Source of the DNA: Chloroflexota bacterium
Lineage (GTDB): Bacteria; Chloroflexota; Dehalococcoidia; SHYD01
Length of the DNA stretch: 35,267 bases
Direction of reading: 5' to 3'
Assembly: GCA_964200875.1 (NCBI GenBank)
Contig: CAXNDA010000001.1
Location: 1-35,267 of the forward strand
Below the pieces are notes generated by a model. The model was not told where the DNA came from, made no database searches, and saw only the letters and a list, made by a program, of their open reading frames with translations. Positions 1 to 35,267 of this stretch are shown here, piece by piece. The first letter of the stretch is position 1, and every line of letters begins with the position of its first letter. The position numbers and the translations under genes are program-made.

Positions 1-1116
1 TTCGTAGGCGGCAACCAGTTGCTTTGCGGCAGCTTCCCAGGGGAAGCGCCGCGCCCGTTCGAATCCCCGTTGCTGTTGCTGCCGGCGCAGGTCCCGATCC
101 GTCAGCAGCAGGGCCATGGCGCCCGCCAGCCCCTCGGCGTCGGCAGGCGCTGCGTACAGTGCGGCTTCACCCAGCACTTCGGGCAAGCAGGATGCGTCGC
201 TGGCCACCACCGGCGCCCCGCAGGCGAGCGCCTCCAGTGGGGGCAATCCAAACCCTTCGTAGAAGCTGGGGAAAACGAAGCATGCGGCGCCGGTGAGCAG
301 TGGCGGCAGGTCGGCGTCGGGGACGCTGCCCAGAAACCTCACGCGGCCGGCCAGCTTCAGCTCCTCCACCGCATCGTAGATGGGCTGGTAGAGCCAGCCG
401 GGCGAACCGGCGATGGCCAGGTTCAATCCGGCCGCCTGTCCACGGTCGATCATGATGCGAAAGGCGCGTAGGAGCCCGGCCACGTTCTTGCGCGGCTCGA
501 TGCGCCCAAGCGTGAACAGGTAGCGGCCCGCTTCAAGGTGATACCGCGCACACGCGGCGGCCACGACTTCCTCGGGCGATGGCGTGAAGCCCGCGCTCAC
601 CCCTCCGTAGACCACGCGCACTCGGTTGGGCTGCACGTTGAGCAGGTTCACGACGTCACTGCGGGTGTGCTCCGAATCCGCCAGCACCACCGCAGCGCCG
701 GCCACCGCGTGCGGCACTGCCTTCTCCAGGAAGCGGCGCAATGCCGGAAATGCGTGTTCGGGATGCCGTAGAAAGCTCAAGTCATGCACCGTCACTGCGG
801 CCGGAGCGCGGTGCGGCGGCAGCGTGTAGTCCGTCGCATGGTAGAGATCCAGCGGGCCGGTCCAAGTGTCGACCGCAAGCGGGAGGTGCAAGCGATGCCA
901 CAGGATACCCATCAGGCGCGACGGCAGTGGTAGGCGTGCGGTGCTCACCGAGGGCGCGCCCACCAGGTCCGCCGGGAACTGAGCGCCGCGCGGGCCGAGC
1001 AACACGTACTGGTGGCTCGCTTCGGTCCGCACCAGCGCAGCAACGAGTTCCCGGGTGAGCCGCCCAATGCCGGCCTGCTCCTCGATCGCTGCGGTGACGT
1101 CGATGCCGATACGCAT
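1..1116 (-). CDS. Glycosyltransferase family 4 (GT-B, Glycos_transf_1); the 3' end runs off the left edge of the window
   Basis: Absent from the ORF track because no stop lies inside the window. Manual reverse-strand translation from ATG at 1116 gives MRIGIDVTAAIEEQAGIGRLTREL...TVHDLSFLRHPE...GRIEPRKNVAGLLRAF...FVFPSFYEGFGLPPLEALACGAPVVASD. It stays open in frame to base 1 (372 codons). These are typical GT4 blocks. There is a 1-nt gap to the stop of the upstream gene at 1118. Confidence 0.85.
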   Translation of the reverse strand, partial: MRIGIDVTAAIEEQAGIGRLTRELVAALVRTEASHQYVLLGPRGAQFPADLVGAPSVSTARLPLPSRLMGILWHRLHLPLAVDTWTGPLDLYHATDYTLPPHRAPAAVTVHDLSFLRHPEHAFPALRRFLEKAVPHAVAGAAVVLADSEHTRSDVVNLLNVQPNRVRVVYGGVSAGFTPSPEEVVAAACARYHLEAGRYLFTLGRIEPRKNVAGLLRAFRIMIDRGQAAGLNLAIAGSPGWLYQPIYDAVEELKLAGRVRFLGSVPDADLPPLLTGAACFVFPSFYEGFGLPPLEALACGAPVVASDASCLPEVLGEAALYAAPADAEGLAGAMALLLTDRDLRRQQQQRGFERARRFPWEAAAKQLVAAYE

Positions 1117-1117
1117 A

Positions 1118-2134
1118 TTAGATCTTGCGGCGGAAGAGAAACAGCACGGAGCCGAATGCCACAATGCTCCAGTAGCTGATGCTGCGATCGAGCAACGCTG
1201 CGGCCACAGCCTCTTCTTTGGTGACTCCCGCCAGCATCAGCAGGCCGATCATCCCGGCTTCGACCAAGCCAAGACCGCCAGGCGTGAAGGGAACCACCGT
1301 GAGCAGTGCGTTGGCCAGCGAAAGGAAGACGGCGTGGGGAAAGCTGAGCCCCAGCCCCAGTGCCTGAATCACCAGGAACATCCGAGCCGCTTCGGTACAC
1401 CACACGGCAACGGTCACCGCTGCGCCAGAAGGAGCCTTTCGGAAGCTCCCAAGAATACCGTCCTGGAAACGGAGATAGGCTAACTGGATTCGCTTGGGAA
1501 GAAGTCGATGGACCCGTTCCCGCAGGAACCACATGGCCGCCAAGCCCACCACGCAAAGCCCCACCAGCGTGCCGGCGATAAGCAACATCTTGTCGGCCAC
1601 GTCTGCCTGTGGCCCTTCCAACCTGCCGATGAAGAGCAGCGAGGACACCAGGAGTGAGGCGAGCACCACCGTGTCGAAGGCGCGCTCCGCAACCACCGTG
1701 CCCATGGCAGCAGAGAAGCTGGCGCCGGTGCGCTGCTTAATCTCGTAGCCTCGGTAGGCGTCACCCAGCTTCGCGGGAATCAGGCAATTGGCGAACCAGC
1801 TCAGGTAGATGATGCCCGCCAAGGATCGCAACGTCGGCAGGGGCCGGTCTCGGGCGACATCAGCACTCTTCAGCAGTATCTGCCAGCGCAGCGCCCGGAG
1901 CGGGAAGGTGGTGTAGTAAGCAAGGAATGCAGCAGCGTACAGCCAGGGATCAGCTCCCCGGACCGTGTTCCAGATGGCCTCCGGGTCAAGCTCGAGCCGC
2001 GAGACGAAGAACACGATGATGCCAAAAGCCACCACGAATCCGAGGGCGGAGCGGAGCCGTAACCGGCCACTGAGCTCAAGCGGAGCGTCGTTGTTCTCGG
2101 ATTCTGGTGGGGACACGGGTGTCGTTTGGGACAT
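1118..2134 (-). CDS. Flippase-like integral membrane protein, UPF0104 / LPG_synthase_TM (MprF flippase-domain-like) family
   Basis: The ORF track gives 1118..2179. I prefer the ATG at 2134 (MSQTTPVSPPESEN...), because the longer form would run across the upstream gene's stop at 2140. It is a multi-TM protein with the blocks PLRALRWQILLKS and GDAYRGYEIKQRTGASFSAAMGTVVAERAFD, as I remember them for this family. Confidence 0.7.
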   Translation of the reverse strand: MSQTTPVSPPESENNDAPLELSGRLRLRSALGFVVAFGIIVFFVSRLELDPEAIWNTVRGADPWLYAAAFLAYYTTFPLRALRWQILLKSADVARDRPLPTLRSLAGIIYLSWFANCLIPAKLGDAYRGYEIKQRTGASFSAAMGTVVAERAFDTVVLASLLVSSLLFIGRLEGPQADVADKMLLIAGTLVGLCVVGLAAMWFLRERVHRLLPKRIQLAYLRFQDGILGSFRKAPSGAAVTVAVWCTEAARMFLVIQALGLGLSFPHAVFLSLANALLTVVPFTPGGLGLVEAGMIGLLMLAGVTKEEAVAAALLDRSISYWSIVAFGSVLFLFRRKI

Positions 2135-2139
2135 GCTTC

Positions 2140-3600
2140 CTAATGGGCAGGAGTCTCGGCAAGGTTCTCGGAACCCCATGCGCGCCCGGCCCCAAGCGCC
2201 AGGCCAAACAGCAGGCCGAGTTGTGCGCCGATGCCATGCACATACAGGTTATCAAACAAGTGGTGCACGGCGAGGACAGCGACCAATCCGACTGCTGCCA
2301 GCGTAAGGCCTGCCGGCAACGCTGACTCAGGGTGGGACTGCGTGGCGGCTCGGATGGCGCTTCGCGCTGCGTTTACTGTGCCGCCGAGGAGTGTGGCGAG
2401 CAGCGTCAGGTAGCTCAGCAGGCCCACCAACCCCATCTCGGCCAAGAGATTCAGGTAGAGGTTATGGGCGTGGCCCGGCGCTTGCGGCCAGTTGGGCAGC
2501 GCATAGGCAGGGTACGCCCGGTCGAAGTTGCCGGCGCCCACGCCAAGCAGCGGATTGTCGGCGAACATCCCCTGGGCCGCCTCCCAGATGGCCATGCGCT
2601 GCACAACGGCGAAGTTCGCGCCGGTGAGGTGCACTTCGCGGGGGTCTAACAGCGTGAGGCTGTCGAAGATGGTCGCAACCCGGGTGGCGAGGAACTCAGG
2701 AAGAATGCCGAAACCACCTAGTAACCAGACGGCACTCGCGCCAATCACCAGCAGCGGAGCTGCGAGCAACGTGCGGGGCCGATACGTGAAGGCCATGACC
2801 GCAACGCCCGCCAGCAGTGCCAGCAGGGCGCCCCGTGACAGCGATGCCAGGACCCCCAGGGTCATGACCCCGCCGGCTGTGAGCGCGATGAGAGGCAACG
2901 GTTGGACGAGGCCACGGAGGCCGTTGCGGCTGTGCGCGAACAGCAGCCCGGTCGCCAGCATGACGCCGGTGGTCAGGTAGGCTGCGAAGGGATTCGGTTG
3001 GCCGAAGCTGCCAAAGGAACGCAGATAGCCGCCGCCCAGCAGAAAACCGAGCGGACCGGCTCCGGAGATTGCCTGGTTCAAGCCACGCAATGCTTCCAGC
3101 GAACCGGCAGCGAGAATGGCAACGGTGACCACCACGGCCGCCCGGGGCTCGCGCGCCAGCGACATGCCAAGCGCCAAGGCTACGGCGAATGAAAGCCACT
3201 TGGCCAGCTCCTTGACGGTGAGGTCCAAGGCCACAGCGTCGGGCATGGAGGCGATGACTGCGAGGCAGACCAGGGCGAGCGCCCCCCAGACTGGATGCCA
3301 GAACACACCGAAGTCATGGCGGACGCAGGAGCGGGCCCACCAAATGGCAGCCGAGGCTGCTAACGCGACCTCCACCCCGCCGAGCGCCAGCCCACCCACC
3401 GGAACGCGGAAGTTGTCGCCAAACGGCACCGCGAAGGCGAGCGCAGCAGTGCTGGCGGCCGGCATGAGGGCGAGGAACACCGCCGCAACGGTGACTGCTG
3501 CGATACCTGCGGCATAGGTGACCGGTAGCGTTGCAATGGCGGCAGCGAGGGGTACGCCGGCCACCATCGCTGAAACCGCCGGGCGGGTGAGTCGGATCAA
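2140..3600 (-). CDS. O-antigen ligase-like / Wzy_C family polytopic membrane protein (copy 1)
   Basis: 486-aa ORF with many hydrophobic segments. Family blocks: FGQPNPFAAYL, SLSRGALLALLAGVAVMAF, QRMAIWEAAQGMFADNPLLGVGAGNF, GHAHNLYLNLLAEMGLVGL. The TTG start at 3600 overlaps the stop of the UXS gene (TTGA). Confidence 0.8.
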   Translation of the reverse strand: MIRLTRPAVSAMVAGVPLAAAIATLPVTYAAGIAAVTVAAVFLALMPAASTAALAFAVPFGDNFRVPVGGLALGGVEVALAASAAIWWARSCVRHDFGVFWHPVWGALALVCLAVIASMPDAVALDLTVKELAKWLSFAVALALGMSLAREPRAAVVVTVAILAAGSLEALRGLNQAISGAGPLGFLLGGGYLRSFGSFGQPNPFAAYLTTGVMLATGLLFAHSRNGLRGLVQPLPLIALTAGGVMTLGVLASLSRGALLALLAGVAVMAFTYRPRTLLAAPLLVIGASAVWLLGGFGILPEFLATRVATIFDSLTLLDPREVHLTGANFAVVQRMAIWEAAQGMFADNPLLGVGAGNFDRAYPAYALPNWPQAPGHAHNLYLNLLAEMGLVGLLSYLTLLATLLGGTVNAARSAIRAATQSHPESALPAGLTLAAVGLVAVLAVHHLFDNLYVHGIGAQLGLLFGLALGAGRAWGSENLAETPAH

Positions 3601-4556
3601 CGCTCCGCGGCTGGGGCCTTCAGTCCCAACGCTTCACTCAGCCAAGCTGCGGTACGCGCCAAGCCATCATCCAAGGGTATCGCCGGTTCCCAACCCAGCA
3701 GCCGCTTCGCCTTGCTGATATCCGGCCGCCGTTGTGCAATCTCCTCAGGCCGCGCCGCCACCTGCCGTACCTCGGAGCGAGAACCGGTGACCCGGACCAC
3801 CAGGTTGGCCAATTCCAGCACTGTGAACTCAGCGGGATTCCCCAGGTTGATCACCTCGCCCTGAGTGCCTTCGGTGAACAGCGCCCGCTGCAACCCCTCC
3901 ACCAGGTCGGCCACATAACAGAAGCTCCGGGTCTGGCTGCCGTCGCCATACACCGTCAACGGTTGGCCGCGCAACGCTTGCGTCATGAAGTTCGGTACCA
4001 CCCGGCCGTCTTCCGGCGCATTGCGCGGGCCATAGGTGTTGAAGATGCGGACAATGCGAGCGTCGAGGCCGTGCACCTGACTGTAGTTGTACGTCAACGC
4101 CTCGGCATAGCGCTTCCCCTCGTCGTAGCACGAGCGCGGGCCCACTGGGTTCACGTTGCCCCAATAGGTCTCCGACTGCGGGTGTTCCTTCGGATCGCCG
4201 TACACCTCGGAGGTCGAAGTGACGAGGAACCGGGCGTTGTGACGTTGGGCGAGCTGCAGCGCATGCAGCGTTCCCTGCGAATTGGTGAGCATGGTCTCGA
4301 TCGGGTACCGGCCGTAGCCCTCGGGGCTGGCAGGGCTCGCCATGTGGAAAAGCGCGTCGCAGGGAAGGTCCGGCAACGGGTCGCACACGTCATGGAATCG
4401 GTATTCGAAGCCGGGCTGTTGTTCCAGATGCGCAATGTTGACGCGGCGGCCGGTAAGCAGGTTATCGAGCACCACAACGCTATGGCCGGCGGCGAGTAAT
4501 GCCTCCGCAAGGTGCGAGCCGACAAAGCCGGCTCCACCGGTGATCACGATGTTCAT
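3597..4556 (-). CDS. uxs: UDP-glucuronate decarboxylase (UDP-xylose synthase), extended SDR
   Basis: 319 aa. Motifs: MNIVITGGAGFVGSHL Rossmann motif, TSTSEVYGDPKEHPQSETYWGNVNPVGPRSCYDEGKRYAE (the YxxxK context typical of UXS) and RIFNTYGPR. It has 4-nt overlaps with both neighbouring genes. Confidence 0.88.
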   Translation of the reverse strand: MNIVITGGAGFVGSHLAEALLAAGHSVVVLDNLLTGRRVNIAHLEQQPGFEYRFHDVCDPLPDLPCDALFHMASPASPEGYGRYPIETMLTNSQGTLHALQLAQRHNARFLVTSTSEVYGDPKEHPQSETYWGNVNPVGPRSCYDEGKRYAEALTYNYSQVHGLDARIVRIFNTYGPRNAPEDGRVVPNFMTQALRGQPLTVYGDGSQTRSFCYVADLVEGLQRALFTEGTQGEVINLGNPAEFTVLELANLVVRVTGSRSEVRQVAARPEEIAQRRPDISKAKRLLGWEPAIPLDDGLARTAAWLSEALGLKAPAAER

Positions 4557-5944
4557 GCAGTGGTCCGGTAAGGGCGGAGTGACTGTTCGGCCACCGCGGC
4601 CAGGGCGACGGTGAGCCAGAACAGGAAGGCGAGGTCAATCAGGAAGTAGCTATTGTCGATGAGGCCGTGCACCAAGAAGTCCACCATGCTGGCAGCCAGT
4701 GCCAGCCCCGCCCACTTGGCCCATACGTCCTGCTGGGCGACCAAACGGCGGACGTGACCCCAGAACTGGCACTGAACCAAGAGCAGGGCCGCCAGCCCTA
4801 GTATGCCCATGCGTAACCAGAAGTCAAGAAACAGGTTGTGGGGGTGCGAGATTTCGGGCTCCAGTTTGGCCTCCGCCAGGATGTACCGGGGGTACTGATA
4901 CAGAAAGTTGTCGAGCCCTACGCCGAACAACGGGTGGTCCAGGGCCATCGCCCAAGCTGCCTGCCACACATACACCCTTTGCAGCAAAGGCAGCAGCTGC
5001 CCCATGCGTTCGCCGGCCACTGCCGGTAACACCACTACGGCGACCAGCATCACGGTGGCGGCACCCAACGCCAACCGCCAACGCCAGCCTGCCAGCAGAA
5101 GGAGCCCCGCTGCGGCGATGCCGATAAGCGCACCCCGCGAGTAGGTGAAGTAGAGCACCACCGTCATCAACGCGAGAGCAACCGCTGGAGTTACGCCCAG
5201 GGCGCGGGAACGCCTGACCAGGCCTGCAAACAGCACCAGTGCCAGCGCCACGGGCATGAGGCGTCCCAGCGCCAGGGCCAGGTGGTTGGGGGAGTGGTAG
5301 ATGGCCAGAATCCGTTTGACGCCACCGGTGTTCTCCACCACCCCTATGACCCAGTAGTGGTACAGGCTGAACAGCGCCATGCCAATGCCCAGCCCGGCGA
5401 GGGCCATGAGCGCGCGCCAGACGTCGGCCATGCTGCGCCACGTTGTGGTTGCCAGTAGATAGAACAGCGCCGGTTCAGCGACCACTGTGCGGAGTTCTCG
5501 GAGCGCCTCTTTCATCTGGCCGGTGAAGGGCAACGTGGCCAGGGCCGCCAGCAGAAACGCCGCGGGAGGAAGCAATGCGGTGCGCCACGAGACTTCCTGT
5601 GCCGGTACGCCAGGCGGGCGCCTCAGCAGCCGGGCACTCCATGCGGCGGCGCACAGCAGCACGGTGAATTCGACCAGACTGACCTCGAAGGGGTCGGCTC
5701 GGCCCAGCGCCGTAAGGTCGAAGACCTTGGGGGCCCGATAGGCTGGGGCGGTCAGCGGCACCAACAGCAGGGCGATATCGAGGCGCCACCAGGCCGCCAC
5801 GCCAAAGGCCACGGTGAGCGGTACGGCCAGCCACCACGGCGCGAAGTAGTAGGCCGCCAACAATCCCACGAGCAGGGCGCCCGCCAAAAGGTCGCCGCTG
5901 GTCTGGCGGGTGAGCGTCGCGTCGGTGCTCATCACGCTGGTCAT
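4553..5944 (-). CDS. O-antigen ligase-like / Wzy_C family polytopic membrane protein (copy 2)
   Basis: 463 aa. Family blocks: YHSPNHLALALG, FTYSRGALIGIAAAGLLLL, RVYVWQAAWAMALDHPLFGVGLDNF, SHPHNLFLDFWLRMGILGLAALLL. ATGA overlap with the GT-C gene's stop. Confidence 0.8.
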   Translation of the reverse strand: MTSVMSTDATLTRQTSGDLLAGALLVGLLAAYYFAPWWLAVPLTVAFGVAAWWRLDIALLLVPLTAPAYRAPKVFDLTALGRADPFEVSLVEFTVLLCAAAWSARLLRRPPGVPAQEVSWRTALLPPAAFLLAALATLPFTGQMKEALRELRTVVAEPALFYLLATTTWRSMADVWRALMALAGLGIGMALFSLYHYWVIGVVENTGGVKRILAIYHSPNHLALALGRLMPVALALVLFAGLVRRSRALGVTPAVALALMTVVLYFTYSRGALIGIAAAGLLLLAGWRWRLALGAATVMLVAVVVLPAVAGERMGQLLPLLQRVYVWQAAWAMALDHPLFGVGLDNFLYQYPRYILAEAKLEPEISHPHNLFLDFWLRMGILGLAALLLVQCQFWGHVRRLVAQQDVWAKWAGLALAASMVDFLVHGLIDNSYFLIDLAFLFWLTVALAAVAEQSLRPYRTTA

Positions 5945-7569
5945 TCTACGGAGTACACCATGAACACCGGTGTCCCGCTGCGCTCGTAGAAGGTCTGCTC
6001 CAACTTGGTGCGCTTTCCGGCTTGGGCCGCCGCTTGCTCAAAGGCTGCCATTCTGGGAAACGCAGTGTAGTCTTCGCCGTGGAACAGGTAGCGCTGCTCG
6101 GCGGTAGCCAAGGGTAACCGCGCCGCGAAGCCGGGGTCGGGTTCGGCCGTGTAGCCGAAGACCTCGAGCGGGCGGACGCGCCCAGCCGTCACCAATTGCA
6201 CCGTGTAGCGGATGCCCCAATCCATAGCGAGCGGCGCCGGCACCCCGTTTTCGTCAAGGTAGGAGGCCAGCTTGTACACCGCATCGGAATGACCGCGATG
6301 CCCGCCGGTGCGTACCAGAGCCTCGTGATACTGTGCGTCTACCGTCAAGTTTCCCGCTGCCAGGATGGCGATGGTGAGGGGCGCGGCAATGTGCCCCAGC
6401 CGACGGAGAGCGCCGCTCTGCGCCCGGACCGCCGCAGCCAGTGCGACCACAGGAATTGCGCACAAGAGCGGCAGCAGGATGAACAGATGGGTGGGCCAAA
6501 TACCGGAGATGGTGACCGGGCTTTGGACCACCACCAAGAACGTGAAGCCCAGCAGCAGAGCAATCGCGCCACGCAGCGGCGGCCAGCGTACGGCAAGAGC
6601 GCAAGCTGTGGCTGCGCCCACCAGCACCGCGGGCGGGAACAGGTGGTTGCCGTATAGGCCGCCCAGGAACCAGAAGTGCCCGCCGTGCAGCAGAGCCCAA
6701 AGCGTATCGAGCCTCGCCAGCAGGTTTGCTGGATAGTCGGCGTTGTGGACGCCGTAGGTGGTGACTTCTGCGCTCTTGGCCACCGCATCCAGCGTGGCGC
6801 CCGTCTGCAGGTTGTAGATCAACAGCGGCGCCGCCCCGCCCACGAATGCCACGGCGACGGCGACGGCCGGCTTCAGCGCACGCCTCAGGCGGGCAACCGC
6901 GCCCCCAGGATTGCGCCAGGTCCGCCAGAGCGTTGGCCCCTGCCACGCTAATCCTATAAATCCGAGCGCCAGGATGGCCCAGAGGAAGAGGATCTTGGTG
7001 CTTAAGCCCAGGCCCAGCAGCAGGCCGGCGCCGGCCAGCCACCATACGCTGCCGGTGCGGCGCCAAGCCAGCAGCAACAGCAACGCCCCCATCAGCCAAA
7101 GCGCCATTAGCGAGCTGACATGAACCCCCTGGCGGGCGTAAAAGACCCAGGACGGGTGGGTGGCGAGCAGCAAGGCCGCACCCGCGCCCGCCATTCGGCT
7201 CGAAAACAGGTGGCGAACCCAGACGGCGGTGAGGGCCACGGTCAGCGCTCCGCCTGCGATGGTCATGAGCCGCAGCGCGCCGACGCTGGGGCCGAGCACG
7301 CTGAAGAACGCCAGCGAGGCGTAGGTATGCACAGCGCCCACATAGTCGAATGCCATGAGCGGCCACGTGCGGCCAAAGAGTGCGATTCCGTGGGGCCGGA
7401 CGAGTTCCGGCTGTCGTCCTTGCAGCAGATCGAGCGCTGGGATCGCGTCCGCAGCCTCATCGTAGTACAGCCCCGGCAGCGTCAGGTGGTAGGCCGCCAG
7501 GGCGATGAAGACGAATGCCGGGACTGCGACCAGGGCGGTCTCCAACGCCCATGAACGGCGGAGGTTCAC
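5941..7569 (-). CDS. GT-C fold glycosyltransferase, ArnT/PMT-like (family 39/83 type), with a C-terminal soluble domain
   Basis: 542 aa with a GTG start. The first loop after TM1 reads LPGLYYDEAADAIPALDL (the acidic DE motif of GT-C enzymes). About 11 or more hydrophobic segments follow, including GLGLSTKILFLW. The last ~150 aa are non-hydrophobic. Confidence 0.7.
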   Translation of the reverse strand: MNLRRSWALETALVAVPAFVFIALAAYHLTLPGLYYDEAADAIPALDLLQGRQPELVRPHGIALFGRTWPLMAFDYVGAVHTYASLAFFSVLGPSVGALRLMTIAGGALTVALTAVWVRHLFSSRMAGAGAALLLATHPSWVFYARQGVHVSSLMALWLMGALLLLLAWRRTGSVWWLAGAGLLLGLGLSTKILFLWAILALGFIGLAWQGPTLWRTWRNPGGAVARLRRALKPAVAVAVAFVGGAAPLLIYNLQTGATLDAVAKSAEVTTYGVHNADYPANLLARLDTLWALLHGGHFWFLGGLYGNHLFPPAVLVGAATACALAVRWPPLRGAIALLLGFTFLVVVQSPVTISGIWPTHLFILLPLLCAIPVVALAAAVRAQSGALRRLGHIAAPLTIAILAAGNLTVDAQYHEALVRTGGHRGHSDAVYKLASYLDENGVPAPLAMDWGIRYTVQLVTAGRVRPLEVFGYTAEPDPGFAARLPLATAEQRYLFHGEDYTAFPRMAAFEQAAAQAGKRTKLEQTFYERSGTPVFMVYSVE

Positions 7570-7605
7570 CTGCGATGTGCTTTACGCTGCCTATCGCCCA
7601 CCGGA

Positions 7606-9219
7606 CTAGCGCTTACCTGAGTTCTGCATGAACGAAGCAGCCACGAGGAGGCCTCCCACCAGAGCTAGGCCGGCGAACATGAAGAACGGCCCGAAGTCCG
7701 GCTTCATCTCCACCGCAACGCGGTCGAAGCCCCAAGCCGGCCCAGAAACGCGCTCGAGTGCGATGGTGTGCTCGCCCGGACGCAGGCCCTTGACCAACGG
7801 CACCAAAACGAACTCACCGCCACCAGCCGGGATGTCGACCGCGCTCTGCGAACCGTCAACTTTGGCCAGCAGACGGACCGGTTCGGCTGGTGGCGGCATG
7901 ATCAGGCCGATGCCGGTTCCGCTGAACCTAATGCTGAGGGTCGCGGTGTCTCCGGTGGTTTGCAGCAGCCGTCCCCCCGAGGCGCCGGGTTTGTTCGTCA
8001 GTTGCCAAGGGCCCCGTGCGTCGACCGGCGTGGCCAGTTCTTCGTACTCGCCGGGCGTGGCAACGGCCAACCGATCGTGCGCCGCCTTGACGCGGTCGTA
8101 GACCGGGCGTGGCGTGAAGTCGGTATCCACCATGCGGAAGAAGTAGTCGGACCGTTCGATGGGGAAGTCACCAACTTGCCGGAAGTACCAGATGTTGAGC
8201 GTGCCCACCCAGCCCCACTTGCGGGTAAGGGCTATCGCGTCGGCCGTGTACTGTGCCTGCTGCTCTTCCGATACCCGCCGCCAGATGAGCTTCTCCGGCG
8301 ACATGCTCTCGGGCGAGGCGTTCCAGCCGAACTCGTTGAACCAGATGGGTTTGTCCTTGTCTCCATTCCGCTCCATAACCTCGCGCAGCAGTTGCAGGCG
8401 GCCGAAATTCAGGGCGTTCGCGTTGGGCGTCGCGTCGGGCGGCAGGTCAAACCCGTAGGCGTTTGCCGAAAGGGCGTCGAAGTAACGGCCTGCCCCGGCC
8501 TTGTACAGAGCGTCTAAATACTTCAGCTCATTGAGGTTGAACGCCGATTCTTCCAGCGTTTGAGCGAGCGGAGCGCTGAGTACCACCACATTGGGATCGG
8601 CCGCCTTCGCCTGCTCATAGGCAATCTGCAGCAGGCGGGCGTAGCCGGGCGCATCGGGGCGGCCGGTCCACTCCACTGCCAGATTCGGCTCGTTCCAGAT
8701 CTGCAAGAACTGCACCCTGCCTTTGTAGCGGTCGACTAGCGCTCGCACGAAGTCGCCGTAGTCCTCGAAGCGGGTGGGTGGCGCAGTCTCTGGGCTGCCC
8801 TCGGGGCGGGCCCACACGGGTGGGCGATCCAAGCGCGCGATGATGCGTATGCCATGCTGCTGCGCGAGGTCCACGATCTGGTCGTACTTCTCCCAAGTGC
8901 TCTTGCGGAACTTGTCGTCGAAGAAGTAATTCTTGCGAGGCTCGATCTCCTCCCAGGCGAAGATCTGCTTCATCCAGCCGATGCCGGCCTCTTTGGCCAT
9001 GCGGACCGTCTGCTCCTTCTTCCACGGCTCGACTTCGCGGTCGAGGAAGAAATTTGCGCCGACGGGGTTCACGTCAGTCAGCGGGATCGGTGGGATGCTG
9101 CGGAGTTCGGGGGGCGCCGCTGCGGTGATGGGGTTAGGCGCCCAGGCCAAGCCAATAAGGCCGACAAGGAGCAGCAGGATGGCGATGACGCGGACTGGAG
9201 GAAGGCGCAGGAGGGTCAA
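7606..9219 (-). CDS. Membrane-anchored clan GH-A (GH5/GH39-like) glycoside hydrolase, paralog A
   Basis: 537 aa, with a TTG start and GGAG 6 nt upstream. N-terminal signal/anchor VRVIAILLLLVGLIGLAWA. Candidate acid/base Glu in FLQIWNEPN and candidate nucleophile in IWFNEFGW. A beta-rich C-terminal region ends in a TM segment, FFMFAGLALVGGLLVAASF. Alignable by eye with the ORF at 13193..14899. Confidence 0.65.
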   Translation of the reverse strand: MTLLRLPPVRVIAILLLLVGLIGLAWAPNPITAAAPPELRSIPPIPLTDVNPVGANFFLDREVEPWKKEQTVRMAKEAGIGWMKQIFAWEEIEPRKNYFFDDKFRKSTWEKYDQIVDLAQQHGIRIIARLDRPPVWARPEGSPETAPPTRFEDYGDFVRALVDRYKGRVQFLQIWNEPNLAVEWTGRPDAPGYARLLQIAYEQAKAADPNVVVLSAPLAQTLEESAFNLNELKYLDALYKAGAGRYFDALSANAYGFDLPPDATPNANALNFGRLQLLREVMERNGDKDKPIWFNEFGWNASPESMSPEKLIWRRVSEEQQAQYTADAIALTRKWGWVGTLNIWYFRQVGDFPIERSDYFFRMVDTDFTPRPVYDRVKAAHDRLAVATPGEYEELATPVDARGPWQLTNKPGASGGRLLQTTGDTATLSIRFSGTGIGLIMPPPAEPVRLLAKVDGSQSAVDIPAGGGEFVLVPLVKGLRPGEHTIALERVSGPAWGFDRVAVEMKPDFGPFFMFAGLALVGGLLVAASFMQNSGKR

Positions 9220-9274
9220 ACACGACTCCGAGGTGGGTTGGAGGGTTCGGCCTTGAAGGCCATGCTAGCCGTGA

Positions 9275-9280
9275 AGTATA
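9275..9280 (-). promoter_or_regulatory. Possible -10 box (TATACT on the minus strand) for the 9219..1 operon
   Basis: Locally AT-richer spacer between the rsmG stop (9325) and the GH start (9219). The plus strand reads agtata at 9275-9280. The only -35 candidates (GTGAAA/TGAAAT) are weak. Confidence 0.25.
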
Positions 9281-9324
9281 CCAGAGCTACGAGCAGTATT
9301 TCACTGCATATGACGAATCGACGA

Positions 9325-10047
9325 CTAGAGCGGCCGCTTGGCCGGCATCCCGGGCCGCCGAGGGTAGCGCTCTGGTGTGGGCCCGGCCTTCTCTACCAGG
9401 ATCACGCTGCGATCATCGCCGAGAGCGTCGAGGGTCACCGGCTCTACCGATCGCAGCCAGCCGTCCAGCAGTGTAAGGGCGTGGGTTGCCGTCGCCACCT
9501 CCTGCGCCATGTCTCCCTTCTTCAGCGCAATAGCCAGGCCGCCAACTCGCAGGAAGGGAAGCTGATATTCCACCAGTACCGCCAACGCATCGACAGCGCG
9601 GGTGATCGTGACATCGAAGGCACCACGGAACTGCGGGAGGTGCCCCTCGGTCTCGGCCCGGCCGGTCACCACGCTGACATTCGGCAACCCAAGGTCCGTC
9701 ACCATGGCGGACAGAAACGCCGTCTTACGAGCGTGTGCCTCGAGGAGTGTGACCCTTAGTCCGGGTCTGGCGATGGCGAGCGGAAGGCCGGGAAAGCCGC
9801 CACCCGAGCCGATATCGAGCAAGGTCTTTGCCTGGTCGGGAATGTAAGGCAGCGCCGTGAGTGAATCGAGAAAATGCTTGACATAAATGTCAGAAGTATC
9901 GGTGATCGCCGTCAGGTTTACCCGCTGGTTCCACTCCTGGAGCAGTGCGCAGAAGCGTGCGAACTGCTCCAGGAGTGGAACCGTTAGGACAACGCCGAGT
10001 TCGGCGGCTCCGAGGGTCAGGGTGCTTTCGGGTGATGGTGGTGTCAT
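9325..10047 (-). CDS. rsmG: 16S rRNA (guanine527-N7)-methyltransferase RsmG (GidB)
   Basis: Motifs: QFARFCALLQEWNQRVNLTAITDTSDIYVKHFLDSL and LLDIGSGGGFPGLPLAIARP (SAM-binding). I prefer the ATG at 10047 (MTPPSPEST...). The track's 10146 start adds 33 aa that are partly encoded by a hairpin repeat. Confidence 0.85.
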   Translation of the reverse strand: MTPPSPESTLTLGAAELGVVLTVPLLEQFARFCALLQEWNQRVNLTAITDTSDIYVKHFLDSLTALPYIPDQAKTLLDIGSGGGFPGLPLAIARPGLRVTLLEAHARKTAFLSAMVTDLGLPNVSVVTGRAETEGHLPQFRGAFDVTITRAVDALAVLVEYQLPFLRVGGLAIALKKGDMAQEVATATHALTLLDGWLRSVEPVTLDALGDDRSVILVEKAGPTPERYPRRPGMPAKRPL

Positions 10048-10123
10048 GGTGGAGTCGGGGAGGGTGGCCGGCTGGCCTACGGGTAAGAACTCAGTGTTTC
10101 GGGTGCTGTGGGCATAAACCCGT

Positions 10124-10148
10124 GTCATGCCGACGCAAGGAGGCATCC
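10124..10148. repeat. Short hairpin repeat gtcATGCCgacgcaaggaGGCATcc
   Basis: 5-bp inverted arms ATGCC/GGCAT around a 10-nt loop. It belongs to the same family as 10187..10212, in the opposite orientation. Confidence 0.55.
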
Positions 10149-10186
10149 CTTCGTTCCCGGACAGTTACCACCACCCGGTACTAAAG

Positions 10187-10212
10187 GATTCCTCACTCCG
10201 TTCGGAATGACA
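10187..10212. repeat. Short hairpin repeat ggATTCCtcactccgttcGGAATgac (inverted copy of the 10124 element)
   Basis: Its reverse complement, gtcATTCCgaacggagtgaGGAATcc, aligns with 10124..10148. The G-to-T change in the 5' arm is matched by a C-to-A change in the 3' arm. Confidence 0.55.
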
Positions 10213-10307
10213 TGGCCCCCTCAACTGTGAGCTCGTACGCCTACGGGTCGGGCGGCGGTTTCGAGACGTGGTTATGGTACACTACCGATGCGGTTGAACC
10301 GCCTGTT

Positions 10308-10811
10308 ATGCACACGCTAAACACCCCACGCACCCTGGCGCGTTGCCTCTCGCCCCTCCTGTGCCTGCTCTCCACCATCGCCTGCGATCGTGTAGCAGGT
10401 ACGTCGGCCACGCCCGCGCTGCTGGCTACGCCCACGAGCGTGCGTCCGGCCAACTCACCGGCGCCGCTGGTGACTCCGTCGGCCGCCGGCACACCCGTCG
10501 GGAACGACAACCTGAAGGTGGCGCGCCCCACCGTAAGGCAAGAGGTTAAGAGTCCGATCAGCGTGCAGGGGCAGGCTAGGGTCTTCGAGGCTAACGTGCA
10601 GATTGCTTTGAAGGACAAGGGCGGGCAGACGCTCGCGAGCAGCTTCACCACCGCTTCGAAAGGCGCGCCCGATTGGGGCGATTACAAGGCTGACCTTCCC
10701 TTTCGGGTGACCGTCCAACAGGAGGCTACTCTGGAGGTGTTCGCGCTGAACGCGCGGGACGGTTCACCGCAGTTTGTGGTGGCAGTGCCGGTCACGCTGC
10801 TGCCGAACTGA
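10308..10811 (+). CDS. Secreted or lipoprotein with a Gmad2-type immunoglobulin-like domain
   Basis: I prefer the ATG at 10308: MHTLNTPRTLARCLSPLLCLLSTIAC is a signal peptide with a Cys at a lipobox-like position. An A/P/T/S linker follows, then VKSPISVQGQARVFEANVQIALKDKGGQTL...GAPDWGDYKADLPF...LEVFALNARDGSP, as I remember for Gmad2 domains. Confidence 0.55.
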   Translation: MHTLNTPRTLARCLSPLLCLLSTIACDRVAGTSATPALLATPTSVRPANSPAPLVTPSAAGTPVGNDNLKVARPTVRQEVKSPISVQGQARVFEANVQIALKDKGGQTLASSFTTASKGAPDWGDYKADLPFRVTVQQEATLEVFALNARDGSPQFVVAVPVTLLPN

Positions 10812-10839
10812 GCGTGGCCGCTTCGGGTGACGTGATCCG

Positions 10840-11952
10840 GTGCGCGTAGGCATCGACGCTCGGTTGCTGGCCTACCGTCAGGGCGGGACGAGCGTGTACA
10901 CGCGGCAACTGCTGCACCATCTCCCCCTGGCTGCGCCCAAGGATGACTTCGTGGCGCTGACCAGCCGGAAGCAGCCCCGCTATGCCGGACAGCCCGCCGC
11001 AGTCGACAGCCATCCGTTGTGGACGCCGCCGCACCATCACTTGGAGCAGTGGAGCCTCCCCGTGGAGCTGGTGCCGGCGAGGTTGGACCTGCTGCACAGT
11101 GTTGATTTTATTGCGCCCACCCACCGGCCCTGCCCGGCGGTCATCACGGTGCACGACCTCGCCTTTCTGGTGTATCCCGACACTATGACGACTGAGAGCC
11201 ACCGCTACTATGGGCAGATTGGCAAAGCGGTTGCCGCTGCCGACGCTATCATCGCGGTGAGCGAGGCCACCCGGCGTGATCTGGAACGGCTGTTGCATGT
11301 GCCGCCCGAGCGGGTTCAGGTAGTGCACCATGGCGTGGCTGATGTCTACGGGCCCCGGCCGGCCGAGGAGGTCGAAGCATTCTGCAAAGCTCACGAGTTG
11401 CCTTCGACCTTCATGCTCTGGGTGGGGGCACTGGAGCCCCGCAAGAATCTGCCCTGCCTGTTCCGCGCCGTCGCCTCCGCCACGCCATCGCTGCCCGATG
11501 CTCTGCGGACTCTCGTCATCGTGGGCGTCAAAGGGTGGACCTTTGAGCAAGCGCAGCAGGAGTTCGAACGCCTGGGTCTGGCGGCGCAGACGATCCTGTT
11601 CGGCGATGCGACCGAGGATGACTTAGCGATGCTTTACAACGCTGCCTGGGTGTTCGCCTACCCGTCGCTGTACGAGGGCTTCGGCCTGCCGCCGCTCGAG
11701 GCGATGGCATGCGGCACACCGGTGCTGAGCGCCAACGTATCGGCCATGCCCGAGGTGCTGGGAGATGCGGCGCGCTTCTTTGACCCGCAAGACGACCAAG
11801 CCTTGGCTGGCCTTTTACGAGAACTGGCTCTCGATGAGCCGCAGCAGCAGCGTCTGGCAGCCGCAGGCAGGGCGCGGGCTGCGGGCTTCACCTGGGAGGC
11901 GACCGCCCGTGCCACGCTCGACGTCTATCGCGGTGTGGTGCAGCGCTCATGA
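10840..11952 (+). CDS. Glycosyltransferase family 4 (paralog of the gene at 1..1116)
   Basis: GTG start. Blocks: MRVGIDARLLAYRQGGTSVYTRQLL, TVHDLAFLVYPD, LEPRKNLPCLFRAV, FAYPSLYEGFGLPPLEAMACGTPVLSAN. They are collinear with the same blocks in the left-edge GT4. Confidence 0.85.
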   Translation: MRVGIDARLLAYRQGGTSVYTRQLLHHLPLAAPKDDFVALTSRKQPRYAGQPAAVDSHPLWTPPHHHLEQWSLPVELVPARLDLLHSVDFIAPTHRPCPAVITVHDLAFLVYPDTMTTESHRYYGQIGKAVAAADAIIAVSEATRRDLERLLHVPPERVQVVHHGVADVYGPRPAEEVEAFCKAHELPSTFMLWVGALEPRKNLPCLFRAVASATPSLPDALRTLVIVGVKGWTFEQAQQEFERLGLAAQTILFGDATEDDLAMLYNAAWVFAYPSLYEGFGLPPLEAMACGTPVLSANVSAMPEVLGDAARFFDPQDDQALAGLLRELALDEPQQQRLAAAGRARAAGFTWEATARATLDVYRGVVQRS

Positions 11953-13196
11953 AGGTGCTCTTCGTCACCATCGAGCCACCCTGGCCGATCATCGGCGGCA
12001 CTCCCATGCGCTCGTACAACCTCATCATGCGGATCGCGCAGAACCACGAGGTCTATGTGGCGTGCCCAGCCACCGTGAGCCAGGTGGCGGTGATGCAAGA
12101 ACTCTTCGGCGCCTCAGTGAAGCGCATCGTCTCGGTGCCACTGCCGCCGCACCGTTCGCTGTGGCGGAGAGCAGTCGGGACGCTCATTGACCCAGCGCCG
12201 GACCTGGCCTACCGCAACTTTCAGCCTCAGCTTGCGCACGCCATCCGGGAGCAGCTCCGCGACGTTGCCATCGACGTCGTGCACCTCGTGGGGCTCGAGT
12301 CGGTGGGTGCGCTCATGGGGCCCGACTGGGCGCCGCCCCAGGCGAAGGCGGTGCTGGTGGATGAAGTGAATGCCGAGCACGTATTGCAGCAACGGGCCCA
12401 GCGGGTGGAGCTGCGGCAGCCGCGGCGCTGGCCCGGCGCTCTGTACAGTTGGATACAGGCCCGCAAGCTCAAGAACTACGAGCGACGGGCATTGGTTTCG
12501 GCGGGTGCGGTCACCTCGGTGTCACCCGGCGATGCGGCGATTCTACGCCGGCTCGCGCCGGGTGTGGCCATCCACGTGGTGCCAAATGGCGTGGACACCA
12601 AGCTGTACGCGCCGGCGTCCTCCGCTCCGGAGGGCAGCGACATCGTGTTCTCAGGGACCATGGACTTCCGCCCGAATGTCGACGCGGTCCGCTGGTTTGT
12701 GGCCGAAATCTGGCCGGCGGTGCGTGCCGCGGCACCGGAAGCCCGCCTGATCATTGTCGGCCGCAATCCCGCGCCCCCCGTCCGCCGGCTCGCTGCGGCT
12801 GACGTCATCATCACCGGTCAGGTGCCCGATGACCTGCCGTACCTGCAGCAGGCGGCGGTCTACGTGGTGCCCATGCGTTTCGGCGGCGGTAGCCGGCTGA
12901 AGCTGCTGCAGGCCATGTCGTGCGCGCTCCCCATGGTCTCCACCACGCTGGGCGCCGATGGCGTGGCCGTCACGCCGGGCGAGCAATTGCTAATAGCAGA
13001 CGATCCTGACGACTTCGCCCGAGCTGTGCTGCGCCTGCTGGCCCACCCCGAGGAGGGCGCTCGCCTGGGGGTAGCTGGGCGGAAGCTCGCAGCGGCCTAT
13101 GACTGGGACGTGGTGGCCGAACAGCTTGAGGCCGCGTACGCAGCGGCAGTCGCCCGGGCTGATACCGGCTCAGCCGAACGAACCCCGCGCGGATGA
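11949..13196 (+). CDS. Glycosyltransferase family 4 (second type)
   Basis: 415 aa. Blocks: MKVLFVTIEPPWPIIGGTPMRSYNLI, FSGTMDFRPNVDAVRWFVAEIWPAV, VPMRFGGGSRLKLLQAMSCALPMVST. ATGA overlap with the upstream GT4. Confidence 0.8.
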   Translation: MKVLFVTIEPPWPIIGGTPMRSYNLIMRIAQNHEVYVACPATVSQVAVMQELFGASVKRIVSVPLPPHRSLWRRAVGTLIDPAPDLAYRNFQPQLAHAIREQLRDVAIDVVHLVGLESVGALMGPDWAPPQAKAVLVDEVNAEHVLQQRAQRVELRQPRRWPGALYSWIQARKLKNYERRALVSAGAVTSVSPGDAAILRRLAPGVAIHVVPNGVDTKLYAPASSAPEGSDIVFSGTMDFRPNVDAVRWFVAEIWPAVRAAAPEARLIIVGRNPAPPVRRLAAADVIITGQVPDDLPYLQQAAVYVVPMRFGGGSRLKLLQAMSCALPMVSTTLGADGVAVTPGEQLLIADDPDDFARAVLRLLAHPEEGARLGVAGRKLAAAYDWDVVAEQLEAAYAAAVARADTGSAERTPRG

Positions 13197-14899
13197 CACG
13201 GCGGCTGAGTGGGCTTGGGTTCGCAGCGGCCGTTCTGCTCGGCGGAACGGTCTTGCTGCTGACGGCTTCGGGCACGGCCTCCCGCGAGCATTGGGCGGAA
13301 GACCTTACCGGTGAGGCCAGCCCAGTCCAGCAGGCGAAGGCGCTGGTTGGTCTGGTGCGCCAGCGCCCAATTCCCACCGCCGATTTCGCCCCAACCACGC
13401 ACGCTGGCCTCCCCCCCCTGGGAGCGAACACCTTCTTTGAGCAGGAGGTCGAAGAGTGGAAGGTGCGCCGCAGTATGGAGATGCTGCGCGATGCTGGGGT
13501 GAAGTGGATCCGGCAAGAGTTCCCTTGGGATCGCATTGAACCCTCGGTGAAAGGACGCTACGAGGACGCCTTCGGCTCCACGTGGACCAACTACGACCGG
13601 ACGGTGCGGTTGGCGCAGGAATACGGCCTGCAAGTCATGCCTCGTCTTACCCTGCCGCCGAACTGGACACGTGCCGACAACTCGGTGCCCAGAGCGCCGC
13701 CCGATAACTACAACGACTACGGGGATTTCGTGGCGGCGGTGGTCGAGCGCTATCGGGGCAGGGTGCACTACTACCAGCTCTGGAACGAACCGAACACCGT
13801 ACTGGAGTGGGGGAAGCCACCGAACGCCGCTGACTTCGTACGCCTGCTGCGCGTCGGTTACGAACGGGCGAAACGGGCCGATCCGGCGGTCGTAATCATC
13901 GCCCCGGCCCTTTCGCCGACCATCGGCACGCCCGACGGCGCCAACGTGAGCGACCTGACGTTTCTCCAGGAGATGTACGATCAGGGCGCATCCGCAGCCT
14001 TCGACATCATGAGCGCGCAGGGGTACGGCCTGTGGACCGGGCCCGGCGATCGGCGGGCTGATGCCTACCGGACCAACTTGGCGCGCGTGCAATTGGTGCG
14101 CGAGCTGATGGTAAAGAACGGCGATGGCCGCAAGCCGATATGGCTGGCCGAGATGGGCTGGTCGGCGCTGCCGCCCGATTTTCCGGGCGATGCGATCCAT
14201 GGGCGGGTGACCGAGGAGCAGCAGGCGCGGTATACCGCGCAGGCCCTGCAGCGCATTCAGGCGGAATGGCCGTGGGTTGGCGTTACCTTCCTGTGGCACT
14301 TCCGCCGCGTGTCTGATGAGCAGCGCTCGCAGGCCGATTTCTATTTCCGCATGGTCGATCCCGACTTCACCGCACGCCCGGTCTATGGCGCCGTGCAGGC
14401 CGTGGGCGCCCAACCGCCGGTGTTGAACTATGGTTGGCGGCCCATCACCCATGTCGCCATCACGCGGTCGTCCGGTTGGGAATCGGCCGTGCGGACGGTC
14501 GACGGCATCGGGGTGCCGGCACTCGCCGCCCGGGACCCTGGCGAATCCTTGTCGTTTCGGGTGCGGGGCCGCCAGGTGCTGCTGCACCTACCGCCGGTGC
14601 CGGGCGGTGGCTCGTTGGCAGTGACGGTCAACCAGCGGCCGAGCGGGGTGATCCGGCCACGGGCCGTTGGGGCCGGGCGGGCCGCTGCCACGCTTCTGCC
14701 CGGCACCAACGCCTTACCCGACGGCGTGAACACCATCGAACTGAGGCCGGTGGGCGACGGTTTGGTCGTGCTCGCCGGCATCCAAGTACTGACTGCTGAC
14801 CGAGAGCCTGCTCCGATGGCGGCGGGCGTCATGGTGCTGCTGGCGGCATTGCTGGCACTGCGGCTCACGTTCGGGGCGGGTGCGGGGAGGGGCCGGTGA
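13193..14899 (+). CDS. Membrane-anchored clan GH-A (GH5/GH39-like) glycoside hydrolase, paralog B
   Basis: 568 aa. N-terminal anchor GLGFAAAVLLGGTVLLL. Candidate catalytic blocks YYQLWNEPN and IWLAEMGWS, plus DFYFRMVDPDFTARPVYGAVQA. C-terminal TM MAAGVMVLLAALLALRL. Collinear with 7606..9219. Confidence 0.65.
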   Translation: MTRRLSGLGFAAAVLLGGTVLLLTASGTASREHWAEDLTGEASPVQQAKALVGLVRQRPIPTADFAPTTHAGLPPLGANTFFEQEVEEWKVRRSMEMLRDAGVKWIRQEFPWDRIEPSVKGRYEDAFGSTWTNYDRTVRLAQEYGLQVMPRLTLPPNWTRADNSVPRAPPDNYNDYGDFVAAVVERYRGRVHYYQLWNEPNTVLEWGKPPNAADFVRLLRVGYERAKRADPAVVIIAPALSPTIGTPDGANVSDLTFLQEMYDQGASAAFDIMSAQGYGLWTGPGDRRADAYRTNLARVQLVRELMVKNGDGRKPIWLAEMGWSALPPDFPGDAIHGRVTEEQQARYTAQALQRIQAEWPWVGVTFLWHFRRVSDEQRSQADFYFRMVDPDFTARPVYGAVQAVGAQPPVLNYGWRPITHVAITRSSGWESAVRTVDGIGVPALAARDPGESLSFRVRGRQVLLHLPPVPGGGSLAVTVNQRPSGVIRPRAVGAGRAAATLLPGTNALPDGVNTIELRPVGDGLVVLAGIQVLTADREPAPMAAGVMVLLAALLALRLTFGAGAGRGR

Positions 14900-15864
14900 G
14901 GGCCGGCGTCTCGGTCATCATGACGGTGCTGAATGAGGCGGCCTCGCTGCCCGCGGTCCTGCAAGGGCTCGAACAGCAGACCCGACGGCCCGACGAGGTG
15001 GTGGTCGTCGACGGCGGCAGCACCGATGGCACGTTGGCGCTGCTGCACGGGTACGCAGGCCCGCTGACGCTCCGTGTGCTGGAACTTCCAGGGGCGAACA
15101 TCTCCCAAGGCCGCAACGCTGCAATCGAGGCCGCTACAGGCCCGGTGATAGCCATCACTGATGCTGGGGTTCGCCTGGAGCCTGCGTGGCTGGCGGCGCT
15201 GGTGCAACCTATGGAGGATGACGGCGCCGTAGCGGTGGCGGGCTTCTTCCATTCGGACCCTGCCGGCCTGTTTGAAGCTGTCCTGGGCGCGACCACACTG
15301 CCGGCAGCGTCGGACGTGAACCCGGCGACGTTCCTGCCCTCCAGCCGGTCAGTGGCGGTCACCAAAGAGGTGTGGCGGCGAGCTGGGGGGTACCCCGAGT
15401 GGCTGGACTACTGTGAGGATCTGCTTTTTGACTTCGCGGTGCTGAACCTGGGTGTACGCTTTGCTTGGGCCCCGGCCGCGCTGGCGCACTTTCGCCCCCG
15501 CCCCACCCTGGCGGCGTTCTTCAAACAGTACTACCGCTACGCCAGAGGCGATGGTAAGGCCGGCCTTTGGCGGCGGCGGCACGCTATCCGTTACGCCACC
15601 TATGCGGCTGGGGCTCTTGCCACGCTCGCCGTGCCGCGATTCCCCTGGCTGCTCCCCGCGATGCTGGCGGCTGGCATCGGCTACTGCGCCACACCGATCC
15701 GCCGGTTGCGCCCGTGGCTGCAGGGGCGTCCCGCAAGCGTGTGGTGCAGGGCCCTTCCGCTGGTGCCGTTGATACGGCTGACGGGGGATGTGGCGAAGTT
15801 GCTGGGCTATCCCGCCGGGTTATGGTGGCGCTTGCGGAACCCCGCTAGCCGGGGACAACGGTGA
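14896..15864 (+). CDS. Glycosyltransferase family 2 with a hydrophobic C-terminal region
   Basis: GTG start in a GTGA overlap. Motifs: VSVIMTVLNEAASLPAVLQGLEQQTRRPDEVVVVDGGSTDGT, ITDAG (DxD-like), GGYPEWLDYCEDLLFD. C-terminal hydrophobic stretches: YATYAAGALATLAVPRFPWLLPAMLAAGIGY and ALPLVPLI. Confidence 0.8.
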   Translation: MRAGVSVIMTVLNEAASLPAVLQGLEQQTRRPDEVVVVDGGSTDGTLALLHGYAGPLTLRVLELPGANISQGRNAAIEAATGPVIAITDAGVRLEPAWLAALVQPMEDDGAVAVAGFFHSDPAGLFEAVLGATTLPAASDVNPATFLPSSRSVAVTKEVWRRAGGYPEWLDYCEDLLFDFAVLNLGVRFAWAPAALAHFRPRPTLAAFFKQYYRYARGDGKAGLWRRRHAIRYATYAAGALATLAVPRFPWLLPAMLAAGIGYCATPIRRLRPWLQGRPASVWCRALPLVPLIRLTGDVAKLLGYPAGLWWRLRNPASRGQR

Positions 15865-16681
15865 CCGTCGCCCAGCGCGTTGTGCCGAGGGCGAGCGACG
15901 CGTTGCCGTTTCGCAAAGCGACTTCAACGTAGCCGCTGCTGCCAACCAGGGCTACCAGAGGCCCGCCATCCTGGTAGGAGCTGCTGAGGCCGCGGATGGT
16001 CGCCCCACCGATATGGAACACCGGCCGGGTGGGGAGCCCTTCAGGCACAAGGTTGGTTATGAGATCGCCGTACCCGTCCACGTGGATGACGCTTCCGGCG
16101 ACGGCGCCCCCGGGTTCGCGGGCCGGCCTGGGCGGTGCAAAGGCCTGCACCTCAACGGTCGGTTTCCCCACGTGATCCACCGACAAGCCGTTGGCAAGGT
16201 GCGCGGCAACGGGGGCGAAGACGTCTCGACCGTGGAAGGTGTTGCTCACGGTTGCTCGCATAAGCGCTCGGTCGGTGATCACGTGCGCGGTAACCAGCGA
16301 AGGCAGGGGTGTTGCGCACACCTGAGGTGGCGCCGGCTCCGCGACCGCCGTGCCTTCGCGATGGCGGGCAACAACGTACGAGAAAACTCCGTTGTCGGGC
16401 CCCACGAACGTTCCATGGGGCGACTTCAGCACGATGGGGTGTCGCTGGGTGCCGACACCCGGGTCTACCACGCAAACGTAGATGGTACCGGGCGGAAACG
16501 CGTCGATGCAGGTTTCCAGCAGGAAGGCGCCAGCGTAGATGTCTTGGGGCGGGACGGCATGGGTGATGTCCACAATGGTGGCATCCGGTGCTATCCCCAG
16601 GACCACGCCCTTCATCGACGCTACGTAAGCGTCCTGGGCGCCGAAATCGGTGAGCAGCGCGATGACTGGTCGCCGCGCCAT
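15845..16681 (-). CDS. SAM hydrolase / SAM hydroxide adenosyltransferase family protein (DUF62, fluorinase/chlorinase-like fold)
   Basis: 278 aa. Motifs: VIALLTDFGAQDAYVASMKGVVLGIAPDATIVDITHAVPPQDI, VCVVDPGVGT, TFHGRDVFAPVAAHLA. Its 3' end overlaps the convergent GT2 by 20 nt. Confidence 0.8.
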   Translation of the reverse strand: MARRPVIALLTDFGAQDAYVASMKGVVLGIAPDATIVDITHAVPPQDIYAGAFLLETCIDAFPPGTIYVCVVDPGVGTQRHPIVLKSPHGTFVGPDNGVFSYVVARHREGTAVAEPAPPQVCATPLPSLVTAHVITDRALMRATVSNTFHGRDVFAPVAAHLANGLSVDHVGKPTVEVQAFAPPRPAREPGGAVAGSVIHVDGYGDLITNLVPEGLPTRPVFHIGGATIRGLSSSYQDGGPLVALVGSSGYVEVALRNGNASLALGTTRWATVTVVPG

Positions 16682-16691
16682 GGCCCGGGTG

Positions 16692-18329
16692 CTAAGAGCC
16701 GACGACCCGCTGCGTCAGCAGATACCAGTCCTTCACGTTGCCGAAGCGTGAACTCGTATCGTAGAGCGGCCCGGTATCCACACCCTTCACCCGCCCGTTC
16801 ATAGCGTAGGCGTAGAGCGGGTGATACAGGACTACGCTGGGCACTTCCTCAGCGAACAGCTCTTGGAACCGTGCGTAGAGCTGCTTGCGCTCTTCGATGC
16901 TTCCGGCAGTGCGAGCGCGCCCGAGCAGGGTGTCCATTTCTGGATTGGTGTACGCCGCCACGTTGAGGCCATCGGTGCTGGTTTGCGTGCTGTGCCAGTA
17001 GGGATACGGGTCCGGATCGTAGCCTGGGTCCATGCCGAACAAGATTGCGTCGTACTTGCGTGGGATCAGGAAGTTCTGCATAAGGCCCGTGATACCGCTT
17101 GCTTGAACGTCCACCTGAACGCCCAGCCGCTTGTATTGCCGGGCGATGTCCTCGGCGGTGCTCACTCGCACCTTGTCGTTGTTGGTGAGCAGGCTGAAGC
17201 GGAGCGACTGACCGTCCTTCTCTCGCACTGCGGTCGCGCCCGTTTTCCAGCCGGCCTCGTCCAGCAACTTGGCCGCCTCGGTGGGATCGAACCTGGCGCT
17301 CGGTGCGTTGCTGTTGAAGGCCCACGAATCGATCGGGATTGGGTTGTCGGCCGCGCGGCCAAAGCCGCCCGCGATGTTGGTGACCAGTTCGTCTCGATTA
17401 ATGCCTGCCGACAAGGCCTTGCGTACCAGCTTGTTCTGAAAGATGGGGTTGCCGGAATTGAGGAACAACACCGAGTAGTTTGCCCGCGGCAGGTAGCGAA
17501 CGGTCATGTCCTTCAGGCTGGCAATGCGATCCATGGCCTCTTTGCCGGTTGTCGGGTACAGCAGCGCCCCGTCGACGTTGCCATTGACCAGGGCGGCCGC
17601 CACCGCGGCATCATCGCGGAAGAAGCGGAAGTCCAACGTGTCGAGCCGTGGCCGCCCGCTGTAGGCCTTGGGGTTCGCTTCCAGCACCACCTGATCCATC
17701 GAGGCCTGCTTGAGGCGGAACATGCCGGATCCTACGATGTTCGGCCCATTCGCGGTCAGGGCCTTGGGATTAATGCCCTGGTAGATGTGGTTGGGCGCCA
17801 GGCCAACGGTCGTGTAGCTCAAGAACGGCGAGAACGGTTGCGCCATGCTGAGGCGAAGCGTTGCTTGGTCCTGCCGCTCGGGTTTCACCTGGCTCCACAG
17901 CGCAATAATCTCCGGATCGGTGGGCAGGTCTCTGGAGGCAAGCGTCTGGTAGGTGTAGACTGCGTCGTCGGCTGATACCGGGCGTCCGTCGTGCCATTCG
18001 GCGTCCCGCCGCATCAGGAAGGTGTAGGATTTGCCATCCTCGCTCACCTGCCAGGATTCGGCGAGGTCGGGCTGAATCGCGCCGTCTTTCCGCAGTTTTG
18101 TGAGGCCGCTGAAGAGCAGGCTGGTCAAGTCCCGGTCGGGCTCGTTGAACGCGGCCACCAGTGGATTGAGCGATTGCGGGCTTCCGGCGATCGCTTCGGT
18201 GTACGTGCCGCCGTTCGCGGGTGCATCGGTCGTGATCAGAAGGAAGACGAGCGCTGCGAGCACGCCGAAGGCCGAGATGCTGGCCAGCAGGAACAGAATG
18301 ACCTGCCAGATGGGCGTCTTGCGGAGCAT
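16692..18329 (-). CDS. ABC transporter substrate-binding protein, family 5 (peptide/nickel type), TM-anchored
   Basis: 545 aa. The N-terminal hydrophobic anchor IWQVILFLLASISAFGVLAALVFLL is followed by a long soluble domain with SBP_bac_5-like blocks (SLNPLVAAFNEPDRDLTSLLFSGL; WHDGRPVSADDAVYTY). No permease or ATPase gene lies in the window. Confidence 0.75.
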   Translation of the reverse strand: MLRKTPIWQVILFLLASISAFGVLAALVFLLITTDAPANGGTYTEAIAGSPQSLNPLVAAFNEPDRDLTSLLFSGLTKLRKDGAIQPDLAESWQVSEDGKSYTFLMRRDAEWHDGRPVSADDAVYTYQTLASRDLPTDPEIIALWSQVKPERQDQATLRLSMAQPFSPFLSYTTVGLAPNHIYQGINPKALTANGPNIVGSGMFRLKQASMDQVVLEANPKAYSGRPRLDTLDFRFFRDDAAVAAALVNGNVDGALLYPTTGKEAMDRIASLKDMTVRYLPRANYSVLFLNSGNPIFQNKLVRKALSAGINRDELVTNIAGGFGRAADNPIPIDSWAFNSNAPSARFDPTEAAKLLDEAGWKTGATAVREKDGQSLRFSLLTNNDKVRVSTAEDIARQYKRLGVQVDVQASGITGLMQNFLIPRKYDAILFGMDPGYDPDPYPYWHSTQTSTDGLNVAAYTNPEMDTLLGRARTAGSIEERKQLYARFQELFAEEVPSVVLYHPLYAYAMNGRVKGVDTGPLYDTSSRFGNVKDWYLLTQRVVGS

Positions 18330-18360
18330 GGATTGAGGGCGAGTGGAGGTGACGATGCTG

Positions 18361-18588
18361 CTACTGAACGCTATGCAGGCGTGCGGTAACTAGAGCTACC
18401 ACCACGAATACGGCAGCCAGCACCACGGTGCCCCGGAACAAGTAGCGCTCGATGCCGCGCCTGGTGCGATAGGCAGAGCCTTGACTGCCGAATGCGCCGC
18501 CTAAGCCGGCGCCACGGCTTTGCATGAGGATCACGATGGTCAGAACGGCCGAGACGATGATGAGCAGGGCTTGAAATGCGGTTTCCAT
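18361..18588 (-). CDS. secG: Preprotein translocase subunit SecG
   Basis: 75 aa with two TM segments. The block VILMQSRGAGLGGAFGSQGSAYRTRRGIERYLFRGT matches the conserved SecG loop pattern. Confidence 0.8.
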   Translation of the reverse strand: METAFQALLIIVSAVLTIVILMQSRGAGLGGAFGSQGSAYRTRRGIERYLFRGTVVLAAVFVVVALVTARLHSVQ

Positions 18589-18649
18589 GGACGGTCCTTA
18601 TCGAGGTCGAATTGCGGATATCTCTACAGTGGCTCGCGCACTCCCGAGC

Positions 18650-20002
18650 CTAGGCAGCAGGAGCCGATCGTTCGTTGCTCTTGCCGTGTTCCTTCCAGAA
18701 CTGAATCAATGCGGCGGCAAGTTTCTGAGAGTCGTGGCGCAGCAGGTTGTGGTCGTTCACCACGTCGGCGTACGTGATCTTCAGCCCTGGCAGGTTCCGG
18801 CCAGCCACTGTCACCGGCTTCGCTTCGCCGTCGGCGGGCACCGGCCGGCTGCCCGTGTCGTGTATCAGCATATGGCGGAACAGCCCTGCTCCCACGTGGC
18901 GGTTAATGGCCTCCACATGATCCTCAGCAGTGTAACTGTCCGTCTCGCCGGGCTGGGTGGCCACGTTGCACACGTACACCTTCAAGGCGCTGGATGCTCG
19001 GATTGCTGCGGAGATGCCCGGCACCAGCAGATTCGGCAGAATGCTGGTGTAGAGGCTGCCGGGGCCCAACACAATCATATCGGCATCCAGGATAGCCTGC
19101 ACGGCAGCCGGATGGGCATCCGGATCGGCCGGGATGAGCGAGAGGCGGCTTATGGGCAGCCCGCGCTCAGGGATCTTAGACTCGCCGCGAACGTTGGGAG
19201 CGTCCAAGAACTCTGCTTCCAGGGTTACATCTTCCAGGGTGGAGGGCACAATCTGCCCTCGAACTGCCAGTACTCGGCTGGTCTCTTGCAACGCAGCCTC
19301 GAAGTTCCCCACCACGCCCGACATCGCCACTATGAAGAGGTTGCCGAAGCTGTGGCCCTTCAGCTCGCCCTCCTCGAACCGGTACTGCATCAAGCGCGTG
19401 ACCAGCGGTTCGGCGTCGGCGAGCGCTGCGATGCAGTTGCGGAAGTCGCCGGGCGGCAACACCCCCAGATCGCGGCGCAGGCGCCCCGAGCTGCCGCCGT
19501 CATCAGCGACCGTTACCACGGCGGTGAGGTTGTCGGTCTCCACCTTCAGGCCACGCAGCAACATTGACAGGCCGGTACCACCCCCAATGGCCACGATGCG
19601 CGGCCCTCGGTTGCGGTGTCGCTGGCCGAAGATGACGTGGGCTACCGGTCGGGGGTCGTTCGGAGGGCGATAAGCGGCGATCAGTGTGCGCGAGAACCCA
19701 GCCATGCCGACGCCGACCATACCCAGGGCGGCGAGCAGGAAGATGGCGCCGCGCACCGGACGGGGGAGAAACTGCAGCGTGAGGTAGTAGACCTCGTTGG
19801 GGAAGGAGTAGCTCTCGTAGATTTCCCGCAAGAAGTACCCGATGCCCAGGCCGAGAAACGCCACGCCGAGCGTCATCAGGAGGAGCCAGCGCTTCACATG
19901 CATGCCGGGCCGCAGCCACGCCATGAAGGCCGGATACTGTCGCCCCGCCGGTACCGACGGGGCCGCGTTTACAGAGGGGCGCTCATCGTGCGGTTCGGAC
20001 AT
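18650..20002 (-). CDS. yvcK: YvcK / CofD-like (UPF0052) family protein with an N-terminal two-TM extension
   Basis: Core motifs: RIVAIGGGTGLSMLLRGLK, LTAVVTVADDGGSSGRLRRDLGVLPPGDFRNCIAAL, GPGSLYTSILPNLLV. They are preceded by ~115 aa containing two hydrophobic helices. Confidence 0.8.
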   Translation of the reverse strand: MSEPHDERPSVNAAPSVPAGRQYPAFMAWLRPGMHVKRWLLLMTLGVAFLGLGIGYFLREIYESYSFPNEVYYLTLQFLPRPVRGAIFLLAALGMVGVGMAGFSRTLIAAYRPPNDPRPVAHVIFGQRHRNRGPRIVAIGGGTGLSMLLRGLKVETDNLTAVVTVADDGGSSGRLRRDLGVLPPGDFRNCIAALADAEPLVTRLMQYRFEEGELKGHSFGNLFIVAMSGVVGNFEAALQETSRVLAVRGQIVPSTLEDVTLEAEFLDAPNVRGESKIPERGLPISRLSLIPADPDAHPAAVQAILDADMIVLGPGSLYTSILPNLLVPGISAAIRASSALKVYVCNVATQPGETDSYTAEDHVEAINRHVGAGLFRHMLIHDTGSRPVPADGEAKPVTVAGRNLPGLKITYADVVNDHNLLRHDSQKLAAALIQFWKEHGKSNERSAPAA

Positions 20003-20003
20003 G

Positions 20004-21476
20004 TCAATCCAGCTGTGCCTTGAGTAATTCGGTGACCAGCCCGGCGTTTGCCCGCCCGCGGGTCTCCTTCATCACCTTCCCCATCAGCGCGCCGAGGGCC
20101 GCCTGCTTGCCGGCTTTGTAGTCGGCCACGGCTTGCGGCGTATCGGCGATGACCTTGATGACGATCTGCGTCAGTTCATCGGCGTTGCTCATCTGCGCCA
20201 GCCCCTGCTCCTCCATGATCGCAACCGGCGCTTTACCGGTAGTGAACATAGCTTCGAACACGGTCTTGGCAGCAGTCTGGTTCAGTTTCCCGGCATCCAT
20301 GAGGTCGAGCAGGGCGGCCAGGCTTGCCGGCGTCACCTTGGTGTCCTCGATCTCCTGGTTATGAGCATTGAGCAGGCGCATCAGTTCGCCGGTGCACCAG
20401 TTGCTCACCCACTTGGCGCGCGCCCAAAGGTCGCTAGGCACCGTGCCGTTGCCAGCAACGGGCAGGGTCACCGTAGCCTCAAAGAACTCGGCCATGGCTC
20501 GGGTGGCGGTCAGAACGCCGGCTTCATAGCCCGACAGGCCAAACTGCTGCTCAAACCGGGCGCGACGGGCTTCCGGCAACTCCGGTAGTTGCGCCTTGAG
20601 CTGTGCCACCCACTCGGGGTTCACTTCGAGCGACGGGATGTCGGGTTCCGGGAAGTACCGGTAGTCGTGCGCCATCTCTTTCGAGCGCTGGGACACGGTC
20701 TCGTTACGGTTGTCCACCCAGCCGCGGGTTTCCTGGCGGATGGTCTGGCCAGCGTCCAGCATCTCGCGCTGGCGGGCTTCCTCGAACTGGATTGCCAGGA
20801 ACACCGAACGGAAACTGTTCATGTTCTTGACTTCGACCTTGGTGCCGAACTCGTGCGCGCCAAGCGGCCGGACGCTGACATTGGCGTCGCACCGGAATGC
20901 GCCCTGCTCCAAGTCACCGGACGAGATGCCGAGGTAGCGGAGAATGCTGCGGAGCTTGGTCAAATACTGACGGGCCTCTTCGGCCGACCGCATGTCCGGC
21001 TCCGAGACGATCTCCATCAGGGGCACACCACCACGGTTCACATCGACAAGGCTGTACGTCTCGCCGTCTGCGGCGTTGTGCGACAGCTTGGCGGTATCCT
21101 CTTCCATATGGACGCGGGTTATGCCGATGTGCTTGGTTGTGCCCTCCACCTCTACGTCGAGCCAGCCGCCACTGCACAGTGGTTCGTCGTACTGGGAGAT
21201 CTGGTACCCCTTCATAAGGTCGGGATACGGATAGTTCTTCCGGTCCATCTTGCTGTGATGGTTGATGGTGCAGTTCACGGCCAAGCCCAACATCATGGCG
21301 TACTCGACGGCGCGCCGGTTGATGATCGGCAAGACTCCGGGCATGCCGAGGCAGACCGGGCATACGTGGGTGTTGGGGGCGGCTTCTTGGTAGGCGGTGC
21401 TGCAGGCGCAGAACATCTTGCTCTTGGTCAAGAGCTGGGCGTGCACCTCAAGCCCGATCACGGTTTCGTACTGCAT
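20004..21476 (-). CDS. gatB: Asp-tRNA(Asn)/Glu-tRNA(Gln) amidotransferase subunit B
   Basis: Motifs: [53 protein letters not shown], plus the C-terminal GatB/YqeY-type tail. I prefer the ATG at 21476 over the track start at 21512. Confidence 0.92.
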
Positions 21477-21568
21477 AGGAGCCCAGTATAACATCGATGG
21501 TCTGACTGCCAAGAGACATAACGCTCACACATCATCCTGTGGTTCACGCGAAGAGCACCCACAAGAGA

Positions 21569-21597
21569 TTGCGGTCGGCTGCCGACACTGCTATTCT
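21569..21597 (+). promoter_or_regulatory. Possible sigma70-type promoter for the pyr operon (TTGCGG, 17-nt spacer, TATTCT)
   Basis: Hexamers at 21569-21574 and 21592-21597 with a 17-nt spacer. The spacer holds a perfect palindrome, GTCGGC-T-GCCGAC. The site lies in the divergent gatB/pyrR spacer. Based on motif match only. Confidence 0.25.
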
Positions 21598-21614
21598 GAT
21601 AGCAACTTCCGTGC

Positions 21615-21648
21615 CCTTTAAGTCGGTCCAGTGAGGCCGACAAGGAGT
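21615..21648 (+). promoter_or_regulatory. PyrR-binding RNA element (anti-antiterminator/binding-loop type)
   Basis: CCUUUAAGUCGGUCCAGUGAGGCCGACAAGGAG. The lower stem is CCUU/AAGG and the upper stem is GUCGG/CCGAC, with a bulged U and CC/GG closing an AGUGA loop. This matches the remembered UCCAGAGAGGC-type PyrR box, with UUUAA 5' and AAGG 3'. The element sits just upstream of pyrR. Confidence 0.6.
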
Positions 21649-21703
21649 CCTAGCATGCGGCATCAACACGTCGCCTGCCCCGAGTTCGGGGTGAGCGGTC
21701 TAA

Positions 21704-22333
<630 letters not shown>

Positions 22334-22336
22334 CCC

Positions 22337-23344
22337 ATGGCGGACACGATCGCACAGCACGTGGCACCAGCGAACCAGGCCGCACCGGCGCCGGGGGGGC
22401 TTCAGCACCAGCACGTGCTGGACCTCAACGACTGGAACAAGGAGGACATCGACCTTGTGTTGCGCACCGCCGACGGCATGAGGGAGGTGCTGCAGCGCGA
22501 TATCAAGAAGGTGCCGACGCTGCGGGGCAAGACCGTGATCACGCTGTTCTACGAAGCCTCGACCCGAACCCGGATGTCCTTCGAGCTGGCCGGCAAGCTG
22601 CTGAGCGCCGACGTCATCAACCTGACCGCCAGCACCAGCAGCACCACCAAGGGCGAGAGTCTGGTGGACACGGTGAAGACAATCGATGCGATGGCGCCCG
22701 ATTGCATTGTGATGCGACACCCCAGCTCGGGGGCCCCCTACTTGGTGGCGCAGCAAGTGCGGGCGAGCGTGGTGAATGGCGGCGACGGTTGGCATGCCCA
22801 CCCGACCCAGGCACTGCTCGACATGTACACCATTCGCGAGCACCTGGGCGGTCTCGCGGGGCTGAAGGTCGCCATTGTCGGCGACATTTTGCACAGCCGG
22901 GTTGCTCGGTCCGACGTCTGGGGCCTGCAGGCTGCCGGCGCACAGGTCACGCTGTGCGGCCCCGCCACCCTGCTGCCGCGCGAGTGGGCCCCTGACCGCG
23001 ATGTGGCCGCCACCGGGTTGCCGCCCATCACCATTACCTGGGACATCGAGCAGGCGTTGGCTGACGCCGATGTGGTGATGGCGTTGAGACTCCAGAAGGA
23101 ACGGCAGGAGGGCGGCCTGCTTCCCAGCATCGGCGAGTACATTACCGACTTCCAGATCACGCCCAAGCGGCTGGCGCTGGCGCGCGCCGGCGCGCTGCTG
23201 ATGCACCCAGGCCCCGTCAACGAGGGCATCGAGCTGGCGTCGGAACTGGTGCGGGGCGCTCAGTCGGTTATCGACACCCAAGTGACCAACGGCGTGGCAG
23301 TGCGCATGGCGCTGCTGTACCTGCTGATCGGCGGCCCGCAGTGA
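22337..23344 (+). CDS. pyrB: Aspartate carbamoyltransferase catalytic subunit
   Basis: Motifs: TLFYEASTRTRMSFELAGKLL, IVMRHP, HPTQALLD, MHPGPVNEG. Confidence 0.92.
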   Translation: MADTIAQHVAPANQAAPAPGGLQHQHVLDLNDWNKEDIDLVLRTADGMREVLQRDIKKVPTLRGKTVITLFYEASTRTRMSFELAGKLLSADVINLTASTSSTTKGESLVDTVKTIDAMAPDCIVMRHPSSGAPYLVAQQVRASVVNGGDGWHAHPTQALLDMYTIREHLGGLAGLKVAIVGDILHSRVARSDVWGLQAAGAQVTLCGPATLLPREWAPDRDVAATGLPPITITWDIEQALADADVVMALRLQKERQEGGLLPSIGEYITDFQITPKRLALARAGALLMHPGPVNEGIELASELVRGAQSVIDTQVTNGVAVRMALLYLLIGGPQ

Positions 23345-23945
23345 ACGTGAAACCCTCACCCCAGCCCTCTCCCGAAGGGCGAGGGGGCCGGACGGTGGCC
23401 TCAGAACCCTCTCCCTCTGGGAGAGGGCAGGGTGAGGGCTCCCCCATCACCATTCGTCGCGCTTCCTCGGCCGATGCGGCGATCGTCGCCACGCTGATGT
23501 CTGCCTTCAACCGCCAGGTCGGCGCCATGGGCGTGGGCTGGGGCCAAGATACGCGCCCCGAGGTGGCCGACATCTCGGAGCAGCAGGCCGCACACCGGCT
23601 TCGAGCAATGGCTGCCACCGAGCGCGTTTATCTGGCCGAGGCTGATGCCCGGCCGCTCGGGATTGCGGCGCTCCGGCTGGTGCCGCATCTTGATCAGGAC
23701 GTGCCCTACGCCGAACTCACCCAGATCTACGTGGATCCTGCACAGCGGACGTCGGGCGTCGGCGCTCGGCTGCTGGCTTTTGTCGAGGCTGAGGCTCGCT
23801 CTGCCGGCGCGACCGTCGTGTACCTGCTGACCGGCGAGGACAACGTGAACGCGCAGGCCTTCTACCGTCGCCAGGGGTACGCTGCGCACTACGTCGGGTT
23901 CGAGAAGGCGTTGACCGTCGCGAACCGTGAGAAAGGGGCGGCCCA

Positions 23946-23949
<4 letters not shown>
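23341..23949 (+). CDS. GNAT family N-acetyltransferase with a repeat-encoded N-terminal extension
   Basis: The GNAT core runs from ITIRRASSADAAIVATLM to IYVDPAQRTSGVGARLLAFVE (motif A, Q/RxxGxG) and NAQAFYRRQGY. The only in-frame start upstream of strand beta-1 is the GTG at 23341 (GTGA overlap with the pyrB stop). Its stop overlaps the pyrC start (ATGA). Confidence 0.75.
23353..23387. repeat. 35-nt GC-rich palindromic repeat, copy A (reverse orientation)
   Basis: ccctcaccccagccctctcccgaagggcgaggggg. Its reverse complement matches copy C (26716..26750) at 32 of 35 positions by manual alignment. Confidence 0.8.
23407..23438. repeat. GC-rich palindromic repeat, copy B
   Basis: ccctctccc-tct-gggagaggg is a perfect 9-bp stem. 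It is followed by cagggtgaggg, which is complementary to the ccctcacccc flank of copy A. Confidence 0.8.
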
Positions 23950-25397
<1,448 letters not shown>

Positions 25398-25502
25398 TGG
25401 ACGTGCCATTTCTCCCCCTGCCTAGGGGAAGACTAAGAGGGGGTTCCGAGGCGTCTGCGCCCGAGGACAAGACAGCGGGCGATGCCACGACCCGTCCTCC
25501 AA

Positions 25503-25523
25503 CTCCACCCTTCCAGGGTGGAG
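25503..25523. repeat. Perfect 8-bp inverted repeat hairpin CTCCACCC-ttcca-GGGTGGAG in the pyrC-carA spacer
   Basis: Read directly from the sequence. It ends 33 nt upstream of the carA TTG start. Confidence 0.6.
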
Positions 25524-25556
25524 AGTGTCCGAACCGATCCTATGGAGACTGACTGA

Positions 25557-26687
25557 TTGACTGACCAACTGAAAGCCTATCTGGTGCTGTCCGACGGCTC
25601 GACCTTCGAGGGACGCAGCTTCGGCGCGCCCGGCCGTGCCTCCGGCGAGGTGGTGTTCAACACCAGCATGACCGGCTACCAAGAGGTGCTGACCGACCCA
25701 TCCTACGGCGGTCAGTTGGTCACCATGACCTACCCGCTCATCGGCAACTACGGCGTCAATGAGAACGACTTCGAGAGCCGCGCGGTGCAGGTGCGGGGCT
25801 TCATCGTGCGCGAGCATTGCACCTTACCAAGCCACTGGCAAAGCACCAGCACCCTCGGAGCGTTCCTCGAGTCTCGCCATATCCCCGCTATAGAGGGCAT
25901 CGACACCCGCGCGCTGACCCGCCGCCTCCGCAGCGAGGGCGTGATGATGGGCACCGTCACCACCGACGAGACGCCGGCCGACGCGCTGGAGCGGCTGCGG
26001 CATACCCCCGCCTACGGCGACCACGACTACGTGAAGGAGGTCACCACCCAGGGGCCATACGGCTGGGAGAACGGCCGGGCCGTCATTGGGGCCAAGCTGG
26101 CTGGCGATCGCCCCCACGTGGTGGTGGTGGACTTCGGCCTCAAGTTCAACATCCTGCGATCGCTGGTGGAGCGCGGCTGCGCGGTGACGGTGGTCCCCGC
26201 CACTGCCGGCGTGCACCAGGTGCTCAGCCTGCGGCCCGACGGCGTGCTGCTGTCGCCGGGACCGGGCGACCCCGCCCTGCTGGATTATGCCGTGAATCTC
26301 GCCTCGGGCCTGCTCGAAGCGCAAACCACTGCCGGAAAGCCGCTGCCGTTGATGGGCATCTGCCTCGGCCACCAGGTGCTCTCCAGGGCGCTGGGCGCCG
26401 GCACCTTCAAGCTGAAGTTCGGCCACCGCGGCGCCAACCACCCGGTGCAAGACCTGCGCGATGGCAAGGTGCACATTACCAGCCAAAACCACGGCTACGC
26501 GGTGGACAGCGCCGGGCTCTCCGCCGAGGCCGAGGTGACCCACCTTAGCCTCAACGACGGCACCATCGAGGGCCTCCGCCACAAGCGCCTGCCGGTCATG
26601 AGCATCCAGTACCACTCCGAGGCATCGCCCGGCCCGCGGGACAACATGTACATCTTCGACCAGTTCCTGGCGAGCGTGCGCGGATGA
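25557..26687 (+). CDS. carA: Carbamoyl-phosphate synthase small (glutaminase) subunit
   Basis: TTG start with GGAG 9 nt upstream. Motifs: KAYLVLSDGSTFEGRSFGA, TSMTGYQEVLTDPSY, GICLGHQ (catalytic Cys), QYHSEASPGP. Confidence 0.92.
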   Translation: MTDQLKAYLVLSDGSTFEGRSFGAPGRASGEVVFNTSMTGYQEVLTDPSYGGQLVTMTYPLIGNYGVNENDFESRAVQVRGFIVREHCTLPSHWQSTSTLGAFLESRHIPAIEGIDTRALTRRLRSEGVMMGTVTTDETPADALERLRHTPAYGDHDYVKEVTTQGPYGWENGRAVIGAKLAGDRPHVVVVDFGLKFNILRSLVERGCAVTVVPATAGVHQVLSLRPDGVLLSPGPGDPALLDYAVNLASGLLEAQTTAGKPLPLMGICLGHQVLSRALGAGTFKLKFGHRGANHPVQDLRDGKVHITSQNHGYAVDSAGLSAEAEVTHLSLNDGTIEGLRHKRLPVMSIQYHSEASPGPRDNMYIFDQFLASVRG

Positions 26688-26715
26688 GGGCCCGGGGAAC
26701 GCACCGTCTATCCGG

Positions 26716-26750
26716 CCCCCTCCCCCTCTGGGAGAGGGCTGGGGTGAGGG
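26716..26750. repeat. 35-nt GC-rich palindromic repeat, copy C, between the convergent carA and MNT genes
   Basis: ccccctccccctctgggagagggctggggtgaggg. It has an imperfect 9-bp stem plus the ggggtgaggg tail. Possible bidirectional terminator or RNA-stabilising hairpin. Confidence 0.8.
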
Positions 26751-26763
26751 CTTTGGCTATCCC

Positions 26764-27105
26764 CTACGCAGCTGCCTCGGCCTGGTACACCACCCGGCCG
26801 GTGCGGATGATCTCCGTCAGCAATGAGGTGCGCGACGGCTCGCGGAGGGCCGAGGACGGGTATCCGATAGGAGATACCCAGGGGTTGGCCCTAACCAGCA
26901 GCTCAGCGAGCCGTTCCTGGCAGCGCCCCCCCGCGACGCCGTCGAAATCCGGCGAGAATATGGCTAAGTCGATGTCGCTGCCCTCGTGTTGGGTGCCGGT
27001 GGCGCACGAACCGTACAGGATCACGGTGTCGACCTTGAGTCCTCGCTCCAGCAGTGTCACCACGTCACGAACCACTTCCGCTATGTCAGTTGCTGACGTA
27101 ACCAT
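26764..27105 (-). CDS. Nucleotidyltransferase-domain protein (MNT-type antitoxin partner of HEPN)
   Basis: 113 aa. VILYGSCATGTQHEGSDIDLAIF is the GSxxxG...SDxD minimal nucleotidyltransferase motif. It overlaps the upstream HEPN ORF by 25 nt. Confidence 0.75.
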   Translation of the reverse strand: MVTSATDIAEVVRDVVTLLERGLKVDTVILYGSCATGTQHEGSDIDLAIFSPDFDGVAGGRCQERLAELLVRANPWVSPIGYPSSALREPSRTSLLTEIIRTGRVVYQAEAAA

Positions 27106-27371
27106 GCGTACAACTCCTGTGTCTGGTCGAGATACCAGTGAAGGTCGAGTCCCTCACCCAACGGCTCATCAGGGTAGCGAGTCCGGATATATAGGCGATC
27201 AAGGCCGTGAAGCAGTTTCTCCTGGGCGGCCTCGAGCCTTAGACCGAGGGTGTGGGCGAGGCCCGGAAGGCTATGGGTCCGAAGCGGTTCGTCTTCGCGG
27301 CGCTCTGACCAGACCGCCTTCAGCGCTTTCTCAACGCACTGTTGACAATGGAAAAGCAGGTGCTCTGGCAC
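27081..27371 (-). CDS. HEPN domain protein as called from the GTG at 27371. It is probably a 5'-frameshifted gene whose original start is the ATG at 27460.
   Basis: LLFHCQQCVEKALKAVW and IRTRYPDEP are HEPN (PF05168-like) blocks. The same frame stays open upstream to the TAG at 27462-27464, encoding YSWLRYAEADLATATLLHRERG (the HEPN N-terminal helix) without an ATG, GTG or TTG. AAGGAGG plus an ATG at 27460 lies one frame off. Confidence 0.6.
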   Translation of the reverse strand: MPEHLLFHCQQCVEKALKAVWSERREDEPLRTHSLPGLAHTLGLRLEAAQEKLLHGLDRLYIRTRYPDEPLGEGLDLHWYLDQTQELYAWLRQQLT

Positions 27372-27489
27372 GCCGCGCTCCCGATGGAGAAGTGTCGCGG
27401 TGGCTAAGTCAGCCTCAGCGTAACGCAGCCAAGAGTAGGTCTTCGGCTTCGTACCCGCATACTATCACCCTCCTTCGCAGAGCGCGACA

Positions 27490-28275
27490 ATGATCCTGCC
27501 CACCGTGGTCGCCCACCGCGGCGCTTCCGGCGACGCGCCAGAGAACACCTTCGCGGCGTTCGACGGAGCGCTCGCTGTCGGTTGCCCCGACATCGAGCTG
27601 GATGTGCAGGTGACTCGCGACGGCGTGCCGGTAGTGCTGCACGACGAGACCTTGTGGCGGACCACCGACGTTGCCAATCACCCTGGACTGGGTAGTCCTT
27701 CGACAGGCTCAGGACGAACGGATGGGATGAGGGTCGACGCTCTGACGCTGTCGCAGCTTCGTACCCTCGACGCCGGCTCCTGGTTCGGCAGTCAGTTCGC
27801 TGGTCAGCCGGTGCCGTCCCTGGAGGAGGTGCTGGCCCGCTACGTCGGTCAGGCCCGCTTCACGGTGGAGATCAAGGTGCCTGGCGTGGGGCTCGAGGCG
27901 AAGGTGCTGGGCCTGCTTACCCGCTACGGCATGCGCAGCAGCGCCAGCCTCTGCTCGTTCCTGCCCGAGGTCATCGCCGAGTTAGAGCCGGTGGTTGGGT
28001 CGATGCCCGTGTGGTTCAACGTCCCCGAGCTAACCCAAGCGTCAATTGTCGAGACGCTACGCCTGCGCGCCTCCGGGATCGCTGCGCCGATAGCGACGCT
28101 CACGGCGGACGCGGTGGCCGAAGCCGGTGACCGTGGCCTGCAGGTGGCGGCTTGGGGCGTGGCCAGCGAGGCCGATGTGCAGCGGGCCACCGAGTGGGAG
28201 CTGGACCGGGTGATCTGTGACCGGCCGGATGCCGTGCTTGGCCTGATGAACCGACTGACCGCCGTGCAAGGCTAA
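27490..28275 (+). CDS. Glycerophosphodiester phosphodiesterase (GDPD family)
   Basis: Motifs: VVAHRGASGDAPENTFAAFDGAL, IELDVQVTRDGVPVVLHDETLWRTT, FTVEIK. There is an extra segment at about residues 63-80. Confidence 0.85.
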   Translation: MILPTVVAHRGASGDAPENTFAAFDGALAVGCPDIELDVQVTRDGVPVVLHDETLWRTTDVANHPGLGSPSTGSGRTDGMRVDALTLSQLRTLDAGSWFGSQFAGQPVPSLEEVLARYVGQARFTVEIKVPGVGLEAKVLGLLTRYGMRSSASLCSFLPEVIAELEPVVGSMPVWFNVPELTQASIVETLRLRASGIAAPIATLTADAVAEAGDRGLQVAAWGVASEADVQRATEWELDRVICDRPDAVLGLMNRLTAVQG

Positions 28276-28276
28276 C

Positions 28277-28810
28277 ATGAACGGCGAAATCTACGCGATT
28301 CCCGAGTCGAAACACGGTGGCCTTGCCGTGATGCCGCGCCCCCGTTCAGCCGACTGGCTGGAGGACGAGGTGTACCTCTGGAGCAACCTTCGAATCGGTA
28401 CGGTGGTCTCGCTGCTGACGGCCGACGAAGTCTTGCAGTTGGTGCTTTCGGAGGAGAACTTGCTGTGTCAGAGCCTTGGCATCCGTTTCGAGTCTTTCCC
28501 CATCCCCGATCGCGGGCTGCCCCAGTCGCCCGAGGCGTTTGTGGGTTTGGTGGGCCGGGTACAGGGCTATTTGGAGGCGGGGGAGCGGGTGGCCGTGCAC
28601 TGTAGGCAGGGCGTCGGCCGTTCGGGTATGGTGGCAGCGAGCATCCTCATCGCCCAGGGCTACGGCATCGATCAAGCCTTCGGTTTCGTGGAGCAGGCTC
28701 GCGGGATGCGGGTGCCCGACACCGAGGCGCAACGCGAGTGGGTGCGAGCGATTGCCCCGCAGCTGCAAGCATTGCGGAACCTTGGCGAAACGGAACCAGT
28801 GACATCATGA
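28277..28810 (+). CDS. Cysteine-dependent (dual-specificity/PTP-like) phosphatase
   Basis: 177 aa with the CX5R active-site loop VAVHCRQGVGRSGMVAA. There is a 1-nt gap after the GDPD stop. Confidence 0.75.
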   Translation: MNGEIYAIPESKHGGLAVMPRPRSADWLEDEVYLWSNLRIGTVVSLLTADEVLQLVLSEENLLCQSLGIRFESFPIPDRGLPQSPEAFVGLVGRVQGYLEAGERVAVHCRQGVGRSGMVAASILIAQGYGIDQAFGFVEQARGMRVPDTEAQREWVRAIAPQLQALRNLGETEPVTS

Positions 28811-29127
28811 GCTTCTTGCGACGTTGGTTCGCCCGCAAGCCGGCCGCACCGCGCACCGAACTCAACCTGCTGGTGGTGGACCAGCAGTGCCTGCGGGCGT
28901 TGTTCGATGAGCGCAGGTCGCTCAGCGATGACGAGGTGACCGCTGCAGTGCTGCTGCAACGGCCGGAACTGCTACCGATGGAAGTGCAGGCCTCGCTATT
29001 CAAGCTGCGCCAGCACGGGCTGGTGGACCGGGATGAGCTGGCCCGGCACCGCGTCACCAAGGCCGCCCGACGTCTGCGGGATATCATCCCGGAACGGGCT
29101 ACTAGCAATATCGTGTATTACGGGTAG
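28807..29127 (+). CDS. Hypothetical small protein (106 aa), possibly a winged-helix-like fold
   Basis: The ATG at 28807 overlaps the phosphatase stop (ATGA), and the ORF ends 3 nt before the carB ATG. I recognised no family. The segment SLFKLRQHGLVDRDELARHRVT is vaguely wHTH-like. The track's longer form from 28738 lies inside the phosphatase gene. Confidence 0.45.
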   Translation: MSFLRRWFARKPAAPRTELNLLVVDQQCLRALFDERRSLSDDEVTAAVLLQRPELLPMEVQASLFKLRQHGLVDRDELARHRVTKAARRLRDIIPERATSNIVYYG

Positions 29128-29130
29128 GGC

Positions 29131-32100
29131 ATGAGCAAACCGTCGAAAGTTCTGATTATTGGGTCGGGCCCCATTGTGATTGGCCAAGCAGCGGAGTTCG
29201 ACTACGCGGGTACCCAGGCGTGCAAGGCCATGCGCGAGGAGGGGGTGGTGTCGGTGTTGGTCAACTCCAACCCGGCCACCATCATGACCGACACCGACAT
29301 CGCCGACATCATCTATATCGAGCCGCTCACGGTGCCGGTGCTGGAGCGCATCATTGCCCGCGAGCGGCCGGATGGCCTGCTGCCTACGCTCGGCGGTCAG
29401 ACCGGCCTGAACCTGGCGGTCGAGTTGGCGGATGCCGGCATCCTTGAGAAGTACAACGTCCGCCTGCTCGGCACCCCGCTCGACACTATTCGCAAGGCCG
29501 AGGATCGGGAGCTGTTCAAGGTCCTGCTGCAGTCCATCGGCGAGCCGGTACCGCCCAGTCTGACGGTGACGAACGAAGAGCAGGCCGAGCAGGCCCTGCG
29601 CGACATCGGCCTGCCCCTGGTGATTCGGCCCGCCTATACGCTTGGCGGAACGGGTGGCGGCATTGCGAACACGCTGGAGGAGTACCACCGGTTCGTCGCC
29701 AGCGGTTTGCTTGCGAGCCCCATCGGGCAGGTGCTCGTCGAGCGGAGCTTGGTGGGTTGGAAAGAGATCGAGTACGAGGTGATGCGCGACAGTGCCGACA
29801 CCTGCATCACGGTCTGCAATATGGAGAACTTCGACCCCATGGGTGTGCACACCGGCGACAGCATTGTGGTGGCGCCCAGCCAAACGCTGACCGACAAGGA
29901 ATACCAGACGCTGCGGACCGCGAGCCTTAAGATCATTCGGGCGCTCGGTATCGAGGGCGGTTGCAACGTGCAGTACAGCATGGCGCCGCGGCCGCTGCGG
30001 GGCGAGACCTATAGCCCCGACGGCATGCACACACCGTACTACGTCATTGAGGTGAACCCGCGGGTAAGCCGCAGTTCGGCGCTGGCCAGCAAAGCCACCG
30101 GATATCCCATCGCCCGCATGGCCGCGAAGATAGCCGTTGGCAAGCGCCTTGATGAGATTACCAACCCAGTAACCGGCGTTTCCACCGCCGCCTTCGAGCC
30201 GGCGCTCGACTACTGCGTCGTCAAGATCCCGCGCTGGCCCTTCGATAAGTTTGCCAGCGGCGACCGCACTATCGGCACCCAAATGAAAGCCACCGGCGAG
30301 GTCATGGCCATCGGCCGGACGTTCGAGAGTGCGTTGGGCAAGGCAATCCGTTCGTGGGAGGTCGGCGGCCGCACCCTGCAGTGGGAGGACGCCGCCTGGG
30401 GGCTCGACCAGGCCGTGAGCCCTCAGCAGGTGATGGACCGGCTGCCGTTGCATCCCACCGACGAGCGGCTGTGGGCGCTGATGGCAGCCCTGCGCCGCGA
30501 TGCAACCCCGCACGACCTCTCGCTGCGGACGGGAATTGACCTCTGGTTCCTCGACAAGTTGCAGGGCCTGGTGCGGATGGAGCAGCGGCTGTTGTCGGAA
30601 CCACTGACGCGCGACCTGTTGCTTGCCGCCAAGCGCCTGGGCTTCTCCGATGACACCGTCGCGCAACTCAGTGACAGCTCCCGGACGTCCGGGCTTTCCG
30701 AGCGGGTGCGGGCGCTGCGCAAGGAGTGGGGCATTGTGCCCTCGTACAAAATGGTGGATACCTGCGCTGCCGAGTTCACCTCGGCCACCCCGTACTTCTA
30801 CAGCACCTACGAGGCCGAGAATGAGGCGACGCCGCTGGCAGGGCCAAAGGCCGTCGTCATCAGTAGCGGGCCGATCCGCATTGGTCAAGGCATCGAGTTC
30901 GACTACTGTGCGGTGCACGCCGCCTGGGCGTTGGATGGCGCTGGCTACAAGAGCATCCTGGTGAACTCGAATCCCGAGACCGTGTCGACCGACTTTGATA
31001 CCAGCGACCGTCTGTACTTCGAACCGCTCGATGAGGAGAGCCTGCGCAACATCATCGAGAACGAGGCAGTCGAAGGCTCGCCCGACGACCTGCCGGGCAG
31101 CATCACGCAATTTGGCGGGCAGACGGCGATCAATCTGGCAGGCCCGCTCACCCGGGCCGGCCTCCCGATGCTCGGTTCGAGCGCCGAAACGATTGACGTC
31201 GCCGAAGATCGCCGCCGGTTCGAGGCGTTGCTCAGCGGGCTTGGCATTCCCCAGCCACCGGGCGCCGCGGTGACCCAGGTGAAGGATGCATTCCCCGTCG
31301 CCGATGCGATCGGCTACCCGGTGCTGGTGCGGCCGAGCTACGTGCTGGGTGGGCGCGCCATGGAGATTGTGTACAACCGGGAGGACCTTGGGCGCTACAT
31401 GGCAAACGCTGTAGAGCTTTCGGACGGGAAGCCCATCCTCATCGACAAGTACCTCGAGGGCAAAGAGGTCGAGGTGGACGCGCTCTGCGATGGCGAGCAG
31501 GTGCTGATTCCGGGCGTCATGGAACACATCGAGCGTACCGGCGTGCACAGCGGCGACTCGATGGCCGTGTACCCCGGCATCAACCTGACGCAAGTAGAAG
31601 TCGACACCCTGGTGGAGTACACCACCCGCATGGGGCTTGCCCTCAACGTGCGGGGGCTCATGAACGTGCAGTACGCCATTATTCCCAGCCCCGACGGCGG
31701 GCCCGCTACGGTGTACGTTATCGAGGTGAACCCGCGAGCAAGCCGTACCGTACCGTTCTTGTCGAAAGTGACCACGGTTCCCATGGTGCGCATCGCCATC
31801 AACATCATGCTGGGGAAAACGCTCGCTGAGCAGGGCTATCCCTCGGGCCTGTGGAAGCGCCAAGGCTTGGTGGCCATCAAAGCCCCGGTGTTCTCCATGT
31901 CCAAACTCTCCGGTGTCGATACCTACCTCGGTCCGGAGATGAAGTCGACGGGCGAAGTGATGGGGGTGGATTCCACCTTCGACGCTGCTATGGCTAAGGC
32001 GCTGCTGGGCGCGGGCATGATGCTGCGCCCCGACTCCGCCATTCTGCTGAGCATTGCCGACCGCGACAAGCCCGAAGCCACGCCGTTGCTGCAGCGCCTC

Positions 32101-32442
32101 GCGGAGATCGGCTGCGCCCTCTATGCCACCGAAGGCACCGCCGCCTACCTGCGTGGCTTGGGCATTGAGGTCACGATGGTGCCCGCCAAGATCGGCGTGG
32201 GGCATCCCGACGTGGTGGATGTGATTCGGGCCCGCAAGGTGACGGCGGTGATGAACACCGTGACCGGCGACCGTACGCCATTACGCGACGGTTTCGAGAT
32301 CCGTCGTGCCGCGGCCGAAATGCACATTCCTTGCTTTACCTCGCTCGACACTATGGCTGCGGCCGTGCGCTCGCTCAGCAAAGAGGGCGCCGCCTACAAT
32401 GTGCAGCCGCTGAAAGAGTACATCGAGGGGGGGCGGAGCTAG
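29131..32442 (+). CDS. carB: Carbamoyl-phosphate synthase large subunit
   Basis: 1103 aa with duplicated ATP-grasp halves ([25 protein letters not shown] and [24 protein letters not shown]), [19 protein letters not shown] and [16 protein letters not shown], and a C-terminal MGS-like domain. Confidence 0.95.
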
Positions 32443-32445
32443 CCT

Positions 32446-33798
32446 ATGGAACCCAACGCGCACGAGGCGTTCGAGCGCATTCGCGCTGAACTGGAAGAGG
32501 GGCGTGTGGCAGCGGCGGTCGCGCTGCTGCAGGCGCAGCACCCGGCCGACGCCGCCGATGTGCTGCGGGCACTCGACGAAGAAGACCGCGTGGTTCTGAC
32601 CCCGCTTTTGGGGCCCCAGACCATCGCCTCTATCGTCCAATACCTGGGTACCGAGGATGCCGCCGATCTGGCGAGCCGGCTGGACCCCGCCATGGCAGCA
32701 GAGGTGCTCGATCACTCAGAGCCGGACGTCGCGGCCGACGTATTGGGCTATATGGACTCGCTGCAGGCCGCCGAGGTGCTGGGGCGAATGACCACCGCAC
32801 AACGGGTCGGTCCGCTGCTGCTCCATGAGGACGACAGCGCCGCCGGCGTTATGACGCCAGACTTCATCAGCCTAGAAGCCGGCATGACCGTAGACGAAGC
32901 GCTGCAGTACTTGCGCGCCGCCAAGCCCTCCTCGGCCAGTGCGTACTACATTTACGTTGTCGATGCCGATCGTCAGCTGCTTGGCAGCGTCAGCCTGCGC
33001 ACGCTCGTCGTTTCGGGGCCGCGGGTAACCCTGCGCTCCATCATGAACCCCGAGGCGATTTCGGTACCGGCGGGCACCGACCAAGAGGAAGCCGTCCGCC
33101 TGATGCGCCATTACGACCTGCTGGCGCTACCGGTGGTCGATGACAGCAACCGGCTCATCGGCGTCATTACGCCGGAGGACATGGCCGATGTCATGGACGA
33201 AGAGAGCACCGAAGACATGTACCGGTTGGCCGGTATCCCGAACGAGGAACGGGCACTGGGACCCGTACGGGAATCACTACGGCGTCGGGTGCCCTGGCTG
33301 TTGGTCAACCTCTGTACGGCGTTCCTGTCGGGTTACGTCGTGTCCCTGTTCTCTCACACCATCGAGCAGCTTTCGGCCATCACCATCTTCATGCCGGTGG
33401 TAGCAGGGCACGGCGGGAACACCGGAACCCAGGCAGCGACGATCATGGTGCGCAGCTTGGCCCTGGGCGAAGTAACCTCCGGCGACACGCGCAGAGTGTT
33501 GCAGAAGGAGATAGCGTTCAGTCTGATACATGGCACTCTTGCCGGTGTGCTCGCGGGCGCCCTCGGGTTGATCCTGATCGGGAACCCCTGGCTCGGCCTC
33601 GTGGTGACCATGGCCATGTTCGGCAACATCATCTTGGCCGGCTTCGTGGGGTCGCTCATGCCCATGTTCTTGCGGATGGTGGGCCTTGACCCAGCGCTCA
33701 TGTCTTCCATCTTCCTGACCACCTTCACCGATATCGGCGGCTTCTTGTTATTGCTCGGGCTGGGGACGGCAATGCTCTCCCGGATCACGGGAGGCTAG
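32446..33798 (+). CDS. mgtE: Magnesium transporter MgtE
   Basis: 450 aa. The N-domain is acidic and helical. A CBS pair follows (VMTPDFISLEAGMTVDEA; LALPVVDDSNRLIGVIT). The TM domain carries FMPVVAGHGGNTGTQA and FTDIGGF. Confidence 0.9.
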   Translation: MEPNAHEAFERIRAELEEGRVAAAVALLQAQHPADAADVLRALDEEDRVVLTPLLGPQTIASIVQYLGTEDAADLASRLDPAMAAEVLDHSEPDVAADVLGYMDSLQAAEVLGRMTTAQRVGPLLLHEDDSAAGVMTPDFISLEAGMTVDEALQYLRAAKPSSASAYYIYVVDADRQLLGSVSLRTLVVSGPRVTLRSIMNPEAISVPAGTDQEEAVRLMRHYDLLALPVVDDSNRLIGVITPEDMADVMDEESTEDMYRLAGIPNEERALGPVRESLRRRVPWLLVNLCTAFLSGYVVSLFSHTIEQLSAITIFMPVVAGHGGNTGTQAATIMVRSLALGEVTSGDTRRVLQKEIAFSLIHGTLAGVLAGALGLILIGNPWLGLVVTMAMFGNIILAGFVGSLMPMFLRMVGLDPALMSSIFLTTFTDIGGFLLLLGLGTAMLSRITGG

Positions 33799-33799
33799 T

Positions 33800-34567
33800 C
33801 TGAAGCTGGTCAACGCGCCCGTTGTTTCGAATCAGGCCGCATACCCCGGCGTGAACCTGATGTGGTTGGACGCTCCTGAGCTGGCGTTGAACGCCCAGCC
33901 GGGACAGTTCGTCATGCTCCGGTGCAGCGATACGTTCGACCCGCTGTTGCGGCGGGCGCTCAGCATTCACCGCATCCACCCGGAGCCCGGCCGCATCGCC
34001 GTCCTATACAGTCTTGGTGGCCCGGGTACGGGGTTCTTGCAGCGGCGGGTGCCGGGAGACACCGTCGATGTACTTGGACCGTTGGGCCAGGGGTACACCG
34101 TGCGTGCGCAATCACGAAATCTGCTGCTGGTGGGTGTGAGTTGGGGGCTGGCGCCGCTCATCGCCCTGGCCGAGCAGCAAGTATTACACGACCGTCCTGT
34201 CACGCTGCTGGCGGGCGGCGCCACCGCCGCGCAGGTGCCCCCCAGCGAACTGGTGCCCCCCCAGGTGGAGTTGCTGGCCGCGACTGCCGACGGCAGCCTC
34301 GGCCATCACGGCGAGGTCACTGACTTGGTGAAGGACTACTGGACCTGGGCCGATGACGTGTTCGCGTGCGGCTCGATGAGCTTCTACCGCCAGCTTTCCC
34401 ACGCTGTTGAAGGCGCCTGGCCCCGCAAGCGCATCCAGATTCTGGCGGAAACACCTATGGCCTGTGGGGTAGGGGCGTGCTTCGCCTGCACGCTGGAAAC
34501 ACGGCGGGGACTCCTAATCGCATGCCGCGAGGGCCCCAAGGCCTATCTTGATGACCTTTTGTTCTAG
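33800..34567 (+). CDS. pyrK: Dihydroorotate dehydrogenase electron-transfer subunit PyrK (start uncertain: CTG at 33800 preferred, GTG at 33851 is the first canonical start)
   Basis: Motifs: PGQFVMLRC, RRALSIH (FAD motif), and the Cys cluster MACGVGACFACT...IACREGP. The frame is open upstream of 33851 and encodes LKLVNAPVVSNQAAYPG, which resembles the usual PyrK N-terminus. GGGAGG at 33789-33794 lies 5 nt before the CTG. Confidence 0.8.
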   Translation: MKLVNAPVVSNQAAYPGVNLMWLDAPELALNAQPGQFVMLRCSDTFDPLLRRALSIHRIHPEPGRIAVLYSLGGPGTGFLQRRVPGDTVDVLGPLGQGYTVRAQSRNLLLVGVSWGLAPLIALAEQQVLHDRPVTLLAGGATAAQVPPSELVPPQVELLAATADGSLGHHGEVTDLVKDYWTWADDVFACGSMSFYRQLSHAVEGAWPRKRIQILAETPMACGVGACFACTLETRRGLLIACREGPKAYLDDLLF

Positions 34568-34645
34568 GGGGCACCCCAGGCTGAGCAGCAGCAAGTGGTT
34601 CAACATTGCGATTGTTTGGTTTACACCCGCTGGGCTGCAGCATAC

Positions 34646-34674
34646 TTGTGGTTGAGTGTTCGGCTCAGTACAAT
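34646..34674 (+). promoter_or_regulatory. Possible sigma70-type promoter for the MarR-family gene (TTGTGG, 17-nt spacer, TACAAT)
   Basis: Hexamers at 34646-34651 and 34669-34674 with exactly 17 nt between them. The spacer is locally AT-richer, and the site lies ~50 nt upstream of the ATG at 34725. Based on motif match only. Confidence 0.3.
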
Positions 34675-34724
34675 TACCTCCACTTTGGCGGATTAAAACC
34701 TTACCGAGAAACGTGGGAGAGTGC

Positions 34725-35267
34725 ATGAGTCAGTTTGAAATCTCGCCCGATGGGTTGGTGCGCGAGACTACTGTTGCCCAGATTGTGGATCGGTTGTGCG
34801 AGGTGTTTCCGGAAACGGAGCCGCTTGCAGCCGAGGCCAATCTCATGGTCGCCCGAGCCTTCGGCGCGGTAACCGGCGCGGTGGCCTCCTATTGGGCCGA
34901 ATTCGGTTTGACGGGGCACCGCTACAATGTGCTGCGCCTCTTGCTGCTGGCGGATAACAAGCGCTTACCCATGAAGGAAATTGCCGCCGGGCTGAACGTC
35001 GGCACTACCAATGTCACCAGCCTGATCGATGGACTTGAACGGGATGGGCTGGTGGCTCGCGTGGGGGCTTCGGACGATAAACGGGTAACCTACGCTCAAC
35101 TGACCGGCGAGGGCGAGGAACGGCTCTTGGCCGTGTACCCTCACAGCTCCCTCAGGTTGCGCAACGTGTGGTCCGCCCTGTCCAACGAAGAGAAGCGGAT
35201 ACTCATCCATCTGCTGGCCAAGCTTCGCATGCATATGCAGCAGGCGAGTCTCTCAGCCGACACCCTG
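34725..35267 (+). CDS. MarR family transcriptional regulator; the 3' end runs off the right edge
   Basis: Absent from the ORF track because no stop lies in the window. Manual translation from the ATG at 34725 (GGGAGA 5 nt upstream) gives MSQFEISPDGL...GHRYNVLRLLLLADNKRLPMKEIAAGLNVGTTNVTSLIDGLERDGLVARVGASDDKRVTYAQLTGEGEERL. This is the MarR wHTH pattern, and the frame stays open for 181 codons to the last base. Confidence 0.8.
   Translation, partial: MSQFEISPDGLVRETTVAQIVDRLCEVFPETEPLAAEANLMVARAFGAVTGAVASYWAEFGLTGHRYNVLRLLLLADNKRLPMKEIAAGLNVGTTNVTSLIDGLERDGLVARVGASDDKRVTYAQLTGEGEERLLAVYPHSSLRLRNVWSALSNEEKRILIHLLAKLRMHMQQASLSADTL

Follow-up and report, generated by a model that had tools for sequence, protein, structure and literature searches.

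A divergent glycan-assembly locus of Chloroflexota that looks like a rearranged, dispersed Psl-like pathway

The Psl system is a Wzx/Wzy pathway in which PslJ is the Wzy enzyme and the periplasmic endoglycosidase PslG acts as a failsafe (PMC13434223). The MprF-type domain has been found experimentally to move glycerophospholipids and not polyprenyl-PP-glycans (bioRxiv 10.1101/2022.03.11.483950; PMC12713373). Here we analysed a locus at one end of a 35,267-nucleotide stretch of DNA (the window) from the chromosome of an uncultured, Dehalococcoidia-type member of the Chloroflexota. The locus combines Wzy_C proteins and PslG-like glycosidases with an MprF-type protein, and most likely directs the synthesis of a surface polysaccharide in which xylose and heptose occur.

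The locus had been described as 12 genes in two divergent, tightly packed arms devoted to glycan assembly, and the open reading frames reproduce this arrangement (Table 1). Pfam agrees with the family assignments (three GT4, LPG_synthase_TM, two Wzy_C, SDR, PMT_2, GidB, Gmad2 and GT2). The 4-nt overlaps at 4553-4556, 5941-5944, 11949-11952, 13193-13196 and 14896-14899 follow from the coordinates; that at 3597-3600 holds only with a TTG start, and becomes a 29-nt gap under the gene calls on identical contigs, where WzyC_A begins 33 nt later (alternative start 3567, 475 aa). The same calls give PplT 338 aa and not 353 (probable start 2134). A convergent SAM_HAT gene at 15845..16681 sets the end of the right arm at 15864. 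rsmG lies between the arms; encoded on the minus strand, it reads in the direction of the left arm, of which it may be the first gene. Its likely start is near 10047, and it stands directly upstream of the cluster in seven relatives (L007, L008, L009, L030/L098, L043, L095 and L096). The 105-nt gap between rsmG and GH39_L holds one promoter-like match (9304-9275), overall not above chance. Pairwise comparison bore out both paralogue pairs said to be shared by the arms, the GH39 pair (39% identity, E=1e-99) and the MRxGID GT4 pair (36% identity, E=5e-59), and inverted repeats I1-I3 between the two GH39 genes remain detectable at the DNA level.

Table 1. Features of the two arms and the gene between them (window positions).
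Feature	Coordinates	Strand	Evidence
GT4, 'MRIGID' type, partial at window edge	1..1116	-	Pfam Glycos_transf_1 9.4e-32 and Glyco_transf_4
MprF-type flippase-like membrane protein (LPG_synthase_TM/UPF0104/PplT)	1118..2179	-	Pfam PF03706, TIGR00374
Wzy_C protein A (WzyC_A), O-antigen ligase/polymerase family	2140..3600	-	Pfam Wzy_C 7.3e-23
UDP-glucuronate decarboxylase, i.e. UDP-xylose synthase (UXS), by homology	3597..4556	-	PDB match human UXS1
Wzy_C protein B (WzyC_B), predicted WaaL-like fold	4553..5944	-	Pfam Wzy_C 6.8e-22, AF2 model
GT-C glycosyltransferase (PMT_2; ArnT/STT3 fold)	5941..7569	-	Pfam PMT_2, AF2, Foldseek
PslG-like GH39 glycosidase (GH39_L)	7606..9219	-	PDB PslG matches, catalytic motifs
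rsmG (16S rRNA m7G methyltransferase)	9325..10146	-	Pfam GidB 2.2e-47
Gmad2-domain putative lipoprotein, right-arm gene 1	10308..10811 (ORF opens 10212)	+	Pfam Gmad2 2.9e-22
GT4, 'MRVGID' type, paralogue of 1..1116	10840..11952	+	Pfam
GT4 related to TIGR03087 'stp1' EPS glycosyltransferases	11949..13196	+	Pfam Glyco_trans_1_4 5e-28
Second PslG-like GH39 glycosidase (GH39_R)	13193..14899	+	PslG 4zn2, 39% identity to GH39_L
Soluble GT2 (GT-A), last right-arm gene	14896..15864	+	Pfam Glycos_transf_2 2e-23

A metagenome contig (L001), 99.98% identical to window positions 1..14556, adds 6.4 kb to the left arm. It completes the GT4 cut by the window edge (13441-14589 on L001, 382 aa) and continues with a GT4, a methyltransferase, a GT4, a GT9 and then an MFS transporter, so that the left arm counts 11 genes instead of the seven first given. 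The arm thus runs past base 1 as suspected, but the parts thought to be missing are not there: the 6.4 kb hold neither a primer gene of WbaP/WecA type nor genes for Wzx, an ABC transporter or PCP/OPX, and Pfam finds no initiating phosphoglycosyltransferase (PGT), MOP/Wzx, Wzm/Wzt or PCP/OPX domain in positions 1..15864. A WbaP/WecA gene with Wzx just left of base 1, the layout named beforehand as contradicting the original prediction, was accordingly not found on L001, and the 41.7 kb of this genome around the cluster are without a PGT.

At least 12 other genomes share the gene order of the left arm, so the arrangement is not due to chance. The order GH39, (GT-C), WzyC_B, UXS, WzyC_A, PplT, GT4, GT4, methyltransferase, GT4, GT9 is kept in related genomes of uncultured Chloroflexota (L007-L011, L027, L030/L098, L043 and L094-L097) at 35-77% amino acid identity. 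Both arms, in the same divergent layout, are kept in about six (the window/L001, L007, L008, L009, L095 and L096), with identities falling to about 45-50%. The right arm is confined to closer relatives, being absent or replaced in L011, L027, L030/L098, L043, L094 and L097. Some orthologous clusters (L094-L096) lack GT-C and GH39_L, which are therefore accessory to the cluster core. In about 13 orthologous clusters a PGT adjoins one, that of L096, where a 495-aa WcaJ/WbaP-type protein (CoA_binding_3 and Bac_transf; TIGR03025 8e-45 and WcaJ 1.9e-42, compared over 322 of the 495 aa) lies 82 nt after GT9 on the same strand. In L098, the GT9 stop and gmhA overlap (TIGR00441, 222.9 bits; cut-off 209.45) and rfaE domain II is on the divergent side (201.9 bits; cut-off 181.5), which makes a heptosyltransferase very probable as the identity of the cluster GT9. 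A flippase-like PplT/UPF0104 gene is present in 13 of the 13 clusters, and a Wzx or ABC exporter in none. The sole MOP protein seen, in L098, was rejected as a Wzx, being a bona fide MurJ (TIGR01695, 282 bits; cut-off 235.55). As a separate observation, a GT9/heptose module is unusual in the Chloroflexota, a phylum reported to be without LPS.

PplT (PF03706, 184 bits, cut-off 33.4; TIGR00374, 139 bits, cut-off 43.2) has about seven hydrophobic segments and follows WzyC_A in every orthologous cluster. WzyC_A has about 12 TM segments and 293 homologous cluster representatives at E<1e-30, and shares the block 'HxHN...G(L/I)xG' with WzyC_B. Of this pair only WzyC_B was modelled (pLDDT 87.7), and it is predicted to have the WaaL fold, its sole significant PDB fold match being WaaL (7tpg, E=3.8e-7, TM 0.58/0.65); residues R149, R152, R211, R313, R323, H367, H369, N370, D374 and H426 are invariant. 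GT-C (PMT_2, 34.6 bits, cut-off 26.1) has about 11 TM segments and a small C-terminal outer domain, with D37-E38 invariant within 'LPGLYYDEA'; its model (pLDDT 93.3) matches ArnT (5f15, 1e-7) and also STT3/PglB, ALG12, Pmt4 and Emb, and 387 relatives occur in Chloroflexota genomes. Both GH39 proteins carry a TM anchor at each end (9-27 and 512-530 in GH39_L; 5-23 and 542-560 in GH39_R), enclosing in GH39_L a TIM barrel and a beta-sandwich. GH39_L matches PslG in the PDB (5bx9, 1.5e-8; 5jvk, 3.4e-10), as does GH39_R (4zn2, 3.5e-10), whose two catalytic Glu motifs (QLWNEPN and LAEMGW) align with WNEPN and TEWGW of PslG and are matched by QIWNEPN and FNEFGW in GH39_L. More than 1275 homologues were found, with WxEPN kept in 118 of 120 and xExGW in 117 of 120. 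In other Chloroflexota (L089, P0292, P0275 and P0273) GH39 is fused to a WzyC_B-type protein, for example over 927 aa in L089 (1e-59 and 4e-36).

Among the soluble proteins, UXS is by its sequence a genuine UDP-xylose synthase (human UXS1, 4gll and 2b69, E=3.5e-106; other SDR sugar enzymes 1e-41 or weaker), and one of the best-conserved cluster genes in every relative (57-77% identity). The best PDB relatives of the left-arm GT4 at the window edge are MshA and PimA, over the C-terminal half only, and the second right-arm GT4 matches TIGR03087 at 3e-64, below the family cut-off. GT2 has no TM segment; in the PDB it is best matched by chondroitin synthase and GalT1, and the comparison gave no GtrB/ArnC/DPMS-type match. 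The Gmad2 protein has a signal-like '...LLCLLSTIAC' from the Met at 10308. L007, L095 and L096 have a homologue at the corresponding place, with Pfam Gmad2 on the L096 record.

We give about an even chance to the reading that the cluster makes an envelope heteroglycan by Wzy_C-type (Wzx/Wzy/WaaL, Psl-like) lipid-carrier logic, with its primer PGT elsewhere in the genome. UXS, identified by homology, would supply UDP-xylose, and genes elsewhere ADP-heptose. On the cytoplasmic side of the membrane, a polyprenyl-phosphate carrier would receive a repeat unit or an oligosaccharide, assembled by the soluble transferases of GT-B and GT-A type (left arm: three GT4, one GT9; right arm: two GT4, one GT2), and the SAM methyltransferase would O-methylate one sugar. 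The lipid-linked glycan would then cross the membrane; no dedicated candidate for this step other than PplT occurs in all orthologous clusters. Outside, polymerisation of the unit and/or its ligation to the final acceptor would fall to the two Wzy_C enzymes, and GT-C may add a residue from a polyprenyl-P-sugar or transfer the glycan. The tethered GH39 endoglycosidases would cleave the polymer to control its length, to release it or to clear it as a failsafe, in line with proposals for PslG, presumably beside WzyC_B, as the fusions suggest; PCP/OPX proteins would be unneeded where the cell has no outer membrane. Against this reading stand the rarity of a PGT beside the cluster (one of about 13, and none in this genome's 41.7 kb), the lack of any Wzx/MOP flippase in these clusters, the glycerophospholipid substrates of the MprF-type domain, and also the GT9: for the GT9 enzymes characterised so far, the known acceptors are lipid A-Kdo glycolipids and not Und-PP carriers.

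The rarity of a nearby PGT, absent in 12 of 13 genomes, suits an unlikely but appreciable alternative in which GT4 and GT9 glycosylate a membrane glycerolipid directly, PplT flips the glycolipid, and WaaL-fold enzymes and GT-C extend or decorate it outside, yielding an LPS-like or LAM-like amphiphile for which PGT and Wzx are unneeded. Direct lipid glycosylation has models in PimA/PimB on PI, WaaC/WaaF/WaaG on lipid A-Kdo and GpgS on PG. GT9 with gmhA/rfaE, GT4 and WaaL-fold enzymes reads as an LPS-core parts list, and PplT is universal here where Wzx is absent; MshA and PimA are the best PDB matches of the cluster GT4s, although the resemblance to lipid glycosyltransferases is generic, with scores that fall far short of the family cut-offs. 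UPF0104 proteins partner GT4 enzymes in the gpgSDF and hexSDF glycolipid operons (PMC12713373) and occur as fusions with GT-B, O-antigen-ligase and methyltransferase domains, in Chloroflexi among others (bioRxiv 10.1101/2022.03.11.483950), but for stand-alone members the flippase role is still putative (PMC12713373). The PGT in operon position in L096 argues against this direct route, as does the known setting of PslG-type glycosidases and Wzy_C enzymes, namely polyprenyl-linked pathways. A protein O-glycosylation system, which we consider rather improbable, would also build its glycan on polyprenyl, one Wzy_C protein then acting as a PglL/WsaB-type O-oligosaccharyltransferase on an S-layer or surface protein and GT-C as a PMT-/STT3-like protein glycosyltransferase. 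A methyltransferase, a glycosyltransferase cluster and a WbaP-type PGT together recall Gram-positive S-layer glycosylation clusters, which counts in its favour. O-oligosaccharyltransferases belong to the Wzy_C family (WzyC_A has a weak TfpM match, 8e-5), the GT-C fold is about equally near ArnT, STT3/PglB and Pmt4, and archaeal UPF0104 is linked to S-layer N-glycosylation, adjoining PMT/STT3-like enzymes and AglD-type GT2s (PMC5898192). However, neither the cluster nor its relatives contain a candidate glycoprotein gene, three orthologous clusters do without GT-C, and two dedicated endoglycosidases are easier to reconcile with a polymer than with a short glycan on protein.

The arms might instead be separate neighbouring pathways, the right one (Gmad2, two GT4, GH39_R and GT2) making or remodelling another glycan. 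The left arm does persist where the right is absent or replaced, the promoter regions are separate and each arm has one GH39; but the divergent pairing is conserved to the depth given above, the arms have two paralogue pairs in common and the right arm is without a membrane enzyme of its own, so we hold this to be improbable to a slightly greater degree. Weak Pfam matches (Cellulase, GH42 and GH10) and database names such as 'endo-1,4-beta-xylanase' or 'cellulase family' would suit a xylan/glucan utilisation locus with catabolic GH39 genes. This degradation reading, already out of favour, has next to no chance: the GH39 genes have glycosyltransferases, Wzy_C enzymes and a biosynthetic UXS as operon partners, their products are anchored at both ends and in relatives fused to a Wzy_C membrane enzyme, and neither arm has sugar-uptake or sugar-catabolism genes.

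Returning to the polyprenyl-carrier reading, the PGT of L096 and the ADP-heptose genes of L098 make gene dispersal likelier than primer-less chemistry as the reason why the primer is missing here. They also weaken the description of the pathway as non-canonical, which stays apt on one point, the flippase-like gene that all the clusters have where Wzx and ABC exporters are absent. The claim that canonical hallmarks are lacking is right for PGT, Wzx and ABC genes but not for the two Wzy_C proteins, themselves a Wzy/WaaL hallmark. In the literature searched, no homologous cluster that has been characterised came to light; the combination is nevertheless not foreign to described systems, since with GH39 enzymes that are PslG-like the set maps fairly well onto Wzx/Wzy-dependent Psl. 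The locus differs from Psl in that its orthologous clusters have no Wzx, and resembles it in pairing Wzy-type enzymes with PslG-like GH39 glycosidases; it looks like a rearranged, dispersed form of a known pathway type and not a new kind of machinery.

The exact UXS protein of the window is present on 12 metagenome contigs, and a 46-kb metagenome contig (L001), 99.98% identical to window positions 1..14556, reaches 6.4 kb left of base 1. As the original prediction had cautioned, the left arm runs on past base 1: its truncated GT4 gene is completed on L001 and is followed by further glycosyltransferase and methyltransferase genes (see table). The same caution allowed that parts missing from the window might lie there, and a WbaP/WecA-type primer plus Wzx immediately left of base 1 was named as a finding that would refute the prediction; the extension contains no WbaP/WecA, Wzx, Wzm/Wzt or PCP/OPX gene. 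An MFS_1 transporter gene is found after GT9, on the same strand, both here and in L097, a relative of 64-77% identity; the L001 protein gave no specific family match. MFS glycolipid flippases exist, for example LtaA, and because of these the transporter could, by analogy, be a pathway member.

Within the window (G+C of 62-69%), our ORF list reproduced the predicted gene coordinates, and each family assignment was backed by Pfam and NCBIfam profile matches. Five of the six proposed 4-nt overlaps were recovered outright, while the sixth (3597-3600) is obtained only if TTG serves as the start codon; in the public annotation of identical contigs, WzyC_A, one of two Wzy_C proteins, begins 33 nt later. 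The same annotation gives 338 aa for the flippase-like protein PplT, compared with 353 aa for our ORF, which has no exact protein match because the public call starts later. Both paralogous pairs were evident, the glycoside hydrolases at 39% identity (E=1e-99) and the GT4 proteins at 36% (E=5e-59), the former being still visible at the DNA level as inverted repeats. The gene rsmG, between the arms, is on the minus strand and co-directional with the left arm. The right arm is closed by a SAM hydroxide adenosyltransferase gene (SAM_HAT), which overlaps the GT2 stop by 20 nt and has the same position in relatives L095 and L096. A 338-aa frame at this place ('orf338') was discarded as an Arg/Gly-rich artefact of the high-GC sequence, the true gene there being SAM_HAT on the opposite strand.

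Housekeeping genes occupy the right half of the window (SBP_bac_5 protein, CofD-family protein, gatB, pyrB, pyrC, carA, carB and mgtE). The CofD-family protein has hydrophobic N-terminal segments and is encoded between gatB and the SBP gene; the neighbour order CofD, SBP5 is maintained in L007 and L095. The pyrimidine genes pyrB, pyrC, carA and carB are split by tightly packed unrelated genes. Scans of the window for tRNA and Rfam families gave no matches, and promoter and terminator scans gave nothing exceeding chance. The GC skew changes monotonically over the window, and therefore no origin lies inside it. A palindrome, GGTTCCACTCCTGGAGCAGTGCGCA / TGCGAACTGCTCCAGGAGTGGAACC, lies within the 5' portion of the rsmG coding sequence.

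Locations of genes and other features in the window, in the L001 extension and in loci from relatives
Feature	Location	Strand	Remarks
GT4, rest of gene	L001, left of base 1		382 aa in full
GT4	L001, next gene		380 aa; 1-nt gap
SAM methyltransferase	L001, after 380-aa GT4		4-nt overlap
GT4	L001, after methyltransferase		381 aa
GT9	L001, after 381-aa GT4		397 aa; 1-nt overlap
MFS_1 transporter	L001:18978-20210		121 nt past GT9
SDR	L001, after MFS transporter	opposite	
MFS_1 transporter	L097:17654-18421		
PplT	window 1118..2179	-	
WzyC_A	window 2140..3600	-	
UXS	window 3597..4556	-	
WzyC_B	window 4553..5944	-	
GT-C	window 5941..7569	-	
GH39_L	window 7606..9219	-	
rsmG	window 9325-10146	-	
Palindrome	window 9927-9982		25-nt, 96%-complementary; 6-nt spacer
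GH39_R	window 13193..14899	+	
GT2	window 14896..15864	+	
'orf338' (rejected)	window 15788..16804	+	
SAM_HAT	window 15845..16681	-	SAM_HAT_N/C; convergent
CofD-family protein	window 18650-20002		450 aa
pyrB, pyrC, carA, carB region	window 22337-32442		
GNAT	window 23341-23949		amid pyrimidine set
Protein w/o assigned family	window 26684-27493		269 aa; amid pyrimidine set
Glycerophosphodiester phosphodiesterase	window 27490-28275		amid pyrimidine set
Dual-specificity phosphatase-like	window 28277-28810		amid pyrimidine set
GH39-WzyC_B fusion	L089:11789-14572		927 aa
dnaA	L089 ~5184-6599		
dnaA	L094 ~4141-5553		
DedA/VTT-domain protein	L010:7574-8200		
GT-C array	L014:3573-17591		
Replaced divergent arm	L098:3651-5984		

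We compared the window proteins with ORFs in 80 genome loci, together with loci reached via GH39 and WzyC_B homologues. The order (rsmG), GH39, GT-C, WzyC_B, UXS, WzyC_A, PplT, GT4, GT4, methyltransferase, GT4, GT9 recurs, and this left-arm order was found at 35-77% identity in L007, L008, L009, L010 (partial), L011, L027, L030/L098, L043, L094, L095, L096 and L097. L094-L096 have no GT-C, and L095 also has no GH39_L. Gene presence and absence among the orthologous loci therefore define an invariant core, WzyC_B-UXS-WzyC_A-PplT-GT4s, with GH39, GT-C, GT9, the methyltransferase and the right arm as frequent additions. The named sources of GT-C, GH39 and Wzy_C homologues are exclusively Chloroflexota MAGs, mostly Dehalococcoidia; GT-C has 387 relatives, in Chloroflexota genomes from all classes, and its homologue occurs outside the cluster context in ~65 other Chloroflexota loci. 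ORF clustering around these homologues was noisy because of overlapping high-GC ORFs, and conserved GT-C neighbours outside the Dehalococcoidia-type clade were set aside as uninformative, the context there being different (FecR-domain protein, radical SAM, other GT-Cs).

The surroundings of the cluster vary between lineages. rsmG adjoins it here and in 7 relatives, and dnaA adjoins the cluster or the GH39/Wzy_C core in L089/L090 and L094; several lineages thus have one or the other beside genes of the origin region. In the L030/L098 lineage, different genes take the place of the divergent arm: upstream of rsmG come a second LPG_synthase_TM gene and one for a PRK07233-type FAD amine-oxidase-like protein, and the other strand carries Zincin_1, DUF5656, rfaE domain II and murJ. 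In one relative (L010), the gene directly upstream of GH39_L encodes a DedA/VTT-domain protein, a family that includes undecaprenyl-phosphate recyclers. An Anaerolineae locus (L014) carries four GT-C (PMT_2) genes in an array, one with a CBM6 domain, along with two GT2 genes and a GT2-GT4 fusion, and looks like a separate GT-C-heavy envelope glycan cluster.

Among the conserved enzymes, UXS aligns with human UXS1 over residues 2-308 (E=3.5e-106), the next SDR class being 65 orders of magnitude weaker, and by sequence is assigned as a genuine UDP-glucuronate decarboxylase. The two Wzy_C proteins score 81.4 and 78.3 bits in Pfam against a cut-off of 31.7, and polymerase and ligase are indistinguishable by sequence or fold in this family. 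The model of WzyC_B (pLDDT 88) has the ligase WaaL (7tpg) as its sole solved-structure match (TM 0.58/0.65), and 32 homologues all share R149, R152, R211, R313, R323, H367, H369 and H426. Both proteins thus carry the Wzy_C domain of the O-antigen ligase family, and WzyC_B also its predicted 12-TM WaaL-like fold and conserved outer-face His/Arg. GT-C scores 34.6 bits for PMT_2 (cut-off 26.1), its D37 and E38 in the first outer loop are invariant across 30 homologues, and its model (pLDDT 93) is closest to ArnT, with STT3/PglB about equal and ALG12, Pmt4 and Emb also matched; the model points to a GT-C-fold glycosyltransferase of PMT_2/ArnT-like type. Searching PDB sequences with GT-C and the two Wzy_C proteins yielded nothing useful, and the structural matches came from the fold search. 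PplT, with ~7 hydrophobic segments, matches PF03706 at 184.3 bits (cut-off 33.4) and TIGR00374 at 139.3 bits (cut-off 43.2), and is assigned to the LPG_synthase_TM (MprF flippase domain) family as a putative flippase.

GT9, just left of the window, is related to heptosyltransferases I, II and III, scoring 100 bits versus 170 and thus below all equivalog cut-offs. In L098, and only there, heptose genes adjoin the cluster: gmhA, above its equivalog cut-off, overlaps the GT9 stop, and rfaE domain II is on the divergent side. For this reason GT9 is very probably a heptosyltransferase supplied with ADP-heptose. The cluster region showed no genes for lipid A or Kdo. GT2 has no TM segment and its PDB matches are soluble GT-A enzymes; a role as polyprenyl-P-sugar synthase of the GtrB/ArnC/DPMS type was ruled out, as it has neither TM helices nor such homology.

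Both glycoside hydrolases match PslG in PDB sequence comparison (1.5e-8 and 3.5e-10). In GH39_R the WNEPN motif (acid/base Glu) and E-x-G-W motif (nucleophile Glu) align with the PslG catalytic motifs, GH39_L has the same two, and both are retained in 117-118 of 120 GH39 homologues; each protein has an N- and a C-terminal TM helix flanking catalytic and beta-sandwich domains. From these alignments the pair is classed as PslG-like GH39 enzymes with a predicted clan GH-A (beta/alpha)8 domain and two catalytic Glu. A catabolic (PUL-like) role was ruled out by gene context and topology. In L089, and also in L090, a GH39-like domain (37% identity to GH39_L) is fused to a WzyC_B-like domain (36%), and further GH39-WzyC_B fusions occur in other Chloroflexota (P0292, P0275, P0273). 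The fused GH39 motifs are degenerate in both readable copies, as WDQPN (L089) and A-V-A-F-G-W (P0292), with loss of a catalytic glutamate in each; the L089 fusion is immediately preceded by a free, intact GH39 gene (P0171). The topology is consistent with fusion, in that the GH39 C-terminal helix would run into the cytoplasmic N-terminus of the WaaL-like protein.

Neither window 1..35267 nor the 6.4 kb to its left contains an initiating phosphoglycosyltransferase (PGT) of the WbaP/WcaJ Bac_transf or WecA type. In L096, a 495-aa CoA_binding_3 plus Bac_transf protein is encoded on the same strand, 82 nt after GT9, and by its domains is a WcaJ/WbaP-type polyprenyl glycosylphosphotransferase. No Polysacc_synt/MOP domain (Wzx) was found in the window, L001 or any of ~13 orthologous clusters. 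PplT is present in every orthologous cluster. The MOP protein near the L098 cluster was dismissed as Wzx because it passes the MurJ equivalog cut-off (TIGR01695, 282 bits). PCP (Wzz/Wzc) and OPX (Wza) are absent from the window and relatives, and would not be expected where the cell has no outer membrane. Neither arm nor the left extension gave ABC_tran/ABC2_membrane matches (Wzm/Wzt exporter), and the cluster has no processive membrane-embedded GT2 synthase, its sole GT2 being soluble.

By default we read the locus as an ordinary lipid-carrier pathway with dispersed genes. In its specific form, a Psl-like lipid-carrier pathway with Wzy_C enzymes and the primer gene elsewhere, we hold it to be about evenly poised between right and wrong. 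From the enzyme families, folds, synteny and fusions observed, we infer every pathway step, substrate and acceptor as follows. A repeat unit would be assembled on polyprenyl phosphate by the soluble glycosyltransferases, UDP-Xyl, ADP-heptose and the methyltransferase, and flipped across the membrane, with PplT as the sole dedicated candidate. The WaaL-fold enzymes may then polymerise and/or ligate the unit, GT-C would add a decoration to the glycan, and the tethered GH39 enzymes may cleave the chain beside WzyC_B, a step modelled on the failsafe role proposed for PslG.

The main rival, which we judge unlikely, dispenses with a primer: a lipoglycan would be assembled on a glycerolipid and moved across the membrane by PplT. 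This rival would account for a universal PplT with no Wzx and is favoured by GT4 plus UPF0104 glycolipid operons, by PplT fusions and by a parts list like that of an LPS core, and it is weakened by the PGT in L096. Protein O-glycosylation appears less probable still. Improbable to a slightly greater degree is a joint reading in which PplT replaces Wzx and the product is an LPS-like amphiphile, its heptose/xylose/O-methyl-sugar core built by GT9 and GT4 on a membrane lipid, which WaaL-fold enzymes, physically united with a PslG-like glycosidase, would go on to extend or ligate outside. If true, a phylum regarded as LPS-free would possess a lipoglycan 'outer layer', and this could be relevant to the disputed images of diderm-like envelopes in Chloroflexota. 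The divergent two-arm layout is retained in the window/L001, L007, L008, L009, L095 and L096, and in the remaining orthologous loci the right arm is swapped for other genes; that the two arms are independent pathways is, in our estimate, the least likely of these alternatives.

The cluster is a real and conserved one that had not been characterised, and three of its features are unusual and could be of wider glycobiology interest: an MprF-type flippase-like protein is constant and Wzx never present, a PslG-like/WaaL-fold fusion recurs with catalytic residues degenerate in both readable copies, and bacteria other than LPS producers have a GT9/ADP-heptose module. Little is understood of the Chloroflexota envelope; its extra layers have been suggested to be polysaccharide or protein, and some members are diderm-like yet without LPS or BAM genes. 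Phylum-wide, homologues of the GT-C, GH39 and WzyC_B type parts number in the hundreds to thousands. Since the cluster is chromosomal, rsmG-adjacent, conserved in order in many uncultured lineages and made of widespread parts, it is a good candidate for the machinery of one of these layers, for which it predicts xylose, heptose and an O-methyl sugar.

The original prediction had failed to map the locus to a described system, and in agreement our literature searches found no described Chloroflexota cluster with these parts and no characterised cluster homologous to the whole block. The nearest described system is Psl of Pseudomonas aeruginosa (pslA-L), a Wzx/Wzy-dependent EPS pathway with the GH39 endoglycosidase PslG, a proposed failsafe that cuts between repeat units (PMC13434223). 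Common to the two are a membrane-anchored GH39 encoded among the biosynthetic genes, whose two catalytic Glu here line up with those of PslG, a set of GT4s accompanied by a GT2, an integral membrane enzyme of Wzy type and, in L096 alone among the relatives, a WbaP/WcaJ-type PGT. Unlike Psl, our locus is without a PslA-type PGT, PslK/Wzx and PslD/PslE (OPX/PCP), has two Wzy_C proteins rather than one and a pair of GH39 proteins that both carry an additional C-terminal TM, and adds UXS, GT9, the methyltransferase, GT-C and PplT; the sequence identity of its GH39s to PslG is low (E ~1e-8 to 1e-10).

The locus also shares parts lists with ArnT-type decoration, LPS core assembly and MprF-type lipid modules. 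With ArnT/Gtr/GacL systems it has in common the ArnT-like GT-C fold, the invariant Asp-Glu in the first outer loop and a UXS/ArnA-family decarboxylase adjoining GT-C, although its GT2 is without TM helices and unlike ArnC, GtrB and DPMS, there is no GtrA or ArnE/F-type flippase, and GT-C is absent in three orthologous clusters. With LPS core assembly and O-antigen ligation (waa: WaaC/WaaF GT9, WaaG GT4, WaaL; gmhA/hldE) it shares GT9, GT4s, the WaaL-fold WzyC_B and, in L098, the attached gmhA and rfaE domain II, but differs in that no lipid A/Kdo genes were seen and GT9 falls below the equivalog cut-offs; a passage in PMC13319060, citing Sutcliffe, reports Chloroflexota as being without LPS biosynthesis and BAM genes. 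The MprF-type modules with lipid glycosyltransferases (P. aeruginosa gpgSDF, C. difficile hexSDF) differ from this locus, which has no deacetylase, and the products of these modules and of AglD are simple modified lipids or Dol-P-sugar, compared with a multi-GT glycan here. They nonetheless resemble our locus in having a stand-alone UPF0104/PplT beside GT4 genes, and PplT fusions with GT-B, O-antigen ligase and methyltransferase domains have been reported (bioRxiv 10.1101/2022.03.11.483950). Finally, the archaeal UPF0104 neighbourhood (AglD C-terminal domain; UPF0104 with GT2 and PMT/STT3-like genes; PMC5898192) mirrors the combination of PplT, GT2 and GT-C in the window.

Follow-up and report, generated by a model that had tools for sequence, protein, structure and literature searches.

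In many polysaccharide pathways, one of the encoded enzymes breaks down the polymer that the pathway makes, and the reason for this is debated even for PslG of Pseudomonas aeruginosa. BcsZ, PelA, and AlgL are degrading enzymes that are encoded inside a biosynthetic system and are needed for its proper function. Their folds and families are unrelated to those of the two enzymes described below, and none of them is known to occur as two anciently duplicated paralogs or fused to the polymerase or ligase. PslG (CAZy family GH39; PDB 4zn2, 5bx9, and 9g17) consists of an N-terminal membrane anchor, a (beta/alpha)8 barrel, and a C-terminal beta-sandwich, with the acid/base Glu in an NEP motif and the nucleophile Glu in E-W-G-W. 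Its gene is part of the biosynthetic cluster for its own substrate polymer, the pathway uses a Wzy-type polymerase, and the enzyme works in a diderm periplasm together with Wzx, a PCP (PslE), and an OPX (PslD). Fusion of PslG to its polymerase has never been reported. Both the membrane association and the activity of PslG matter for Psl biosynthesis (PMC6813494; PMC13434223). The GH39 two-domain fold is shared by BcGH39 from Bacteroides cellulosilyticus WH2 (PDB 5jvk) and the XynB1 beta-xylosidases (PDB 2bs9 and 1w91).

The window analyzed here is a stretch of 35,267 nucleotides from a Chloroflexota bacterium (contig CAXNDA010000001.1), in which two open reading frames had been proposed to encode paralogous clan GH-A hydrolases. 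GH#1 (537 aa; 7606..9219, minus strand) starts with TTG, with GGAG 6 nt upstream, and GH#2 (568 aa; 13193..14899, plus strand) overlaps by 4 nt both the stop of the GT4 gene upstream and the start of the GT2 gene downstream. The two proteins are paralogs with a similarity far above chance (BLASTP, 39% identity and 54% positives over 477 aligned columns, E=1e-99). Every motif block named in the original prediction was present in both proteins, namely QIWNEPN (E177), WFNEFGWN (E296), and DYFFRMVDTDFTPRPVY in GH#1 and QLWNEPN (E199), WLAEMGWS (E320), and DFYFRMVDPDFTARPVY in GH#2.

AlphaFold2 models (pLDDT of 92.3 for GH#1 and 90.5 for GH#2) consisted of a barrel followed by a C-terminal beta-sandwich. 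In GH#1, the (beta/alpha)8 catalytic barrel spans aa 53-384 (8068..9063, minus strand), and the beta-sandwich, the equivalent of the GH39 accessory domain, spans aa 390-504 (7708..8052, minus strand) and has a weak CE2_N-like Pfam match. The corresponding domains of GH#2 are at aa 76-405 (13418..14407, plus strand) and aa 414-534 (14432..14794, plus strand). The best 14 Foldseek matches in the PDB were all GH39, with PslG first (E=8e-26, TM 0.67 over the target); PslG was the best structural match, at about 18-19% identity in the structural alignment. PslG was also one of the two best sequence matches among solved structures (E=1.5e-8 for GH#1 and 3.5e-10 for GH#2), and the Bacteroides GH39 structure 5jvk was the top phmmer match of GH#1 (E=3.4e-10). 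The PslG and 5jvk alignments spanned >300 residues with WNEPN and E-x-G-W lined up. Glu177 of GH#1 (WNEPN; codon at 8689..8691, minus strand) aligned to the acid/base Glu165 of PslG and Glu296 (NEFGW; 8332..8334, minus strand) to its nucleophile Glu276. Glu199 (WNEPN; 13787..13789, plus strand) and Glu320 (AEMGW; 14150..14152, plus strand) of GH#2, its predicted acid/base and nucleophile, aligned to the same two residues. Both proteins have the acid/base Glu in N-E-P and the nucleophile Glu about 110-120 residues further on, and the catalytic motifs of BcGH39 and XynB1 are at matching positions.

The Pfam GH39 model PF01229 scored below threshold on both proteins, which are therefore best named GH39-like; fused homologs (see below) had a weak match to this model (E=0.001-0.009). 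GH#1 barely reached the GH5 Pfam cut-off (23.7 versus 23.5 bits), no Pfam family matched GH#2, and the search of NCBIfam gave no family for either protein, the sole match being to a GH1 model (E=0.003). By sequence, GH#1 and GH#2 possibly form a distinct GH39-like subfamily. The assignment to clan GH-A with both catalytic Glu residues intact can thus be narrowed to GH39-like, PslG being the nearest relative with a solved structure; neither a loss of these residues nor a match to a non-glycosidase TIM-barrel family, either of which would have spoken against a glycosidase, was found.

Hydropathy analysis gave exactly two hydrophobic segments per protein (9-27 and 512-530 in GH#1; 5-23 and 542-560 in GH#2), and AlphaFold2 modeled both ends of both proteins as helices. 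The N-terminal helix of GH#1 (aa 9-27; 9139..9195, minus strand) is preceded by two Arg residues and followed by P-N-P, and a P-(K/N)-P immediately after this segment is conserved in GH#1 and its clade. According to the signal-peptidase-I rules, Pro at +1 disfavors cleavage, so cleavage of this segment in GH#1 is disfavored and the helix is a probable uncleaved signal-anchor; in principle, either protein could have its N-terminal segment removed as a signal peptide. The N-terminal helix of GH#2 is at aa 7-25 (13211..13267, plus strand). The C-terminal transmembrane (TM) helices (GH#1, aa 510-534, 7618..7692, minus strand; GH#2, aa 539-566, 14807..14890, plus strand) end in basic tails (...NSGKR and ...GRGR, respectively). 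The catalytic domain is predicted to be membrane-associated and outside the cytoplasm from hydropathy, the positive-inside pattern, and the AlphaFold2 helices. The earlier description of the proteins as doubly membrane-anchored holds for the hydrophobic helix at each end, and the double anchoring itself is a prediction. PslG, unlike GH#1 and GH#2, is without a C-terminal TM helix and without a paralogous partner.

Both genes are in operons with glycosyltransferase and other glycan-assembly genes, in agreement with the original prediction. The GH#1 arm is on the minus strand, and directly downstream of GH#1 is a PMT_2-type GT-C glycosyltransferase of 542 aa with about nine TM segments (5941..7569). 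This is followed by a Wzy_C (O-antigen ligase/polymerase-like) protein b (4553..5944), the counterpart of which is immediately after a GH or fused to it in many relatives, a UDP-glucuronate decarboxylase (UDP-xylose synthase, UXS; 3597..4556; E=3.5e-106 to human UXS1), Wzy_C protein a (2140..3600), an LPG_synthase_TM/TIGR00374 flippase-like membrane protein (1118..2179), and a GT4 glycosyltransferase (1..1164) whose 3' end is beyond the left edge of the window. Between the two arms are rsmG (9325-10146, minus strand) and a Gmad2-domain gene (10212-10811, plus strand). The second arm, on the plus strand, has two GT4 glycosyltransferases upstream of GH#2 in one operon (10840-11952 and 11949-13196) and a GT2 glycosyltransferase directly downstream of it (14896..15864). 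Overlaps of 4 nt chain GT4-GT4-GH#2-GT2 and GT-C-Wzy_C-UXS-Wzy_C. A promoter/terminator scan gave sites no more numerous than in shuffles. Judging from the UXS gene, the glycan of the cluster probably contains xylose.

Wzx, PCP, and OPX genes are all missing from the locus, and the assembly machine here therefore differs from that of PslG. Sugar transporter and catabolic genes are likewise missing from the locus; an SBP_bac_5 gene near it has no permease beside it. Wzz-domain genes were found in 12/16 carrier genomes including this one, yet not beside the GH genes, and a role of the GH proteins as stand-ins for a Wzz/PCP chain-length regulator is unsupported. Three-component (GT2, flippase, and GT-C) side-chain glycosylation was considered and not adopted because the GT2 downstream of GH#2 is without a clear GtrB/ArnC-like C-terminal TM pair.

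The GH family was present in 109/301 sampled genomes and formed 777 clusters at 50% identity. Neighbor genes were identified using HMMs built from Pfam-validated seeds; BLASTP alone lacked the sensitivity to detect the membrane partners of the GH genes, and fused GH-Wzy_C proteins contaminated single-protein iterated Wzy_C models. The layout of N-terminal anchor, barrel, beta-sandwich, and C-terminal anchor, which had been regarded as unusual, is standard in a large Chloroflexota family, with N- and C-terminal hydrophobic segments and an Arg-rich tail in 104/122 close homologs. Nor is the occurrence of two diverged copies peculiar to this locus, since the A and B lineages co-occur in many genomes. 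In the phylogenetic tree, GH#1 was in an A clade with an SH-aLRT of 100 and GH#2 was on the B side; the duplication is ancient, and the A/B pair has been kept together. The entire two-arm locus was syntenic in two other genomes (L006 and L007) at about 55% protein identity. In a third (L090), synteny persisted with the loss of GH#1 and its GT-C, and GH#1 is dispensable for the core pathway since the rest of the locus is kept there. A cassette of GH, Wzy_C (with or without a fused GH), UXS, a second Wzy_C, the flippase-like protein, and GT4 was found in several classes. Some Anaerolineae homologs of the A lineage were in non-biosynthetic surroundings: the homolog at L089 has oxidoreductases and a GH51 arabinofuranosidase as neighbors, and others have an AI-2E transporter, so not all members need serve biosynthesis.

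Fusions of the GH to Wzy_C were found in 10 loci, in 16/20 further genome regions, and in 46/144 representative clusters. One GH-GT-C fusion (L091) and one GH-GT2 fusion (L093) were found in other genomes, GT-C and GT2 being the partner types directly after GH#1 and GH#2 here. In the tree, all Wzy_C-fused copies (26/26) and the GT-C- and GT2-fused copies were on the GH#2 side, and all standalone copies beside or near a fused copy (25/25) were on the GH#1 side. The GH-Wzy_C proteins of other Chloroflexota (L045-L075 and L094-L110) have a GH domain of the B side like GH#2 and a standalone partner of the A lineage like GH#1, and their loci share with the window the UXS, second Wzy_C, flippase-like protein, and GT4. 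Unlike these loci, the window has neither GH copy fused, and its B copy has been relocated to a second arm, transcribed divergently, where GT4 and GT2 genes flank it. Its A copy retains the beta-sandwich and the TM anchors; in the fused loci, by contrast, the partner is often a short Tat/lipobox lipoprotein. The co-retention of A and B together with the Wzy_C, GT-C, and GT2 fusions shows tight functional coupling to assembly enzymes, which bears on the earlier proposal of a processing or transglycosylase couple. No description of the family or of GH fusions to Wzy_C, GT-C, or GT2 was found in the literature searched.

The reading preferred here, with a probability of roughly 0.6, is that GH#1 and GH#2 serve a xylose-linked system for envelope-glycan assembly as tethered accessory hydrolases of the PslG type. 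They would represent two ancient lineages of Chloroflexota-wide retaining glycosidases with a GH39 fold. Each chain would enter the membrane N-in, with Arg residues ahead of the first helix, place its barrel and beta-sandwich outside the cytoplasmic membrane, and return through the C-terminal TM helix to a cytoplasmic basic tail. Such an out-to-in C-terminal helix is compatible with the GH-GT2 and GH-Wzy_C fusions. It would keep GH#1 beside GT-C and Wzy_C and GH#2 beside GT2, and in other genomes, the same GH/partner junction has turned into a covalent fusion. By analogy with PslG, the ectodomains would cut the nascent glycan of the cluster during its polymerization or ligation at the outer membrane face, for chain trimming, for release, or for clearing mis-assembled intermediates, and the two paralogs may act on different linkages or at different stages.

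A retaining mechanism, as implied by the GH39 fold, also permits transfer, and GH#1 and GH#2 could be transglycosylases that hand a glycosyl-enzyme intermediate to a carbohydrate acceptor, cross-linking the glycan or attaching it to a wall or S-layer glycan as a cut-and-join couple with Wzy_C. The widespread GH-Wzy_C fusions, which look like an obligate tie to a joining enzyme, fit this, and two conserved paralogs could give donor and acceptor specificity. A dedicated transglycosylase is, however, without precedent among characterized GH39, the nearest relative PslG is an endo-hydrolase, and the two Wzy_C proteins are already candidates for polymerase and ligase; transfer, which the sequence does not separate from hydrolysis, is considered unlikely. 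Equally doubtful is the more specific proposal of an obligate cut-and-join machine, found only in monoderm Chloroflexota and made up of a tethered GH ectodomain and the Wzy_C or GT-C that is adjacent or fused to it. Here, the GH would set chain length or move the finished chain from lipid carrier to wall or S-layer, taking over the co-polymerase and ligase jobs, with the A and B paralogs at successive steps.

Still less probable is a role as cell-surface catabolic glycosidases for an external polysaccharide such as xylan or beta-glucan, with the GT neighborhood incidental. GH39 includes beta-xylosidases and beta-glucosidases, homologs are annotated as "cellulase family" or "endo-1,4-beta-xylanase," and the GH51 neighbor of L089 would suit such a role. 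Yet GH#1 and GH#2 are both translationally coupled inside biosynthetic operons, unlike the soluble, untethered, and catabolic BcGH39 and XynB1, which are encoded outside glycan-assembly operons. Synteny is maintained across classes, Wzy_C is fused in about a third of the representative clusters in addition to the GT-C and GT2 fusions, and the locus offers neither transport nor catabolic genes, nor a permease for SBP_bac_5. That one or both proteins are non-catalytic glycan-binding scaffolds placing the polymer for Wzy_C or GT-C is very improbable. The nucleophile Glu is replaced by Ala (WLSAYGW) in the standalone copy of A type in one genus (L100 and L101), where a non-catalytic role is thus tolerated, but GH#1 and GH#2 have both Glu residues, which were invariant in 102/102 homologous domains of the main sample, and NEP and E-x-G-W are among the best-conserved columns of the family.

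The GH family is large and environmentally abundant. It escapes Pfam and NCBIfam, and most of its members are labeled "cellulase" or "hypothetical," so that Chloroflexota envelope-biogenesis enzymes may be miscounted as biomass degraders in metagenomic CAZyme surveys. On the preferred reading of tethered accessory hydrolases, an enzyme of the PslG kind is physically tied to assembly enzymes through its tethered ends, a phylum-wide ancient A/B pair, and repeated fusions, and because of these three features, the coupling of cutting and joining is directly testable. The cut-and-join machine, if true, would add a mode of Wzy-type glycan assembly that has not been described before, and the natural fusions would offer a direct way into the question of why a polysaccharide pathway has a hydrolase of its own.

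GH#1 (7606-9219, minus strand, 537 aa; TTG start codon with GGAG 6 nt upstream) and GH#2 (13193-14899, plus strand, 568 aa) share 39% identity across a BLASTP alignment of 477 columns (E=1e-99). Hydropathy gave exactly two hydrophobic segments in each protein, one per end. The AlphaFold2 models (GH#1, pLDDT 92.3 and pTM 0.88; GH#2, pLDDT 90.5 and pTM 0.90) have a common four-part architecture consisting of an N-terminal helix (aa 7-26 in GH#1; aa 7-25 in GH#2), a barrel ((beta/alpha)8, aa 53-384; aa 76-405), a beta-sandwich (aa 390-504; aa 414-534), and a C-terminal helix (aa 510-534; aa 539-566). All three analyses bear out the original prediction of two paralogs sharing one architecture, and every motif that it quoted was found in the sequences. 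GH#1 and its clade have a conserved P-(K/N)-P directly after the N-terminal segment; because signal peptidase I does not tolerate proline at +1, this suggests that the segment is an uncleaved signal-anchor.

Pfam is nearly blind to both proteins: GH#1 barely reached the GH5 cut-off, with GH42, GH10, and CE2_N sub-threshold, and the Pfam search with GH#2 returned no match. The NCBIfam search with GH#1 and GH#2 gave nothing useful. Among solved structures, the best sequence matches were GH39 enzymes (for GH#1, the Bacteroides GH39 5jvk at E=3.4e-10 and PslG at 1.5e-8; for GH#2, PslG at 3.5e-10), and the alignments covered >300 residues with WNEPN and E-x-G-W in register. Foldseek with the GH#1 model ranked PslG first (E=8e-26, TM 0.67 over the target), and all 14 of the 14 top matches were GH39. 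The catalytic residues of PslG have been defined as Glu165 (acid/base) and Glu276 (nucleophile) (PMC11912335), and these pair with E177 and E296 of GH#1, respectively. From this alignment and the GH39 matches, neither a loss of the catalytic glutamates nor a non-glycosidase TIM-barrel family, the two outcomes named as speaking against the original prediction, holds. On sequence and model comparison, GH#1 and GH#2 are named GH39-like and PslG-like.

Six genes come after GH#1 on the minus strand: a PMT_2-type GT-C, a Wzy_C (O-antigen ligase/polymerase-like), a UDP-xylose synthase (UXS), a second Wzy_C, a TIGR00374 flippase-like gene, and a GT4; the GT-C, Wzy_C b, UXS, and Wzy_C a genes are joined by 4-nt overlaps. 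The GH#2 operon is GT4-GT4-GH#2-GT2, with 4-nt overlaps flanking GH#2 on both sides, and rsmG and a Gmad2-domain gene lie between the two arms. The SDR gene at 3597-4556 (minus) was classed as UDP-glucuronate decarboxylase/UXS (E=3.5e-106 to human UXS1; next class at E=1e-41 or weaker). Because this gene is in the cluster, the glycan probably contains xylose, which points to a xylose-containing substrate; beta-xylosidases belong to GH39. Downstream of GH#2, a 278-aa minus-strand ORF (15845-16681) matches (R)-S-adenosyl-L-methionine hydrolase and overlaps a 338-aa plus-strand ORF (15788-16804) that has no family match and is probably spurious; a SAM_HAT gene is found in synteny in the related loci L006, L007, and L090.

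Searches with GH#1 and GH#2 returned >1,000 relatives per protein, nearly all from Chloroflexota MAGs and labeled "hypothetical," "cellulase family," or "PslG"; the full-library search gave 777 clusters at 50% identity (E≤1e-30). The layout had been regarded as an unrecognized oddity, which was not borne out: in 122 close homologs, a hydrophobic segment was N-terminal in 116, C-terminal in 109, and present at both ends in 104, typically with an Arg-rich tail after the C-terminal segment. The family was carried by 109 of 301 sampled Chloroflexota genomes (57/169 genera), with at least two copies in all but six of the carriers; among the genomes listed, the small ones that belong to the same class as the window had no member. 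Typical members nested inside Chloroflexota clades were also found under the labels of an Acidobacteriota MAG (L037) and a Sphingomonadaceae MAG (L060, whose contig also encodes GT4 genes and a UXS-like SDR gene), for which mis-binning is more likely than transfer. The window's genome (G000) has two further, more distant clan GH-A paralogs: one of 647 aa (G000:C101:4100-5083; L003:850-2793, minus) with WNEPN and TEFGW, whose long C-terminal extension has no TM anchor, and one of 620 aa (G000:C187; L004:344-2206, plus) with WNEPD.

A phylogeny of the pair had been proposed with the original prediction, and an ancient A/B split was found in the trees. In the tree of 237 full-length homologs, one branch separates relatives of GH#1 (A) from those of GH#2 (B). 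IQ-TREE on 102 GH domains of species-representative genomes placed GH#1 in an A clade of 67 rows (SH-aLRT 100). In an enlarged tree with 33 further domains, where FastTree support for the split was only 77, 25/25 standalone copies beside or near a fused copy fell in the A clade, and 26/26 Wzy_C-fused copies grouped with GH#2 as B-side members. The full two-arm locus with its flanking housekeeping genes recurs in L006 and L007 at ~55% protein identity. The same locus in L090 keeps GH#2, lacks GH#1, and has GT-C reduced to a 185-aa remnant (L090:5627-6184, minus, between Wzy_C and rsmG on a 2.36-Mb contig), which suggests that the module of GH#1 and GT-C was deleted in this lineage. By the three trees and the conserved synteny, the duplication took place before Chloroflexia, Thermomicrobia, Dehalococcoidia, and Anaerolineae diverged, and the A and B lineages have been retained together. 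The catalytic Glu pair was invariant in 102/102 domains of the main sample; the sole exception seen is an A copy of loci L100 and L101 in which Ala replaces the nucleophile. This standalone A-type lipoprotein copy (L100:443-1699, plus; L101:11035-12291, minus) has WLSAYGW and the acid/base motif WHEPN, lies ~6 kb from an intact GH~Wzy_C fusion ("~" denotes a single frame), and is probably a catalytically inactive variant.

A neighbor census using HMMs from Pfam-validated seeds gave the recurrent cassette GH-(GH~)Wzy_C-UXS-Wzy_C-flippase-like-GT4; Anaerolineae differ in that the genes after their B-side copies encode PMT_2 GT-C proteins of 800-890 aa. Fusions of a B-side GH to Wzy_C were found at ten loci of the first sample, in 16/20 further genome regions from other genera, and in 46/144 representative clusters, in the order GH, retained anchor helix, linker (predicted cytoplasmic), and Wzy_C membrane domain. 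Pfam also confirmed a 1132-aa GH~PMT_2 GT-C frame (L091:2113-5508, minus) and a 1010-aa GH~GT2 frame (L093:3042-6071, minus), each with an interdomain TM helix and basic stretch; their partner types are exactly those after GH#1 (GT-C) and GH#2 (GT2) in the window. Two additional GH~GT-C architectures were among the 144 clusters. Many of the standalone A copies that occur with a fused B copy are short proteins of 375-420 aa that have neither beta-sandwich nor C-terminal helix; given their twin-arginine and lipobox-like N-termini, they would be membrane-tethered too. Three representative proteins (P0339, P0345, and P0379; 1145-1407 aa) have the GH match in the C-terminal half (~residues 690-1030), an architecture for which the seed HMMs gave no explanation.

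GH#1 and GH#2 would be ecto-glycosidases tethered at the outer membrane face, with ectodomains beside Wzy_C (polymerase/ligase-type) and GT-C (lipid-carrier-dependent) enzymes; the analysis fits action on the cluster's own glycan. PslG is a precedent for such a role in the assembly of its own polymer: Psl biosynthesis draws on its association with the inner membrane as well as on its hydrolytic activity (PMC6813494), and its proposed job is clearing misdirected polymer (PMC13434223). The ~40-nm space between membrane and S-layer in Tepidiforma, a cultured member of Dehalococcoidia (PMC10284905), could be the working place of such an enzyme. Part of the family may instead be catabolic, as some Anaerolineae A-lineage homologs are in non-biosynthetic neighborhoods. 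The chemistry may be hydrolysis or transglycosylation, and A and B would divide the labor between them. Carriers were checked for the lack of a Wzz/PCP co-polymerase, with a negative outcome: 12/16 genomes have Wzz-domain genes. In the window's genome, a Wzz (PCP) domain protein (G000:C11:9954-10235, plus; 357-aa open frame) is encoded at another site, away from this locus.

A dedicated GH39 hydrolase within a Wzy-type polysaccharide cluster is already known. In the literature searched, no description was found of the C-terminal anchor, of the A/B pair across the phylum, or of the repeated GH fusions to Wzy_C, GT-C, and GT2. The paired PslG-like GH feature is real and well supported, and its main interest is that the natural fusions make cut-and-join coupling testable.
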